From: Macrostomum lignano
Lineage: Eukaryota
Assembly (NCBI GenBank): GCA_002269645.1
Contig: NIVC01000462.1
Coordinates: 277,516-341,515, forward strand
Reading direction: 5' to 3'
Length of the DNA: 64,000 nt
In this document: positions 1 to 64,000 of the stretch, one piece after another
Layout: each line of letters begins with the position of its first letter
Position numbering within the stretch: position 1 is the first letter of the stretch
Notes under the pieces: model-generated
Told to the model about the DNA's origin: nothing
Database searches by the model: none
Seen by the model: only the letters and a program-made list of their open reading frames with translations
Translations under genes and position numbers: made by a program

Positions 1-124
1 ATTGGAGTGATTACCGGGCCGCGCACTGAGTGGCAGACTTGACTGCGGCAGCGGCTGGCTGGCGAGGAGGCGCCGGGGCCTTCGATATACAGATTGTTCG
101 GCTTCACCACGGTGTAGAAGTTGT
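1..124 (-). pseudogene. Decayed PAN/apple-like exon-2 remnant of the WSC-PAN family (runs off the window edge)
   Basis: Minus strand reads NFYTVVK..., like the paralog exon-2 starts (NFYKMMK, NVYTVLK, NAYTVLK). The acceptor position reads tttcaa instead of tttcag. A frameshifted segment reads PAAAAVKSATQCAAR*, with a stop where paralogs have the second Cys of CxxxC. Confidence 0.5.
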
Positions 125-890
125 TTGAAAGAAAGCAAATTTGTTGGTCGAATGATGCATAAACATTTGGGGTTTGCCTGTGTGGAAATGAGGTTGACTT
201 GAGACTGTCGATAGGCTGTTGTAGTGACGATCAGAATAGTGATGAGAGATAATAAATAAAGAAAACACCACTAAGCCAAATAGCTTCATAGATGTCGTCA
301 TATAGTCGAACCAACCGCTTGTTTCGGCACTCTAAAAATAATTCGTTTCTACTTTTATCTTCTCTAATGTGCTTGGCAAAATCAAAAATCATATCAGGCT
401 CCCCACCACTTAAATCTCGAGTACCAAATGTTTTCGGGTGACCTAGCAACAAAATATCCCATGTCTCAAATTGTTAAAGACCATAAACGACTAAATTTAT
501 GTGGTGATAAATAATTGCGTTTTTTCTATCCTCAAAAGTACGAGTAGGAGTAATTGGAATCTTTATGTATCACAAAATACGAAGGTGAAGAATAACAACA
601 TCAAAACTTTTGAAATTCGTGCATTCGAGCGTTGGAAACTCGGAGCAATAGTACTAGTAATTTACTTGTAGAAAATTAAATACACCGCTTTTTGTAAAAA
701 GTTTTTTCCTTAAGCCTTACAAGTCCTCATGGTTCATCCTATATCCAGAAGGACTTCTGTACTTCTGTTGGCTCCAGAAGCCACAGAAGTACGCGTACGA
801 GCATCTGCAATTTTACAGACGATGTCCTGTGTGTGCTTTCTGACTTGTCAGGGGGGGATTGTCACTGACTATTGACTGGCTGACTATTAA

Positions 891-1022
891 AGGCACGTTC
901 ACACTGCCATCAAAAAACGACCAAATTTCTTGTGATTACAGAACTTGTACATCAAATTTGATTTCTTTTGTACATTGGTCGTGTGATTTGGTGGCTCGTT
1001 TGATGGCAGTGCAAATGAGCCT
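891..1022. mobile_element. PIF/Harbinger-like MITE (132 bp)
   Basis: Imperfect TIRs aggcacgttcacactgccatcaaa / tttgatggcagtgcaaatgagcct, flanked by TAA on both sides (888-890 and 1023-1025). A 3-bp TAA/TTA TSD is typical of Harbinger. Confidence 0.65.
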
Positions 1023-1289
1023 TAAGCTTTAACTCACTCTGTGCCCTGCTTAACGTGCCAAGCGTGCACCCCACTCATGCGTAAATCAATGCGTACATAA
1101 TGTACTTTTACACCAACTTTTATCAATAACTAAAATATCCTTTTATACCACTTCGTATTTAAATAATTGCATCTAGTTTTCTTCGGTGTGTTTTACTTAC
1201 TCAGCAAATATAACAGTCCGCTGTATTGCTATCGCTCCAACTGAAACAAGTCTTACCGGCGTCGCGTCACTTTCCTTGACAATGGCGCT

Positions 1290-1775
1290 CACCAAGAGAC
1301 AGGGGCACCCACCAAGAGACAGGGGCACCCACCAAGAGACAGGGGCACCCACCAAGAGACAGGGGCACCCACCAAGAGACAGGGGCACCCACCAAGAGAC
1401 AGGGGCACCCACCAAGAGACAGGGGCACCCACCAAGAGACAGGGGCACCCACCAAGAGACAGGGGCACCCACCAAGAGACAGGGGCGCCCACCAAGAGAC
1501 AGGGGCACCCACCAAGAGACAGGGGCACCCACCAAGAGACAGGGGCGCCCAACAAGAGGCAGGGGGCACCCACCAAGAGACAGGGACGCCCAACAAGAGG
1601 CAGGGGCACCCACCAAGAGACAGGGGCGCCCAACAAGAGGCAGGGGGCACCCACCAAGAGACAGGGACGCCCAAAAAGAGACAGGGGCGCCCAACAAGAG
1701 GCAGGGGCGCCCAACAAGAGGCAGGGGGCACCCACCAAGAGGCAGGGGGCACCCATGAAGAGACAGGGATGCCCA
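1290..1775. repeat. 20-bp minisatellite (CACCAAGAGACAGGGGCACC)n, about 24 units, degenerating rightwards
   Basis: Direct tandem repeats visible in the sequence; they explain the overlapping repetitive ORFs at 1186-1779. Confidence 0.97.
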
Positions 1776-1943
1776 GCAAGGGCCCCTATTCTTTGCGCCC
1801 CTGAGAGTTGCGGACCCTCAAATTAAAATTATTGCGTACGCCACTGTGTCCGGTATACTGACATAGGTTTCGTAGACACATCGACTTTTGTTCAATCGTT
1901 TTGAATACAAGTTTTCTGTAAAAAGCTATAGTGAGCAACTCAC

Positions 1944-2358
1944 TGGGCTTCAAGTAGTTCAAAGCGAACACCGAGTTTCGATAAGGAGCTCCACAATTTT
2001 GCAGCGCGTTGCCAGTGCACGGACTGTTGCAGTCGCTCGGGTCTCCAGAGCCCTGTGACCCGAAGGAGTTGCCGCAGAAGCACTGGTCGCCATCCTGCAC
2101 GCCGAAGTACAGAAACTTTCCCAGTGAGCAGGCGCGGCTGCACAGCTCGAGCGACATGCTGCTGCTGCTGTGTATTAAACAGCTTGCTGCATCCATGGAA
2201 AATGGACCCAGCCGGATGAATCCTGCAACTCCTGTCATGTCTCTGGCATTATCCATGTAGTCCACGTAGCAGCCCTCGTAGGTGCAACTGACCAACCTGC
2301 AGGTCGCGCAGGTCAGCAGAACGTGAAGAAAAATTTATACTTTCAAAGCGAATGACAT
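1944..2358 (-). pseudogene. WSC-PAN family copy A, exon 1 (signal peptide + WSC) with a premature stop
   Basis: ATG at 2358 reads MSFALKV*IFLHVLLTCATCR..., with an in-frame TAA at 2335-2337. The WSC motif GCYVD..RD..M.LELCSRAC..YFGVQ.GDQCFCG..C..C..CG is intact, and there is a phase-1 GTGAGT donor after 1944. No intact exon 2 nearby. Confidence 0.8.
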
Positions 2359-2935
2359 GTTGCTGGAATTGAAAGGTTTTGTTTTTTTCGCTTCTAAAAT
2401 TCAGTTTACACTAGGTAAGTAGACTGGGACCATGTAGTTTTATTTGTGTTGAATGGACTCTGTAACAGCCAATGAGATTGTTCATGATTCATTCATATGC
2501 TTGCCACTGAAATATTCTCACGACCAACACATTTTCAAACACGGCCAATGCAACCCGATAGTCCTACATGCTAAAAATGACATTTTAGAAAACATTCAAG
2601 CCAATATTCTACGTTGCAGATGCAGAGGAAAATATCGTGCTTCGCAAAATTTATTGGACTCGGCTTAGCTTCTTTTGTTTATATTGAGATCGGTTGTCCA
2701 ACATTGGATTGGATCGGATTGGATTGCTCAAGTTTGAGTGTTTTATGAGCTACATTTTAATCAATCGCACTAACTATCACGGGACTTAGGCAATCTAACA
2801 GGACTAGTAACTGCAGGGATAGCTACTCATATTTTTTTATGTTTCCAAAGTAAAAATCTCAAGTTATTTATCGTTCATTGTTCTTCTTCTCCATGCCGAC
2901 ACCCTCTTGTCGCAAGAGTCAAGCCCGTTTCGCGC

Positions 2936-3682
2936 TCAGCCACGCTGGTAGAGAGTCCAGTCGGGTCCGGTCAGGCTGGCTGGTGGGTAGGCGAACGTCA
3001 GCAGGTGGCAGGCGAGCAGCCGCTTGGAGAACACGGCGGCCTGGCAGTCGGCTCTGGCGCTGCAATGGAGCAGGCAGTCAGCGTCGGATCGGGCAGCGGC
3101 CGGCCAGGACGAGGTCTTGGAGCTGTCGGTCTTGACGAAGAGGCTGTTGTCCTTCTCAACCAGGTAGTAACGGTCTGAAATAGAGATTTTTTAAACAAGT
3201 TTAGTGCCACATTTTCTTCATCCTGTTTTTTGCATGAGAAATTAGTTCTGACCATGGATTAATATCGCCCGTCACTCACAGGGGTAGCTAAGAGCGAACA
3301 CCGAGTTTCGAAATGGACCTCCGCATATTTGCTGCGAGTTCCCACTGCACTGTCTGTTGCAGTCGCTCTCATTGCCTTTGCCCTGCGATCCGATTGAGTT
3401 GCCGCAGAAGCACTCGACACCAACCTGCACCCCGAAGTACGAGAATCCGCCCAGAGAGCAGGCGCTGCTGCACAGCTCGAGAGTCATGCTTGCTCTTATG
3501 GAAGGGTCGTGTGACCGAATCTCAAACGGACCCAGCTGGGTGACTCCAGTCAGTCCGTCCAAGTCTCTGGCCTTGCCCGTGTAGTCCACGTAGCAACCCA
3601 CGTACGAGTAATTGACAAACCTGCAGGTCGCGCAGGTAACCAGAGCGCCGAGTAAAATCGAAATTTGCGATAGCTGCTCCAT
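2936..3682 (-). CDS. Secreted WSC + PAN/apple-like protein, copy B (213 aa; exons 3280-3682 and 2936-3174)
   Basis: Hydrophobic N-terminus MEQLSQISILLGALVTCATC and an 8-Cys WSC domain. Phase-1 intron gtgagt...tttcag (105 nt). Exon 2 reads RYYLVEKD...WPAAARSDADCLLHCSARADCQAAVFSKRLLACHLL...WTLYQRG*. The spliced frame is open. Confidence 0.85.
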
Positions 3683-3730
3683 GCTGCTTTAGGCTTTGCT
3701 TTTTTTGTTTCTGCTTATCGCATAATGGGG

Positions 3731-3776
3731 TTTATAGCCTAGGATGAAACTAAACCTATAAACCCCGTCATCCAAT
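3731..3776 (-). promoter_or_regulatory. TATAAA box plus inverted CCAAT upstream of WSC-PAN copy B
   Basis: TATAAA on the minus strand at 3731-3736, about 50 bp upstream of the ATG; CCAAT at 3772-3776. The same arrangement is found upstream of copies C, D, H, J, K and L. Confidence 0.5.
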
Positions 3777-6068
3777 CACATCGGCCGTGTGATTTAGCAA
3801 GTTTTATCCTGGACGAATCCGATACAAACGCACAGCAGTTAATTCGAATACTGTAACAGTTATGCTACTATGCAAATGCGCATACGCAACGGACTTCCAT
3901 TGCGACAATAATAGTTCTCAAACTATTATGGTGAGTCACTCATTTTCCGATGCTATCCAAACCATGTTTGCAATGCTCTACTGAGTTTCTCGCTGCCTTC
4001 GAGACACTGTAGTATTTTCAATGAGCTTTAGCTCAATGAGCTTCAATGAGCTTCAATGCGCGTGAGCGGGCAGACGGCCCGGTGCAATGCAAGGAGTGCC
4101 CATCACTCTTCAGAGGGTTGACGAAATCTTCGTGATGTTTAGATTCAGACCTGCCGATATTAGCAGGCATGTCTGTCAGTGCTTCACTTTCGCCCCATGA
4201 TTTACCAAAGCTAAGCGAAGGCTGCTGCAGCATATCGACTGCATGGCATGGATAGGAATGTTGGGGTGGATCGGAGCTGCTGTGTTGAAGTGGCAGCTTT
4301 TGAGTCTCTCCAAACCATGGACCGTTTGTCCATCCGACTGGGCAGCTCTTTTGCAAAAACAACCTAGTTGAGCGTCTTTCCTTTGTTTCTATCTCATTTT
4401 GATTGAATCCTGATTTATTCTCAAGCCCGCTTCCGAATCTCTGAATCCCTGGGCTAAGCGGTGCGGTACTTTGCGGCGGGTTTTTGCTGGCCTTCTCCTG
4501 GTTGCCAGTGCTCACAAATCCCGCAATCTGATGCGCCAGGACGCACACCAAACAACTTTCGTTTGCTTCCGAACAAACAGATTCTGTCTTCCTTTTTCGT
4601 TATTTCTCTCGATTCTTCTTCCTATTTGCTAAAGTCAGCTTTTTGTGTGAAAGCCCAAAGTTGTAATTGGAAAATTCGGATCACTTCAACGTATCGGGCA
4701 TTGTTCAGGCTGGGCAAGTGTGGACTTTTTAGCCGGTATGCAAATTCAGTATGCAGCTAAGATTTCACGCAGCCATTCGCTCATGAAACTAAATTTTCTA
4801 ATTGTTGACGCCAATATCGGGTTCAAGTGTTCTGTAATGAGGTTATGTTGTCATAGTAACAATGGCTTCTGAACCACGACTATTCTTGTTAGCTACGCTT
4901 CTGATTGATATTTAATTCTGCCTCTCTCTTACGAGTCGTAAACTAAGCAAAGTCCTTGCCTGCGTCTGTACCGCACTCGTTTCAGAAATATTTTTTTCCT
5001 TTCTCAACTTCATACATTCCCGTGTCTTAAGCTCTACTGAGCAAATATTCATTAAAAGAAAAGTTTCCCGGGTAGACACACCTGTGGTGGGATACATATC
5101 CTGAGAAATTCGGAGACATCCATAGCTAATACTCGTAGTGCATTTTCACACTATCCAGCTGGTGTGTTACTGAAGCGATAATGCTCGGGTTTATCCCACA
5201 GAATCCAACGGTCTCCTGGCATAAATCCTATATATTGCAGTTTACTGTCAGGCAGACACTGCTATTAAATATCTGATGGCTCATTAAGCTTTAAGTGAGA
5301 GGCAGAGCCGGCATCAATAACTTTTTACTGCATCCCAGTCGGTTCTAGTCAAGGCTTTGCCTTCTTTTTTCTTTCTTTTTCTGTTTCTTTTGTGCTTCCA
5401 CCGCTGCTGCGGATATTTTCCATTAATTTGAATTTTCTCGAAAAGCTTCGAACCTGCTGTTCAAATTCTCAGGCAGTTCTGACTGGTAATGTGACAGCCA
5501 CACAGCTTCCAATGTTGCCTCATTCAAGCTGGTAAACCGCAAATCTTTCTGATCTGCATTGAACTTCCTGAAGTGGCCTGAGCTGCTCTGAGTCTATCGA
5601 AAGGAGATTTCTTTATCATACTGCAGAAGCAATGGCAGCTTTAACTTCTCTGTCAGATCATCCCACTGCCATCAAAATTGTCATCGCATCAATCAGTTAC
5701 GGATTAGAAGTTAAAGGGCGAAATCATAAAAAAACTTAGAACTTATTTTGATGTGCTTCAATGCCCACATTTGAACGACTTCCAGAGCTCAAAGAAATCT
5801 CTGCTGATAATCCCATTCAGCAACGTGAACCTTTGCGCATGTATTCTCGGATCGAAGCTAAAATTGCTGAAAAAGACAGATTTCATTGCCATTTCTCAGT
5901 GGTATTATTTCTTAATGCCAAAAACAATTATCTCTTGACAACTTTCCCAAACTTTTTATTGATTGACAAGCGGAACTGATCGGAACAGACTGCAAAGTTT
6001 AGAACCGCCACAAAACTTCACAGTTTCAGACTGATTTTGCCAGAATGTTTCGTCAAGTGCTTTGTAAC

Positions 6069-6790
6069 TCAGCCGCGCTGGTAGAGAGTCCAGTCGGGTC
6101 CGGTCAGGCTGGCTGGCGGGTGGGCGAACGCCAGCAGGCGGCAGGCGAGCAGCCGCTTGGAGAAAACGGCGGCTAGGCAGTCGGCTGTGGCGCTGCACCG
6201 GGCCAGGCAGTCCATGACGGATGGGGCAGCGGCCGGCCAGGACGAGGTCTTGCTGGTCTCCACAGTGAGGATCGAGTGCTTGATCATCTTGTAAAAGTTT
6301 TTGTCTGAAACAGATTGTGGTTGAGATGTGTTTCAGAAAGGACCACCTGTACATAACCCTGAAAGTCAATCGTCGCAAGAACAAAAGCTACTCACTCGGG
6401 TAGGTCAGAGCGAACACCGAGTTTCGCCATGGAGCTCCGCAGATCTGCAAAGAGTTTCCTCTGCACTTTGTCGCTTTCGTTGGCTTTGCCCTGAGATCCG
6501 AAGGAGTTGCTGCAGAGGCACGCTTTTCCAACCTGCACCCCAAAGTAGGCGAAGCCGCCAAGTGAGCACACACTGCTGCAGAGCTCGTGCGACATTTCGG
6601 TCGTGTTTATCCACTTTCTGGAGGTGATTTCGTACTCGCCAATCCTTGTGACACCGCTTAGCCCGTTCAAGTCTCTGACTCCACCATTTAAATCCACGTA
6701 GCAACCAACATAGGAGAAGCGGACGACCCTGCATGCAGCGCAGGTCAGGAGAGCGCAGATAAAAACTGGCAGTTTCGGCACCCGAAGCAT
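6069..6790 (-). pseudogene. WSC-PAN copy C, frameshifted (exons 6396-6790 and 6069-6304)
   Basis: Near-identical to copy H, but H's 12 nt tgcagcacacag are replaced by 4 nt aaag at about 6458-6461 (net -8). This removes a WSC Cys and shifts the frame. Splice sites and exon 2 are intact. Confidence 0.8.
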
Positions 6791-8431
6791 CTTTCAGCTG
6801 CTCAACTGCAAGCTACTCGGCTGGAGCGCACTAGTTCCAGCTTTTATAGTTGAACAGCTGTACGGCCGCAGAGAATTGTTTCGCTCGCCCAATGGCATCG
6901 CAGCTTCCATTTAATCTGGCTTAGATTAGTCATCTGAATTTTCTGCAAACCGATCGGGCCAACATATGTTTTTGAATTTGCAAATCTTCGTTATTTCAGG
7001 TGTTTTCAGATATTTCCAATGGAGTTAAACGTGTTGCAACAGTGAGTAATAGTGATTAGTGTGTACTTGAGCTAATGGAACTTTAGTAAGCATGTCTAGC
7101 ACCGCACTGTCGATATTTTGAATGTAATTAGATTTCTCTTGTTAAGTAAGAGTAGTTCAGTCTCATTCGACTCTGTTACTTTTAAGACAATCAAATAAGA
7201 TTCTCCTAATACAATATTGGTACTGCGCGACAAAAATGTTGAACAAATCTGGATTATTGATTTAAGGTATGCTGACTTACTTGATTCAGCTGCAGAGCTG
7301 TCCCGGAGGGGACACAGCGGAAAGGCGCGGACCCCCATTCCGCTAATCCCTGAACAACCGACGCGTCGCTATGGGCAAAGGGTTGGCGCCTCCCGGGGTG
7401 GTCCCCCAGTTTTGCCAGCTGTTTTTTCCATAGTCGGCTCGAAGGCCATGAAAAAGATTTGTGGGCTACCCCCGAAGGGTCGTGGTACCCACCCGGCCGC
7501 TCCATTTGACCGGGAAGTAGGGCCAAAAAAACCCTGAAGGCTGGCCCGATAGAATAAGGGGGACCGCTAGTGACCGGTAAACTCCCCAGCCTTTCAGCCC
7601 ATCTGTACGGTCGAACACCTTAGGTGTTAGAGGGTACGTCAAGCAGTACCACCGGGGACTAGAATCCAGCCGATACGATGCGAAACAATTTCAGCGTAAT
7701 AGAAACAAGTAGCTATTAAAGCATTTGGCCTTATTGTACAATCGCGACATGTATGTGCTGTTATTACGAGCTACTATTGCAATGTCACTCCGGTAGTCCA
7801 AAGGGTGAAAAGTTTGATGCTTAAATTCAACACAAAATCATTTCAGCTAGCAGCATTCCAGCTTATTCTGAGTGACCTGAATCGAAAGATTTATCAATGC
7901 TTGTCAGTTCCGTTCACCTGAACTAACTTAACGAAAAGTTCTGGCGATTGGCAATAGTTATCGTTAGAAACTCGACACAAAGAAGCGCACGTGTAAGGGG
8001 CACATCCATCATGGGGCTAATGCCGAGGTGTTGCATGACAGCAGCCCATTCAAGAGTTACGATGAGGTCATGCAGTCTTTAGGTTGGAGCCACAAACAAG
8101 CTTGCATCTGCATCTCATATTCAAGTCGCATGTCAACAGACGCTTGCTTCACCAACGAGCGTATTGTCTTAAACAACAATGGAGGGCTGAAAACATTGAC
8201 CGAAATGATGGAGAGGTTTTCTAGTCTCCGTTTTCGAAGATATTTTTAAGAACTTCATCCAAGTTAAAGTAAAAACTGTGGAAATTTTCGAAACCTACTG
8301 ACTCGTCCCCGTCCCCGCGAGTATTCAAGGCAGACCCTAGGGCTGCTGGACTGAACTGGGCTCCGACGCTGGCTACCCATCCAGTGGTTTTTGCCGAACT
8401 TGGGTATGCGGGTCTGGCTCAAACCTGGACC

Positions 8432-8770
8432 AGGGGAGCAAGGGATTTGCAGTTCCCCGGATAAACTGGAAAGAAGCATGGCACCCTTATGCCAGATGTT
8501 TGGTGCGATTTCACAGCAGTTTTTGGCACCACTGTCCCCAGTTTTAGCATTTACCAAACAAATACTTCTGATTTTGCGCTGACGGGCCTCTCGGTGTCGG
8601 TCCTCTTTGTTTTCAGCACTCTTTGTTTTCAGCCCTCTTTGTTGTTGGGGCCCCTGTAGCTAGCGTGCCTTGATGCTGGCACCCCTTGCCTTAGAAGGTG
8701 CTTCAATGATAGCGTCCCCGAGGTGGCGCCTCTAGTATTGGCCCCATAATATCCTCATGACGCGCCCCCA
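8432..8770. repeat. Dispersed repeat, copy 1 (inverted relative to 11845-12122)
   Basis: Shares ggggagcaagg..ttgcagt, agaagc.tggca, gcaccactgt..cca.ttttagcat and ctctcggtgtcgg..ctttgttttcagc with the reverse complement of 11845-12122. Confidence 0.7.
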
Positions 8771-10374
8771 TGCTGTCTACCATCTATTCAAGTAGCCCTA
8801 TTGATTAATCAAAATTTTGATACATTTCACTCTTTAGAGATTCAATAGCATACAGTATCTAGCTGAGTGGGATTCGTACATTCAACGCTAGTGCTGCAAT
8901 TTAAACATAAGGGACGTGGTTAGTACTCCGTAAAATAGGCTTGTGTCACATGGCGCACCGAAGGCACCGGATTTACAGCCATCCTGGGGCTGTTGGACGC
9001 CTGTATGCGGCATTATCCACACAAGAGTTTCATCAAAGTCGGTCTTTGGAAGCTGCGTATCCGCTCACACAAGGCCGACCCACCACATCTCAATGGGTCG
9101 GGTGGGACACGGAAGCGGCAGGGGCAGAGACTGGAGCGGTACGGCAGAGCGTAGGCGACCTCCGCGACCTCGGAGGTGAACATTGCAGGATCAGCACATT
9201 CTCATAGTGCTCTTTTTATGATAACCCGTTCTCTGTAGCACTCAGACTGTGAATCGGATTCGAGTTCAATTTCTAGCTGCAATTTGTTGCCCTATATTAT
9301 CAGAGCAGGTTAGGGTTACCACTCGCTCCCTGTGACTTGACTTAGCTGCAGGGGCATCGACCAGGGTTGAGTTTTTCTGCGAAACCCGGCTTTGCGCGGC
9401 CGGCCAATCAGAACCGGCCTGGACCCTGGCACGCGGCAAAATCCAAGTCTACCCGGCGCCGCGGGCACAGTGCAATTCAGCTTAGCGAGCGGCCGGCCAG
9501 ACGACCACTACCCGGCTTGGGGGGGGGGGGGTTGTGAGGGGTTTGACAGTGACTATATATGAAAGTGTGTTTGGCAATCGGATCTCACTTCTTTTTCCCT
9601 GCTCGTCCCGGCTTTGGTTTTGTTCAACTTCCCGGCCGCTTTGCCCTATTTTTGTGGTTCGCGCTTTGAGGCGCCTGAGTTCGTCACCCCGGTCCGTGTT
9701 TTGCTCCCTGCCCGACCGCTTCAGTCTTGTAGCGTAACGTCTACGGCAAATTTCTGTCTGAGGTCGTCGCTATCAAGCGCGGTTAGATAGAGATTGTCGG
9801 ATTGACCAAGTACGTGGCCTCGATCCTGAGGGCCTCAGTGTCACACTGAAGGGCAGTACTGATAGAACTTAGTCAGTGCTCCGTTGAACGGTCAATTCGG
9901 CAGGGCTCTCGTTTGAGTGTAGGTTCTGGTTTAGGCCAGGGGTTAGGAGTCTTCTCCGTGGTCGTGTTCGGTTCCTCTTCTTCTTCAGCTGAGATCCGCT
10001 TGCCAGTTGCGTAATTGATTTATTATTACGAGTATTAATCGTTGTATCCTTATTATCATCAGTTCGAATTATCTGCACCGCGAATTACGTTAAGAATCTT
10101 GTAACTTTATTAATCAAATTAAACCGTCAATCAAATTTAGCCCCTCTTGAACTAGGATTATCACTCTCTAAATCTATTCGAATCGTGTTCACCTGTGTTC
10201 TTCCTTTTCTTGTACCGTACTGCGACAATTGGAGAAAGATTGGTAGAACTCGCCGACCGGCGATAGGCAATTAGGGCCAATAGTTTTAAAATCTCCGAAC
10301 GCTCCAAGTAGGTTTGTCTAGGGCCTAAATAATTGCTTACCGTGCATGCTATTTATCTAATTGCCTTTATAACA

Positions 10375-11690
10375 TGGTTGTAGTTTCTACATAGATCTGG
10401 TTGTAGGTTCTACATAAATCTGGTTGTAGGTTCTACATAGATCTGGTTGTAGGTTCTACATAGGTCTGGTTGCAGGTTCTACATAGATCTGGTTGTAGGT
10501 TCTACATAGGTCTGGTTGTAGGGTCTACATAGGTTATGTAGGTTCTGCATAGGTCTGGTTGTAGGTTCTACATAGGTCTGGTTGTAGGTTCTACATAGGT
10601 CTTGTTGTAGGTTCTACATAGACCTGGTTCTAGGTTCTACATAGGTCTGGTTGTAGGTTCTACATAGGTTATGTAGGTTCTGCATAGATCTGGTTGTAGG
10701 TTCTACATAGGTCTGGTTGTAGGTTCTACATAGGTCTGGTTGTAGGTTCTACATAGGTCTGGTTGTAGGTTCTACATAGGTCTGGTTGTAGGTTCTGCAT
10801 AGATCTGGTTGTAGGTTCTACATAGGTCTGGTTGTAGGTTCTACATAGGTCTGGTTGTAGGTTCTACATAGGTCTTGTTGTAGGTTCTACATAGACCGGG
10901 TTCTAGGTTCTACATAGGTCTGGTTGTAGGTTCTACATAGGTTATGTAGGTTCTGCATAGATCTGGTTGTAGGTTCTACATAGGTCTGGTTGTAGGTTCT
11001 ACATAGGTCTGGTTGTAGGTTCTACATAGGTCTGGTTGTAGGTTCTACATAGGTCTGGTTGTAGGTTCTACATAGGTCTTGTTGTAGGTTCTACATAGGT
11101 CTGGTTGTAGGTTCTACATAGGTCTGGTTGTAGGTTCTACATAGGTCTGGTTGTAGGTTCTACATAGATCTGGTTGTAGGTTCTACATAGGTCTGGTTGT
11201 AGGTTCTACATAGGTCTGGTTGTAGGTTCTACATAGGTCTGGTTGTAGGTTCTGCATAGATCTGGTTGTAGGTTCTACATAGGTCTGGTTGTAGGTTCTA
11301 CATAGATCTGGTTGTAGGTTCTACATAGGTCTTGTTGTAGGTTCTACATAGGTCTGGTTGTAGGTTCTACATAGGTCTGGTTGTAGGTTCTACATAGGTC
11401 TGGTTGTAGGTTCTACATAGGTCTGGTTGTAGGTTCTACATAGGTCTGGTTGTAGGTTCTACATAGGTCTTGTTGTAGGTTCTACATAGGTCTGGTTGTA
11501 GATTCTACATAGGTCTGGTTGTAGGTTCTACATAGGTCTGGTTGTAGGTTCTACATAGGTCTGGTTGTAGGTTCTACATAGGTCTGGTTGTAGGTTCTAC
11601 ATAGGTCTGGTTGTAGGTTCTACATATGTCTGGTTGTAGGTTCTACATAGGTCTGGTTGTAGGTTCTACATAGGTCTGGTTGTAGGTTCT
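10375..11690. repeat. 23-bp minisatellite (GGTCTGGTTGTAGGTTCTACATA)n, about 57 units
   Basis: Direct tandem repeats. Recurring variant units (ggttatgtaggttctgcatagat; gacc.ggttctagg) suggest a higher-order duplication of about 270 bp. Confidence 0.97.
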
Positions 11691-11844
11691 AGATCCAAAA
11701 CGAGATACTACTCAGAATCGCAGTTCTTTGTTGCATTTTGCCAGAAAAGAGTGAGGGCTGCAATGTAACGCTCGTAGATTCTTAGTTCTGAACCCGTCGT
11801 TTTTTATTTTTTTTACTTCTTGTCACTCAGAATCTGAACTCGCG

Positions 11845-12122
11845 CCAGCGCCATAAATAGAGGCGCCAACAACATGGGCGCCAGAGCTAGGGTGTCAGTA
11901 TTAGAGGCGTCTACAACAGGGACGCCCGTAACAGGGGTGCCAAAGAGCGCTGAAAACAAAGGGCGCCGACACCGAGAGACGCATCAGCAGCGGTAGATCG
12001 AAAGCCAAATATTTGTTGTGTATATGCTAAAATTGAGAACAGTGGTGCTGTACCAAAATATCCGAAAAAAGGATGCCAAGCTTCTTTTCAGCTTATTGGA
12101 GACTGCAACCTCCTTGCTCCCC
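11845..12122. repeat. Dispersed repeat, copy 2 (inverted relative to 8432-8770)
   Basis: Reverse-complement similarity to 8432-8770; rich in ggcgcc motifs. Confidence 0.7.
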
Positions 12123-12842
12123 GTCTATGCCTCTGGTGGATACCGGTAGATAGCATATATGTTACTATAGTCGCCCATGAGTAATTAATGTTTCGACTTT
12201 AGCAGCAGAAAGTTTGTCACTACTCGTAGTAACATCACCGATCCCAGCACAAATTTAAACATTTTATCAAAACATAGTACCATAATTTCTGATGATGTGA
12301 TTCTGTGACCTCGAAATCAAGTAAATAATGGTTCTCATGTTCTCATGCAGTATAAAATAATCAGTCAATCATTATATTAATGTATGAGAATTCAACGCTC
12401 GTCATTTACTTTCGAACAGTTCTCAGGGACTATGCGCTAACTATATGTAAGCATTCACCAATTAACGTATGCAAGTAGTACCCTATACTCTATCCTATAC
12501 TTATGGTGTACCAGACAGAGCGACCGGAAGTGGTGCTTGAGTGTGATGAAGGTGTTGGATATCTGCTTTGTTGGAACGCCAGTTTTTGTAGCTCCTATCA
12601 TTTAATCCCTCAAAGTTTAACTGTAACAGGGTACAGTTTGTCAAGTGCAAGGATAGGCAAGGCACGGGTGCGAGGGCTCATGACTTCAGCGAGGCAACTG
12701 AGCGCACAGGCTGACGTATTTAAGAGTGGCTACGGCACGGCTTTCGCTCACTCCCTGAGGGAGTAATTGCCCTAGGCCACAAATACTGGTTATGCTGTTA
12801 GCTCGGTTACCTGGAACTTTCTTCTATAATGCGTCACTACCA

Positions 12843-13010
12843 GGCTGTAGCCTAGTGGTTAGAGCGTCGGACTCACGACTGAAAAGTGAGTCGACTCTCG
12901 ACTCACTCGGGACAATTTGTGTCCTTGAGCAAGAAGACACTTAATTCTGCATTTCTGCAGTTCACCCAACTGTAAAACGGGTGCCAGCATTAGCTGGGGT
13001 ATGAGGTGCA
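12843..13010 (+). mobile_element. tRNA-derived SINE, copy 1
   Basis: tRNA-like head ggctgtagcctagtggttagagcgtcggactcacgac (box A), then the core tgtgtccttgagcaag..acacttaa..tgc..gttcacc..gtaaaa.gggtgccagcattagctgggg shared with three other copies in the window. Confidence 0.75.
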
Positions 13011-15880
13011 GCCGTAAGCAGCCTTCAGCTGCGCCGAGCAATAGCTGCGGCTGAGCTGTCGGTTGCACATCTGACTATCAGCGAAGGTACAAGCAATTTT
13101 TACAACAATAGCAACAAAATACACCGAGTGGCCACAGAGAGGTGGAGATGTTAGAAGCCACGCCTTTGGGCCGCTCTTCTCAAAAAGTCTACTCCCCAGT
13201 CAGAGTCAAAATGAAGGCTCTCTCATCCCTCAGAAGCAGCTCAGAAGAGGTAGTTATTACTATTTACTAATATTCCAAAATTATTGCAATACTGTTTACT
13301 CTTAAGGAGGAGAACCTATAACATTAAAGCCACAGTTAGCGACCTATTCAGTCAGTGAATAGACAATAGTCGAAACTGAAATTGGAAGTGCTCTCGTTCT
13401 TTACTACTGACTATTAGTAAAGTCTATAACCAACTATAAATACTACATCCGGCTCTATAACCAAATAAAAAATATAGCATCACAACGAAGGAACATCTAT
13501 ACTAACTTAGCGCCTCAGGAATTCTAGAAACTTTTGACAGCTACAAGTCAATTAATGTCAACTCTGAAACGAAAGATAGGAACATTCGATCCGTTCTGCT
13601 ATTTCACTTAGTTAGGCTTCCAGGAAACAGTTTGTGATAGTTTCTTGATCTAACAAAGCTAAGCTGAGGGACTCATCATTGCTCAAACGAGCTCAAACTA
13701 AGATATCTAAGATTCTAAAATTTGCCGTATGCCGATAGAATTTTCAGTCGATAAAATATTCGTAATATCGTAGGTCTCATGTGTTTGATTTTGGAATTTT
13801 ATGAATAATTTAAATGACTTTCCCCTTCCTTAATGAAATAGATTCATAAACATAATGTGTGTTAATTTAAATACGAGTAAAATTTTCTAGGTTTTCTGTG
13901 CTCAAAATATTTTCTAAATGGAAAACACCTTGTAAATTTATTTCCTTATCTATTAGATTCCAGGAAAAAAATTTGGTGCCATTCCAAGCCAATTGTTTGT
14001 TTAACGGGCTTAAAATTCTGGGCTATTAAAATCCATTTGCTTCCTTCTACGAGCGTAGAAATAAATGGATTCTAACTTCCTGATATGGTTAACCAAACAT
14101 AGGATACTGCAACAACTTTACTCCTCTGTTCTCTTTGTTTGCTTTACGATAAATTGTGAAATGCATCGACGTCAGCCAGCAGGAAGTGAACAAAACGCCA
14201 CGTGCATGTCTGTCCTCGCCTGTTGGGTGACTGCACCGGCTGTCGGCCATACACTGAAGTTTTATGCTGGGTAGTTTCGATATAGATTATCTATTTATTC
14301 AATTGTCTACCGGTATCTCCGCTACCCAACCATACAATCCACAAATTCAGCTTATTGACGCAATACGACATGAGTGCAATAAAACAAAATAAAATACATG
14401 TAGCGTGCTTTCTGGCTTCCGCAGAAACTTTTTTCTTGAGCTAGCTAAGCTCGTACGTATAAATTGATGGACAAACAAGCGACACGAAATCTAGGAGTTT
14501 CTTCGATTTGTTTGCAAAGTAGGGATGCGAAAAAAGCTAGGAGTTATTTTGGAATTCAAGAATTTTGCCAAAGCCAAGAATTTACAGTCCATTACAGGCT
14601 GACATTGTGTCGGCTCGCTATGTAGTCGGATCCACATGCGTGTCCTACGAGCTACTAAAAAACGCATTAGATTGGAAAACTGGTACAGTGACTCGCGCTG
14701 CTACAAAACCTATTATGGCCGGCCTTACCATGATTTTAGAACACTAGCTAAATATAAAATACGGCTTTTCTTTCAAAAATACAAGCGGAGCTGCACCATT
14801 ACATTTGCCAGCCAGCACCGGGGTTGCAAGGGTGCGCCAAATTTTTTACTGCGAATTGGGACTGAGGGAGCGCAGCCCCCTAGCCCTATAGCCCCCTGGA
14901 TGCACCAGTAGTGCGTCAGGCCTGGACTCGCAAACAATCCAGTATTTGAAGCCCCAAGATTGAGTCGCTAAATCTACATGCGGTCATGAAGATGGTTGAG
15001 ACATTTTACTTTTTATAAAAAGTGTAGAAAATTCGTGTAAGGGAAACAGATGTGCTTCCGGTGCTCAAGGCTTGAGTTTGTTCCGAAGTTGAGTTGATTT
15101 GACCAAATCACCAACGCGCGACTGTATCGCTGGTCTATCTAAGAGACTTTTTGCGCCGTCGATGACTCACTCCAGCTGGCTGAGAAAATGTCACAGTTGA
15201 TAAGTGAACCCAGAGCTACTGCCATCAGCCTCTACAGGACGTCCTGCTGTTCACCTTGCAGACTTCATTTAGGCAGAGCTAACCTCAAACCAGTCGATAC
15301 GTGGGCTGCGTGCTATGCGACGACGGGCGGCCGACATCGTAGGCGAGTGGACTTCTCCTCGCTGCGGCGCGCCATCTGACTCACCCTGATCGCATAAACT
15401 AAGAACTTGTAAACAAGGGCGTTTTCTGTTGTTGGTAAACGTTGAAATATCAAGGTTTAATATATAGGACAAATTATTATGTCTTTAGGTTTAATATACT
15501 CGTATGATGACAAAAAAACCTCCTCAAGCCACTATCCTGCGTCCCAGATGCAGAGAAAATGATCGTGTTTATTGCGAAATTTATTGGGCTCTGCTTAGCT
15601 TTTTTTTTATATTGAGATCGGTTGTCAAACATTGGATAGCAGCATTAACTAACGAAGAATATTCGACTGTCGGCTCAGGCTTATGTAATTTATGAACTAC
15701 TTTAGCCAAGACTGGATCACTCTAACTGTCACGGGTCTTAAGCAATCTTACAGAGGTAGTAACTGTATGTATATCAATTTTAATTTTTCCGAAGTAAAAA
15801 ATATCTAATTTTTTATTGTTCATTGTTCGTCTTCTCCATGCCGACACCCTCTTGTCGCAAGACTCAAGTTAGTTTCGCGC

Positions 15881-16660
15881 TCAGCCACGCTGGTAGAGAG
15901 TCCAGTCGGGTCCGGTCAGGCTGGCTGGCGGGTAGGCGAACGCCAGCAGGTGGCAGGCGAGCAGCCGCTTCGAAAAAACGAAGGCCTGGTAGGCGGCTCT
16001 GGCGCTGCACCGGAGCAGGCAGTCCGCGACAGACTGGTCAACGGCCGGCCAGGACGAGGTTTTGGAGCTGTCGGTCTTGACGAAGAGGCTGTTGTCCTTC
16101 TGAACCAGGTAGTAACGGTCTAAAATAGAAATTTGCGAAACAAACACCGTTTTTCTGCTGTCTCTTTCATTAAGTCTTGAAATAATTTCAAGATGCCGCA
16201 AAATAGTTGATTGAAAATTATTTCAGACCATGGATTAATCAATCGCCCGTCACTTACTCGGGTAGCTAAGAGCGAACACCGAGTTGCGAGCTGGACCTCC
16301 GCATATTTGCTGCGAGTTTCCACTGCACGGTCTATTGCAGTCGCTCTCATTGCCTTTGCCCTGCGATCCGATTGAGTCGCCGCAAAAGCACTCACGACCA
16401 ACCTGCACCCCGAAGTACGAGAATCCGCCCAGAGAGCAGGCGCTGCTGCACAGCTCGAGAGTCATGCTTGCTCTTATGTGAGGGTCGCCTGACCGAACCT
16501 CAAACGGACCCAGCTGCGTGACTCCAGTCAGTCCGTCTAAGTCTCTGGCCTTGCCCGTGTAGTCCACGTAGCAACCCACGTAGGAGTAATTGACAAACCT
16601 GCAGGTCGCGCAGGTAAGCAGAGCGCCGAGTAAAATCGAAATTTGCGATAGTTGCTCCAT
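15881..16660 (-). CDS. Secreted WSC + PAN/apple-like protein, copy D (213 aa; exons 16258-16660 and 15881-16119)
   Basis: Close paralog of B (8 aa differences in the 134-aa exon 1). Phase-1 intron gtaagt...ttttag (138 nt); the spliced frame is open. The third PAN Cys is replaced (SARAAYQAF vs SARADCQAA). Flanks are also homologous to B. Confidence 0.82.
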
Positions 16661-17295
16661 GTGCTCTACGAGTATACTTTGGATATTTTACTGTTAATGG
16701 AATTAATCGAGTTTATAGCTTAGTAGGAAACCAATTGGCTGTTGATAATAGGCCAGCAACCAATCACATCGGTCGCGTGATTTCGCTAGTTTAATCCTGG
16801 ACGAATCCGATGCTAATCACACACAGCAGTTGGCTCAATACTGTAACAGTTATGCATCTGTTGTGCTCGGATTCTCTTGGCATATTGTCGGTTTCTCAGT
16901 AAAGCTGAGATTGCTAATTTTTATTTACCTACGATGGAAAATTACTGCAGCTTACAGTCGACACTCCCGATAAGATTTTCGATGAGTTATGGGAGTTGTG
17001 TTATTATTTTTCTGCAAAGTGATATTTGAGTTTTTATCTTAAATATTCTCACTAAAAACTTAAGATTTTTATTTTGAAATAGCTTGTGTCGACTTAACGC
17101 TTCTCTGGCATGACATTGGAATTAAGCGCACATGCAACGGACTTCAATGACTATACCTTTCCGGTTAAGTAGGTGACATGAGCTTTTACCTAGGGCGCAA
17201 CTTTTGAAACTAAAGTTTTCTTTTTCATTTTGGAGACTTCGGTTGAAATCGGCATTTGCTATCACAGCTGAAGACTGAGTTAGCTTATTGTAATT

Positions 17296-17990
17296 CAAAA
17301 GAACTCAAGCAGCTCAGTGTATATGTTAAAGCTTATAACAATTTTCTGGATCTATAGTTGCATGTAGTACCGGATACGGCAGATATACGGCAGTAAAGTT
17401 TTGCAGAGCCACTGAAACTTCCATTAGTTACGATTAGCTTCGATTTGCCGCATTTGCTGCTTCGAGTCTCTGGGCCAGGTGAAACACTACTTATCCGCTT
17501 CTGCAAAGAAGCAAGCACTGGCAGCAGAAGTTGCGGCAGACTTCATCCGGCACTGAATCTGCCTGAACGGAGGCCAAGTCTGATTACACAGCGACTTTGC
17601 TTACCTAAACGAGAGATAAAAGCGCTTAAAATGTTTGGGAAGTCGGGATCTTTGTAGCAAGACTGGCAGACTCCATCAATCTGGATATAAAACGTTTTAA
17701 ATTTTTAACAGAAAGAATGCACGACGCGCGTAGAGGCTACCCTAGCATTTTGGCTGTTAATGAAGTAATGGATCTGTGGAAGACTCATCCAGCATTAAGA
17801 GAGGCAGCTATCGACACAGCATTTGTACGACAATAATTCAAGTTAAAAATACCGTTTAAGGAAGAAGCTTCTTTCACTATCCACAGAATAATTGTCTCTG
17901 TTGAATGAACCCAGGCTAAAATTCACTTTTGAAAGTAAAACATTTGTAGGCAAAAACTCTTCATAGCAAATTTACAAAATGACTTTTGTT
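17296..17990. repeat. About 700-bp duplicated block, copy 1 (paired with 28635-29310)
   Basis: Highly similar direct copy starting caaaagaactcaagcagctcagtgtatatg; the ORF track shows near-identical short ORFs in both copies. Confidence 0.9.
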
Positions 17991-18147
17991 CAAATTACTT
18001 AATATGAAGATCTGATTCATGCCCTTTGACATCTCTGTCGGTAAAAACATTTTGCTCTTCATTGTACATGCACAAACGAGATTTCAATCTGATTACAGTA
18101 CGACAATCAATAGTTAAGACTCAATTAAACGGGTGGGAAGATTGTGC

Positions 18148-20545
18148 TTTCCGCGGATCAGCCCACCAGGGAAGGGCTCTGCCGCTGGATATTGTAGGGG
18201 CCATACTACCAGGGGCATAAAGCCTGAGAGGCCCAGATTGGGGCTGGGACTCGAGGCCTAGCTAAGAAACCTTATTGGATGCTACTAGCCCAATTTATGG
18301 GGACACCGCCAACCAAACAGTGGAATCAGGAGGACGGGTGCAAAGACTGATCCACCCAAGCCACCCCCAACGACAAGTCCCGAGTGTGCGCGAAAAAGAT
18401 AGGAATTAAAAAATTTTGGAAAATTTCTGGAAAGCGGTCCGAGAGCGGGAAACCTGAGTCTACAGAAATGGCTTTAAGATTGGAGCGAGTCTGGGCAGCT
18501 TATTTACCAAGGGCGAGTCTCCTATCAGAAGTAGGATCCGTGCAAAAACCCCTATAGGGCTGCAAGCCTCAAGGCTCAAGACCTCAAGACTACCCAACTC
18601 TAATAAGCCCAAGCCAAGGGGTTGGAGAGGAGCACCACAGAGCGAAGGGACACCGGACTCAGCCGGTATTCCCCGATTCAGGACGAAAATCTTCCCCCAG
18701 AACACCAATTCACTGTCAGTGATGAGAGCCTAGACACAATAAGCAGGGATACAACCAGAGAAGCCAGCAGATGGACCAAGGGAGCAGATGGAATCACAGA
18801 GGCGAGATCTATAAACTAATAAATTTACCAACAAAGCTACCAATTAGCCAACTAGCTAAAAGAGGGGGATAAACACAAAGATGCCACGAAAGCAGGAATA
18901 AAAGCAAAGGAGGAGGATCACACAACCTCTGGGGCTCAGCCTCAGGGCTGGCATCAACTGGGCTCTACCGTACACTTTTGGGAATAATCGTCTTTCTTGC
19001 AGGGCGGGTGCGACCGGGGGGCTCAGTCCCGTTCTAGCCACACTGCAGCCCAGAGTCACAATCACTCCAGGTACACCCCCTAACCCAAGGCCGATGGCCA
19101 ACAAATTGGAACTAAAGAAAGGTTGGGCTATTTTTAGATGTGTACATCACATCCGGTGAGGACACTTTTGGATTGGGCTAGCGAGAGCCTAGGCCAATTG
19201 GATTGCACACAACCCGAGAAATGCCGCCAGAGAGGCAGCCAGGGTAAAAACAGTCAGAGACCGTCTTTACGGCTGGGTAAAACACTGGGTTTGTTGTTGT
19301 TGTTAAACGGGGTTGGAAAGCCTAGGGGCCTACCGCGGATCAGCCCTAGAGGGGCTCTACCGCTGGATCTATTCTGTGGGCCATACTGCCAGGGGCATGT
19401 AGCCCGAGAGGCCACAATTGGGACCAGAGCTCAGGACTCTGGTGAGGGCTGGAGCATTGGTGCTACTAACCCAAGCCTATGGTACAAGGCAGCGCCAACC
19501 CAAAAGTGGAATCAGGGACGGTGCTGGGACCGAGTCCACCCAGGCCACCACCCAGCAGACAAGTCCTCGGGAGTGCGCAGAAAAAATTGGAGTTAGCGAA
19601 AAAAAGCTTTGGTTACTACTGAAAGCTACCAATAGCGGGGAAACCCAGAAGCAGGGACTACTCAAACGAAATGTTTTAGCAGTCCCTGCCCAGAAGTCTT
19701 GGAAAAGGGCTTAAATATTGGAGCGAGTCTGGAAAGCTTGTTTCCTAGGGCGAGACTCCAGGCAGGAAGCACAACTACCGGCTACAAACCCAAGGGTATC
19801 GCCTATCCAGCTCTATATTGGAGGCCAGGCCAAGGGGTCGGAAAGGGGCACAAGGAGCAAGAGGACCCGGACTCAGCCGGTATCCCCAAATCGGGCGAAC
19901 TCATTCCCCAGGACACCAATCCACTGTCAGGATGAGAGGCAGAGACACTTAGGCAGGGAGACAACCAGAGGAGCCAGCAGATGGACCAAGGACAGAGCGG
20001 GCAGGGAGGGCAGAGCTCATAACTCCGAAGAATTGGAGACAAACTAATGGCCAGATTAAAACAGGGGATAAAACCGCGCTGGGATGCCAGCTCAGAAAAA
20101 AAGAATGGCAGAAAGGAGGAGCACCTGAACCCAACCTAGCAGGCCTGCTACTTAACCTGCTGCCCGGGCTCAGCCTCAGGGCTGGCATCAACTAGGCTCT
20201 ACCGTACACCTTCGTGAATGGTCATTCTTTCCTGCAGGGCTGGTACGACCGGGGGGCTCAAGTCCCGTTCTAGCCACGATGCAGTCCAGAGTACGCACTC
20301 ACTCCAGGTACACCCCCCTAAACCAAGGCCGAGGGCCGAAATAATTGGAATGAAAAGTAGGGTTATTTTTAGAATGGGCACAGCCCCTCCGGGGAGGACC
20401 CTTAGAAAATTGGGCTAGCCGAAGCCAGGCCAATCGGATTGCGCACAACCCTAAGACAAGCTACCAGAGAGGCAGCCAGGGTAAAAACAGTCAGAGACCG
20501 TCTTTACGGTCTCTGGATAAAACACTGGGTTTGGTTGGTTGGTAA
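18148..20545. repeat. Two diverged head-to-tail copies of a GC-rich unit of about 1.19 kb (18148-19310; 19333-20545), unclassified
   Basis: Shared anchors gcggatcagccc..gggctct.ccgctggat, ggctcagcctcagggctggcatcaact.ggctctaccgtacac and agagaggcagccagggtaaaaacagtcagagaccgtctttacgg. Each unit ends in a (ttg)n or (ttgg)n tract. Confidence 0.8.
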
Positions 20546-21003
20546 ATTACGAAAGGGTCCTAGGGTTTACGGCAGCCCTGACTTTGTAATCGTCAGGCAT
20601 ATTCACTCTCTGTGCGTGTGGGTTGGTATGAATCGCCAATTTTCGTACACAAGCCCCAAAATGAATGTGGCCTGGTGTCAATTAAACAACGAGTATGATA
20701 ATTGGGGCAATTTGGGCTTTTACTTAATTAATAAGCTTGATAGGCAATTTCGAATGAAAAACTGATAACTACCAAAAAGAAAAGAAGGCGGGCATTGCAT
20801 GGTTTCAAAGCTGCCATTATTAATAAAACACGAAGCTGGCAAAAACTGTATTCATCATCTTCGCATCAGCTGTATGGCTCACTGATTGTTTCACGTTTAC
20901 TAATTTTAAGCTGGAATGCGATTCTGCAAACTTGATCAAACTTAGTAGAGTTTTAGGATTGATAAAAATTGCTGCTGTGAAGATGATAAGCCGCTCCTCA
21001 ATT

Positions 21004-21933
21004 ATTAGGGATGCGTGTCCACTCCCGTCAGTCAACTGTCCCGAGATGTCGCTCGATTGATTAGGGCCGTGTTCGCTCCCGTCAGTCAACTGTCCCGAGA
21101 TGTCGCTCGATTGATTAGGGCCGTGTTCACTCCCGTCAGTCAACTGTCCCGAGATGTCGCTCGATTGATTAGGGCCGTGTTCACTCCCGTCAGTCAACTG
21201 TCCCGAGATGTCGCTCGATTGATTAGGGCCGTGTTCACTCCCGTCAGTCAACTGTCCCGAGATGTCGCTCGATTAATTAGGGCCGTGTTCACTCCCGTCA
21301 GTCAACTGTCCCGAGATGTCGCTCGATTGATTAGGGCCGTGTTCGCTCCCGTCAGTCAACTGTCCCGAGATGTCGCTCGATTGATTAGGGCCGTGTTCAC
21401 TCCCGTCAGTCAACTGTCCCGAGATGTCGCTCGATTGATTAGGGCCGTGTTCGCTCCCGTCAGTCAACTGTCCCGAGATGTCGCTCGATTGATTAGGGCC
21501 GTGTTCGCTCCCGTCAGTCAACTGTCCCGAGATGTCGCTCGATTGATTAGGGCCGTGTTCGCTCCCGTCAGTCAACTGTCCCGAGATGTCGCTCGATTGA
21601 TTAGGGCCGTGTTCGCTCCCGTCAGTCAACTGTCCCGAGATGTCGCTCGATTGATTAGGGCCGTGTTCGCTCCCGTCAGTCAACTGTCCCGAGATGTCGC
21701 TCGATTGATTAGGGCCGTGTTCGCTCCCGTCAGTCAACTGTCCCGAGATGTCGCTCGATTAATTAGGGCCGTGTTCACTCCCGTCAGTCAACTGTCCCGA
21801 GATGTCGCTCGATTGATTAGGGCCGTGTTCACTCCCGTCAGTCAACTGTCCCGAGATGTCGCTCGATTGATTAGGGATGCGTGTTCGCTCCCGTCAGTCA
21901 ACTGTCCCGAGATGTCGCTCGATTGATTAGGGC
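21004..21933. repeat. 54-bp tandem repeat, about 17 near-identical units
   Basis: Unit CCCGTCAGTCAACTGTCCCGAGATGTCGCTCGATTGATTAGGGCCGTGTTC(G/A)CT, with no unique spacers. Confidence 0.97.
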
Positions 21934-22221
21934 CCACCGAACCCCTTAGATTGTTCAGGTTGAACTGAAAATTCAGGCTAAAATGTACTAAACTAGAGAT
22001 ATTAAAATATTCATAAACACTTAGTAGATCCTGAGCAGCTACTATTTACTTTGTACTTTTTGCTCGCAATAGGCGTCGGCAGTTTGCATTCAAATTCTTT
22101 ATTTTAAGCAGCGAAAAAGAAAGCGGAAAAGGAGGTGTAAAAGGAGGTGTATGAGTCCTGGGTCGGCTGACTCCGGTCCGCAGGTCTCATGCAGCTCGCA
22201 AAGAGCTGCGTTTTCTCAGCC

Positions 22222-22289
22222 AAGTCTTTGACTCCGCCAGTGAAGTCCACGTAGCAGCCAACGTAGGAGAAGCGGACGACCCTGTATGC
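22222..22289 (-). pseudogene. Orphan fragment E of a WSC exon (C/H subfamily)
   Basis: Reads AYRVVRFSYVGCYVDFTGGVKDL vs copy C ACRVVRFSYVGCYVDLNGGVRDL; no flanking exon sequence is retained. Confidence 0.75.
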
Positions 22290-24839
22290 CATTTCTCATT
22301 ATCTGCAGTCAGTCGATGGCTTTGCCGTTACTCTCAGGAGAGGAAAAGCCTGACGCTAATTTTGCCCTGTTAAATAGCTCGCACTAGCGGTGGAAATTCT
22401 AAATAGACTGCATGATTTCTTCCGTCCAATTGCACGTCTTGTTGGGGGAAGCGAAGCCATTCCCTTCAATTTTCTGTCATTCCATCAGCCTATCAGCAAG
22501 TTGATGATCAGTAAAAGTTGTGAAAACAGCCGTAAGAAATAAATTTAACAAACTAACTTAAAGTTCAATCCCGTAATCGTCCTTGTAGGACCTGCAAATT
22601 TTTATTTGAGTTTATCATCAACTCTCCAGAGCAGAGTAGTTACCAGTTTAGCTAAGCAGATAGTTTAGCTAAGCAGATTGCTTTGAAAGGGGCAATGTGC
22701 TCTCAAATATTTCTCATAAAGCACTAACATACTGTGTGGAATTTTTTATTTCTCGCCTTGACAACAAACATGAAAACAAAAATTCACACACTCCCATCAT
22801 ATTTATATTTTGATTTGAAGAATATTTTAATGATTTTTTTTACCAGACCAGAAATCCGGAAGTCGAGTCCCTTTTCATCAACTTTAAAAATTTAATTAGC
22901 TGGCTCAAATGACTCATAGATTCGCTACTTTCTACTTCTAGTAGTTAGCATAGCATTTAAGCTGCCGGCATGATGAAATGAATCCCATTTCAAAATTAGC
23001 TATCTACGCTGTGTTCAGCGCAATATTTGAAGGCTTGCGGATGCGAGAAATGTTGGCTTTTTTCTGGCAAATAGGAGAGCATGACCAGATAATTTTCGCA
23101 TCCCGTCGAAATCACTGCCGATATCCTTGTCTGACCAGATAATTTTCGCATCAGGCTGCGAATCTTGTTTACTGACAATATTCAGAGTAATTCAGTGTTC
23201 TCTTGTATTCTATGAGGGTCTATAGACGCTCATATGGGTTGAAGTGTTATCTAGTCTTTTTCGACGCTTACAACATGAAACTGCCCACCGTGTTGTTTGG
23301 TACAACTGGATGTCTAGACTGAGACTGTTGCATGATTCCAAAAAGCTTGAACTGGTCAAGTGCTCAAAACAGCCAGCTTTGTCACTACGAACGTGTTAAG
23401 GAAGACGCAAATCCGACTCCTGCCGGTACGTGCTCCATTGGGTTACCTAAGGTGTTAGCAGCTTCGCTTTAGACAGTTCGATGCTGGAGTAGTCACTTTT
23501 ATTAGTAGTATTCGACTACGCTAGTCAATAAATCCGAGTGGTGATGAAGCCTCGATCAGAACTCCGCCAAAGCCGGGCCCAAGCCCGGCTCATAAAAGAG
23601 AGACGGAGAGCTGTGGAAGAGAGAGTACACATCCCACCGTCCCCATGATATAAAAACCTGCTCAACGTCATTGTTTGTTTTTATTCATTTTTGAAAAAAT
23701 TATTTTGTACTGTTAACCTTGGTTTAGGTGGCTCGATGTTAAATTATTTTACTATAGCATTAGTGTCGGTCAGTGTACATTTAATAGGACACAGTGTAAC
23801 CCTGGGTTGCGTGTGTACGTTACGGAGGACTGTCGCAAATAGTTGCAAATCAGATAAATATACGCGTCTCGGCTTGTAAGCCGGCACATTTGCTAGTATT
23901 GACAAAACTACGCGTTGTCAAGTCTTCACAGCATCCTATCCACGTTTTTCTACGTAGAAAGTTCAATCATACGGAGGCCCCAAGGCAGTGACTCATTTTT
24001 CTTTCGTTTTGTTCAGTAGTTTTTCGTTGTCAAAAGTTGTGCCTTTTATTTATAGACCATTTTGAAGAACTTTCGATTGATTTTATTCGAGAACATTCAG
24101 GAAGCATGCGCGCTGAAGATCATATTGCCTAATTATTTATATTGCCTAAAGTGTTGTTCAGGCGGAAATTTCTGGGAGGCTGGATGCAATAAATCTTGTT
24201 ATTACGAGATCTAGCCAGCGAATCTTGTCCTGAATCTTGTGAATTTCGGCTCACTTTAAACACTGGCCTCAGCAAATATGTTAGGCTTGAGCTCAACCAC
24301 TCTGACTGCTGCGAGGTACAAACTACGGCTTCATATTCTTGATTCTTACAAGACAATGTAACGGAAATCGTTTTGTCTTCGTTCGCAGTCTTCGTCTCTC
24401 TGTCAATCAAGCCGCGCGAGAGAAAAAAAGTTATTCCCAGGAAGCTGGGAAGCTGATGCCGATTCTACAGGCTTTCCTCCATTGCATCTTTGCGACAGAA
24501 ACGGGCATTGTTTGCCCAAGCTAAAAATAATTTTAATCACTACGTGGCCGTGGCTGAACGAAGGAAGCAGCACTTCCTCCTATTTCCACTTCCTCTCGCA
24601 TTCGAGCGTAGAGTCGGAGAGCTTGAACTGGTGAGGTTTCTTCTGGCGCCAGCAACTTTTCTTGGCTCATTCGTTCCGATCTGGTAGCGATACCTGTGGC
24701 AGACAGGTTGTGTTAAAACCGTTTGATTTATTCTGCAGATTCTTTTTAAAAATTTTTTAGGCATTAAAATTGGCTTTGTGTATTTTTACTTCTTCATCAA
24801 ATACTCAGTGAGTTTTTTTTAAGCAGGCAACTTTTCTTT

Positions 24840-24943
24840 AATAAGATTAGAGAGACAAAGCCGACGAAGTTTTATTCGCCATCGGTATCGACAAATACTC
24901 AAAAAATAAATTTTTCTTGTCGGCTTTGTCTTTCTAATCTTAT
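24840..24943. mobile_element. Short MITE-like hairpin
   Basis: Inverted repeat of about 25 bp, ataagattagagagacaaagccgac ... gtcggctttgtctttctaatcttat, around a spacer of about 55 bp. Confidence 0.5.
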
Positions 24944-25732
24944 CAGTGGGTTTTTGCTAAGATGTCAGAACGGAATCTTAAACATTAATTATCTCTGTGG
25001 GAAGTCATGAAAATTCAAGGTTAATTAAGTAATTATTGAAATGCTCTGGCTCATGGTGGAACAGCCAAGATTTCAAGGCTCAATGGGGGGGGACAAAAGC
25101 CATCCATAATGCCTGGTGGCCGTCGTTCAAAGATAAGCAAGGTTTGCAGGATTCCCTATGTTTGGATTAGTGTTGGGTTCTATTATTTAGTATGCAAATA
25201 GAAATAGAATTTTCTATTTCACGGCTGAAAGCAGTTTTCACAGCTACGAGTATTAGCCATCAAGAATTCAAATGTATTCAGAATTCGAACAGAGCTATTT
25301 ATCCAAGTAAGCCTCATTCGAACCATTGAATTTTAACCATAAATCGTCTTGACCAAACGTTTTGTATGTTTTTATACAATCAATTGCTTCTGAATCACGA
25401 CAATTCTTGTTAATTGCGCTTCCGATTCTCAAATTATTCAGCAGAAAGCTTAAAGATGTTCTTTTACTATTTGGCGGCTAAAGAGCTGCAGGGTTCAAAA
25501 ATTAAGCCATGCTAAATTAGCATTTGTTCAAGTCATTGTCCTGCATCCTTTTTGTTTTTTGGTTGAAAGGAAAAGTGGCTACAGCTTCGGGGCTGTCTGG
25601 GTTCAGAAACCAATATCAGGTAAAAAGACAACTACGTGAAACAATTCAATGCCAGTTGTCAATATCAAATATCTAATTCACATGCTTGACAAAATATCGG
25701 TTCATGTATTTCGATACTAGTGTTGCGTATTA

Positions 25733-25800
25733 GGGGGCCGTAGCCCAGCGGTAGCGCAGCTGCTCTGGTGTGCCAGCGACCCAAGCTCGATTCCAAGTCC
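25733..25800 (+). other. tRNA-like sequence (tRNA pseudogene or head of a second SINE family)
   Basis: ggggccgtagcccagcggtagcgc...gctcgattcc resembles tRNA box A/box B, but the T-loop is degenerate and I could not build a full cloverleaf. Confidence 0.4.
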
Positions 25801-26279
25801 AGTCACATTAATTTGGGGCTGAATTGGAATCTTGGCTTGGCTCTGCTCGTGCAATTAACCGCCTTGAGGGCCAACCCCCCAAGGCGCAGTGAAGTGTACA
25901 TGCCTAACTATAATATAAAGTTAGGGCCGCTGTACACTCCTGTGTGAGTGTGTGCCTGCGTACGTATCCGTGTGATTGTATGCCTGCTCAGGGGAGTCGG
26001 CGGAATGGGCAGTAATGCCTCTCGCCGGTTGTGTGCCAATGTCGCTGAAAGTGCGCCAGGATGCACACAACCCCCTGCCTCTAATAAAAAAAGTGTTGCG
26101 TATTTCAAAGATATCATGCATCTGAATTTCTCAACCAAAAGAACGATTTCAAGGATTGCAGAAAGATTAATTGGATGCAAAAACGGATACTTCAAAACGT
26201 TATTTTACGGAACTGTTTATTGCCAAATCGTTCTCAGGCTGTTTGGCCTCGAAGCCGCGCTTGTCCGTCCTTGCAAGAC

Positions 26280-26704
26280 TCAGGTTTTGATGAACACAGC
26301 CCATCCGGGTCCGGTCAGGCTGGCTGGCGGGAAGGCGAACGGCAGCAGGCGGCAGGCGAGCAGCTGCTTGGAGAAGACGGCGCCGCTGCAGTTGGCTCTG
26401 ACGCTGCACTGGAGCAGGCAGTCCGCATCGGACTGGGCACCGGCCGGCCAGGACGAGTCCACGGTAGAGGTCACCGTGATGTCCTTCAGCACAGTGTAGG
26501 CATTGTTGTCTGCAAGTTGTGGTTCCAACAAGAAACCTTCTCAATTATCTCATTTGAAACTCCAAGAAAACAGAGCAAGGCTAACTTATTTAGATAGTGC
26601 AGAGCGAACACAGAGTTGATGGAGGAGCCACCGCAAATCTGCTCAGGGTTTCCCTTGCACTGCCTGTTGCACTTGCTTTCGCTGAGCTGTCCTTGGAGTC
26701 CGTA
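26280..26704 (-). pseudogene. WSC-PAN copy F: 5'-truncated, splice donor lost (exon-1 remnant 26590-26704, exon 2 26280-26509)
   Basis: Homology to copy L starts abruptly at YGLQGQLSESKCNRQCKGNPEQICGG. The donor reads ataagt where L has gtaagt. Exon 2 is intact (DNNAYTVLK...WAVFIKT*). Confidence 0.85.
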
Positions 26705-26705
26705 A

Positions 26706-26849
26706 TCAGAAGACCACAATATTTATACAATTCAACAGAAGAAGATTGGCCTGTCAGGTGCTGATAATAAACGATTTGTTTTTGATGACAACATTAAAAG
26801 TCTACCCTTTGGTCATCTTAGAATGCGGGAAACTATTTTTAATTTATAA
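26706..26849 (+). pseudogene. C-terminal fragment of a Maverick/Polinton protein-primed DNA polymerase B
   Basis: Manual translation SEDHNIYTIQQKKIGLSGADNKRFVFDDNIKSLPFGHLRMRETIFNL* matches the H.IYT...K..LS..D.KR.....I..LP.GH C-terminal signature of Polinton pPolB. Too short to appear in the ORF track. Confidence 0.72.
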
Positions 26850-27270
26850 TGAAAAAAGTGACAACAAATACTTTTCTGCAAGATTTAGCTAATGGGTTGG
26901 AGATTCCAAACTTCCGAGGGGTCTTCATCAGAGATGCACTTCCCAAATCACACAATACTCCTACCCAAACCATAAAAAAGAATGCGGTATCATAAACTTT
27001 GACACCTCTGATAAACCGGGTTCTCATTGGGTTTGCTGGGTGATCGATCGTGATCGCAAGCATAAATACTACTACTTCGATAGCTATGGAACAGCTCCCC
27101 CTGAAGAATTAAGAAATTACTTGAAAGGGCAGAAAATTTATCGCTCAGACTTTATCCTTCAAGAGCTTAACAGCGACATCTGTGGCCAGTGAGCTGTGCA
27201 TAACTTTTTGTATGCAATGACGAAAACCAGAAAGAGCTACAAAGAAACCGTTCTAGGGTTTAGGGTTTAG
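26849..27270 (+). pseudogene. Maverick/Polinton adenain-type (C5) cysteine protease, disrupted
   Basis: MKKVTTNTFLQDLANGLEIPNFRGVFIRDALPK, a frameshift near 26955, then KECGIINFDTSDKPGSHWV...YYFDSYGTAPPEEL...LQELNSDICGQ*. The His (HW), Asp (FDSYG), Gln and Cys catalytic motifs are present; premature TGA at 27190-27192. Confidence 0.82.
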
Positions 27271-28278
27271 GTGTCAGGTGTTGGGTTTTGGGTGTCAGGT
27301 GCTGGGTGTTGAGTGTTAGTTGTTGAGTGTTGGATGTTGGGTGTCAGGTATTGAGGGTTGTACGTTGGGTGTTGGGTGTTGGATGTTGGGTGTTGGGTGT
27401 TAGGTGTCAGGTGTCAGGTGTCAGGTGTCAGGTGTCAGGTGTCAGGTGTTGGGTGTTGTGTGTCAGATGTTGGGTGTTGGGTGTTAGTTGTTGAGTGTTG
27501 GATGTTGGGTGTTAGGTGTTGTGTGTTAGGTGTTGGGTGTTGGGTGTTGGGTGTCAGGTGTTGGGTGTTGGGTGTTGGGTGTTGAGTGATGGGTGTCAGA
27601 TGTTGGGTGTTGGGTGTTAGTTGTTGAGTGTTGGATGTTGGGTGTCAGGTGTTGAGTGTCAGGTGTCAGGTGTTTGGTGTTGGTTGTTGGGTGTTGGGTG
27701 TCAGGTGTTGGGTGTCAGGTGTCAGGTGTTGGGTGTTGGGTGATGGGTGTTGGGTGTCAGGTGTCAGGTGTCAGGTGTCAGGTTTCAGGTGTCAGGTGTT
27801 GGGTGTTGGGTGTTGGGTGTCAGATGTTGGGTGTTGGGTGTTGGGCGTCAGATGTTGGGTGTTGGGTGTCAGGTGTTGGGTGTTGGTTATTGGGTGTCAG
27901 GTGTCAGGTGTCAGGTGTTGGGTGTTGGGTGTCAGGTGTCAGGTGTCAGGTGTCAGGTGTTGGGTGTTTGTTTTTGGATGTCAGATGTTGGGTGTTGGGT
28001 GTTAGTTGTTGAGTGTTGTATGTTGTGTTAGGTGTTGGGTGTTGGCTGTTGGGTGTCAGATGTTGGGTGTTGGGTGTTGGGCGTCAGATGTTGGGTGTTG
28101 GGTGTTGGGTGTTGGATGTCAGATGTTGTGGGTGTTGGGTGTCAGATGTTGGGTGTTGGGTGTTGGGTGTCAGGTGTTGGGTGTCAGGTGTCAGGTGTCA
28201 GGTGTTGGATGTTGGGTGTTGGGTGCTGGGTGTCAGGTGTCAGATGTTAAGTGTTGGGCGTCAGATGTTGGGTTTTGG
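27262..28278. repeat. Degenerate 7-bp GT-rich array (GGGTGTT / AGGTGTC)n
   Basis: Mixed 7-mer units over about 1 kb; they explain the repetitive Gly/Val/Cys/Trp ORFs. Confidence 0.95.
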
Positions 28279-28634
28279 GTGATTATGTATAATTTTTTAC
28301 TGTCTGGTATAAACGCAAAAAATCCTCCTTAGATAAGTAGTTGTAAGTATTGTGATGGGGTGAAATAGTTTTAGGTGTTAGGGTATTATGTGTCAATAGA
28401 TTTTAGTTGATGTTGATTTAAGGGGAATTTTTTGGGAGCGGGGGGCTGGTCGCTTTTTTTGTCCCCCTTAGATGAGGGACTGTAGGTAATGCATTGTGAT
28501 TGCTAGTTTTAAATATAAGAGCATTATGTATAATAAGATTTTAGTAGATGTTTATTTAAGTGAGATTTGGCAATTTTTTTGCGCCAGCGGCCCCGCTATC
28601 ACATCGTAGTAATTGTAATTGACATCTAAGGGCA

Positions 28635-29310
28635 AAAGAACTCAAGCAGCTCAGTGTATATGCTAAGGCTTACAACAATTTTTTGGATCTATAGTTGCAT
28701 GTAGTACCGGATACGGCAGATATACGGCAGTAAAGTTTTGCAGAGCCACTGAAACTTCCATTAGTTACGATTAGCTTCGATTTGCCGCATTTGCTGCTTT
28801 CAGTCCCTGAGTCAGGTGAAACACGACTTATCCGCTTCTGCAACGAAGCAAGCACTGGCAGCAGAAGTTGTGGCAGACTTCATCCGGCACTGAATCTGCC
28901 TGAGCGGAGGCCAAGTCTGATTATTCAGCGACTTTGCTTACCTAAACGAGAGATAAAAGCGCTTAAAATGTTTGGGAAGTCGGGATCTTTGTAGCAAGAC
29001 TGGCAGACTCCATCAATCTGGATAAAAAAGGTTTTAAATTTTTGACAGAAAGAATGCACGAGGTGCGTAGAGGCTACCCAGCATTTTGGCTGTTAATGAA
29101 GTAATGGATCTGTGGAAGACTCACCCAGCATTAGGAGAGGCAGCTATCGACACAGCATTTGTACGACAATAATTCAAGTTAAAATACCGTTTAAGGCAGA
29201 AGCTTCTTTCACTATTCACAGAATAATTGTTTCTGTTGAATAAACCCAGACAAAATTCACTTTTAAAAGCAAAACTTTTGTAGGCAAAAACTTTTCATAG
29301 CTAATTTGCA
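28635..29310. repeat. About 700-bp duplicated block, copy 2 (paired with 17296-17990)
   Basis: Direct high-similarity copy of 17296-17990. Confidence 0.9.
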
Positions 29311-29398
29311 AAATTACTAGCAGTTTCTAGCAGTGTAGTAAAACGTTGTTATCGTAACCATCCATTAACTAAAAATAATGTACGTGTGAGTGCTGGGC

Positions 29399-29468
29399 GC
29401 TCAGCCACCCACGAATAGAGTCCAGTCGGGTCCGGTCAGGCCGGCTGGCGGGCATGGGAGAAAACGGC
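29399..29468 (-). pseudogene. Collapsed fragment G of a PAN exon 3' end
   Basis: Contains gagtccagtcgggtccggtcagg, identical to the family's ..LTGPDWTL.. segment, joined by an internal deletion to ggagaaaacgg (VFS). Confidence 0.7.
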
Positions 29469-30272
29469 TGGGAGAGAACGTTCGTGAATATAAAATCTGA
29501 TACGAATACACTTTAAGCGTATGTCTACTCAATCAACTACTTTTTGAATAGATTTCATCAGTTAAGACACATCGAAACATCGTAACACAGAATACGCGAT
29601 TTCTTGAAGTCTATTCGGCCATTCTTAAGAGACTTGAAAGCTCCAACTGCAGTCAAAGAGGCGCTTGCAAACCTGAAAATTATCTGGCGGCAGCAAGCTA
29701 ATGCTATTGAACTCATTTTTCTGTCCTATATTTAGGTAGCAAGAAACAAATAGGTGATTCCCTTCTAAGACCTGTGTGTTTAAACAGAGAAGCAGCAGTG
29801 TTGACCAGCCTGAGAAACTATTTGCTCTACCATTAGTCCCGGCGTTGATCGGTAGTCAACAAATAAAATATGAAAATTCGTCTTAACACATCATTAACGC
29901 AGTCCTGACTGCATGGAAACTGAGATGCATGTGCCTTGTAAGCTATCATTGAATCCCTGCTTTTTCGACCCTTTCTTCCAGACACGGTTTGCTACTGCTT
30001 TTGTGAGCCATGGTGCATGTATTCTCGAATCGGAGCGAGCATTGCAGCCAATAATTGGTGAAAAACACATCTTTCATTGCCCTTTCTCAGTGAAAAAAGA
30101 ATAAATGACTTTATTTATAGATGCCAAAAAAATTTCTCTTGATAACTTTCCCACACTTTTTATTGATTGACAAGCGGAATTGATAGGAACAGACTGCAAA
30201 GTTCAGAAGGGCCACGCAACTTCACAGTTTCAGGCTGATCATGTCAGAATGTTTTGTCAGGTGCTTTAGAAC

Positions 30273-30998
30273 TCAGCCGCGCTGGTAGAGAGTCCAGTCG
30301 GGTCCGGTCAGGCTGGCTGGCGGGTAGGCGAACGCCAGCAGGTGGCAGGCGAGCAGCCACTCGGAGAACACGGCGGCCTGGCAGTCGGCTGTGGCGCTGC
30401 ACCAGAGCAGGCAGTCCGCGTCGGACTGGGCAGCGGCCGGCCAGGACGAGGTCTTGCTGGTCTCCACGGCGAGGGTAGAATCCTTCATCATCTTGTAGAA
30501 GTTTTGGTCTGAAACAGATTGTGGTTGAGATGTGTTTGTGAGATGTGGCCCCTGTAGATGAAGGTCAATCAATCGTCGCAAGAACAAAAGCTACTCACTC
30601 GGGTAGGTCAGAGCGAACACCGAGTTTCGCCATGGAGCTCCGCAGATCTGCGATGAGTTTCCTCTGCACTGTGTGCTGCAGTCGCTTTCGTTGGCTTTGC
30701 CCTGAGATCCGAGGAAGCTTCCACAGAGACACGCTTTTCCACTCTGCACACCAAAGTAGGCGAAGCCACCAAGTGAGCACACACCGCTGCAGAGCTCGTG
30801 CGACATTTCGGTCTTGTTTATCCACTTTCTGGAGGTGATTTCGTATTCGCCAATCCTTGTGACACCGCTTAGCCCGTTCAAGTCTCTGATTGCGCTAGTG
30901 TCCACGTAGCAGCCAACATATGAGAAGCGGATGACCCTGCATGCCGCGCAGGTCAGGAGGGCGCAGATCAGAACTAGCAGTTTCGGCACCCAAAGCAT
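30273..30998 (-). CDS. Secreted WSC + PAN/apple-like protein, copy H (211 aa; exons 30599-30998 and 30273-30508)
   Basis: Signal-like MLWVPKLLVLICALLTCAAC and an 8-Cys WSC domain. Phase-1 intron gtgagt...tttcag (90 nt). Exon 2 reads QNFYKMMK...DCLLWCSATADCQAAVFSEWLLACHLL...YQRG*. Confidence 0.85.
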
Positions 30999-31364
30999 GT
31001 TCTCAGTTTCTCAACTGCAAGCTACTTAGCTGGAGCTCGCGACTTCGAGCTTTTAAAGTTGAGCATCTGTCCGCTCGTCCAATGGCGTACCAGCTTTGAT
31101 TAAACCAATCAGATGCAGTTCCTCAGCCAAGTCAAGATTTTTTTAATGTGCATAGGTGATCATTTTCGGTAAATTGTTTTTCAATCGAGTTGAACGTAAT
31201 CGTTCCCTTGTTCACCGCGAATGCAACGCTCATTATTCAGGAGAAACATGCAATGCTCTGCCGCCCAAGCTTCAAAAAACAACCGATGTTGAGCATTGAG
31301 GGCCATTTCGAGTATCCTTTTTATATTTTATACGCTCCTACGTACTGATACTTTCTAGACCCGG

Positions 31365-31485
31365 CATACCCTGCATACCCGGCACGGCACACTTGCTGTA
31401 ACTCACATCAGCAAGGTCCGCAAAGTGACTGAGTTCTTCAATGAATGAGAAAGAATTATTTTATTTTTGATTTGCATCTTGATTT
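31365..31485. repeat. About 120-bp segment duplicated at 44337-44452
   Basis: ccctgcatacccggcac..acttgctg.aactc.catcagcaaggtccgcaaagtga.tgagttcttcaatgaatgagaaag is present at both sites. Confidence 0.85.
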
Positions 31486-32780
31486 TGTGATGCCGCTGCT
31501 TTTTCTGCCCGAGATAGGACAAGGATTTCCCTGGGTGGTCGGATAGGTCTTGATATCCCACCGCTGCCACCAGTGTTATGCTGTCCTGTTTGCCTTGTGG
31601 ATCTCACCAATGTAACCAATGTAATGGCCTTGGGGATCCCCGTCTCCTTGGTGACTACTGCTGTTGCCTATTACTTTCTCTGTCTGTCCTCGCTAACTAG
31701 CACGGCCGGTAGCTGGCCTGAGTGGTCTAGCACTATGGTCCGAATTAACCCCTCTTAGTCTCTACAGAGTAAAATTAGATATTAACCGAGTATTGGTAGT
31801 TGGGTTGCTGCCACCTTGTAGGTCTACAGGTGATATCCTCGACAGGTTATCCCTAGGTAGGCCTACTGATAAGTAGAAAATAAATAAGACAAACGAGTCA
31901 GATAAACGTTTATTAATGTGAGTAACGGTCACAGGCCGATCCTAAAATATCGTTTAATAGCCCAACTGGTGTCGCAGTAAACGCCCTAAGCTGTACTGTG
32001 CGTCAGTTAACAGTGTAGGTTGTAGGCCACGAGACCGGGTCCAGACGGTGTTGAAGGTCTGGCGGGCTGATGACACAAAGACCTGCGGCAGTCTTAATGA
32101 GCAAATGGCAGCTGCAACAAAGGTTTGTTAGCAGGTTATCCCTAGGAAAAACGTCTAGCGACCTGCCTAAGCTAGTTCGTCTAGGAAAAGCGTCTAGGAA
32201 TCTAGCCTTTGCTCGAAACCAAGCAGGTGGTCTCCGAACGGGATCGTCTCTTTGGGCCTTCACCTACTCTGTATTTATACTAAAATTCGGGGTCTCAGGG
32301 CCAATGGGAAGCTCAGAGGCAGTTCCGTGGCAGATCCCATGGCAGTTCCGTGGACTACCCGGAGCCAGGAGCGATCTTGGAGATGTCCATAAGACATCTG
32401 CCTCATCATGCAGCCTCCGCATGGCCTGCTGGTACACTGCTTGCATGTTGCGGCATGCAAGGAGTGCAACCAAGACCCCACGAAAACCTACCCCGGGCGG
32501 AGAGCTATGCTCTCACTCCCGCTGACTAAATAAGCCTGTACTAAGGGAAAAATATCCCACTGACTAATGTTTCTATTTTTAGCCCATTGCAGACTGCGCC
32601 AAGGGGAGAGGGGGAGAGAGTTTCTCTCCCTGTCCCGCGACAGCTGCACTCCTGAGCCTGCACAAGGGAAGAGGAGGAAGGGACAGCCCTATGCCCAGCT
32701 CCCACTGCTGCAGCCCAAGCACTAACTGACTAAGAGGGGATCCCAGGAGCAGCCTATGCTAGCTATGCTGGATCACCACA
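31486..32780. mobile_element. Probable solo LTR (1295 bp)
   Basis: Termini TGTGATG...CACCACA (TG..CA, 6/7 inverted match) with a 4-bp TSD ATTT at 31482-31485 and 32781-32784. No retroelement coding sequence inside. Confidence 0.55.
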
Positions 32781-33342
32781 ATTTCTACTTGTATTGCAAA
32801 TAGAGCAATCATTGCTTCAAGATGCTTTTAGTTGCAATAAAAGCCTTCTTATAATTTCTGTGTTGAAGTATCTAAGAAATGAAATATAACATGTTACTTA
32901 TGGCTGCACCCAAGGACTTCTAGGTAGTCCTTGGCTGCACCCACAGATACTAAAACACTAGATGGGTCACTTAATACAAATTCGCTCGATGTCTGAATAG
33001 CCTACTCTCTTCTGGGCATATGAACGCGCAAGACTATCGATTTTTGTTCTCCCACGTCAGTGCTATGGTTTAAGCCATAGACAAAAGTTTCAAGCATCGA
33101 AATCAAGCTTACTATAGCTTTTGTCATGCTATCTCAGCCTAGGGACATCCAAACTCAGCCAGCCCCATTCCGCAATGCGTTTTAGTGGCTGAGATAGCAT
33201 GACAAATACTATAGTAGGGGTTCAGCACGTGGCTTTCCTATTCGATATCAGAGCGAAAGCAAGGAGTATATATATTTTGACTTTTCTCCTTTGCTAGAGC
33301 GCAAATTCGTTTTCATTTAAGCAAGTAAAAACAATTGTCTAA

Positions 33343-33653
33343 ATGGCTGCCGGAGGAAGAACGCATGAAGACCGAGTGCTGGCAAATATAGAAGAGTTGA
33401 AATACACAAGCGAAGATTGCTGTGCGGCGACTTGTACCAGCACTAGTACCTCTGTAAACGAAGATGGCATCCCGATTCGCATGCACCAGTTTCCGAAGAA
33501 TCAGTCCATGGCATTGAAGTGGCAATCAATGCTGGAGTTACGAGCCATTTCACTCGAGAAGCTGTGGAAAATAAAGTGGAAGGTATGCAGCTTGCATTTT
33601 ACAGACGAGGCGTACAATTGCCCAAGACTACGCCATGACCGAAGTACAAGGCT
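33343..33653 (+). pseudogene. THAP zinc-finger N-terminus of the P-like transposase (5' half, split by the LINE)
   Basis: CCAATC...MHQFPKNQSMALKW...KVCSLHF. After removing the LINE and one TSD copy it continues in frame as RSTRLRWDAVP, the THAP AVP motif. Confidence 0.85.
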
Positions 33654-36600
33654 TGACTTACTTACTTGACTTGGCTGCAGGGGGCTCCGTGCGTCCGGAA
33701 ACAGCGAGGAGGCGTTGCCGCCCATTTCGCTAACCCCTGGCGACCACGGGCAGCTAGTGCTGCGGTGTCGCGCAGGGAGTTCCGGTGGCGCCGGCGTCCG
33801 CAGCGCGGTCCCCCTCAGGAGAGTCCAGGAGGTGGATGTCGCTCGCCCGGCAGCCCTTAGGTAGCGGACGAGCTGGCAGAGATTCTCGGGCCTGGAAACG
33901 TCGGAGAGGTCCGGGTTTGGGCCGAGGTAGGTGAGCCTGTCCTGAGTAAAGGCGGGGCATTCACAGATGAAGTGCTCCGCATTCTTGACACTGGAGAGGC
34001 AGAATGGGCATTCCTCACTGCGGATTTTTCCCTGGAGAAGGTGACGATGTCTGGCAAAGCAGCCATGACCCGAGAGGGCCATGGTAACCGCCCTGATGTC
34101 CCCCTGCGGTTGAGTCCAAGCAGGGCCCTGCGTAGGGCGGAGGAGGTACAGGGGACAGCCGCACGGGATTACCGGCAGTCGGGGGCGTTAGCCCACCTCT
34201 CCTTGTGCTTAGAAGCCACCCACTGGTTGATCCGAGTGGTGACAACGGCGATGGGGGTGGGGGCCACGGGCAGGGGACCAGTAAAAGAACCGGTCGAGTC
34301 AGCCTTGGCCAGGCGATCGGCCAGCTCGTTGCCGGGGTGGCCCGAATGCCCGGGGATCCACCTTAGGGACACCTTGTTGGAGGCGCCTAAGCGGTTGAGC
34401 TGCCCGATACAGCCGAGGACTGTACGCGAGCAGGTGGTGGTGCGCTCAAGGGCGTGAATCGCCGCTTGACTGTCCGAGTGGAGGGTAACTTACTTCCCCC
34501 AGACGCGCTGATTGTACAGCTCCATGGCGCAGAAGCTGATGGCGAGAACTTCGTTCTGGAAGACGGTGGAGCAGGTGCCGGTGTGTTGGGAGAAGGTCGC
34601 CACAGTTCTCCCTCCAGACACGATGCAGTAGCCGTATCCAGAGGCGGAGTTGTTTTGGGACCCGTCAGTGAAGCAGTGGATTTCATGGGGTTTCCAGTTG
34701 TCTCTCGCTTCATGGCGTGGTGGAATGCTGGTTTTGAATTTGAGCGGGGGCAGAGCGTGGACGGGATTCCGTCCGAGAGGGTCAGCAGGCCTCTCGCTGC
34801 TTCCAGGTCTCGCAGGCTGAGGTCGCAATGCGGCCGGAGGTTCCGCTTTCTGAAGGCAAACTGCTTCTGGATTTGGACACCCGCGTCAAGCAGACGATGG
34901 GTGGTTTTCATAGCCTCCCCTCTAACAAAGAGGTCGAGGGGGGAATGTCCAAGAAGGAGTTCATGCCGGCGAAGGGCATAGATGGAGCCGCGCTCATGAT
35001 AGCTCGACAAGCGCGGCCTTGCACCCTATTTAAAACCTCAAGAACCCCTTTCACCTCTAGGGCACTGTTCCAAATGAAGCCGGCGAAGGAGATGGCCGGT
35101 CTAACAATGGCAGTGTAAATCCACCAGAGGCGGCGGGGGGTGAGGCCCCAGGTAGTACCAAAAGCTCTGCGGATCTGCGCGAGAGTCGCGAGAGCTTTGC
35201 GGGCTTTAGTTTGGACGTGCGGGGTCCAGCTCAACCTGTGGTCGAGGGTGACGCCCAGACATCTAGTTTGTTTCTCCATGGCAACGGTTTGCCGTAGAGG
35301 GAGAGCAGTTCGATCCTCCAATTTCGGCGGCTGGTGAACATGATAGCCACGGTTTTAGACTCAGAGAACCTGAGACCGCAGCTATGTGCCCAGCGCTCGG
35401 CACGGTGGATGAAGGCTTGAAGGAGGTCCCTGAGGACCGCGGGCGATGGTCCAGCCACAGTAGAGGTAACATCGTCCGCATAGCCGACCTTCTGAACAGG
35501 GTCCGGATGCGGGCTGCAAAGCAGCTCGTCCATGACTAAGTTCCAGAGGATCGGGCTGAGGACTCCACCTTGCGGTCCGCCTTTCTGGACTTCCACGGAG
35601 CGTGAGTGTCCCAGGAGGTGCGAGGTGGCAGTACGATGGGAGACCATGTACATGATACAGCGGGTGAGGTGCTCGTGCGTGCCCCGGGATTCCAGGGCTC
35701 GCTTAAAGGCTTCAAAGAGCACATTGTTAAAAGCACCATCAATGTCGAGGAAAAGCGACAGCGCGTATCCACTGCCAAGCACGGCGCGCTCCAGCTTGTC
35801 GACAATGGCGTGCAGCGCACTTTCGATGGAACGTCCAGGACGAAAGGCGTGCTGATTTGGGGAGAGCGGGGAGTTCCTCAGCTCAACGAGAAGGCGCCAG
35901 AGCACCAGCCGTTCCATCAGTTTGAAGAAGAAGGAAGTCAGACTGATAGGGCGTAAGCTTTGGCGGAGTGATAGTCTCCCTTTCCTGGCTTGGGTATGAA
36001 GACTACCGTAGCCTCTTGCCAGGCTTTTGGCACATACCCGAGGGTAATGCTGGCCTTGAAGAAGTTGCAGAGGAGGCCAAGAAACCTGTCATTTTTAACT
36101 GCCTCATGAAGAAAGGCAGGATAAATGTTGTCAGGACCCGGGGACTTGAAAGGAGAGAAGGATTTTGCGGCGCGAGCCGTCGTCTCTCTAGTAATGATGG
36201 TCGAAGCCAGGATCTGTCCGCCCGGAGAGTGGTCCGGTGGGCCTAGCTGCGGTGCGGCACGTGGGAAAGAGCTGGTGAGCATAATGTCCAGCGATTCCCC
36301 AGGGTTCTCAGCGAGCCGGCCGTCCGGTCTTTTAATAACTGAGAGCTTTGACATTTGTCGAGGGTGAGAGCCTTAACTACGCGCGAAGTAGGGCGGGTGC
36401 CTTCTAACTCCGCGCAGTATTGGCGCCATTTGTCGGACTTGGCTTTCCTGGTTTCACGCTTAAAGTCGTGGATCGCTTCTTGATAGGCGGCCAGGTCAGC
36501 TGGGTCCTTGCTCTTGCGAGCTTTCCGTTGGAGGCACTTTGCCTTGCGCCGGAGGGATCCGAGCGCCGGGTGCCACCAGGGGGCGGATTTTTTGCCTTTG

Positions 36601-39566
36601 TAGGCTTTAAGAGAACAGGAAGCCTCATGGGCTGTCAGGACGGTCTTGCTGAGCAAGTCTGCAAGGTCATCCACTTCCTGACAGGTGGTTGGAGCGACGG
36701 TAGTCAGCTGATCTGTCTGGCATTTCAGGGTTTCCGTGAAAGCCGTCCAATCAGTGTTCCGGACGTTCCTTTTCCACAGAATGTGAGGCTTGGGGCAAGA
36801 GGATTGCAAACGAAAACGAACGAAGCGATGGTCAGACAGAGACTCCTCTTCGTCCCACACCTCCCAGTCCTTGACTAAAGGAGCCAAGCCATGGGAGACG
36901 AGGGTAACGTCGAGGGCTTCCGTCCATCGCCCGTTGTCAAAGGTGGGGGTTCCACCAATGTTGCAAAACTCAGTGTTGGTGGTGCAGATTTAAGCAAGGA
37001 GTTCCTCGCCTCTGCTATTGGAAATATTACTTCCCCAGTGGGTGTGGTGAGCGTTGATGTCGCCCGCCACCAGCAGCTCGAACCTACGGTTAGAGCAGTA
37101 GTCCACGAGGGAGGTGAGGTTGGGTGGAACCGCGGGGCCATCGCCAAGGATATAGATCGAGGCAATGATGACCGTGCGGTTGGTGATAATGTGGTTGGAC
37201 TGAATGACACAGAGGTCTCTGTCAGAGAGGTCCGGTCTGTGCCAAGCTTTGAGGTGGGTAGATACGAAAATGGCTGCTCTGGGGTTTTGGGGGTCTTGAA
37301 AACAGTCAAAACCAGCAGGAATATTCGGAATCTTACCTTTCTTTGTCCAGGGCTCCTGGAGTAGGATGATGCCCGGTTTCGCAAAGTTTGCCACCCGCAT
37401 CAGGTTGGTCGAGGCCGCGATGCAGTGGTGCAGGTTAAGCTGCAGGATGTCCACTCCGGAAATTCCACGAGTGGTCCGCGCAGCTTCCTGCCGGCTCAAG
37501 GCGAGTTGTGCAGGAGAGCTGCCTCTTCTGCCTCGCCGATAGCTCCAGGCTCCAGCTCCATGGGCTCCTCCCGGATGGATTCCATGGTCGAGGGCGAGGT
37601 CGCTACCTGGGCGGCATTCTCGCTCTCGGCCCGGTTTTCCGGGGGGGGCCGCAGTGGTGACACTGGGCTGGGGGTGGCTGCGGTTGGGGGCCTTGGCGGT
37701 GTCCAGCAGCTGCTTCGCGCGCTGAGTCAGACCAGAGCGGATAGTTGTCCGGGCGGGTTTCCGGCCCTTTCCACGTCCGCCTGTTGCTGCAGCTTTCGCG
37801 GCTTTCCCTCTGACAGGGTCCACGTCCTCGGAGGGGTCGTGACAACCGGGAGCTTCTTTTCCTGGGCGTTTCCGCGCGGCAGAGCCCCCGACTGCCCGCT
37901 TACGCTTCTCCGGGGGCGGTGGGCGGGTGGCGTCAGACTCAAAGCTAAAGAGCTGAATCTGCAACATCCCGACAGAGATGATGGACATGTCCGGGTAGCG
38001 GAGCATCCAGCTATCCGACAGTCCAAGAATAGCCGTGAAACCGTCTCCGCCCGGCTTGGAGATGGTCTCGTGAACTACGACACCGTTGGCCGGTAGCTCC
38101 GGGTTGGAGGCCACTAGCAGGTGACGCAGCTCGTCGGCCTTGGTGATGCAGCTGCGAGCCGGGATCCAGGCACGGTGCCGGTGTGTCCGGGGTCGCTCGT
38201 CCTCCCTGTAGATGAACAGGTTCTCCAGCTCCGTACCCCAGTCGAAGGTTTTCAGCAGCTCGAGGAGCTGCTGTCCTGACTGGCTGTCGGTGGGCTGGAT
38301 ATAGAGGGCTTGGTCCTCGACTTTCGTCTTTTGGACTCGAATAGTAGAGCCGCTCAAGGCCATCTTGACCAGGTGGGAGTCCAACCTGCGCCAGATAAGG
38401 TCGAGCTGTTCGGCCGTAAGAGGCGTCTCCTGGCCTTGGATAACCAGGGCCGGCTGCCTTTTGGCCATAGCCGCGTAGGTTCGCTTCGGCTTTGTGGTTT
38501 GGCCAGCGCCCCCCGCTTTGGATCCCTCCACGGCCGTGGGAGCTTCCACACGGGCAGAGGTCCGGTCACGGGAGGGGCCAGCCGCACCAGGAGCTTCGGC
38601 GGCACCTGACGCATCAGACCGGCGCGCGGGTCCACCCCCTTGTCGGATGTCGGTTCCTCCGCGGGGTTCGCAGAGTTACCGGCACCCTCCTCAGAGGTGG
38701 CCGGAGGGGCGGCTTTCGCATTCCTCCGTTCCTCCGCTTTGCGCTGGAGAAAGGCTTTGTAGCGAGCAATGCTACGGGCCTTCTTTTTCGAAATCTGAGG
38801 TCCGCTGTCTTGTCCAGCCACTCCGGTATTATCCTGAGCGGCGGCAGCGGCAGATTGAGAGGCACCGGGGGTTCCGGTGTTGCGAATGTCCGGCTGGGCC
38901 GCGGTGCCAACCTCGGTTGGTGCTCTAGCAGCCTCGGACGTGTCGGAGGTAAATGAATACTCCATGAGTCGCTGAAAGGCGAGTGGGGACTAGAGGTGAG
39001 AAGCCGCTGGGCCGTAACCCCAAACCCAACAACCAGGCCAAGAGGTAGCGACCGGGGGTGGCTTAAGCCCGTACCGGCCCGACCGCTAGCAACCGAGAAA
39101 CTCCCCGGCTAAGAGCCCGGCTTGGAAAAACCAGAGGCCGAACCAAAGGACCAACAGCACGGTACTACACTGGGCCCTTGAGGGAAGCAGGAGGACTGCC
39201 TCCGGAGCCTGCGGACTGGCCGCATACCCTGTTAAGGTCAGAGGGTGGTACCTGTTCCTCAGAGCCGTGGCCAGAGGTACCTGATACGCACAGGTGCACT
39301 TCCGGGCGGAGCCCGTACCCAACTTGGCCAAAAGGCCACGGATGCGTTGCCGCCGCCGGAGCCCAGTCAGTCCAGCAGCCCTAGAGCTGCCTTGAACACA
39401 TGCGGGGCGTGAACCCCTGGGTCGGCTTGCGAGTCAGCTTGGAGAGAGTTCTCCTGCCATTCCTGCACCAGAATAGAGGGGGTGCAGGTGTGTAGGATCG
39501 CAGACCTTAGCCCGTAGGCCTAGTCTGTCTCATGCTACACAGGCGTGCTGTACCCGCCATTGCATG
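33654..39566 (-). mobile_element. Full-length non-LTR retrotransposon, LOA/R1-group-like (ORF1, APE, RT, RNase H, CCHC), 5.9 kb, multiply frameshifted
   Basis: 14-bp TSD cgaagtacaaggct (33640-33653, 39567-39580) and a 3' tail of (AAGT)n-type repeats. APE: QLNLHH, LQEPW, GDINAHH, SDH. RT: PGPDNI, LDIDGAF, GGPQGGVLSPILWNLVMD, YADD, LGVTLD. RNase H: [26 protein letters not shown]-terminal CPFC..EHFICEC. ORF1 (ATG 38965) has a DUF4780-like AWIP...LL..NP.L segment. Confidence 0.92.
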
Positions 39567-39580
39567 CGAAGTACAAGGCT

Positions 39581-41310
39581 ACGGTGGGATGCTGTTCCTA
39601 ACAGAGAGCTGGTTTTGCCACGACTAATCAGGGAGAAGCCACTAGAAATAATTCGGAGTGACGATGCGGTTGATAATACGTACCCACCTGTTCTGTCGCG
39701 CTTTGACGTGGAAGACGCAGTTCCAGAAGCAGATCAGATTCCTTCAATGGCAGTTGTTTTAGCTAGCGCTGCTCCACCAGAACCAACTGCGTCTTGTTCT
39801 GCATCATTTCTACGACTGCATGCATCGTCTAGCAAAGTAGCTGGAAACCTACGACGAAAGCTGTGTCGGCAGTGTTATAAATCGCGAAGCCGAGAGGGTT
39901 ATATCTTCTATAGCGCGCGGTCTGATGAAAATAAAGCTCAGAGGGCGTGGCCGTCTCTCTAGGCCGTCACGTGTATTTATACCATAGACAGTAATATTCA
40001 TACGAGTATAGCCCAAGCTTTGGTGTCACACACATGCATATGCACACATACACAACAGGCAGGAGAAGACGATCGATAAGCTGCGGCGCAAAATCGAAGA
40101 CTCGCAGGTTGGAAAGTTCAGCAGCAGCAGCAGCAGCGCCCTCCACCGTCTAGTGCAGAGCTCTATGAAGCAAACAAAGTCTCGCCACCGTGTCATGCGT
40201 TGGGCTGTCGAAGACATCTGCTCTGCTATTCAAGTGCATCACAAAAGTCCTGCCGCGTACCGACTTCTGCGAGATCAGTGGAAGATGCCATTTCCATCAG
40301 AGACGTCAATTAAGCGGCGCATCAGATTGTTTTTTCAGGAAGAAGGCGTTTGTGAAGTTACCATGAAGCTGATGAGAAAAAAGTTGCAAGACTGCACAGA
40401 GAAAGAGCGAGTGGCCACTCTTTGCTTTGATGGAATGAGCTTATCAGGATGTGTGCGTTACAGACAGTACAAGGACAAGATAATTGGCTTTGAGACTAAT
40501 CCTGCTCAAGCGGATGCACCAAAAGTTGTAGACGAAGCGGTAGTAGGCGTAGTTCGCGGTATTTTGCACAACTGGAAGCAGTCGATTGCATATTACCCTG
40601 TGCATCGGAGTCTCGGACAGGAAGGTTTTCGTAACGCGATTGAAAGTTGTCTGACGGCGTGTCATCATGCAGGAATTATCGTTGTAGCTTTGGTTGCAGA
40701 CCAAGAGACAAGCCAGTGGAGCTACCAAGCTCTTCCAAGCCGTTTCTGCACCACCCAGTGACAAACGAGCCTGTTTTTGTCATCATTGATATCCCTCACT
40801 GCCTGAAAAATGCGCGAAATGCTTTGTTCAAGAACGACATTGTGTTCGACGATTGCAAAACAGCAAAATGGAAGCATGTTACGGACTTCTATCAAGCCGA
40901 TAGTCGCAACAAGCTTAAATTGGCACCAAGGTTAAGCGACAGTCACTTCAACCTACAGGTTGGAAACAAAATGAAAGTATCTCTCGCGGCGCAGATTTTC
41001 AGCCATTCAGTCGCCAGTGGAATCCGAACTTCGGTGTATCACAAAATAATAGAATCCGATGGAGAGCAAACAGCAGAGTTTTTAGATAGAATTAATGGCA
41101 TAAAAGACTAAATTGCTGCAGAATCACGTGAGCCATTCAGTTTTGAGATGCTTCCGACACGCAAATGTGACCTTCCCCTCGTGCTCCGTGCACACGGAGA
41201 TCGTCTGGCAGCAACTGTGCGTCAAGTTCGCTCGTCTCAGACAGCATCACTGGTGCCGCTGTGAGGCCAAGCCGCTGAAGGATAGGACAGCGCGATGCTC
41301 AGCAAGCTGA
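39581..41310 (+). pseudogene. Remainder of the P-like transposase (fragmented, internally deleted)
   Basis: SPAAYRLLR..PFPSETS, LCFDGM, WKQSIAYY, LVADQ, DIPHCLKNARN and KMKVSLAAQIFSHSVA, then a C..H-type C-terminal segment (41113-41310). Frameshift at about 40730. The segment carrying the third catalytic acid is not found. Confidence 0.82.
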
Positions 41311-42149
41311 AAGATGAGTAAACGTAATTAACCTTTGTGTTTTTATTAAACATTTAATTGTATTTCGTTCTTTGTCACATTCGTTACCTTCAATTTGTTC
41401 ATGAACATTTGCTTCAACTACCGGGTAAGTAGCTAGCTTAAACTATAAAGTATTATTTTGTTTTCAGAATGCTTTTGTCTTGCCCAAATGCTTTATATGT
41501 ACGAGTATAATATTTTTTTGTGAAATCTTCTTTCAATCTGTGTATACATGATAAGTTGATACGACCCTGTGCATCAAAATATATACACATGTAAGTGCAA
41601 TGCGTATGCCTCTACAGGTGTATTATAACAAGTTTAAACCAAGCCCACATTTTTGTTAAATTTTTTTCATTTTCCGTCGGTAATAAACTTCAATGATTGA
41701 AAAATGAGGGTCTGAAATGTCAAAACTTTTTTGTCTACATCATAATCTAAATATAATATTAAAATTTTACTTGGTGCACAAATATATCCAAAAAACTCTA
41801 TACAGACGCCCAATTGAAAGTAGCTTATTCATGAAATAGGCGAGTGATCCATCTAGTGTTTTTATTATCTATGGCTGCACCTAACTTAGCAAAATTTTGT
41901 GAATTTTTTGATGACATACTTCTAGGGATGGCGTAAGCATTCGTGAACGCCTGCGCCTTCCTGCTCGCAAAATAGCTACTCAAGCATTGAGTACTCATAA
42001 TTCCAGCAAAAACTAGTTCGGAATCAAATACGTTTTGAAATCATTTATGTATGTAGTTGTAAAAAACACGGGCTCTGGAGATGATAAGTGACGCTCCAAA
42101 ATATTTCATATTCATATTTCATATTTCATATTTCATATTTCCTATTCAA

Positions 42150-43155
42150 CATTGATTTTAATTGCGGAACTCTCTCCACCAAAGATTCTCGGAAAAGCAC
42201 GTTGACCAATCTCATCCTCAACTTCAATGCTTTATGTCCAAGACAGTGGAAATCCGGCCTGATTAGATGTCTGCTCCACAGAGCTTTCAGTGTCTGCAAC
42301 ACCTGGACTAACTCTGACCAAGAAGTGAATTTTCTGACCAAAATGTTTCAACAAAATGGTTATCCTCGTGCGTTTATCCACTCTCACATTCACAAATTCG
42401 TCTCTGAGAAAATCGTCAATCAGCCTAGCGCTAAAGCCGATCACATCGATCTCAACGAACCAACTCTTGTCCTCCCTTTCTTTGGCTATCCTTCTCAACT
42501 TTTCAAAAATAAAATCTGCAAATTATTCCGCAACTCGCTTAATTGCAACATGGCCGTGTCATCTTTCGTTCTGCTAAGGTTGGCAACTTTGTCGGTCGGT
42601 TGAAGTCACGTGTTCCCTGTGCTCTTCGTGCTGGTGTCGTTTATCAGTTCAACTGCTCTGATGACCAGAGCGTCTCCTACCTGGGGAAGACAAAAAGGCA
42701 CCTGCACACTAGAATCAGGGAGCACTGGCTGAAACCGTCGGCTTTCCAAAACGATCTCTTAGAGTGTATTAGTTGCTACAACTGCAAACCCGAAGAGCGC
42801 TTCAAAGTCATTGATCAATGCTCATTTGACTCCAAACTCCAGATAGTTGAAGCGCTGTACATTAAAGCGCATTCCGTCAACCTTAACACTCAACTCCAAC
42901 ACAGTGGCGCGGGACATGTCCTCCGTGTGTTCTGAGGGAGGGGACACTGGATGTACATTATATACTTCTAACTATATCGCTATCATTCCGTCCCTAGACT
43001 TTGCCTCTCGACTTTTGGACCAACAAACATGTGCTTCAAATATTGATTGATTTTACACCCAAAGTTTTGTATTTATTTACTGCCGATCTCACTAGTTTCT
43101 TTCGCTCAAAAATAAACCTAAAGATGCACAGTATCGTGCGAAACGCGTCGTTCAA
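42150..43155 (+). mobile_element. 5'-truncated Penelope-like element (RT thumb + GIY-YIG endonuclease + pLTR)
   Basis: KSGLIRCLLHRAF...NGYP...LPFFG, a frameshift near 42560, then GVVYQFNC...YLGKTKRHLHTRIREH...EALYIK...LNTQ (GIY-YIG). Confidence 0.88.
43115..43152 (+). ncRNA. Minimal type-I hammerhead ribozyme vestige in the Penelope pLTR
   Basis: aac-CTAAAGA-t-gcac(agtatc)gtgc-GAAA-cgcGTC-gtt: stem II, GAAA, a palindromic minimal stem III, a GUC site and a 3-bp stem I. The core CUGANGA is mutated to CUAAAGA. Confidence 0.6.
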
Positions 43156-43439
43156 TTAAATTAATTTAATGTTGATTTTGCCTTCCTATTCATCGTACTT
43201 GCCAAGCGAGCAACTTTACCTGAATTTCATATTCGTACGAGTAAGCTACTCGCACACATGCCAAGATCATCTGAGAAGCACTTCGAAACAAATTATGTCG
43301 AATGGAAACCTGATTTTGTCACTCATTCAAAATATATTTGTTCTTAGCTTCTCTTCCAACATCTAGTAGATTATGTGTATTAGTTGCATTCCTGAGTGGC
43401 GTACAGTTCTGGATGTAGTTTCAGACACGGACACTTTTG

Positions 43440-43653
43440 AGACAATCCAGTCGGGTCCGGTCAGGCTGGCTGGCAGGTAGACGAACGCCAGCAGGTGGCA
43501 GGCGAGCAGCCGCTCGGAGAAAACGGCGGCCTGGCAGTCGGCTGTGGCGCTGCACCGGGCCAGGCAGTCAGCGTCAGACTGGGCAGCGGCCGGCCAGGAG
43601 GAGTTCAAGCACTAGTTGGACGAGACTGTTTTGCTTCATCGTTGTGTAGACGT
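43440..43653 (-). pseudogene. Orphan PAN exon I (no WSC exon upstream)
   Basis: Acceptor tttcag then VYTTMKQNSL, a frameshift, then NSSWPAAAQSDADCLARCSATADCQAAVFSERLLACHLL...LTGPDW. The 3' end abuts the Penelope fragment. Confidence 0.8.
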
Positions 43654-44467
43654 CTGAAAGTCAGCGTCTATGTCAGTAAGAATACCTGACTCATTGCTTC
43701 ATTCAAACAGAATTCATTGCTGTTTCTAAAAAAGTGCATTACTAAATCCATACAAGGCTGGTATACCTTAGTAAAATGTACTTAAAACCGTTAATAACAT
43801 CGCTAAAGTTTTATTAGCGATGTCACCTAGGTGACTAGGTCGTAAATTAAAAAACTGGTGCCTTGTCCAGCCTTCTTGGAGGTGACAATAATTTTAAGGA
43901 CATGCTTATATTTTCATAAATGGATCGTATCAGTCCAGGTAATTAGGTCTGGAAATCGTTCAAAACAAAAATAGAGCTAGCAAACATGCGGCTGGATATT
44001 CCGAATTTTTGTCAATTTTGTTCTGTGCAGAGTCATTGGGTGGCTGCACTCTGGAGTAAGTGAGTCTATTAAAGTGTCTGGGTCCAACTGTGTTGTTCAC
44101 GGAGCAGTGAATCTACTGTTGCATGGTAATAATTATGCCAAAAGCTAGTATGATTTTGTGAGTATCTTGCGGCGAGATTTTCTTAGAAATGGACTGGAGG
44201 CCGGTAACCGGAAAGGCACGTTTATTTGTCGTTTTGCTAAGTGCATTTTGTAAGCACTCGAGCAATCAGATTTCTATCGACCGAATTGGATAAAATAATT
44301 TTTTTTTCCTAAGATCGGCCATTGTTCGGTCTGGATCCCTGCATACCCGGCACACTTGCTGGAACTCGCATCAGCAAGGTCCGCAAAGTGAGTGAGTTCT
44401 TCAATGAATGAGAAAGAATTATTTTATGTTTTGATTTGCATCTCGATTTTTATTTATAATGCAATTA

Positions 44468-45068
44468 CACTCAGCAACAGTCAAAAGTTCCACCCTGCAA
44501 GCGAGGTGAATTTTTCTCACTTATTGCGAGAGACGCAACTTACCGGCAAACGCGAAGCTTATTGAAACTTGGGGTGGCTTGGGACTGCATAACGCATGGT
44601 ACAAAACAAAAGCCGCCACACCCAGCCGATGCTGTTAGTCAACTGAAAGAACAGCTGCAGCTGCTTACTCTGCGCTGGTCTTCCCGGTCCCCAGACATGA
44701 ATCATGTCTGGGACTTCCTAAAACGCAGCTTTCGAAAAGAGAATCCACCACAGAATGTTGCCACTGAAAACGCTTGGCAGCAGCTTCCCCAGGACTTTCT
44801 GCGCCGCCTCATCCTGATCCTCATCCTCATCCACAGTTCTGCGTGCGAGGGGATCCCACACGCGGTACTAAGCATGGCGATTCTAACTGCATATTGCATG
44901 CATAAAAAACTGTTCTGATTTTGTGCGACTAAACGTTTATTACTGATTCAATCAACTTTCCCTTCCTCGTGGCGGCTTAGTTGCGTAACTGGAGGGTGGA
45001 ATTGTGAGTGAGAAGTTGTCGCAATAAGTGAGCAAATTTTCATCTCGCTTGGAGGGTGGAGCTTTTAC
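44468..45068 (+). mobile_element. Non-autonomous Tc1/mariner derivative
   Basis: TA|cactc left end. Inverted repeats aaaagttccaccctgcaagcgaggtgaatttttctcacttattgcga / tcgcaataagtgagcaaattttcatctcgcttggagggtggagctttt. Internal WSSRSPDMNHVWDFLK resembles the Tc1 WP..SPDLNPIE..W motif. Confidence 0.75.
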
Positions 45069-45202
45069 AATCATTGCTTCAAGATGCTTTTAGTTGCGTT
45101 AAAAGCGAGAGATCGTGTCGCGTCCACACAAAATGGGTTAAAATAGTCAACTAAACTGTTTAATAATATTCGCAAGACATCCCAGTCTGGTGCTGCGTTC
45201 TC

Positions 45203-45936
45203 TCAGCCACGCTGGTAGAGAGTCCAGTCGGGTCCGGTCAGGCTGGCCGGCGGGTAGGCGAACGTCAGCAGGTGGCACTCAAGCTGGAGCTGGGAGAAAA
45301 CGGCGGCCTGGCAGTCGGCTGTGGCGCTGCACCACAGTAGGCAGTCCGCGTCAGATTGGGCAGCAGCCGGCCAGGATGAGGTCTCGGACGAGATGACGGT
45401 GAGACTGTTCTGCTTCAGCACAGTATAGACGTTTTTGTCTGAAATCAGTTTTGTCAGTTTAGATGGCAGTTTTACTTTTCACCCATACCGATAAAACGGG
45501 TATTATTTCCACGGTGGCAAACAGAATCAATTCACTCACTGGGGTAGCTCAGCTCGAAGACGGAATTGCGGTTAGCCGCTCCGCACTTCTGCCCCGAATT
45601 TCCTGTGCAGAGATTGCTGCACTGGCTTTCTCCGGCTGCACCATGGACTCCGAAGGAGTTTCCGCAGAAGCACTGCTCACCAACCTGGATACCGAAGTAC
45701 CGGAAGCCGCCTAGAGAGCAGACGCTACCGCACAGCTCGTGCGTCATTGTGGTCTTGTTGTACACGTAACCGCCAAATGTGATGCTGAGTTCACCGATGT
45801 TGCTGACTCCGAGTAATCCATTCAAGTCCCTTGAGCTTGAGCTGTCCACATAGCAGCCTCTGTAAGAGAAACTGATGGACTCAGAGCAGGTCATGAAGGC
45901 CAGAAGCCATATAAGCAGTTGCTCAAGTTGATTCAT
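45203..45936 (-). CDS. Secreted WSC + PAN/apple-like protein, copy J (210 aa; exons 45540-45936 and 45203-45438)
   Basis: MNQLEQLLIWLLAFMTCSES signal-like start and an 8-Cys WSC domain. Phase-1 intron gtgagt...tttcag (101 nt); exon 2 is open to YQRG*. Confidence 0.85.
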
Positions 45937-47762
45937 TTTTCCTGAAGGAAAAGTGTTAAAGCGCATTTTGGGTTCTCACGCTCACGCTTTTATCTTCCAA
46001 AGCAATGTCGTTAATTGGACATGGATGACCAATAGAAGCTGTCTGCTGATATTTGGTTCTATTATTGACAATGCTTTGTTCCCATCTGGATCCGTGATCC
46101 ATTGGAATGGGAAAGGCTCTGGGATTCGTTGCCATAGTGATGCAATTCCCCAATCAAGAAATCAATTACTGGGTGCCCGAGAGGCTTGGTAAACAGTGCT
46201 GAATTAGAGGGTCCATGGCAGCAATCAAGCATACTCCTATATTAACAGCACAATTAATTAATGGCATGCGTGTGGTTTCAGAACAAAAGCCATATGAACA
46301 GAAAAAGCTAGAACCTGAACGCCATTAAAGACAGTAAACAAGATCGCATCAGACTACTGGCATCAGATTTTTATAGTCTACTGAATACAAAAGAATTTAT
46401 TGTCCCTATTTCTGATTAAACTGTTCTCGAATAAATTTCAGCACCACTTTTTCCATTTTTCTACTCACAAAAGTAGTCTAAACTGTATCTAAATTATATT
46501 TTTGTAGATATACCTGCGTTACAAAGGTGTCGTCAGAAAGTGACTTGAAACTACAAATTTTATTAGTGATTTCCAGAACTGGCTTCTTACAGGCGGTCCA
46601 GGTGCTAATTTAAGACGTTCAGTTAGACTTGCCATAAACAGTCAAAGATTAAATACTAATATTTTAAGTTCAGTTTTGCCGGTACAAGTGTCACAACACG
46701 CTCAAAATCCCATTCAAGCAAGCATCAGTGTTGAATAAGTAAACACATACGCGTCTTAAATCAGTTAACAAGTGACAGTTGAAGGTTTTTAGATGTTATA
46801 ACGAGATTTTTAAGGATCCTGAGAGAAAATTTAAACCTTTCAATCATTCGAAATCATGATCCTTGCCCCATCACCTTCATGCAACCTTGACTGGCCCTGC
46901 CAATACTCATACCGAATAGAGCAGCATCACAACAGAGTCCGAAGTGACACGGCATAAGCCCACATGCACAGATATCCGACGTCTGTCCTCATCAATGGGA
47001 TGTCTGCAGCGTCAGTAGCTCCCGCACCGCGGCTATACTGGATGGAAAAAACTTGAGAACGATCCAAGGACCAAGCTTTTCTTCGAACTATTGTTTTCTG
47101 AGATTGAATTCAATTTTTTTAATTCTGCCATCCACACTGCTTTTTGCTCCGGAAGTATTTGTGTCCGTTACCAGGAAATGAGCTTGCTGCATGCCCTCAC
47201 AATGCATTTTGTTATCTTCCTCAGCAAGTACCTTTTTACAGGTAGAGTTCCGGAAGATTGCAGGCTGGAAAACGTGAGCCCCGATGTCTCCGGAGGTGCA
47301 TCAGTAGCGTCAGCAGCTCCCAGGGATGTGGAGACTAGGTACTGGATTGTTGACGATAAATCTGCGGTGAATTTGCATGCTCTATGCGATTATTTAACGT
47401 ATAAAATGCACTGATTTACTACATCTATCAGTAAGAAAATGTACATGCACATTGAGCACTATAGCTTATTAGGTGAGAGCCAACCTCTCCTTTCCTCTCA
47501 ACTCGACTTAATTTATTTGGCGAGCAAAAATCGTCTTGACACGATTGAAGGGAACTTTCTTCTCCAAAAAACTTCTTTTACGTAGATTCTATGCTCATAA
47601 AATTGCTCATAAAGTGCAGGTATCCAAAAGTTAATTCGACCGAAACTCAAAATATTGTCCAACAGAATGTTTCTTTTGCCTCTAGCTCTAGAACTTATTA
47701 TTTTCAGATCGTTGTCACGCTGTTTGGCCTCGAAGCTGCTTGTCCGTCCTTACAAGACTCAA

Positions 47763-48475
47763 CTAGGTTTTGATGAACACAGCCCATCCGGGTCCGGTCA
47801 GGCTGGCTGGCGGGAAGGCGAACGGCAGCAGGCGGCAGGCGAGCAGCTGCTTGGAGAAGACGGCGCCGCTGCAGTTGGCTCTGGCGCTGCACTGGAGCAG
47901 GCAGTCCGCGTCGGACTGGGCAGCGGCCGGCCAGGACGAGTCGACGGTAGAGGTCACCGTGATGTCCGAATTCTTCAGCACAGTGTATGCATTGTTGCCT
48001 GAAAGTTGTGTAATTTTATTAAGATTTTCTCTCAGTTGAAATTCTAAGAGGCAGCGTCGAGCTAACTCACTCGGAAGGTCATAGCAAACACGGAGTTGAT
48101 TGAGAAGCCGCCACAAATCTGCTCTGGGTTTCCCGTGCACTGCCTGTTGCACATGCTATCACTGAGCTGTCCGTGGAGTCCGTAGGAGCTGCCGCAGAAG
48201 CACTGCTTGCCGACCTGCACGCCGAAGTATGGAAAGCGGCCCAGAGAGCAGACGTTGCTGCAGAACTCGTGCGACATGTTGTTGAGGCTGTGCACTAGGT
48301 CGCCAACACCAATACTGTACGGCCCCAGATTTTTTAACCCTTTCAGACCTGTCAGGTCTCTGTTCGAGTTATCACCGTCTCGATAACAACCAACGTAGGA
48401 GAAATGAGCCACCCTGCCGGCTGCACAGGTCAGGAGGCCGCACAGCAACGCCGACTCTAACAGTGAGATTCTCAT
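47763..48475 (-). CDS. WSC-PAN copy K with a 1-nt deletion at the exon-1 end (WSC-only product, pseudogene, or cryptic-donor rescue)
   Basis: Exon 1 (48071-48475) is 405 nt, phase 0 (atgaccttccga|gtgagt vs H ctgacctacccga|gtgagt). Exon 2 (47763-47998) needs phase 1, so canonical splicing gives ...TFRATMHTLC*. Confidence 0.65.
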
Positions 48476-49123
48476 TCTTATTCAAGAATAGTTACGGGTT
48501 AAAGCTATCGAATCTCAACAAACGGAGCTTGGAAGCAATTCTCTCACGAGCGTCATCCTTTTATCCTTTTCTGAGTACAGGCATTCAGATTTTATCCAAT
48601 CAGACGGTTCTGTAAGCTTTGAATTAGCCATGCTCGATTATTCACAGATACTAGCGACGGATCATAGGATGATTCAAACAGTTGCGAGCGTATCTAAAAC
48701 TCCGACAGTGGCGTACTGCAACTTCATTCCCGTAAACAACAATGAATAAAAACAAGCAGTCTCGTACAAGAACAAAACTGACCAAATTTATCAACCCTAT
48801 GAAGAGCAGCTACCATTCTGCAACTTTCTCATACACTCAGAAACACTGAAAAGTCGCCACTCTATGCGCCAGTGAGCAATTTCTCTTGGACTATTCTGAA
48901 ATAAAAGATACGAGAAAACTGATCGATCGGGGTAGCTTTAATCCGTCCAACCCTCGCACACCGCCCCCCCCACTTCATTCCTCGACTCAAGTCTGCCGCG
49001 TGGCCTGGCTGAATTGCGTCACTCGCAAAGGATTGAGAGACTTTACCTGCGCTCTCAAAAGTAGCGACCACAGACTGGATCTTCTGTGATGACGACTTTT
49101 CGATGTTGCTGAGTATAAAGTTC

Positions 49124-49220
49124 GTGTCCTTGAGCAAGACACTTATTTACTCTGCATTGCTTCGGTTCACCTAGCGGTAAAATGGGTGCCAGCAATAGCT
49201 GGGGTAATTGAGGGTGTGTT
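49124..49220 (+). mobile_element. tRNA-SINE core, partial copy 2
   Basis: gtgtccttgagcaagacactt...ctctgcattgcttcggttcacc...gtaaaatgggtgccagcaatagctggggtaatt. Confidence 0.7.
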
Positions 49221-50874
49221 AATCGTCAGGCATGTACAATCTCTGTCCCTCATTGGTTGTCAATTGCACAACAACCCTCGGGCAAGTTTCGTGCACAAAC
49301 TCCCCCGAAAATGGGTCCTTTCACGAAATCGTGAAAGCGAGCGAACGAAAGTTATAAAATTTTCCCGCAGCACAGGCAATATTTTTGGCGAGCTACAAAA
49401 GTTTAAACTTTTCAGTACACGAATAAAACTGTAGGGACGTTGACCCTAAACTTTGCAGGCTCTAAGCAGAGCTACGGGAGATTCTCGCAGCACAGGAGAA
49501 GATGGAATCTGTCGAGAGCCGACCCAGTGGCGGTTTGACAGCTTCAAGCAGGCTGCAGCAGTACAGATTGCTCCGTCACCTGATACTCCGTCGATCCCTC
49601 CACATCCCTGTTGTGTCTTTAAAGGCAACGATGTGGAGACAGAGCAACCATGCCCGCCCGCATGGCCCAATCCACTGACTACAACAGCTCAGTCTCGCTC
49701 TTTCTTCGGAAGGTGGCCGCCTCCCCCAGTTACTGGCTCCCTAGCCTGTAAGTTTGCGTTATTGAAAAAATTTATTCTATATACAACATTGTTTTTAAAC
49801 CTAGGAAACAAGCCTCAAAACGAAGGTTTTCCTATTTTCTGAGCAGCTTTCTTTTTTTTCTTATCAGGTATTTCCCAAAACAATAGAAATCCTTGGAAGG
49901 ACCAAACCAAAATGAAAACTAAAAAAAATCAATTCGTCAAATTTTTTTCTTCCATCTTTTATTGTCGAGATACTGCGGAAAGCGCGACCGCCCGAAAAAG
50001 AAGAGATCGAGCTTTTGCGACGATCACGGAGGAACCATGCAGCGTCGCTAGCAGCTTCCTGCTGGAAGGTGGATTTCAGCCCTTCGAGTGTCTCAAAAGC
50101 AGCGCATGAGCTGATTAAAGTAGTCAGGTTTGCGTCGTTACCTAAATTGTGCGCTAATGTGCATAAATACGCATTTTGTCAAAATCCCTAATTTCTAGAT
50201 CCATCCTGTCTAGATCCATTGCGTGTACTGGGTGCATTCCTTTTTGCACTGGTATTTGGATTCGAACTTGGGATCATGCTGCTTATAATAGGAACCTAGT
50301 GGCACAAATGAGAAAACTTCTATTGTAAATTAATTTTTAGGAAGGTGCAGGACTGCAGGTGGCTTTGCACTGATGGTTGAAAGTTGTTGGGACTCTGGTT
50401 TTGGGCAGCAAATTGAATGAGGTTTAAAGAATACGTATGGAAAGTGGATAATTAGAGTACTAATACAAGTAGTGAGTAAAAGTAGTATATTAGGAAGGTT
50501 TTCGAACTGAGATGATTTCGTTTTTTTCTTATAGAATAATCAATATGCTTCGTAGAATTAATGGGATTACGGGGGGAAGTGAAAAACTCGAATAGCACAC
50601 TCAGGAAAACTATTCAAATAAATCTTAATCCCAGGAAGATGCATGGTTTAATGCCATTTGTTAATTGCCAAAAAGCTGATTGACAATCGAGTTAAAACAT
50701 TTTTTATTTAACTCACACTATCTCAAAGTTACAAAGCGAATTCCAGCACATCAAAAATCTTATTAGATCAAAAACCGATTTTTTCTGAGATAAATATTTT
50801 TCAGTTTTGTTCAGAGTTGAATCGTTGTCATGCTGTTTGGCTTCGAAGCCGCTTGTCCTTTTCTCTGAAAGCAT

Positions 50875-51593
50875 CTAAGTTTTGATGAACACAGCCCACT
50901 CCGGTCCGGTCAGGCTGGCTGGCGGGAAGGCGAACGGCAGCAGGCGGCAGGCGAGCAGCTGCTTCGAGAAGACGGCGGCGCTGCAGTTGGCTTTGGCGCT
51001 GCACTGGAGCAGGCAGTCCGCGTCAGACTGGGCAGCGGCCGGCCAGGACGAGTCCACGGCAGAGGTCACCGTGATGTCCTTCAGCACAGTGTAGGCATTG
51101 CTTTCTGGAAGTTGTGGTTCCAACAAAAACCTACTCAATTAGATAAATTCGCAACTCCAAGAGAACGGAGCAAGGCTAACTTACTTGGGTAGTGCAGAGC
51201 GAACACGGAGTTGATGGTGAAGCCACCGCAAATCTGCTCTGGGTTTCCCTTGCACTGGCTGTTACATTTGCTATCGCTGAGCTGTCCGTGGAGTCCGTAG
51301 GAGCTGCCGCAGAAGCACTGCTTGCCGACCTGCACGCCGAAGTAGGGGAAGCCGAACAGAGAGCAGAAGTTGCTGCAGACCCCGAGCGTCATGTCAGGGC
51401 TGTACATTAATGCACCGTCGGTGATGTACGATCCCAGATTGTTAAGTCCATTCAGTGTTTTCAGGCCTGTCAAGTCTCTGTTTGGGTTAGCGGCGTCTTG
51501 GTAGCAACCGACATAAGAGAAATGAGCCACCCTGCCAGCCGCACAGGTCAAGAGGGCGCACAGCAACGCCGACTGCAGCTGGGAAATGCTCAT
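50875..51593 (-). CDS. Secreted WSC + PAN/apple-like protein, copy L (212 aa; exons 51185-51593 and 50875-51104)
   Basis: MSISQLQSALLCALLTCAAG signal-like start and an 8-Cys WSC domain. Phase-1 intron gtaagt...ttccag (80 nt). Exon 2 reads SNAYTVLK...WAVFIKT*. Confidence 0.85.
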
Positions 51594-52004
51594 TGAGAAG
51601 AACTACAAGGCAACAGTTTAAGTCTTTGGAGTCTTAATGATATGAATTCGCTAACCTTTTCTTACTCGAATCAGTCTTTTTATCCTGTTGCCAGTGCTGG
51701 CAGTACCTACATGTAGATTTCTATCCAATCAGGTGGTTTCCATTATTGTCTACGACATTTTGGAAAATGCTAGAAAGCCTATTGGGATTGGCTACGCACT
51801 ACTGAATGCTGATTACCTATGATCGCAGATAAAGTGATAAGTTAGAAATAGGTCTAAATTTGCTGCAGTTCAGATGCCGACCAGATTTCGAGTACAATAA
51901 ATAATAATTAAATAACTGATTACTACTGACTTAATGGGCAGATAAACAAACGACATCTGAAGGCTCCGTGCGGCTATTCAGTTCAAGGACTGGTGGGTCG
52001 ACAC

Positions 52005-52172
52005 ACACACCCTGAATTACCCCAGCTAATGCTGGCACCCATTTTACAGCTGTGTGAACTGAAGCAATGCAGAGTTAAGTGTCTTGCTCAAGGACACAAA
52101 TTGTTCTAATTGGGTCGAGAATCGAACCTCGAACCTTCCAGTCGTGAGTCCGACGCTCTAACCACTAGGCTC
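52005..52172 (-). mobile_element. tRNA-derived SINE, copy 3
   Basis: Reverse complement has head cctagtggttagagcgtcggactcacgac..ggttcgattctcgaccc (boxes A and B) and the shared core. Confidence 0.8.
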
Positions 52173-52490
52173 TAGGTTGTAAGAATTCTCAGTATTTGCT
52201 AAGGTAGATGCCGACTTTTCAAGCCGTTTGATGTCCTCTAGTTCTTGCACACCTATACCTGTGAAATTGGCTGAGTGCGAAGGCTCACTTCCCAAATTAG
52301 CTTCTGCGAAAGCCATTGCAAGTCTGTTCGATGAAGAAGAGGTTCATTGTGAGCCAGTTTATACTGGTAGGACTAGATCAAATAGGAAAAAGAGAAGAAA
52401 GCAATAAATTTGCAGCAGTGCGAATTTACCTCAAACCAATGTAGTCGAACTGATTTGCAACTTATGACAAAAACGAAAATTTCATTTTTT

Positions 52491-53360
52491 CCTTGCGAGT
52501 CCTGTGAGCGGCTATTTGATAATTTTTTTGGTTGACAATTTTCTAGAGAATTCTTGAGACGCTTCTTGATAATCTCTTAGCAATAAGACTGATTCATCTT
52601 ATTACAGGGTTCTTTGCTTGGTTAGGTTTCTTAAATGCTATTATATCCTATATGTATTTTATTGTATATTTTATTTTATTATACTATAATATATATTAGA
52701 ATATGCTATTATTTAGTCCATAAATCTAATGGACTAGTCACAACTTATCACAACTACGGATGTTTCTCAGTGGATTCGAATAGTACTGTACTATTGTGCC
52801 TCACTTATTATCCAGGAGCTTATCAATGGTAATAATGTATTCTGCATACTCTGTGCTTTGTCAGCTTGCTATCCATTGCAACAGAGTACAGAGTACAACC
52901 ATTGCTATGCAAACCAATAAACCAAGGTAACAACGGTACAACGGTAACTTCTAGTGGTCCTTGCAATAAATAATCAAGTAAAAATTTCACTCATTTGTAT
53001 TAAAAATAGATTGCTTACACTTACACTTCGAACAAAACACGACTCCAAACACGACTCACTCTTATAAATGTCATAGATGCTTTGACACAAGTTTATCATG
53101 ACAATGAGAATAAATATAAATTATTAGTACAGGTACTTGTACGGCCAACGATCCTCTTTACGAACTTGGCTCCCACAGTATGCCTAAACTGTTTATAGTA
53201 AAAAATTATAAAGCTACTCATGTTTGGCGCAACTTTATGTGCCTATGGTAACGCATTTAAGTGCCTAACAGCAAAAATTGTGGAAGAGAATCCTACTAGG
53301 AAGTTCCTTTGTTCTTGAATTTGAGTTCACAAAGTTTGGGCCGAGTAGTTAAATAGAAAT
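52491..53360 (+). pseudogene. Relic of a third GIMAP repeat unit (last codons plus 3' flank)
   Basis: ccttgcgagtcctgtg..gctatttgataa..tttggttgacaatttt matches the GIMAP C-terminal LASPV..LFD..FG* and the downstream flank. Further blocks (ctattgtgcctcac, gagaataaatataaattatt, ctaggaagttcct) match 57260-57750. Confidence 0.7.
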
Positions 53361-53396
53361 GAGTAGTTATGGGTAGTTTTAACACATAAACAACCT

Positions 53397-53745
53397 TGAC
53401 TTACTTGACTTAGCTGCAGTGGGCTCCGTGAGTCCGGAAACAGCGAGGAGGCGTTGCCGCCCATTTCGCTAAACCCTGGTGACCACGGGCAGCTGGTACT
53501 GCGCGGTGTCGCGCAGGGAGTTCCGGTGGTGCCGGTGTCCGCAGCGCGGTCCCCCTCCGGAGAGTCCAGGAGGTGGTTTGTCGTCCGCCCGGTAGCTCTT
53601 AGGTAGCGGACGAGCTGGCAGAGATTCTCGAGACTGAAAACGTCGGAGAGGTCCGGGTATGGGCCGAGGTAGGTGAGCCTGTCCTGAGTAAAGGTGGGGC
53701 ATTCACAGAAAAAGTGCTCCGCATTCTCGACGCCGGAGAGGCAGA
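53397..53745 (-). mobile_element. 5'-truncated copy of the LOA-like LINE (3' end only)
   Basis: Highly similar to 33654-34005 ([20 protein letters not shown]), with the same tail; flanking TSD acataaaca(a/g)cct at 53384-53396 and 53746-53758. Confidence 0.88.
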
Positions 53746-54967
53746 ACATAAACAGCCTGTGCATGTGTTAAAAACAGTAATTTAGAGTAGTCTAAATCAA
53801 CCTGAGTAGAATTCATACTGGTGTAAAATATTGCATTCGTATGCCTGTGATTTGCGCAGTCAAAGGCTGCTAATCTTCTGGTAGGATTTTGAACTAATAC
53901 TGAATAACTAGAAAATAAAATACAAATAACAGAAAAGACACAAATGTAGATTAATCAGAATTTCACCACAGCCGCCTCACGTGAGCTTGTAGTCAGAGAC
54001 AATGGCCCCCGCAGCTCTGGGCTGAAGCTGCTTTTCTGAAAGTAGTTCCCAAGGCAGGCAAGCAGAACACAAGTAGGCGATGGAAGGAATTGAGAGCAGA
54101 GGCGCAGAAACTGTGGTCGACTCCATCGTGAGCTTTCAAATTCTGCGAGCAGTCTCGGGTGACTGCTATTCTGTTTCTGACACACTGAAAACTTTTCCTG
54201 ATTCTGACACTGAGGAATCGATGGGATTATTCAGCAACTACGAAGTATTGTAAGGCTTTTTTGATGAAGGAGAGTTTCTTTGTTTAAAACAAGTGCGCGA
54301 GTTTGTAGGGCTGGATTGGATAGGCAAGGAAGGAAAAAATTATGAATCTGCAGCAATGCCATTGTAAACTCACGTATTCCGTTATAACCTCAGGCGCACG
54401 AAAACTTTCGATGACAAAATTTCAGCACTTTTGTAGACAGAGCCAGAGATACCACTGAGGCTTGACGAAGCCTCTTGGCGCTTCTTAGATGGATACTCCA
54501 GTTACATAACTGAGCAGACTTACTACAATTTCATCCCCTGGCGTCGATGGGGTGAGATATCGTGAGCTAACGACGACAAGGTTTACATAGGTAACACAGC
54601 TCAAGCAATAAGATTAGCGTTTAACACTCGGGTTGCTACGGGGGCGAGGGTTAGGCGGTTAGACTCATCAGTTTTACTCTGTTTGAGTTAGAGTGTTTGG
54701 GGGAAGCCAGTTCTGAGTTCTTTTCCTGTCTTTTCGTGCGGGCCGGTCCGCGCGTCCACCCCTCGGTTGCTATGCCCCTCAGGGTTGGCCGCCGGTCTTG
54801 GGTGCGCCCGCTGCTCCTCCCCAGGAGCGGCCTCCTTGTCGGGCTCATTTAATATTCAATAGCAAATAACAATACAATATTTGACACAATATAGTATAAA
54901 GAACATTTCGCTTCCAATTATTTTCCAACAGCAAGTCATGGCGGCTGCAGGAAGCGCTCACCGTCAC

Positions 54968-55303
54968 GAATCTGCGTCTCCAGGACTGAACCTGCGTCTC
55001 CAGGACTGAACCTGCGTCTCCAGGACTGAACCTGCGTCTCCAGGACTGAACCTGCGTCTCCAGGACTGAACCTGCGTCTCCAGGACTGAACCTGCGTCTC
55101 CAGGACTGAACCTGCGTCTCCAGGACTGAACCTGCGTCTCCAGGACTGAACCTGCGTCTCCAGGACTGAACCTGCGTCTCCAGGACTGAACCTGCGTCTC
55201 CAGGACTGAACCTGCGTCTCCAGGACTGAACCTGCGTCTCCAGGACTGAACCTGCGTCTCCAGGACTGAACCTGCGTCTCTAGGACTGAATCTGCGGCTC
55301 CAG
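54968..55303. repeat. 20-bp minisatellite (CCAGGACTGAACCTGCGTCT)n, about 16 units, about 650 bp upstream of GIMAP copy 1
   Basis: Direct tandem repeats. Confidence 0.97.
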
Positions 55304-55957
55304 TTTCGTTTTGTGTTAAGCCGAGCAAACAAGGAGTGGGATAAAGGGGCATGGTAATTCTTCACTATCATGGTACGTCAAGTGCATAACCCCAGTACTT
55401 CAACATAGGTAGCCTATCTACAATCAGGAACAACTTTAAAAAGATGCACTTTTTACAAGGCCAGTAGGCGTGTTTTGTCTTTCTTTCAATCTCAGCTGTC
55501 ACGAAAATATTACAATTTGATTATTGTCGGTTTCAAGGATTTTCCTGGTTATTTCATCATGGAAAATTATTTTGTGTACATTCAGCTGGAATGACTGCAG
55601 CAGACCAGACAGCTAAAGCAAACAGAGAAACTACTGGAGCACTTGGGTGTGCTATAAATAGTTTAGGCGTACATTCTGGACCAAATTTGAAGAGTACATG
55701 CATGCTCATCAATGCACAGCTTCAATGCGAAATACGAAAAGTGAAAATCGAAAAGCGGTACGAGGACCACATTAAAGAATGTTGTGCAGGTACTACCTGC
55801 TCTTGACAATGGCAAATAGAGTTTATTGATGAGCTTTACCTAAAACTCGAGGAACTACTCTGTTCAAAAAACTATTTATACAGCGGGTGTTCAAAGCTCC
55901 AAGAACTGAAAAACTACTAAGCCATCTCTAACCTACAGAGAAGACTGCACTACAGCA

Positions 55958-56947
55958 ATGTCAGCCGATCAGTCGCAAGACTCCAGCCAGATCACTACGG
56001 TGGTGCTGATGAGCAAGACAGGCAGCGGAAAGAGCTCTCTGGCCAACACCCTAATGAACGAGAAAAGCTTCATAGTCGGAAACGGCATGAGGTGGCAGAC
56101 GAAGCAGTGCGAGGCACAGATGCGAACGGTCCGCGGTCGCAGCCTGCTGGTGGTGGACACTCCCGGAACCATGGACTCCAAGGACGTTAACATGCCGCAG
56201 GGTGAGCTGCTGCGCACGCTGAACAAGTGTCCGTGCGGCGTTGACGCCTTTCTCGTGGTCGCCAGAGCGGACGTCCGCTTCACAAACGAAGAGTGCCTGG
56301 CTATCCGCCAGACTGTGGAAGTGTTCGGTCCGGAGTCGTGCAAGCGCGTCATCGTGGTGTTCAGCAGAGGTGACCATTTTGACAACGACATCAACGAATT
56401 TAAAAATAAAGAGCTGAAAGTCGCGCGAGAAGAAATTCCTGAGCTCGACAAGATGATGAAGGACTTCGGAGACCGCTACGTGCTGATGGACAACGGCAAG
56501 AGGTGCGACCCGGGTATGCAGGAACGGCAGGTGGCAACGCTGATGGGCCTTATCGATGAGGTATCGAAGCTGAACCCGAGCAAGTACAAGTACCTGGATA
56601 AGCAGACTGAGGAGCGGAAACGCCGAGAGGAGACTGAGGCGCAGAAGCAGAATGACGTAGAAGATGGAAAAGATGGAAGCCGAGATCAAGCTTTTAAAGC
56701 AGCAGCAGCATCAGCGACAGCAGCAGCAGCATCAGCGGCAGCAGCAGCAGCATCAGCAGCAGCAGCAGCAGCATCAGCAGCATCAGCAGCAGCATCAGCA
56801 GCAGCATCAGCAGCATCAGCGGCAGCAGCAATCAATATATGCGCAGCGCCAACAGCCACAGCTCAGTTTAGGCTTTGTGGGCATTGTGAGCAGTCTTGGA
56901 CAGGGGGCTGGAGCAATCTTTGCAAGTCCTGTGGTCGACGCTGCTAA
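55958..56947 (+). CDS. GIMAP/AIG1-family GTPase, copy 1 (C-terminus frameshifted into a polyAla frame)
   Basis: SKTGSGKSS P-loop, QTKQC, VVDTPG, GVDAFLVV..RFTNEE, VVFSRGD and ERQVATLMGLI, all AIG1-type motifs. Upstream TATAAA (55653-55658) and a putative 5'UTR intron (55790-55938). The ancestral C-terminus lies in ORF 56664-56972. Confidence 0.85.
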   Translation: MSADQSQDSSQITTVVLMSKTGSGKSSLANTLMNEKSFIVGNGMRWQTKQCEAQMRTVRGRSLLVVDTPGTMDSKDVNMPQGELLRTLNKCPCGVDAFLVVARADVRFTNEECLAIRQTVEVFGPESCKRVIVVFSRGDHFDNDINEFKNKELKVAREEIPELDKMMKDFGDRYVLMDNGKRCDPGMQERQVATLMGLIDEVSKLNPSKYKYLDKQTEERKRREETEAQKQNDVEDGKDGSRDQAFKAAAASATAAAASAAAAAASAAAAAASAASAAASAAASAASAAAAINICAAPTATAQFRLCGHCEQSWTGGWSNLCKSCGRRC

Positions 56948-57868
56948 GCTATTTGATAAAGTTTTTGGCTGACAGTTTTATTAAGAACTCCTTACACTCT
57001 CCTATCTATAGACAACCGCTGTCCTATGAGATTGAGTTAATTTCTGAGTTCTTTGCTTCGGTAGTTTTGTTGAATACTCCATGGTTATTCAGTTTTGAAA
57101 CCTTGTAAATTAGTGACACAACAAATTTTGCGAAATGGACTTTTTGAGGTCTATGGCCCAGAGACACGCTCTCTGGCTTCTACCCTTTCTGGCCACTGCG
57201 TGGCTGGCGGGAGAAGTATTTTGTTGTTGTTGCTGAAATTGACTCAAATTATGCTGTACTATTGTGCCTCACTGCCTATCCAGAAGCTTATCAATAGTGA
57301 TTCTTTGCTTGATCAGCTCGCTATCCATTACAGCAGGCTCAAGAATTTATGCCTCATTCTGCTGTGCAAACCAATTAATATCGGTGAAATAGAAAGTTTG
57401 CGCTCAGTGTTGAAAAATTAGTAGTCCTGAGTTAAGCTTTAATCCAGACAAGACTAACCTTATTTAAAATCCTAGATGCTATTGGTGTAAAAACAGTGAG
57501 AATAAATATAAATTATTTAATACAGGTGTTTGTACCAACAAGCCACACTTCGAGCTTGGCTCCTTCCGTATGCATCAACTTTTAATAGCCAAGAATAAAT
57601 ATAAAGATTTCCGTGTTCTACGCGATATTATGTGCCTGTGGTAACTTAGTCAAGGGCCTAGCAGCAAAAATCATTGAAGATATTTCTGCTAGGAAGTTCC
57701 TATGTTCTTCAATCTGATTTCACAAAATTGGGGGCAAGTAGTTAAATAGAATTACGTCGGACTCTCGCGTCAAAGTCACGAGTTCGATTCCGTTCAGGCC
57801 GCATCAATGACAAGGTCATTGTTGTTCAATAGAAAATTTATTTTTGGACTGAACTGTCTACAAAGCGA

Positions 57869-58194
57869 CTCCAGAACTGAAACTGCGTCTCCAGGACTGA
57901 ACCTGCGTCTCCAGAACTGAAACTGCGTCTCCAGGACTGAACCTGCGTCTCCAGGACTGAACCTGCGTCTCCAGGACTGAACCTGCGTCTCCAGGACTGA
58001 ACCTGCGTCTCCAGGACTGAACCTGCGTCTCCAGGACTGAACCTGCGTCTCCAGGACTGAACCTGCGTCTCCAGGACTGAACCTGCGTCTCCAGGACTGA
58101 ACCTGCGTCTCCAGGACTGAACCTGCGTCTCCAGGACTGAACCTGCGTCTCCAGGACTGAACCTGCGTCTCCAGGACTGAACCTACATCTCCAG
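57869..58194. repeat. Second copy of the 20-bp minisatellite, about 650 bp upstream of GIMAP copy 2
   Basis: Same unit as 54968-55303, in the same position within the duplicated unit. Confidence 0.97.
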
Positions 58195-58841
58195 TTTCGT
58201 TTTGTGTTAAGCCGACCAAACAAGGAGTGTGGGATATGGGGGCATGGTAATTCTTCACTATCAAGTACAATAACCCCAGTACTTCAACATAGGTAGCCTA
58301 TCCAGAATCAGGAACAACTTAAAAATATTCACTTTTAGGCGTGTTTGTCTTTATTCCAATCTCAGCTGTCACGAAGATATTTCAATTTGATTATTGTCGG
58401 TTTCAAAGATTTCTTGGTTATTCCATCATGGAAAATAATTTTGCGTACTTTCAGCTGGAATGACTGCCGCAGACTAGACAGATAAAGCAAAACAGAGAAA
58501 CTATTAGAGAAACTGCTGGGCCACTTTGGGTGTGCTATAAATAGTTTAGGCGCATATTCTGGACCAAATTTGAAGAGTACATGCAGGCTCATCAATGCAC
58601 AGCTTCAATGCGAAATGCGAAATGCGAAAATCGAAAAGCGGTACGAAGAGGACCACAGAGAGGCAGTACAGGTACTACCTGCTCTAGACAATAGCAAATA
58701 AAACTTAATGATGAGCTTTACCTAAAGTTCTAGGCACTACTCTGTTCACAAAACTCTATATATACAGCGGGTGTTCAAAGCTCCAAGAACTGAAAAACTA
58801 CTAAGCCATCTCGAACCTACAGAGAAGACTGCACTACAGCA

Positions 58842-59738
58842 ATGTCAGCCGATCAGCCGCAAGACTCCAGCCAGATCACTACGGTGGTGCTGATGAGCAA
58901 GACAGGCAGCGGAAAGAGCTCTCTGGCCAACACCCTATTGAACGAGAAAAGCTTCGAAGTCGGAAACGGCATGAGGTCGCAGACCAAACAGTGCGAGGCA
59001 CAGATGCGAACGGTCCGCGGTCGCAGCCTGCTGGTGGTGGACACTCCCGGAACCATGGACTCCAAGGACGTTAACATGCCGCAGGGTGAGCTGCTGCGCA
59101 CGCTGAACAAGTGTCCGTGCGGCGTTGACGCCTTTCTCGTGGTCGCCAGAGCGGACGTCCGCTTCACCAACGAAGAGTGCCAGGCCATCCGTCAGACTGT
59201 GGAAGTGTTCGGCCCGGAGTCGTGCAAGCGCGCCATCGTGGTGTTCAGCAGAGGCGACCATTTTGACAACGACATCAACGAGTTCAAAGAAGAGTTGAAG
59301 GCCGCCCGAGGAGAAATTCCTGAGCTCGACAAGATGATGAAGGACTTCGGAGACCGCTACGTGCTGATGGACAACGGCAAGAGGTGCGACCCGGGTATGC
59401 AGGAACGGCAGGTGGCATCGCTGATGGGCCTTATCGATGAGGTATCGAAGCTGAACCCGAGCAAGTACTTGAAGAAGGACCTGGAAAAACAGACTGAGGA
59501 GCGGAAACGCCGAGAGGAGGCGGAGGCCCAGAAACAGCGGGATGAAGCAAAGAAGATGGATAAGATGAAAGCCAAGGTCAAGCTTCTAGAACAGCAGCAG
59601 CAACTACTAAGTGCGCAGCGCCAACAGCCCCAGCCAGGTTTTGTGGACATTATGAGCAGCATCGGACAGGGGGCTGGAGCAATCCTTGCGAGTCCTGTGG
59701 TCGGCGTCGCTAAGCTTGTTGATTCTGCTTTTGGTTGA
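58842..59738 (+). CDS. GIMAP/AIG1-family GTPase, copy 2 (298 aa, intact; coiled coil plus hydrophobic C-terminal helix)
   Basis: Same AIG1 motifs as copy 1, then a charged coiled coil (EKQTEERKRREEAEAQKQRDEAKKMDKMKAKVKLLEQQ) and GFVDIMSSIGQGAGAILASPVVGVAKLVDSAFG*. Confidence 0.9.
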   Translation: MSADQPQDSSQITTVVLMSKTGSGKSSLANTLLNEKSFEVGNGMRSQTKQCEAQMRTVRGRSLLVVDTPGTMDSKDVNMPQGELLRTLNKCPCGVDAFLVVARADVRFTNEECQAIRQTVEVFGPESCKRAIVVFSRGDHFDNDINEFKEELKAARGEIPELDKMMKDFGDRYVLMDNGKRCDPGMQERQVASLMGLIDEVSKLNPSKYLKKDLEKQTEERKRREEAEAQKQRDEAKKMDKMKAKVKLLEQQQQLLSAQRQQPQPGFVDIMSSIGQGAGAILASPVVGVAKLVDSAFG

Positions 59739-60899
59739 CAATTTTCTGGAGAATTCCTAACTCTTGAATCAATGAGATTGATTGACTCAAGTAGAGATTT
59801 CTTTGCTTCAGTAGCTTTTTTAGATATGAGATGCTTATTCAGACTATGAAACCTTGTAACTTAGTGTCACTTCACGCAGATCGCGCAGTAATATCTTGTA
59901 CCACACTGCATGACTATCCAGAAGCTTATCAATAGCGATAATGCACTCTGCGTATTCTTTCCTTGATCAGCTCGCTATTCATTACATTACAGCAGGCTGA
60001 TATATTTATGCTTTATTCTGCTATGCAAACCTATTAATAACAAAACAAACAACAAGCAAAATTACATAGTATTTACTCGAAATTGATTTTTCAAGTTTTA
60101 GTTTTTATTTACCATTTCAACTTTGATTTTTGTCAAAAACTAGTTCCGAGAGTTGGTCTTCTTTTAGAGGAAGTTTTACAACCAAGTGAATAAACTGACT
60201 TTTCATGTTAATTTTTGTTAGTTTGTACTGATAGAGCTCACTGGTAGCACTATTTAACGTGAAGCAAATCGCTTTAATGACTTGCGATCTGTTAATTGAC
60301 TTGAATTAGTCGTTTAATTCTACATGGATTTTGCTGCTTATTGTCCATGGTATACTGTACTCATGAACAAGGTCGTTTAAGCACTCAAAATCGACTACTT
60401 AATCCGTCTTTATTCAAACACGGATCGCTGCCTATTTTATATTCAAGCGCAAAGGCATTTATTAGAGCTACACAAGTTTCCACTCCGAAACCAGTGGTCA
60501 AACTTCCTCAGATCTCAGCATTAAGTGACGCAATTAATTCATATGACGCCTGCATTTCTTATCCTCAACTGTGGGCGATGCAAGATGCGTCACAAGGTTT
60601 GGTGAGGACAGAGTAGAGAGGTGTGGGCAATTTCGCATTAAAGCTGCCACTTGTTGACCACAGGTTTCGGGGTGGAACTTTAACATGTTGCTGAGTGTAT
60701 AGGCCTCCATAAACAAATGAAGCACTTGGCAATTATAAATAAATGCCTTACACAATTTATGCTTGTCATCTGTCAGAAGTGGACTCTGCTGTCAAAAGTT
60801 CTGGTTCGAAAATTAAAGAATATGATATTAGGAATTGAATTAAATTAACTGATTACACTCGCCCTAATGGGCATATGTGCAACCGATAGCCCAGCTATA

Positions 60900-61062
60900 G
60901 GACCCCAGCTAATGCTGGCACCCATTTTACAGCCGGGTGAACTGAAGCAATGCAGAGTTAAGCATCTTGCTCAAGGACACAAATTGTTCGGATTGGGTCG
61001 AGAATCGAACCCCCGACCTTTTTTAGTCGTGAGTCCGACACTCTAACCACTAGGCTACAGCC
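60900..61062 (-). mobile_element. tRNA-derived SINE, copy 4
   Basis: Reverse complement ggctgtagcctagtggttagagtgtcggactcacgac..ggggttcgattctcgaccc plus the shared core. Confidence 0.8.
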
Positions 61063-63078
61063 CGGCCTTCTTAAGTGAAGGTGTGCTCAATTATGCGCCA
61101 GAATCTCGAAATATTTTAGCTTCATATGTTCTTGGATAGTGCAAGTATGAAGTAGTAGTCAACTGATCTGAGCTAATATAATGCATTTTAAAGCCATATT
61201 GTGCAGAACTCATATAGCTCAAAGCCTACTGGTTGAGTGCAAAAGTTCGTTACCGCTGTTTCATAGATTTTTTGCTTGCTTGTATAAATAAATAGAATAC
61301 ACGAAAATAATGTAAAATAATGGCATGTGCATCAGTCAATTTTCGGTGCACCAGCCCCAAATGAATGTGGCCTCTGCATTTTTCTGCGTTAACCTATTCA
61401 TAAATAATTTAAGCAGCAACAAAAAGCAATTTATGTAGTGTATATCTAAAATTAAACCAATAAGTTTTTTATACGAACAAAATAATGAGAATACAAGCTA
61501 TAGCATAGTGTATATGCTGTGTATAAATATAAATATTATATATTTGATTTCATATTCATCGAAGTACTGACAAAAAGTCCTTCCAGTGTCACAGCTCCGC
61601 AATAGGCACGCAGGAATACGCGTAGGATTTGGAAAAATTCCTAAGCTTTTCTGAGCATCAAAAGGTTATAAAAATGGATTTTTTAAAGCTTTCTCTTAGC
61701 ATTACTCGTACAGTAAAGCAGACGGTGCTTGGTATTAAAACTAGTGCAGTACAAGCATATTGTCTTTAATGTATGAAGACTTATAACATACCAAGAATAT
61801 TTTCGACCTGCGGCCGATTTCATAAAAAATCTAAAAGTGACAAGCGTCAACGATTTGGTTTCATAAACATAGGTTCTTAGTCTTGTTAAAAACAAACTTT
61901 ATGTCTATGGTCGAGACACCATTTGAAATCCATCCAGCCTTAAGACCACAGACCACAATTTTAGGATCTGTGTTTTAGACAGACTTGCTTTAAAGACGGC
62001 CTCTGCGTTCTTCTTGGACTTTAATACACAGCTTTAATAAAGCTACAAGTGTCATAGCGACTTGTTAAAAGCACAAGACAAGAGGAAGTACGAGCTATTT
62101 TCACACAGAAGCATCCAAGACATCACACAGATGTATGTCTATGGACGAAACCCCGAAGAAGCGCTTGTAATTTGTCAAATCTCGCTTGTCACTTGTCACT
62201 TGTCGATTTTACAAAAAAGAAGAGAAGCCGAGAAAAAAGCGGAAAGTAGAGAGAGATAGAGAATTCTGTTAAAGGTGATCGATCAATATTGAAAACGTAT
62301 TAAGCTAGGAACTCAACAAAATAGTGTTGGAATTCTTTGGAAATAGGAATCTTGGGTACATAAAAGACCTCACCTGGTAAACAACTGTAGGCGCACTCAG
62401 AGAAAAACAAATAATCAACTATTGCCCAAGAAGTAGTAAGTTAGTTACCTGTGCAGAAAATTAATTGAAAACACTTTAAAAAAGTCGCTCCACACTCGTG
62501 AGTATGAATACTATTTAAACACCATTTTCACTACTGTCGTTGAGGCCATCAATTCCCCAATCAGACAGTCTATTTCTCCGTCGGTCTGTTTAGCAGGGCC
62601 ATCTCGTTCATGTTATTTCTGGGTGAATCCGCTTCTGCAATAAATAATTTATGGAATTAATCAAATTTGGATCAGCATATTCAAAACACTCTACTTCTAT
62701 ATAGTAGAATGGTATGATTGCATGCATTAAATTGTAAAAGAATAAAGCTTTTCGTTTTTCGTGTTGAACAACACAAATAAGTTTAAAAAAATTTAAGACA
62801 AACTACTAGGCCATTGATTATAGTTACACAGAAGGCTGCTTAAAGCACAACATGCCAAGTGGTAAGGCTGCAGTTGTCTCGGAGTAAGTGCTAATCGTAC
62901 AGATTTAATATTTGTTATAACATCAGCCGTAAAAGTGCTCTTACGCCGTGACTCACGTTCATACGGGAGAGTGCCTCGACCTCGTATCTGTCTGGTACGA
63001 TGCGGCATTGGATTAGTGGGAGGCTGGCGTAGGTGGGAAAAACAATTGAAAAAAACAAATGCGCTAAATCTCAGTGAG

Positions 63079-63957
63079 GTTGAAGGGCGATTCTCAATGA
63101 TGTTGAAGGGCGATTCTCAATGATGTTGAAGGGCGATTCTCAAGGATGTTGGAGGGCGATTCTCAATGATGTTGAAGGGCGATTCTCAATGATGTTGAAG
63201 GGCGATTCTCAAGGATGTTGGAGGGCGATTCTCAATGATGTAAGGGCGATTCTCAATGATGTTGAAGGGCGATTCTCAATGTGGGTTGGGGAGGGCGACT
63301 CTCAATGTGGGTTGGGGAGGGCGATTCTCAATGTGGGTTGGGGAGGGCGATTCTCAATGTGGGTTGGGGAGGGCGATTCTCAATGTGGGTTGGGGAGGGC
63401 GATTCTCAATGTGGGTTGGGGAGGGCGATTCTCAATGTGGGTTGGGGAGGGCGATTCTCAATGTGGGTTGGGGAGGGCGATTCTCAATGTGGGTTGGGGA
63501 GGGCGATTCTCAATGTGGGTTGGGGAGGGCGATTCTCAATGTGGGTTGGGGAGGGCGATTCTCAATGTGGGTTGGGGAGGGCGATTCTCAATGTGGGTTG
63601 GGGAGGGCGATTCTCAATGTGGGTTGGGGAGGGCGATTCTCAATGTGGGTTGGGGAGGGCGATTATCAATGTGGGTTGGGGAGGGCGATTCTCAATGTGG
63701 GTTGGGGAGGGCGATTATCAATGTGGGTTGGGGAGGGCGATTCTCAATGTGGGTTGGGGAGGGCGATTCTCAATGTGGGTTGGGGAGGGCGATTCTCAAT
63801 GTGGGTTGGGGGAGGCGATTCTCAATGTGGGTTGGGGGGGGCGATTCTCAATGTGGGTTGGGGAGGGCGATTCTCAATGTGGGTTGGGGAGGGCGATTCT
63901 CAATGTGGGTTGGGAAGGGCGACTCTCAATGTGGGTTGGGGAGGGCGATTCTCAATG
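63079..63957. repeat. G-rich tandem array: 23-bp units (GTTGAAGGGCGATTCTCAATGAT) switching to 26-bp units (GAGGGCGATTCTCAATGTGGGTTGGG)
   Basis: Direct tandem repeats sharing the core gggcgattctcaatg; they explain ORF 63120-63989. Confidence 0.96.
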
Positions 63958-64000
63958 GGAATCGAAGCTTGCGAAAAAATTCAAGTTAGATTTAATGGTT

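Follow-up and report, generated by a model that had tools for sequence, protein, structure and literature searches.

The window analysed here is a stretch of 64,000 nucleotides from Macrostomum lignano (contig NIVC01000462.1), and between its positions 1 and 51593 we found a real cluster of tandem genes for small, predicted secreted proteins that join a WSC domain to a PAN-type module. A tblastn search of the window with spliced gene models gave 12 loci or fragments, all on the minus strand, with best E-values as low as 1e-138, so chance similarity among the copies is excluded. A preliminary description of this DNA had counted at least 13 loci, a number that is reached only if an exon-2-like remnant of copy A at ~1-125 is counted separately. 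All copies share, or formerly shared, one design: exon 1 encodes a predicted signal peptide and an 8-Cys WSC domain, a phase-1 intron follows, and exon 2 encodes 78–79 a.a. with exact C-x3-C-x5-C-x11-C spacing. These exon features stood as first described (exon 2 had been given as about 78 a.a.), and so did the grouping of the copies into subfamilies (B/D; C/H with a fragment at 22.2 kb; F/K/L; J; and A).

Four of the 12 loci (B, H, J and L) are intact and retain all 12 cysteines. Copy B has its exon 1 (signal peptide and 8-Cys WSC) at 3280..3682, a 105-nt phase-1 intron at 3175-3279 and its exon 2 (linker, 4-Cys PAN core and stop codon) at 2936..3174, and its product has 213 a.a. (tblastn span of the locus, 2939-3685). 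Copy H (30273..30998; tblastn 30276-30998) consists of exon 1 at 30998-30599, an intron of 90 nt and exon 2 at 30508-30273, encoding 211 a.a. Copy J (45203..45966; tblastn 45206-45966) starts at 45966 or at a second Met at 45936; its exon 1 ends at 45540, its intron is 101 nt long and its exon 2 lies at 45438-45203. The 210-a.a. product of J is 99.5% identical to an M. lignano protein in UniProt (A0A1I8GNZ7), including the splice junction. Copy L (50875..51593; tblastn 50878-51602), with exon 1 at 51593-51185, an 80-nt intron and exon 2 at 51104-50875, encodes 212 a.a. and is 95–100% identical to predicted M. lignano proteins (e.g. 100% over 150 a.a. to the partial protein A0A1I8I836). Copy D (15881..16660; tblastn 15884-16660; exon 1 at 16660-16258, exon 2 at 16119-15881, intron of 138 nt) had been taken for a fifth intact copy; it has an open frame of 213 a.a., but the third cysteine of its PAN core is replaced by Tyr, for which reason we regard D as probably decaying. 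The introns of B, D, H, J and L are of phase 1 with GT-AG ends, in keeping with the 80–138 nt first described; with copy K, which needs a shifted weak donor, the range across copies becomes 68–138 nt.

Copy K (47763..48475; tblastn 47766-48475) is a probable pseudogene: a 1-nt deletion immediately before the donor shifts the homologous donor (48071) to phase 0, and the frame is preserved only via a weak donor (GTTAGC) 4 nt downstream, which gives an intron of 68 nt. K is 90% identical to A0A1I8FZH1. A, C and four fragments are pseudogenes. In A, the WSC exon (1944..2358; tblastn span 1882-2373) carries a TAA at 2337-2335, at codon 8 inside the signal peptide, and the homologous donor GT is at 1943-1942; ~1.8 kb, including a 20-bp minisatellite, lies between this exon and the exon-2-like remnant (1..125), probably A's own, which has a disrupted frame, is cut by the window edge and has its acceptor CAG changed to CAA. 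C, of the C/H subfamily (6069..6790; tblastn 6072-6793), has a frameshift in exon 1 near 6469, and its exon 2 (6304-6069) is still open. The fragments are a short piece of exon 1 at 22197-22289 that matches residues 19–40 of H; copy F of the K/L subfamily (26283..26710), in which exon 2 follows a 5′-truncated exon 1 that starts at about a.a. 98, and which shares an identical run of 118 nt with K; a weak match to the C-terminal end of exon 2 at 29404-29532 (E = 0.003); and copy I, a fragment of exon 2 only (43432..43608; tblastn 43435-43608). Transposons and minisatellites are interspersed among the copies of the cluster; with four of 12 copies clearly intact in this setting, the fast turnover proposed earlier is borne out.

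Exon 1 clearly encodes a WSC domain. B, H, J and L score 49.8–66.3 bits against the Pfam WSC profile (PF01822; E-values of 1e-13 to 1e-18), above its curated cut-off of 27.8 bits, and a sequence search of the PDB found Kremen1 and Wsc1. Eight cysteines (C30, C71, C75, C91, C93, C108, C112 and C120 in the numbering of B) are invariant in an alignment of 14 sequences. The predicted signal peptide is a hydrophobic stretch of ~20 residues followed by small residues ahead of the first strand, modelled by AlphaFold as a detached, low-confidence helix, and there is no hydrophobic segment at the C-terminus of the family proteins; judging from these sequence features, the proteins are probably secreted.

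The C-terminal module encoded by exon 2 is most probably a 4-Cys PAN core, and not an apple domain in the strict sense (the factor XI/prekallikrein type, with six cysteines and a disulfide between the first and the last), since its invariant cysteines number four. Of the PAN/apple assignment first made, the PAN part probably stands. Full-length proteins score 16.2–24.9 bits against PAN_1 (PF00024; cut-off of 21.4 bits), B and L above the cut-off and J and H just below it. Among 15 diverse C-terminal modules searched in isolation, 14 hit PAN_1 (E<=1; lowest value 9.4e-7) and 10 hit PAN_4, with further hits to PAN_3 and MANEC. When a big database was searched with only the C-terminal module, no match reached E<=0.01, and known members of the family were missed as well. 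The possibility that exon 2 is a diverged copy of the WSC domain was ruled out (profile–profile probability of 0.9%).

For structure prediction and for the search with representatives, annotated paralogues were used in place of the window proteins. A first AlphaFold run with 10 sequences (pLDDT 57.5) was replaced by a run with 45 sequences, which gave a model with an overall pLDDT of 82.9 (>90 across the WSC domain); its C-terminal module (pLDDT 75–88) is built of strand–strand–helix–three strands. The top Foldseek matches of the whole model are Kremen1 (5FWS) and Wsc1 (7PZ2; TM 0.78 normalised to 7PZ2, rmsd 2.5–2.9). Apple/PAN proteins come next: factor XI and kallikrein, whose apple domains align over ~200 columns, then the lectin SML-2 (rmsd 1.9 over 58 columns) and the N domain of HGF. 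Some of these apple matches may stem from the WSC domain, as the whole model was searched and WSC is itself PAN-like. The WSC domain has been shown to adopt a PAN/apple fold (PMC9024836). The earlier proposal of a protein of ~210 a.a. made of signal peptide, WSC domain and PAN-type module thus agrees with the Pfam, PDB, AlphaFold and Foldseek results.

All 71 two-domain (WSC + PAN) entries that we retrieved are from M. lignano, and matches in other taxa carry WSC only, so that in the databases searched the family is restricted to Macrostomum, as expected of the lineage-specific tandem expansion first suggested. The sequences themselves are not new: UniProt already lists members as predicted ‘WSC domain-containing’ or ‘Apple domain-containing’ proteins (the ‘Apple’ label on two), and the novelty of an uncharacterised, lineage-specific family is modest. 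The earlier description had not recognised it as a named family, and we found no account of it in the literature searched: no paper mentions any of six family identifiers in a full-text search, six further identifiers gave no match in supplements of published studies, no family identifiers were found in the supplements of PMC8662610, and the supplement of Arbore et al. has nothing on WSC + PAN. Paralogues of the window copies are transcribed; the GenBank annotation of M. lignano was built from RNA-seq assemblies (PMC5730564), and the transcript-based models of four paralogues share the phase-1 intron. Public protein sets contain no close match to B, D or H (best identities of 72%, 72% and 84%, respectively), so their own transcription is putative.

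The two exons have diverged to very different extents. Between subfamilies, dS is 1.2–2.9 in the WSC region and 0.09–0.41 in the PAN core, and in exon 2 copy B is closer to H (0.11) than to D (0.20), its sister copy in exon 1. Nucleotide identity is 82–97% in the exon-2 core and 47–82% in exon 1, and the longest identical runs between subfamilies all fall within exon 2 (e.g. one of 79 nt shared by D and H). Though old and divergent, the WSC exon is under purifying selection (dN/dS of 0.14–0.35 in the WSC region; ~1 in the linker). The PAN-core exon has most likely been kept near-identical by gene conversion confined to exon 2, as the contrast in dS and the identical runs of up to 79 nt indicate; part of the low exon-2 dS could instead come from strong codon or GC bias (GC3 is 0.80–0.91 in the exon-2 core and 0.65–0.74 in exon 1). 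Pervasive positive selection finds no support, as dN/dS exceeds 1 only in PAN-core comparisons of B/D/H with K/L, where dS is depressed (J–K and J–L give 0.6–0.8). An RNA element as the cause of exon-2 conservation was rejected, as Rfam and tRNA searches of the window gave zero matches.

Several known proteins resemble the family in part. SiWSC3 of Serendipita indica and yeast Wsc1 (PDB 7PZ2) likewise have 8-Cys WSC domains of PAN/apple-type fold and are secreted or extracellular, but SiWSC3 consists of three glycan-binding WSC repeats and Wsc1, a membrane sensor, has a transmembrane helix and a Ser/Thr-rich stalk; both lack a PAN_1-type C-terminal module, and neither belongs to an animal tandem family. 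Among solved animal proteins the best match in sequence and structure is the WSC domain of Kremen1/2 (PDB 5FWS, 5FWW), which contacts Dkk and LRP6; Kremen, however, is a conserved, low-copy transmembrane receptor of kringle–WSC–CUB architecture. Sarcocystis SML-2 and Toxoplasma MIC4 are likewise small and secreted with two consecutive PAN-fold modules, and both bind galactose, but their modules are both classical apple domains with no WSC signature, and they serve host-cell attachment in the unrelated apicomplexan lineage. Within M. lignano, Mlig-pro4, 5, 11, 28, 46 and others are small, predicted secreted, WSC-containing proteins from multi-copy loci; their expression is in the tail or prostate and socially plastic, whereas the annotation of OG0000005, an orthogroup containing two paralogues of the window copies (Mlig012529.g1 and Mlig011376.g1), shows neither (PMC7336406). 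This orthogroup spans M. hystrix, M. lignano and M. spirale and is annotated ‘Testis’ and ‘germline_FACS’, in an annotation that pools 92 genes of mixed classes (Non-Specific, Other and Testes), with no ‘Tail’ class (PMC7336406). Its subfamily is only 45–50% identical to the window copies, and as the sole clue to expression it gives a hint of reproductive tissue (testis region, germline).

With moderate confidence, we favour a Macrostomum-restricted family with two PAN-superfamily modules per protein, conversion of exon 2 and a lectin-like extracellular binding role. Each gene would yield a secreted, disulfide-rich protein of ~210 a.a. with an N-terminal 8-Cys WSC domain and a C-terminal minimal 4-Cys PAN core. 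Copies would be gained by tandem duplication and lost through nonsense mutations, frameshifts and truncations, while the two exons would follow separate histories, WSC diverging and the PAN core homogenised by gene conversion. The extracellular protein may bind at two sites, to glycans or to glycans and proteins; the variable WSC module would confer paralogue-specific specificity, and the homogenised PAN module would engage one partner shared by all paralogues. Lectin-like binding is suggested by analogy with the domain families. WSC and PAN domains also make protein–protein contacts (e.g. in Kremen and factor XI), and the term ‘lectin’ is thus not assured.

Other readings of the function have to be weighed against this one. 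Tandem, fast-turnover secreted families are typical of immune lectins, and the preliminary description had likened this one to a lectin or pattern-recognition (or mucus/adhesive) family; on this view the proteins would be innate-immune lectins that recognise, for example, beta-glucan, or would contribute to mucus or adhesion in epidermis or gut. The WSC domains of fungal SiWSC3 bind beta-1,3-glucan (PMC9024836) and PAN/apple lectins such as SML-2 bind galactose, but the sole positional annotation found is the testis region and not non-specific alone, and published M. lignano adhesive-gland transcripts are tail-specific, a class absent from OG0000005; we consider this reading possible, though on the unlikely side. 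Rather less probable are sperm or ejaculate recognition proteins with a ‘variable head, constant tail’, in which WSC would diversify among paralogues in step with the glycans of partner or gamete, driven by post-copulatory sexual selection, and the conversion-uniform PAN module would dock one shared partner. The same doubt attaches to prostate-made seminal-fluid proteins, transferred at mating and acting in the partner's antrum. WSC is the top match for many prostate-limited secreted Mlig-pro transcripts (PMC5977470 Table S1), whose WSC genes are likewise in multi-copy loci; Mlig-pro46, described as WSCD2-like, affects sperm competition (PMC6953679), and RNA815_80.4 (Mlig-pro5) has two WSC domains (PMC4490696). 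Yet that transcript, the sole seminal-fluid one with domains named in the paper, is not WSC + PAN; for 18 of the 76 Mlig-pro genes, the RNAi primers (36 in all) match nowhere in the window, even with as many as 3 mismatches tolerated; and the Mlig_3_7 identifiers of these 18 do not overlap those of our family. Identity with an Mlig-pro transcript limited to the prostate by in situ hybridisation (Weber et al. 2018) was thus not found for any of these 18 candidates, whose primers and identifiers are published, and the orthogroup with the two paralogues is neither of ‘Tail’ class nor socially plastic. Ten multi-WSC representatives considered as a link to seminal-fluid proteins were discarded, as none is from Macrostomum; their sources are an annelid, an oyster and metagenomes.

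Two further readings are very improbable. Secreted protein-binding ligands or antagonists, comparable to the Kremen WSC domain with Dkk and LRP6 or the HGF N domain with MET, would fit the closest solved structures (Kremen1 and the PAN modules of HGF and factor XI), which all mediate protein contacts, but conserved developmental ligands seldom expand to dozens of fast-decaying tandem copies in one genus, and no kringle, CUB or protease domain lies beside the WSC and PAN modules. We give equally little credence to the window array as mostly a decaying remnant with no current function, whose apparent conservation would simply reflect recent duplication. In its favour, eight of the 12 loci are damaged or doubtful, and no annotated protein is nearly identical to B, D or H; against it, dS between subfamilies is saturated while dN/dS stays at the low values given above, the intact copies keep every cysteine, annotated proteins match J and L, and paralogues are transcribed.

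M. lignano serves as a model in research on hermaphrodite sexual selection and on regeneration; to our knowledge, the majority of its fast-evolving secreted proteins lack an assigned function. With 71 retrieved entries, and one subfamily in a 92-gene orthogroup, the WSC + PAN family is among the larger lineage-specific expansions of this species, and its pairing of two binding modules turned up nowhere else in the databases searched. The divergent WSC exon beside a homogenised PAN exon offers a clean, testable case of exon-limited concerted evolution, and the contrast suggests in which half of the protein the paralogue-specific function resides. Should the reproductive hint prove true, these proteins would be candidates for sperm or ejaculate recognition molecules.

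One gene design is repeated along the minus strand of positions 1-51593. Two copies were spliced by eye and their products were used as the first queries against the window (E-values as low as 1e-138); a second, permissive search of the whole window with five spliced models as queries gave 12 loci or fragments, all 12 on the minus strand: copies A (1882-2373), B (2939-3685), C (6072-6793), D (15884-16660), F (26283-26710), H (30276-30998), I (43435-43608), J (45206-45966), K (47766-48475) and L (50878-51602), and two very short fragments (22197-22289 and 29404-29532). The preliminary description counted at least 13 loci, a number reached once an exon-2-like remnant at ~1-125, probably belonging to copy A, is added to the 12; its grouping into subfamilies (B/D, C/H with the fragment at 22.2 kb, F/K/L, J and A) is also the one found here.

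GT-AG introns were enumerated for each copy; in every case just one model pairs a good donor with a polypyrimidine-CAG acceptor, at the position homologous between copies. Five minus-strand models are copy B (exon 1, 3682-3280; intron, 105 nt; exon 2, 3174-2936; 213 aa), copy D (16660-16258; 138 nt; 16119-15881; 213 aa), copy H (30998-30599; 90 nt; 30508-30273; 211 aa), copy J (45966/45936-45540; 101 nt; 45438-45203; 220/210 aa) and copy L (51593-51185; 80 nt; 51104-50875; 212 aa). All five introns are in phase 1, as had been proposed from the sequence alone, with lengths of 80-138 nt. Exon 1 encodes a hydrophobic leader and eight cysteines that are invariant in the family alignment, and exon 2 encodes a variable linker followed by C-x3-C-x5-C-x11-C. 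These five copies had all been taken as intact: B, H, J and L clearly are, but D is doubtful (its frame is open, yet a tyrosine replaces the third exon-2 cysteine in the alignment). The remaining copies are broken: A has a TAA at leader codon 8 (2337-2335) and its presumed acceptor is now CAA; C has a frameshift near 6469; in F the 5' half of exon 1 is missing; I consists of a piece of exon 2; and K has lost one base immediately 5' of the donor, so that the homologous donor falls in phase 0 and the frame is kept solely by a weak donor, GTTAGC, located 4 nt downstream.

Strong protein matches are from Macrostomum lignano in every case. Copy J is 99.5% identical to A0A1I8GNZ7 over 210 aa, with the splice junction covered (this entry starts at the second Met of copy J), copy L matches the partial A0A1I8I836 at 100% identity and a portion of A0A1I8HD00 at 95%, and copy K is 90% identical to A0A1I8FZH1. 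The best public matches of B, D and H are 72%, 72% and 84% identical, so these copies have no entry of their own in either public protein set. Four GenBank paralogue models (BOX15_Mlig016881g1, Mlig011376g1, Mlig032201g2 and Mlig023418g2) have a single phase-1 intron (69-233 nt) at the same place; since the M. lignano GenBank annotation derives from RNA-seq-guided transcript assemblies (PMC5730564), family members are transcribed and spliced, and the proposed splicing design agrees with transcript-based models, an agreement that concerns these paralogues and not the window copies. A second cluster in GenBank NIVC01000462.1 (L001, 246834-267741), paralogous or homeologous, shares ~88% identity with the regions of C and H. 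This cluster includes two WSC-PAN genes with annotation and, in addition, at least two unannotated copies (L001 2052-2990 and 6576-7353; 79-89% identity to copies C and H of the window), and adjoins a thioredoxin-glutathione-reductase-like gene.

Exon 1 encodes a WSC domain, with Pfam WSC scores of 50-66 bits (cut-off 27.8), and a profile search of PDB sequences matched Kremen1, yeast Wsc1 and a glyoxal oxidase. The exon-2 module within full-length proteins scores 16-25 bits against PAN_1, straddling the cut-off of 21.4; as isolated C-terminal modules from 15 diverse members, 14 match PAN_1, 10 PAN_4, four PAN_3 and two MANEC. Two family members are labelled 'Apple domain-containing' in UniProt. 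An AlphaFold model from 45 family sequences has a pLDDT of 82.9 (>90 for WSC, 75-88 for the C-terminal module, where the modelled order of elements is two strands, one helix, three strands). Foldseek places Kremen and Wsc1 at the top (TM 0.78 to 7PZ2), next the apple domains of factor XI and kallikrein (~200 columns aligned), and lower the two-apple lectin SML-2, then the HGF N domain and plasminogen PAN. Because the WSC domain itself has the PAN/apple fold (PMC9024836), the apple signal of this whole-protein model may partly stem from the first domain. The exon-2 module as a relative of the WSC half was considered and rejected, as no sequence relation is detectable (hhalign probability 0.9%). 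A true apple domain has six cysteines, whereas the exon-2 module has four; the WSC + PAN/apple design first suggested is supported by Pfam for WSC and by the PAN_1 matches for a probable PAN-type module, but not for a strict apple domain.

Searching 1.84 billion representatives with a profile yielded 9376 matches, for the most part WSC proteins. Among all retrieved entries, a family-specific HMM finds the C-terminal module in 71, from M. lignano only (including merged predictions of tandem copies, e.g. a 1074-aa protein with five repeats), and in none from other taxa, whose matches span the WSC half only. The paralogues Mlig012529.g1 and Mlig011376.g1 have been placed in the orthogroup OG0000005, which comprises 92 genes; M. 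lignano, M. hystrix and M. spirale contribute to it, whereas M. pusillum does not (Brand et al. 2020, PMC7336406). Both modules are of known kinds. Our literature search found no description of the combination seen here, in which ~210 aa hold a signal peptide, a single WSC domain and a single 4-Cys PAN core and the gene has multiplied in tandem within one genus of flatworms; the family proteins in UniProt are automatic predictions only.

The histories of the two exons are incongruent. Using Nei-Gojobori estimates for the WSC, linker and PAN core regions, we obtained for WSC a dS of 1.2-2.9 and a dN/dS of 0.14-0.32 in cross-subfamily pairs (dN/dS as high as 0.35 within subfamilies), values that mark the WSC exons as old duplicates maintained by purifying selection. 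In the linker, dN/dS is near 1, and for the PAN core of the same copies dS is just 0.09-0.41. Exon 1 makes B and D sisters (dS 0.13), whereas exon 2 of B is closer to H (dS 0.11) than to D (0.20). In sliding windows, identity reaches 82-97% across the core of exon 2, compared with 47-82% across exon 1 and 10-50% across introns and flanks, and the longest identical run in every cross-subfamily pair is in exon 2 (e.g. 79 nt for D-H, 45 for B-J and 46 for H-K). GC3 is 0.80-0.91 in the PAN core and 0.65-0.74 in exon 1. Gene conversion restricted to exon 2, possibly GC-biased, is the best reading of these comparisons, and strong codon bias may contribute to the exon-2 similarity; no report of exon-limited homogenisation of the family was found in our literature search. 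Antisense ORFs of 70-115 aa cross exon 2 in most copies (plus strand; 2878-3135, 15823-16080, 30254-30478, 43437-43649, 47655-48002 and 50882-51094), most likely a by-product of GC-rich, GCN-rich sense codons.

The gene copies are separated by transposons and minisatellites, a layout that, together with the many broken copies, fits birth-and-death turnover. A GC-rich (0.58-0.59) non-LTR retrotransposon (~33500-38965, minus strand) has Exo_endo_phos_2 endonuclease and RVT_1 reverse-transcriptase ORFs scattered over several frames, indicating a degenerate element; a second copy of its 3' end (53327-53764, minus strand) shares a similar peptide of 16 residues. A P-element/THAP9-like transposase remnant (40153-41111, plus strand), with TNP-like RNase H N-terminal and GTP-binding insertion domains, is broken into two overlapping frames. 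Five long minisatellites with 17-144 copies (1290-1768, period 20 bp, probably in the former intron of copy A; 10375-11691, 23 bp; 21014-21934, 54 bp; 27277-28281, 7 bp; 63084-63957, 26 bp) result in long spurious ORFs on both strands. A 70-aa ORF (MPHLLL...KMFGKSGSL) occurs twice on the plus strand, downstream of copies D and H (17445-17657 and 28782-28994; ~90% identical), and is either a dispersed repeat or a portion of a duplicated unit. Two tandem, intronless AIG1/GIMAP-type GTPase ORFs are found on the plus strand (55958-56947 and 58842-59738; Pfam AIG1, E-values 9e-35 and 2e-39), the first with an Ala/Ser-rich tail from a CAG repeat; near-identical 20-bp minisatellites (54968-55303 and 57865-58194) each lie ~0.65 kb upstream of one of them, so the whole ~2.9 kb unit has been duplicated.

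The WSC module of Kremen binds protein; among PAN modules, the ligand is galactose for SML-2 and MIC4, heparin for HGF and protein for factor XI. WSC modules of SiWSC3 bind beta-glucan (PMC9024836). By analogy, the WSC-PAN protein, predicted to be secreted, is most likely a two-site extracellular binder; the selection pattern suggests split roles, in which the WSC half would provide paralogue-specific recognition and the PAN half one interaction common to the paralogues. Many prostate-limited seminal-fluid candidates of M. lignano have WSC matches (PMC5977470; PMC6953679; PMC4490696). None of the 36 RNAi primers for these candidates (the Mlig-pro genes, 18 of which are covered) matches the window, and Mlig-pro genes with published identifiers do not overlap with the family identifiers, so neither primers nor identifiers connect the family to them. 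The sole annotation touching the family is that of OG0000005, which concerns a subfamily with 45-50% identity to the copies in the window: genes of the orthogroup fall in the positional classes Non-Specific, Other and Testes (summary 'Testis'), and the orthogroup is tagged 'germline_FACS', without socially plastic expression and without in situ data (PMC7336406). At the orthogroup level this is a weak hint in favour of a reproductive role and against one in the prostate; it lends no support to the immune or mucus/adhesive function proposed in the preliminary description, though it is compatible with it. A role in reproductive recognition, if shown, would raise the interest of the family.

Follow-up and report, generated by a model that had tools for sequence, protein, structure and literature searches.

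The stretch from 26704 to 28610 of the window (by which we mean the whole 64,000-nucleotide piece analysed here, on contig C462 of the 764-Mb genome) is, judged by its homologies, the dead end-piece of a Maverick/Polinton, an ordinary genomic fossil. It very probably represents the decayed terminal 1.9 kb of an old element that is likely to have inserted into an array of host WSC-PAN genes and is then likely to have been shortened by a single non-homologous deletion, which took most of the element and the front of the host gene beside it. The locus provides a clean example of the Maverick-associated loss of a host gene copy, older than the duplication of the block in which it lies, and points to an older Maverick lineage in this genome, the modules of which are probably opposite in orientation to those of a young, abundant family. 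Taken alone it carries little weight, consisting of a transposon end that is dead and of one gene lost from a large WSC-PAN array.

The relic, the host remnant and their junction

The features of the locus are the following.

26280 (5' edge approximate) to 26508, minus strand: PAN/Apple exon of the host WSC-PAN remnant, open frame (Pfam PAN_1 E=6e-4, below cut-off)
26509 to 26589 (approximate), minus strand: intron of the host remnant, donor AT, paralog GT
26590 to 26704, minus strand: 3' third of the WSC exon (Pfam WSC positions 60-82 of 82, E=8e-4)
26704, no strand: host-Maverick junction, one A common to both sides
26704 to 26849, plus strand: C-terminal tail of protein-primed DNA polymerase B (pPolB), last ~40 conserved residues, by homology
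26847 to 26851, plus strand: TAATG stop/start overlap, in this copy and its C221 duplicate alone
26858 to 27270, plus strand: adenain-type (Peptidase C5/Ulp1-like) protease pseudogene, by homology to Peptidase_C5
27277 to 28281, plus strand: G/T-rich 7-mer satellite, GGTGTTG / GGTGTCA, 143.6 copies, a tandem repeat of ~1 kb
28282 to 28610, plus strand: terminal inverted repeat (TIR) of the old Maverick lineage with decayed CTACT terminus, 83% to the C312 copy
28611 to 29318, no strand: host flank, a repeat with a second copy at 17287-17984, by sequence comparison

The preliminary description had read a Maverick/Polinton relic at this place, and the pPolB tail, the C5-type protease and the TIR terminus bear this out by homology. 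Its limits of 26706 and 27270 were drawn too narrowly, as the relic runs on to 28610 and comprises, over 1.9 kb, the pPolB tail, the broken protease, the 7-mer satellite and the TIR.

As had been described, the pPolB signature ends at the TAA of 26847-26849, closing a 47-codon frame (26706-26846) whose translation matches the very end of pPolB. Over 40 aa the tail shares 80% of its residues with the end of a polymerase ORF of this genome, and it aligns to 94 of 113 outside homologues (1055-3010 aa, many with PF03175), at a median of 5 residues from their C-terminus. The genome polymerase copy carries the family B motifs DANNLYG, KLANNSVYG and YTDTDS and its atlas neighbours are named DNA polymerase at 0.97-0.98; a PDB sequence search with the polymerase returned nothing relevant. 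The protease pieces of the relic match 83/90 and 90/90 outside homologues, so that an adenovirus-like cysteine protease, a Maverick feature, is present by homology. Of the domains expected from the preliminary description only one was recovered by profile: the protease hits Peptidase_C5 (E=0.0054, under the curated cut-off, an unbroken genome copy lying above it), but the 47-aa tail by itself has no Pfam and no PHROG match. PHROG gave no match for the protease either, and in the PDB search its top hit was an unrelated rotavirus protein, followed by weak hits to ASFV S273R (E=0.06) and adenain (E=0.8). By homology, the identity of the pPolB tail and of the protease pieces is secure.

The protease had been described as beginning with the ATG of 26849 and as carrying His, Asp, Gln and Cys motifs. 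These motifs are present (codons at 27025, 27079, 27160 and 27181, respectively), but the ATG opens a frame of 48 codons (stop 26993-26995) without catalytic residues. The frame is broken at ~26945-26975 and a second time near 27190, with a TGA at 27190-27192, and there is no single protease ORF because the catalytic motifs lie in another frame than ATG 26849 and are followed by this TGA. The family protease start corresponds to 26858-26860, nine bases behind that ATG, where the codon is GTG in the window but ATG in contig C221, which carries a sister copy, and in some contigs of the runs.

The 7-mer satellite belongs to the element end in several old copies: the array also lies 3' of the protease in C221, C1159 and C812, and inside both inverted ends of the C1159 copy. 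It contains one canonical G-quadruplex motif. Sequences related to the 330 bp after the satellite were found at no fewer than 44 further genome places among the matches listed (40 of 80 candidates scored), most of which continue to a CTACT terminus, and the copy in C312 ends ...GACTACT at the place homologous to 28610. As the same sequence forms both inverted ends of the C1159, C27 and C924 copies, the stretch 28282-28610 is on this comparison the terminal inverted repeat of the element. A TIR with AG...CT ends is a further Maverick feature, decayed in the relic at its terminus at 28610. The 6-bp target-site duplication is unreadable for the relic, the left end being lost. Telomere addition 3' of the protease was considered and rejected, since only about two TTTAGGG units precede the satellite and the array continues into the TIR; an Rfam search of 25500-30000 for a group I intron or another RNA family gave no match.

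On the left, homology to the WSC paralogs at 51299 and 48184 ends, for both, at 26704, two bases ahead of 26706 and in line with the earlier statement that it stops 1-2 bp before the pPolB fragment. The junction is genuine. That it might be an assembly chimera has next to no probability: the array is repetitive and the assembled element copies contain many indel-like breaks, yet one contig spans it from 26615 to at least 26904 (26904-26927) in each of 4/4 runs from 3 studies (one of the 4 possibly the assembly's own source), and the junction recurs at 96% identity on contig C221, where it lies in a long duplicated block. The misassembly that had been named as the possible undoing of the reading is thereby contradicted. 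The C221 sister carries further breaks of its own, and the tree path length between it and the window is 0.027, versus at least 0.12 to other old copies. A minus-strand non-LTR retrotransposon (33501-39108, with endonuclease, reverse transcriptase and RNase H-like frames by eye) is absent at the matching place of the C221 block.

The host side belongs to a minus-strand array of at least 8 WSC exons, most followed by a PAN exon (secreted WSC-PAN genes), that occupies 1786-51602 of the window; further such arrays are found on C462, C1424, C221 and C1636. The PAN exon remnant is 85-90% identical to the paralogs at 47691-48184 and 50820-51299. Its intron is placed on the basis of a paralog contig, from a run guessed to be RNA, that skips 26509-26594, and the splice donor is AT instead of GT in both the window remnant and the C221 sister. 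Missing from the WSC remnant are the signal peptide, the start codon and the N-terminal part of WSC, 98 codons by comparison with the paralog at 51135-51602; the relic stands where the 5' end of a WSC gene had been, as was proposed. The minus frame closes at 26722 without an ATG, and the host copy in C221 has an additional TGA stop. With 98 codons absent, the donor lost in both sisters and the extra TGA in C221, the WSC-PAN remnant beside the relic is, by sequence, a pseudogene. The host remnant and the relic are oriented away from each other, and a working protein is not to be expected from either. Among the holders listed for this sequence there was none of RNA type, and among the contigs listed for the 4 runs guessed to be RNA, none bridges 26704; both results are uninformative on expression.

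WSC matches lie close to 5 of the 27 regions that are of old type or bear a TIR (4 of the 5 being copies of one insertion) and to 0 of 6 young regions; we claim no enrichment near Mavericks, as the regions are too few and not independent. That the WSC gene was Maverick cargo was rejected, as neither a second TIR nor any other element part lies elsewhere in the window. The window also holds two AIG1/GIMAP-type GTPase ORFs (55910-56947, Pfam AIG1 E=9e-35, and 58794-59738), each behind a 20-bp tandem array, and fragments at 40012-41111 and 42088-42935 which, judged by eye, are putatively P-element-like transposase and Penelope-like (GIY-YIG), respectively.

Relatives of the relic and gene order of the old lineage

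Intact relatives had been predicted, and full-length elements are indeed found in the genome. The protease piece has at least 150 scored matches out of 540 candidates, and all but 3 of those listed are without internal stop. They include a young Maverick family of abundant, near-identical copies (e.g. L049-L050, L121-L122 and L125-L126), whose full-length members have TIRs starting AGTAG and ORFs for a PLA2-like protein, rve integrase, polymerase, C5 protease, A32 ATPase and double-jelly-roll capsid. The integrase, ATPase and capsid genes that the preliminary description had expected in complete elements are thus present (rve, Pox_A32, DJR-like), and in the full-length relatives rve integrase, C5 protease, A32 ATPase, double-jelly-roll capsid and PLA2 all score above the Pfam cut-off. 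The ORF of 291 aa that follows the major capsid gene is without Pfam match and owes the label minor capsid to its position alone. Our search of the open literature found no paper on the Mavericks of this host, which may well be catalogued elsewhere, and nothing useful on WSC-PAN genes among the titles listed.

A tree of 42 polymerase-tail/protease stretches separates 27 young from 15 old copies, the window included, with a split of 100/100; the old copies sit on long end branches, and the bootstrap of the tree is not fully settled. On this basis the relic is a member of an old lineage that has decayed and is distinct from the young family. The rve integrase of the young family is absent from the relic and was not found in any mapped old-lineage copy; packaging ATPase and double-jelly-roll capsid, which the relic does not contain, occur as remnants in the old-type copies C27 and C312. 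None of the old-lineage copies mapped is full-length. The 6-bp target duplication is perfect in 1 of the 4 copies examined with both ends (C2087), matches in 4/6 letters in C924 and does not match in C27 and C87.

In C87:295859-296030 and C486:392759-392930 the end region of young copies contains a terminus of the old type (ending CAACTACT), in C87 ~0.8 kb before the present terminus, and the ends of the young lineage may have grown by accretion. In C312:207363-210807 a capsid piece is followed directly by a protease end, satellite and TIR; here one end may have been copied onto the other. A repeat at 18125-20321 of the window is common to the insert that splits the Maverick remnant of C1159 (C1159:361100-362050, 70-72% identity).

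The two lineages differ in what follows the protease. A convergent ORF lies 3' of it in 27/27 young copies and in 0/16 other old loci, whereas a TIR lies there in 15 of these 16 loci, within 1.1 kb in 14. These loci do not count as independent of each other, and it was the TIR that led to three of them; when only the 7 independent old insertions retrieved with the polymerase/protease query are considered, the TIR is downstream of the protease in 6/7. In C1159 and C27, polymerase and protease face one TIR, pointing outward, and the minor capsid gene likewise faces the other. The two TIRs of C1159 both contain the satellite and are 90% identical, and in C27 polymerase and ATPase share one strand, opposite to the young order. 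We consider it probable that the polymerase-protease module of the old lineage pointed outward, inverted relative to the young family, and that the protease stood beside the TIR already while the lineage was active. Against such an inversion, the ends of C27 have no matching 6-bp duplication and, over the ATPase region, C27 shares 88-89% identity with young copies, for which reasons it may be a chimera, and C312, with a capsid directly before the protease piece and TIR, fits neither order without further rearrangement.

The adjacency of protease and TIR could alternatively stem from a capsid-less internal-deletion derivative of a young-order family that spread non-autonomously, which we regard as unlikely but worth keeping in mind. 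Most old copies are short and without ATPase and capsid genes, and there are mini-elements of ~1.3 kb (C924:83300-84640, C2839 and C95) in which two old-type TIRs enclose a protease piece. However, such a derivative accounts poorly for C1159, where polymerase and protease run out to one of the satellite-bearing TIRs and the minor capsid gene to the other, and for C27, where the polymerase is on the ATPase strand; furthermore, at least 3 different sequences follow the protease among the old copies. The idea that a capsid-less derivative kept the protease for cleavage of the terminal protein was dropped, since this cleavage is attributed to the vOTU domain of the polymerase itself (PMC11161782).

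Formation of the junction and of the TAATG overlap

For the window, we propose that an old Maverick would have been inserted by its integrase into the WSC-PAN gene array; an integrase-made insertion is suggested by the surviving end, which is a true element terminus. One end-joining deletion with 1-bp microhomology would then have taken away the element except for its terminal 1.9 kb, and with it the front of the WSC gene next to it. Decay of both remnants would have followed, changes in the spacer between polymerase and protease yielding TAATG, and the chromosome block would thereafter have been duplicated to give the window and C221. Of the two routes offered earlier, deletion or ectopic recombination, deletion after insertion fits, but homologous ectopic exchange does not, as the single base shared at 26704 is in keeping with end-joining.

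With the left end and the left target-site copy gone, insertion followed by deletion leaves the same trace as one-ended or aberrant integration. One-ended integration occurs with retroviral-type integrases, and a junction made in one step, by such an event or by patch repair of a break in the WSC exon with a Maverick end, would explain one precise terminus and one blunt internal join with 1 bp shared. We nevertheless find this rather improbable, because the right flank is neither the missing 5' part of the WSC gene nor the upstream DNA of the paralog, so that host DNA was lost in any case, and because internal deletions are common in other old copies.

The overlap itself had been reported correctly: the last A of the TAA at 26847-26849 is the first base of an ATG. 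Its interpretation as a viral coupling arrangement is not supported, since it is confined to one insertion and its C221 duplicate. In a census of 41 loci (38 parsed, 3 unparsable), 37/38 parsed other copies have no TAATG at the protease start, the C221 sister alone having it. Young copies (n=26) have 31-93 nt between polymerase stop and protease ATG, and six old copies with an unshifted polymerase tail have a spacer of 13-17 nt. The young spacer is a variable G-rich repeat of 31-93 nt (L004-L020, L034-L040), so that near-identical copies differ in the polymerase C-terminus. Searching the genome with a 19-letter pattern that covers the overlap gave 2 exact matches, which are the two sisters, and 14 with one mismatch, of which 8 were inspected and 0 were Maverick DNA; in the DNA search for copies 40/317 candidates were scored. 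The usual stop of other old copies is homologous to 26840-26842, which is out of frame in the window, where the polymerase frame passes it and runs to the TAA. As the overlap is common to both sisters and ATG 26849 is in frame with the family protease start, it predates the split of window and C221. TAATG is probably the outcome of small changes in the AT-rich spacer of 13-17 nt along the branch to this one insertion, and probably a by-product of decay.

A working termination-reinitiation signal, coupling the protease to the polymerase in a short-lived Maverick sublineage, is by comparison very improbable. In its favour, the overlap does exist, both sisters have retained it and its ATG shares the frame of the family start; caliciviruses and influenza B make use of UAAUG overlaps (PMC10275272), and the old spacers, at 13-17 nt, are no longer than the 20 nt over which such coupling is described (PMC10275272). 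Against this stand the census, in which all but the sister are without the overlap and the young spacers measure 31-93 nt, the restriction of exact matches to one insertion, and the dependence of the overlap on the usual stop being out of frame. A second, chance TAATG at 26890 closes the shifted polymerase frame in 5 other decayed copies, all of one insertion; these frames end 35 nt inside the protease gene and were not counted as start overlaps. In addition, TGGGA, the core motif of the upstream element in termination-reinitiation of the TURBS type, does not occur upstream, in 26704-26846. We give very little credence to the possibility that, in animal Mavericks of a sublineage whose polymerase-protease module was inverted and pointed outward, the protease was translated by termination-reinitiation, an old spacer having collapsed into UAAUG during the active life of the element and the relic and its sister being the last trace of calicivirus-style coupling in a Polinton. 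Stop-start overlaps in decayed AT-rich spacers should be compared among sister copies before they are read as signals.

Comparison with known systems

Mavericks of animals are described with pPolB, protease, rve integrase, ATPase, major and minor capsid genes and TIRs with AGT-like ends, a 6-bp target duplication and a length of 12-25 kb, most copies being degraded fossils (PMC8097293). The full-length relatives in this genome show this architecture (PMC8097293), the minor capsid gene by its position and the 6-bp duplication in one of four copies examined at both ends, whereas the window holds one end of a dead copy only. In the cane toad Maverick the modules point away from each other (PMC8097293). 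The elements of this genome differ from vertebrate Mavericks in the make-up of their modules, and in them the protease gene comes after pPolB on one strand (PMC8097293).

The young family also resembles the adintoviruses, degraded endogenous copies of which are widespread, in having adenain, PolB, rve integrase, an FtsK-type ATPase, hexon/penton and a PLA2-like gene (PMC8502044). Its polymerase hits PF03175 weakly (E=3e-4) and in this resembles the divergent PolB class (PMC8502044), whereas PLA2-like genes such as that of the young family are described for Alpha virion modules (PMC8502044).

Finally, the pentanucleotide of the relic is the same as that of the TURBS systems of caliciviruses and influenza B (PMC10275272). 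UAAUG coupling of this kind requires an upstream structured element pairing with 18S rRNA and needs conservation (PMC10275272), in contrast to the overlap described here, which is not conserved among the copies.

What the first reader, a model, noticed from the sequence alone, without database searches (positions are those of the whole stretch)
56640..56972. GIMAP copy 1: a frameshift converts an expanded CAG/CAT polyQ-H tract into polyAla with a new Cys-rich tail
Seen: relative to copy 2 (cgggatgaagcaaag, 15 nt), copy 1 has aatgacgtag (10 nt) at about 56650-56659. The ancestral frame (KMEKMEAEIKLLK-Q/H tract-...LGQGAGAIFASPVVDAAKLFDKVFG*) is still fully open as ORF 56664-56972, and its Q tract has grown from about 5 codons to over 40. 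The frame actually joined to the GTPase reads about 43 Ala/Ser followed by CGHC-x12-CKSC-GRRC*. Both frames are open across the repeat. Inference: a dual-frame C-terminus that swaps a membrane-anchor-like helix for a polyAla linker and a possible CxxC-CxxC metal site. Repeat slippage of non-triplet size, or frameshifting, could toggle the two forms. It may also be a young pseudogene or an assembly error.
Basis: partly seen in the sequence, partly recalled or inferred. Interest (0 to 1): 0.7.

Follow-up and report, generated by a model that had tools for sequence, protein, structure and literature searches.

The report
Frameshifted flatworm GIMAP paralogue with unselected tail
One of two neighbouring immune-type GTPase (GIMAP) genes in the flatworm Macrostomum lignano carries an old frameshift that replaces its conserved tail with an unselected alanine-rich, cysteine-containing one; this is ordinary decay in a recombining gene array, not a two-frame switch.

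Summary
Copy 1 (55958-56947) differs from copy 2 (58842-59738) by a net 5-nt loss at 56651-56660. A 132-nt CAG/CAT tract is therefore read as 44 Ala/Ser/Thr residues, followed by CGHC-x11-CKSC-GRR-C.

The window is Macrostomum lignano contig NIVC01000462.1. A second paralogous contig carries two more copies with the same frameshifted 3' end, so this is not an assembly error and it predates the subgenome split.

The dual-frame reading fails:
- A TAG (56658-60) closes the old frame in all three frameshifted copies.
- The two sister copies each carry one further, independent stop in the old frame.
- The "new" frame is already open for 49 codons in intact copies, with 3 of its 5 Cys.
- Neither frame shows purifying selection in the tail (old frame 11 synonymous : 24 non-synonymous; new frame 7:28, plus 1:4 among the frameshifted copies).
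- All repeat periods (3, 9, 12, 21 nt) preserve the frame, so slippage cannot toggle it.

The 5' GTPase part is exchanged among copies by gene conversion or unequal crossing-over, so its intact reading frame does not prove function. Best reading: a decaying, tail-less paralogue. No transcript or read data could be reached.

The parts
55958..56947 (+). Copy 1 ORF as it stands (329 aa): AIG1/GIMAP GTPase, coiled coil, 44-residue Ala/Ser/Thr tract and a 38-residue Cys-containing tail. This is the frameshifted 'F-type'.
   Evidence: ORF list. Pfam AIG1 E 8.7e-35. AlphaFold2 models the GTPase confidently, but residues 281-321 have pLDDT below 50.
55958..56584 (+). 5' GTPase module, shared and exchanged among all copies (gene conversion or unequal crossing-over tract).
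   Evidence: Copy 1 vs copy 2: dS 0.093, dN 0.023, about the same as copy 2 vs its counterpart in another genome block (0.080, 0.024). Variants are shared in a mosaic across six copies. Copies B and C on L003 are identical here.
56585..56972 (+). Old, diverged 3' module of the F-type (coiled-coil end, frameshift patch, repeat, tail).
   Evidence: dS 0.379 and dN 0.144 vs copy 2. The same segment gives 0.036 and 0.005 between intact copies. Fisher test on synonymous differences, 5' vs 3': P = 4e-4. The module is shared by three F-type copies.
56651..56660 (+). Frameshift patch 'aatgacgtag', a net loss of 5 nt against 'cgggatgaagcaaag' in copy 2.
   Evidence: Alignments. Identical in window copy 1 and in L003 copies A and B.
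56658..56660 (+). TAG stop in the old (tail) frame, directly downstream of the indel.
   Evidence: A>T, Lys>stop. Present in all three F-type copies.
56669..56669 (+). T>A change that removes a TAA which closes the now-used frame in intact copies. Without it the protein would end 4 codons after the shift.
   Evidence: Shared by all F-type copies.
56698..56830 (+). Interrupted CAG/CAT/CGR tract with 21-nt periodicity, 120 nt longer than in copy 2.
   Evidence: Tandem Repeats Finder: period 21, 6.3 copies, 93% matches, 0 indels. Codon structure: longest pure CAG run is 6. L003 copy A has a version 45 nt shorter.
56664..56972 (+). Remnant of the old reading frame (102-aa ORF: polyQ/H plus a moderately hydrophobic tail). 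Not joined to the GTPase.
   Evidence: The corresponding frame in both sister copies has an extra stop. Substitutions are 11 synonymous: 24 non-synonymous, not different from neutral (P = 0.23).
56832..56947 (+). New-frame tail INICAAPTATAQFRLCGHCEQSWTGGWSNLCKSCGRRC*.
   Evidence: Substitutions in the new frame from the frameshift site (56651) to 56972 are 7 synonymous: 28 non-synonymous (P = 0.72 vs neutral). Best Pfam matches are sub-threshold zinc ribbons.
58842..59738 (+). Copy 2: intact 'I-type' GIMAP (298 aa), an annotated GenBank protein and the terminal copy of the array.
   Evidence: The last 34 residues are identical in all three intact copies.
54968..55303 (.). 20-bp minisatellite at the head of unit 1.
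   Evidence: Tandem Repeats Finder. Homologous arrays precede every GIMAP unit in the window, L001 and L003.
57865..58194 (.). 20-bp minisatellite at the head of unit 2.
   Evidence: Tandem Repeats Finder.
52490..52553 (+). Relic of a still older unit ('unit 0'): the last ~8 codons '..RLFDNFFG*' plus 3' flank. Further flank pieces lie at 52773-52884 and 53101-53358.
   Evidence: BLAST 70-79% identity to the 3' ends and flanks of copies 1 and 2. Translation. Alignment A2.

Best explanation
Copy 1 is a member of an old frameshifted class ('F-type') within a recombining tandem array of AIG1/GIMAP GTPase genes in Macrostomum lignano.

Shown:
- The array has two kinds of 3' end. The intact I-type (coiled coil, QQQQ, conserved moderately hydrophobic tail) is always the last copy.
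- The F-type always lies upstream. It carries a net loss of 5 nt, a TAG in the old frame, a CAG/CAT expansion with 21-nt period, a 6-nt insertion and about 19% substitutions.
- The old frame is closed in every F-type copy.
- The frame now read is the -1 frame, which happens to be open in intact copies too.
- Neither frame shows purifying selection in the tail.
- Copy number differs between paralogous blocks: 1, 2 and 3 units.

Inferred:
- The 5' GTPase module is a common pool shuffled between F and I copies by gene conversion and unequal crossing-over. This keeps the F copies' GTPase reading frame intact-looking, whether or not they function.
- The polyAla/Ser stretch and Cys-rich tail are an unselected by-product of the frame change.
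- Any product is a GTPase that has lost the family's conserved C-terminal segment.

My split: about 55% a non-functional, decaying copy and about 30% an expressed, tail-less GTPase with a junk tail. There is no dual coding and no repeat-driven toggle.
For: Identity and family:
- The window is M. lignano contig NIVC01000462.1.
- The proteins match the AIG1 family. Best solved relatives are GIMAP7, GIMAP4 and GIMAP5.

Three independent F-type copies:
- Window copy 1 and L003 copies A (9646-10590) and B (13692-14681) share every F-specific indel and substitution.
- The old frame has the shared TAG plus an independent TGA in A and TAA in B.
- The new frame is open for 49 codons, with 3 of the 5 Cys, in all three intact copies.

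Selection tests in the tail:
- Old frame 11 synonymous: 24 non-synonymous (P = 0.23 vs neutral). New frame 7:28 (P = 0.72).
- Among F-type copies, the new frame shows 1:4.
- The new frame staying open in all three copies has a chance probability of 0.7-0.8.

Recombination and turnover:
- Divergence is mosaic: dS 0.093 in the 5' part against 0.379 in the 3' part, Fisher P = 4e-4. Upstream non-coding differs by 10.5%; 3' flanks are 24-27% different.
- 5' variants are shared in a reticulate pattern. L003 copies B and C are identical in the 5' part.
- The array holds 1, 2 or 3 units in three paralogous blocks, and the window has a dead relic upstream.

Other:
- Copy 1 has Trp at Ser46, where 40 of 43 homologues have Ser. 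This is two residues before the switch-I Thr.
- AlphaFold2 gives pLDDT below 50 for the new tail.
- All repeat periods are multiples of 3.
Against: - The 329/329/314-aa reading frames of all three F-type copies are intact, and all five Cys are kept.
- In the 5' part the copy 1 vs copy 2 differences are 12 synonymous: 11 non-synonymous. This fits constraint on both copies (P = 0.84). It fits 'copy 1 neutral' only marginally (P = 0.02-0.03). Exchange with intact copies weakens this test, but it does not by itself bias the ratio.
- A stop that would have truncated the shifted protein after 4 codons was lost (56669).
- No read, transcript or peptide data could be reached, so expression is unknown.
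- Absence from the GenBank annotation is weak evidence. [quoted passage not shown]
Confidence: 0.68

Rival explanations
1. The F-type is a working gene with a new functional C-terminus. The frameshift replaced the hydrophobic segment with a long Ala/Ser helix and a new zinc-ribbon-like CxxC-x11-CxxC knuckle pair. This would be neofunctionalisation by reading an overlapping frame.
For: - The reading frame is intact in three copies, and all five Cys are kept despite 4-5 tail substitutions.
- Two substitutions were needed to give this product, and both are present. T>A at 56669 removes a stop. A>G at 56886 turns CGHY into CGHC.
- The best Pfam matches of the tail are zinc-ribbon models (DZR_2 E 0.054, Zn_ribbon_3 E 0.082).
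- AlphaFold2 runs the coiled-coil helix on through the Ala tract (residues 211-285).
- The 5' synonymous: non-synonymous ratio fits constraint.
Against: - New-frame substitutions are 7 synonymous: 28 non-synonymous on the stem and 1:4 among the copies, which is neutral.
- Changes between the two knuckles are radical (W>R, W>L, L>H).
- Three of the five Cys and the stop position pre-exist in the unused frame of intact copies.
- The Pfam scores are about half the cut-off.
- pLDDT is below 50 in the tail.
- Keeping the frame open and keeping the Cys are both likely by chance (0.7-0.8; about 0.5 by my own hand estimate, 15 Cys bases in 114, not a tool result).
- Runs of about 40 alanines are, from general knowledge, usually aggregation-prone.
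Confidence: 0.13
2. The broken tail is bypassed at the RNA level. One route is splicing from the shared GAG|GTATCG site of an F copy (window 56561) to the same site in the downstream intact copy. Another is a 43-nt intron (56657-56699, GAC|GTAGAA...TTTTAAAG|CAG) that would restore the old frame.
For: - GenBank model PAA51098.1 (Mlig012322g2) spans L003 9583-17190. Its protein is exactly copy A's 5' part (231 aa) plus copy C's 3' part (105 aa).
- A formally canonical GT-AG junction is possible at GATGAG|GTATCG.
- Expanded CAG tracts can act as splice acceptors (PMC10614865, abstract).
- The 43-nt candidate exactly restores the frame.
Against: - Joins between tandem near-identical copies are a common artefact of spliced mapping and transcript assembly.
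- No such model exists for the window's pair. Copy 2 is annotated on its own, without introns.
- 371 GT..AG pairs in the right phase exist by chance. The donor and acceptor are weak, and the same GAG|GTATCG site sits unspliced in intact copies.
- The 43-nt route would be useless in the two sister copies, whose old frame has further stops.
Confidence: 0.07
3. One reading: a maintained dual-frame C-terminus, switched by ribosomal frameshifting or by non-triplet repeat slippage.
For: - In the window copy, both frames are open from 56664 to their stops.
- Frameshifting and non-AUG translation on CAG repeats are known from human repeat diseases (PMC4231732).
Against: - The old frame carries extra stops in both sister copies and the TAG in all three.
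- All repeat periods are multiples of 3. The tract is heavily interrupted. The observed length difference is 45 nt.
- The old frame shows no constraint.
- 14 ATG triplets precede the internal ATG at 56664.
Confidence: 0.03
4. An assembly or polishing artefact of the PacBio/Canu assembly.
For: - The assembly is built from PacBio reads with Pilon polishing (PMC5730564).
- The genome is highly redundant: 93% of read pairs map to several places (PMC10733133).
Against: - The identical 5-nt loss, TAG, 6-nt indels and tail substitutions occur in three separately assembled copies on two contigs.
- The lesion is a 10-vs-15-nt patch with several substitutions, not a homopolymer error.
- Even with the frame restored, the TAG would stop the old frame.
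Confidence: 0.02

Closest known systems
GIMAP/AIG1 (IAN) GTPases, including membrane-anchored (GIMAP1, 3, 5) and soluble (GIMAP4, 7) members
   Same: - AIG1 domain followed by a long helix or coiled coil.
- Best solved matches are GIMAP7 (6e-29), GIMAP4 and GIMAP5.
- The genes sit in a tandem cluster with pseudogenes and turnover, as in vertebrates and snails (PMC8201404; PMC7053062).
- The intact copies end in a conserved, moderately hydrophobic segment, in the position of the GIMAP1/3/5 anchor.
   Different: - This is a flatworm family. Nothing on it was found in the literature searched.
- The first Gly of the P-loop is Ser, and the His of the conserved box is Asp, in all copies.
- The tail hydropathy (1.45) is below the usual transmembrane threshold, and AlphaFold2 does not model it.
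Duplicated pseudogenes kept similar to their functional neighbour by gene conversion (general knowledge, for example CYP21A1P/CYP21A2)
   Same: - Tandem neighbour of an intact gene.
- Mosaic divergence with a sharp boundary.
- A disabling lesion outside the converted tract.
- Copy-number change by unequal crossing-over.
   Different: - The conceptual reading frame here stays open for 329 aa.
- The lesion changes only the last quarter of the protein.
New C-termini created by frameshift after gene duplication (reading an overlapping frame; from memory: Raes and Van de Peer 2005; Okamura et al. 2006)
   Same: - A duplicate whose 3' end is read in another frame, giving an unrelated tail.
- The alternative frame was open beforehand.
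   Different: No sign that the new tail is under selection. The described functional cases are conserved across species.
PolyQ-to-polyAla frame change on CAG repeats in human repeat-expansion diseases (PMC4231732)
   Same: The same repeat read as CAG (Gln) or GCA (Ala).
   Different: - There the change is translational, on long pure repeats.
- Here it is a fixed genomic 5-nt loss upstream of an interrupted, 21-nt-periodic tract.
The rat lyp allele of Gimap5 (a frameshift that truncates the protein; PMC8201404)
   Same: A frameshift in a GIMAP gene that removes the C-terminal part.
   Different: - lyp lies inside the GTPase domain and is a recent loss-of-function allele with a phenotype.
- Here the GTPase domain is spared, intact paralogues remain, and the lesion is old.

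Membership tests
GIMAP / AIG1 GTPase family | AIG1 domain detected above the curated threshold | tested here: met
   Pfam PF04548: copy 1 scores 120 bits (E 8.7e-35) and copy 2 scores 135 bits, against a cut-off of 27. The top PDB hits are GIMAP7, 4, 5, 2 and 1.
GIMAP / AIG1 GTPase family | GTP-binding motifs G1 (GxxxxGKS), G2 Thr, G3 DxxG, G4 | tested here: met
   T21, G22, G24, K25, S26, T48 and D67-T-P-G70 are invariant or nearly so across 46 homologues and are present in copy 1. F135-S-R-G-D sits at G4. Deviations: all M. lignano copies have Ser at the first Gly of G1. Copy 1 alone has Trp at the near-invariant Ser46.
GIMAP / AIG1 GTPase family | Conserved box between G3 and G4 (consensus PGPHAFLLV...RFT.EE) | tested here: inconclusive
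   Copies 1 and 2 read CPCGVDAFLVVARADVRFTNEE. The hydrophobic core and RFT.EE are kept, but PGPH is replaced.
GIMAP / AIG1 GTPase family | C-terminal helical or coiled-coil extension | tested here: met
   AlphaFold2 gives a helix at 211-260 in copy 2 and at 211-285 in copy 1.
Tail-anchored GIMAP subgroup (GIMAP1/3/5-like) | C-terminal transmembrane segment | tested here: inconclusive
   Best 19-residue Kyte-Doolittle mean is 1.45 for copy 2 and 1.52 for the old frame of copy 1, below the customary 1.6. AlphaFold2 pLDDT is below 50 with no helix. The segment is identical in the three intact copies. Localisation cannot be tested here.
Pseudogene (duplicated, non-processed) | Disabling lesion relative to functional paralogues | tested here: met
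   Net 5-nt loss plus a TAG in the old frame. The conserved C-terminal segment is lost from the product.
Pseudogene (duplicated, non-processed) | Neutral evolution (dN/dS about 1) | tested here: inconclusive
   The tail is neutral in both frames. The 5' GTPase part shows 12 synonymous: 11 non-synonymous differences, which fits constraint. That part is exchanged with intact copies, so the test is not clean.
Pseudogene (duplicated, non-processed) | No functional transcript or protein | not testable with these tools
   No M. lignano read-derived proteins are in the collections searched. Copy 1 is absent from the GenBank proteins, but that annotation was filtered against repeats.
Programmed frameshift / dual-coding gene | Both frames conserved open among relatives | tested here: not met
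   The old frame has additional stops in both sister copies.
Programmed frameshift / dual-coding gene | Purifying selection detectable in each frame | tested here: not met
   Old frame 11 synonymous: 24 non-synonymous. New frame 7:28, and 1:4 among the frameshifted copies. None differs from neutral.
Zinc ribbon / CxxC...CxxC metal site | Significant match to a zinc-ribbon family, or a confident fold with four clustered Cys | tested here: not met
   DZR_2 E 0.054 and Zn_ribbon_3 E 0.082, about 13 bits against a 27-bit cut-off. PDB matches have E 0.3. pLDDT is below 50. Only the spacing pattern fits.

The most novel reading that the evidence does not exclude
The F-type copies are expressed, selected genes: anchor-less GIMAP GTPases. 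Their conserved hydrophobic end was replaced, through a fixed frameshift, by a polyAla/Ser helix and a newly formed zinc-ribbon-like CxxC-x11-CxxC tail. On this reading the stop-loss at 56669 and the Tyr>Cys change at 56886 were adaptive steps. This would be a natural, datable case of a new protein module born from an overlapping frame, kept alongside its ancestor in one recombining array.
Probability: 0.12. Interest if true: 0.55.

Novelty: new member of a known kind. Interest (0 to 1): 0.2.

Why it matters
Mostly as a clean negative. A striking-looking pattern (two open frames, polyQ turned into polyAla, new CxxC motifs) dissolves once paralogues are compared.

It also documents three things:
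- A flatworm GIMAP/AIG1 array, for which no literature was found in the searches made.
- Modular evolution in that array. The GTPase module is homogenised among copies, while two alternative 3' modules persist side by side.
- Copy-number change (1, 2 or 3 units) between the paralogous blocks of a recently polyploid genome.

It warns annotators that an intact reading frame in such arrays is not evidence of function. If the F-type proved to be expressed, it would be a tractable model, in a transgenic-capable animal, for how anchor-less GIMAPs or new C-terminal modules arise.

Tried and rejected
1. Independent read or transcript evidence. The exact copy 1 protein and the 102-aa old-frame ORF are not in the 15-billion-protein collection. 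A search with the full ORF was swamped by low-complexity words. A search with residues 1-245 found only M. lignano GenBank proteins and distant GIMAPs. It found nothing read-derived, even for the expressed copy 2, so the collections hold no M. lignano read assemblies.
2. Literature. There are no papers with 'Mlig012322', or with 'Macrostomum lignano' plus 'GIMAP'. A search for intron sizes gave nothing useful.
3. A simple 'accelerated decay of a young duplicate' model. This was rejected when synonymous divergence proved mosaic and older 3' flank homology and a unit-0 relic appeared.
4. Using the low dN/dS of the GTPase part as proof of function. This was set aside because 5' variants are shared in a mosaic between F and I copies.
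5. Intron rescue. Enumeration gave 371 in-phase GT..AG pairs, so the existence of one carries no weight.
6. Poly(A) signals. AATAAA lies about 450 nt after the stop in intact copies and about 530-620 nt after it in copy 1, which is uninformative.
7. AlphaFold2 on both copies. The tails have low confidence in both, so this neither supports a membrane helix nor a metal site.
8. Pfam and PDB searches with the tails alone gave only sub-threshold pattern matches.
Full report
**What is in the sequence.**
The region holds two tandem, intron-less AIG1/GIMAP GTPase genes. Copy 1 is the ORF 55958-56947 (329 aa). Copy 2 is the ORF 58842-59738 (298 aa). Both match Pfam AIG1 far above threshold, and their best solved relatives are GIMAP7, GIMAP4 and GIMAP5.

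Aligned at the DNA level, copy 1 differs from copy 2 by indels of +3, -6, -5, +120 and +6 nt. Only the 5-nt loss shifts the frame: 'aatgacgtag' at 56651-56660 against 'cgggatgaagcaaag'. Downstream, a 132-nt CAG/CAT/CGR tract is read as GCA/TCA. This gives 35 Ala, 8 Ser and 1 Thr, followed by INICAAPTATAQFRLCGHCEQSWTGGWSNLCKSCGRRC*. The old frame survives as a separate 102-aa ORF, 56664-56972.

The coordinates were one base off. The Cys spacing is x11, not x12. The old frame is closed by a TAG at 56658-60, just after the indel.

**How much of this is beyond chance.**
- CAG/CAT has no stop in any sense frame, so openness across the repeat means nothing.
- The frame copy 1 now uses is open in intact copy 2 for 49 codons, to the same TAA. 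There it reads ...CAAPTAPARFCGHYEQHRTGGWSNPCESCGRRR*, which already contains three of the five Cys.
- One stop in that frame (TAA in 'GGATAAGATG') had to be lost. It was lost by T>A at 56669.
- Starting from copy 2, 35 neutral substitutions in the 189-nt tail create 1.0-1.2 stops in the old frame on average. One is observed.

**Origin and context.**
Copy 2's protein is an exact GenBank protein of Macrostomum lignano assembly GCA_002269645.1, contig NIVC01000462.1. That assembly was built from PacBio reads with Canu and polished with Pilon using Illumina DNA and RNA reads. [quoted passage not shown] The absence of copy 1 from the protein set is therefore weak evidence.

The DV1 line genome consists of three paralogous elements about 2% apart (PMC10733133). 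I recovered the two other blocks:
- L001 (contig NIVC01001968.1) has a single intact copy.
- L003 (contig NIVC01003505.1) has three copies.
  - A: 9646-10590, 314 aa.
  - B: 13692-14681, 329 aa.
  - C: 16291-17190, 299 aa.

**The decisive comparison.**
A six-sequence alignment shows two discrete kinds of 3' end.
- The intact 'I-type' is found in window copy 2, L001 and L003-C. It is always the last copy, next to a gene whose product matches the Pfam PAP2 family.
- The frameshifted 'F-type' is found in window copy 1, L003-A and L003-B.

All three F-type copies share:
- the 6-nt and 5-nt losses;
- the TAG in the old frame;
- the stop-loss at 56669;
- the 6-nt insertion;
- essentially all tail substitutions.

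The lesion is therefore not an assembly error, and it predates the divergence of the paralogous blocks.

In the old frame, L003-A has an additional TGA (L003 10553) and L003-B an additional TAA (L003 14584), each independent. Only the window copy happens to lack a second stop, so the old frame is not maintained.

The new frame is open in all three copies. With the 5-9 substitutions that separate them, that outcome has a 0.7-0.8 probability by chance. Those changes are 1 synonymous: 4 non-synonymous in the new frame (P>L, W>R, W>L, L>H).

On the branch separating F from I, tail substitutions are:
- 11 synonymous : 24 non-synonymous in the old frame (P = 0.23 vs neutral);
- 7 synonymous: 28 non-synonymous in the new frame (P = 0.72).

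Neither frame shows purifying selection. By contrast, the last 34 residues of the I-type tail are identical in all three intact copies.

**A recombining array.**
Divergence between copies 1 and 2 is mosaic.

| Segment | Copy 1 vs copy 2 | Between intact copies |
|---|---|---|
| 5' CDS, 55958-56584 | dS 0.093, dN 0.023 | dS 0.080, dN 0.024 |
| 3' CDS, 56585-56972 | dS 0.379, dN 0.144 | dS 0.036, dN 0.005 |

- The Fisher test on synonymous differences, 5' vs 3', gives P = 4e-4.
- Upstream non-coding sequence differs by 10.5%.
- The 3' flanks are only 73-76% identical.
- A relic of a still older unit lies upstream. It keeps the last ~8 codons and the 3' flank (52490-52553, 52773-52884, 53101-53358).

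Within the 5' GTPase module, variants are shared in a reticulate pattern:
- L003-B and L003-C are identical there.
- The M33/I39/W46 trio is shared by window copy 1 and L003-A.
- A cluster at codons 181-186 is shared by L003-A and L001.

Each unit starts with a 20-bp minisatellite.

The simplest account is an old array whose 5' modules are homogenised and reshuffled by gene conversion and unequal crossing-over, while two alternative 3' modules persist. Copy number then drifts between 1, 2 and 3 units. As a consequence, the intact GTPase frame of copy 1 and its low dN/dS (0.23-0.25) cannot be read as proof of function. The ratio 12 synonymous: 11 non-synonymous does fit constraint better than neutrality of copy 1 (P = 0.02-0.03). 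I count this as real, if weak, evidence against a completely dead gene. Against it, copy 1 has Trp at Ser46, a position where 40 of 43 homologues have Ser, two residues before the switch-I Thr.

**The repeat.**
- The tract has 21-nt periodicity (93% matches, no indels).
- It is interrupted by 8 CAT and 3 CGR codons.
- Its longest pure CAG run is 6.
- L003-A has a version 45 nt shorter.

All periods and the one observed length change are multiples of 3, so slippage cannot switch frames.

**The tails as protein.**
- AlphaFold2 with 45-46 homologues models the GTPase and the long helix confidently in both copies.
- In copy 1 the helix runs on through the Ala tract (residues 211-285).
- Both tails have pLDDT below 50.
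- Hydropathy of the I-type tail (1.45) is below the usual transmembrane threshold. 'Membrane anchor' is therefore plausible by analogy with GIMAP1/3/5 (PMC8201404) but unproven.
- The new tail's best Pfam matches are zinc-ribbon models at about half the cut-off. Only the CxxC-x11-CxxC spacing fits.

**Possible RNA-level bypass.**
GenBank protein PAA51098.1 (Mlig012322g2) equals L003-A's 5' part plus L003-C's 3' part. A formally canonical junction is possible at GATGAG|GTATCG. This could be a real read-through and splice product that skips the F tail. More likely it is a mapping or assembly artefact between tandem near-identical copies.

A 43-nt GT..AG candidate (56657-56699) would restore the old frame in the window copy. 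However, 371 such in-phase pairs exist by chance, and the old frame is broken further in the sister copies.

**Verdict.**
Copy 1 is one of three copies of an old, frameshifted 3'-module variant in a recombining GIMAP array. The polyAla/Ser and Cys-rich tail is an unselected by-product of reading a frame that was already open. The old frame is dead, and there is no dual coding or toggle.

Whether the F-type still serves as a tail-less GTPase (about 30%) or is a pseudogene kept looking intact by exchange with its neighbours (about 55%) cannot be settled without transcript data, which these tools could not reach. This is an ordinary kind of event in a family known for expansion and loss (PMC7053062). 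Interest is low.

Noticed in passing
window 52490-52553, 52773-52884, 53101-53358: Relic of an older third GIMAP unit. It keeps the last ~8 codons ('RLFDNFFG*') plus 3'-flank and spacer homology at 70-79% identity. It shares 'LFD' with copy 1's tail end, so some copy 1 vs copy 2 tail differences are derived in copy 2.
   Followed up: partly
L003 9583-17190 (contig NIVC01003505.1): GenBank gene model PAA51098.1 (Mlig012322g2, 'partial') joins the 5' part of frameshifted copy A to the 3' part of intact copy C. The 6.6-kb 'intron' contains the whole of copy B. This is either a chimeric transcript or a mapping artefact.
   Followed up: partly
window 54968-55303 and 57865-58194; L001 8510-9359; L003 about 12669-13104: A 20-bp minisatellite (GAACCTGCGTCTCCAGGACT) heads every GIMAP unit. 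It is about 850 bp long in L001, the block that has only one unit. That fits loss of the frameshifted copy by recombination between arrays.
   Followed up: partly
L003 13692-14330 vs 16291-16930: The 5' GTPase parts of copies B (frameshifted) and C (intact) are identical at every site that varies among the six copies. This points to a very recent gene conversion.
   Followed up: yes
window 56502-56516 equivalent; L001 and L003 copy A: A tight cluster of changes (KRCDPGM > KKRDTEV or KRCDTEV, codons 181-186) is shared by L001's single copy and L003 copy A but by no other copy. It is a haplotype patch moved between copies.
   Followed up: partly
window 55958-56947, residues 19 and 96 (all M. lignano copies): All copies have Ser in place of the first P-loop Gly (SKTGSGKS) and Asp in place of the near-invariant His of the conserved box (PGPHA > CGVDA). 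These are lineage-specific departures from the GIMAP consensus.
   Followed up: no
window 33500-38965 (- strand): Fragments of a non-LTR retrotransposon. An endonuclease/exonuclease/phosphatase domain (ORF 36990-38549) and a reverse transcriptase (ORF 35231-35917) lie in separate ORFs in a 58-59% GC island. A related fragment lies upstream of the GIMAP gene in L001.
   Followed up: partly
window 40153-41111 (+ strand): A transposase of the TNP/THAP9-like kind, split over two overlapping ORFs (RNase H N-terminal domain E 1.5e-22; GTP-binding insertion domain E 6.4e-19). It is probably a broken DNA-transposon copy.
   Followed up: partly
window 51135-51593 (-) and 1786-2295 (-): Two ORFs with WSC domains (E 2.4e-19 and 2.8e-15). 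The first lies just upstream of the GIMAP array and is conserved in both other blocks.
   Followed up: partly
window 1290-1768, 10375-11691, 21014-21934, 27277-28281, 63084-63957: Large tandem arrays with periods of 20, 23, 54, 7 (GGTGTTG) and 26 nt. Several create long artefactual ORFs and strong local GC skew.
   Followed up: no
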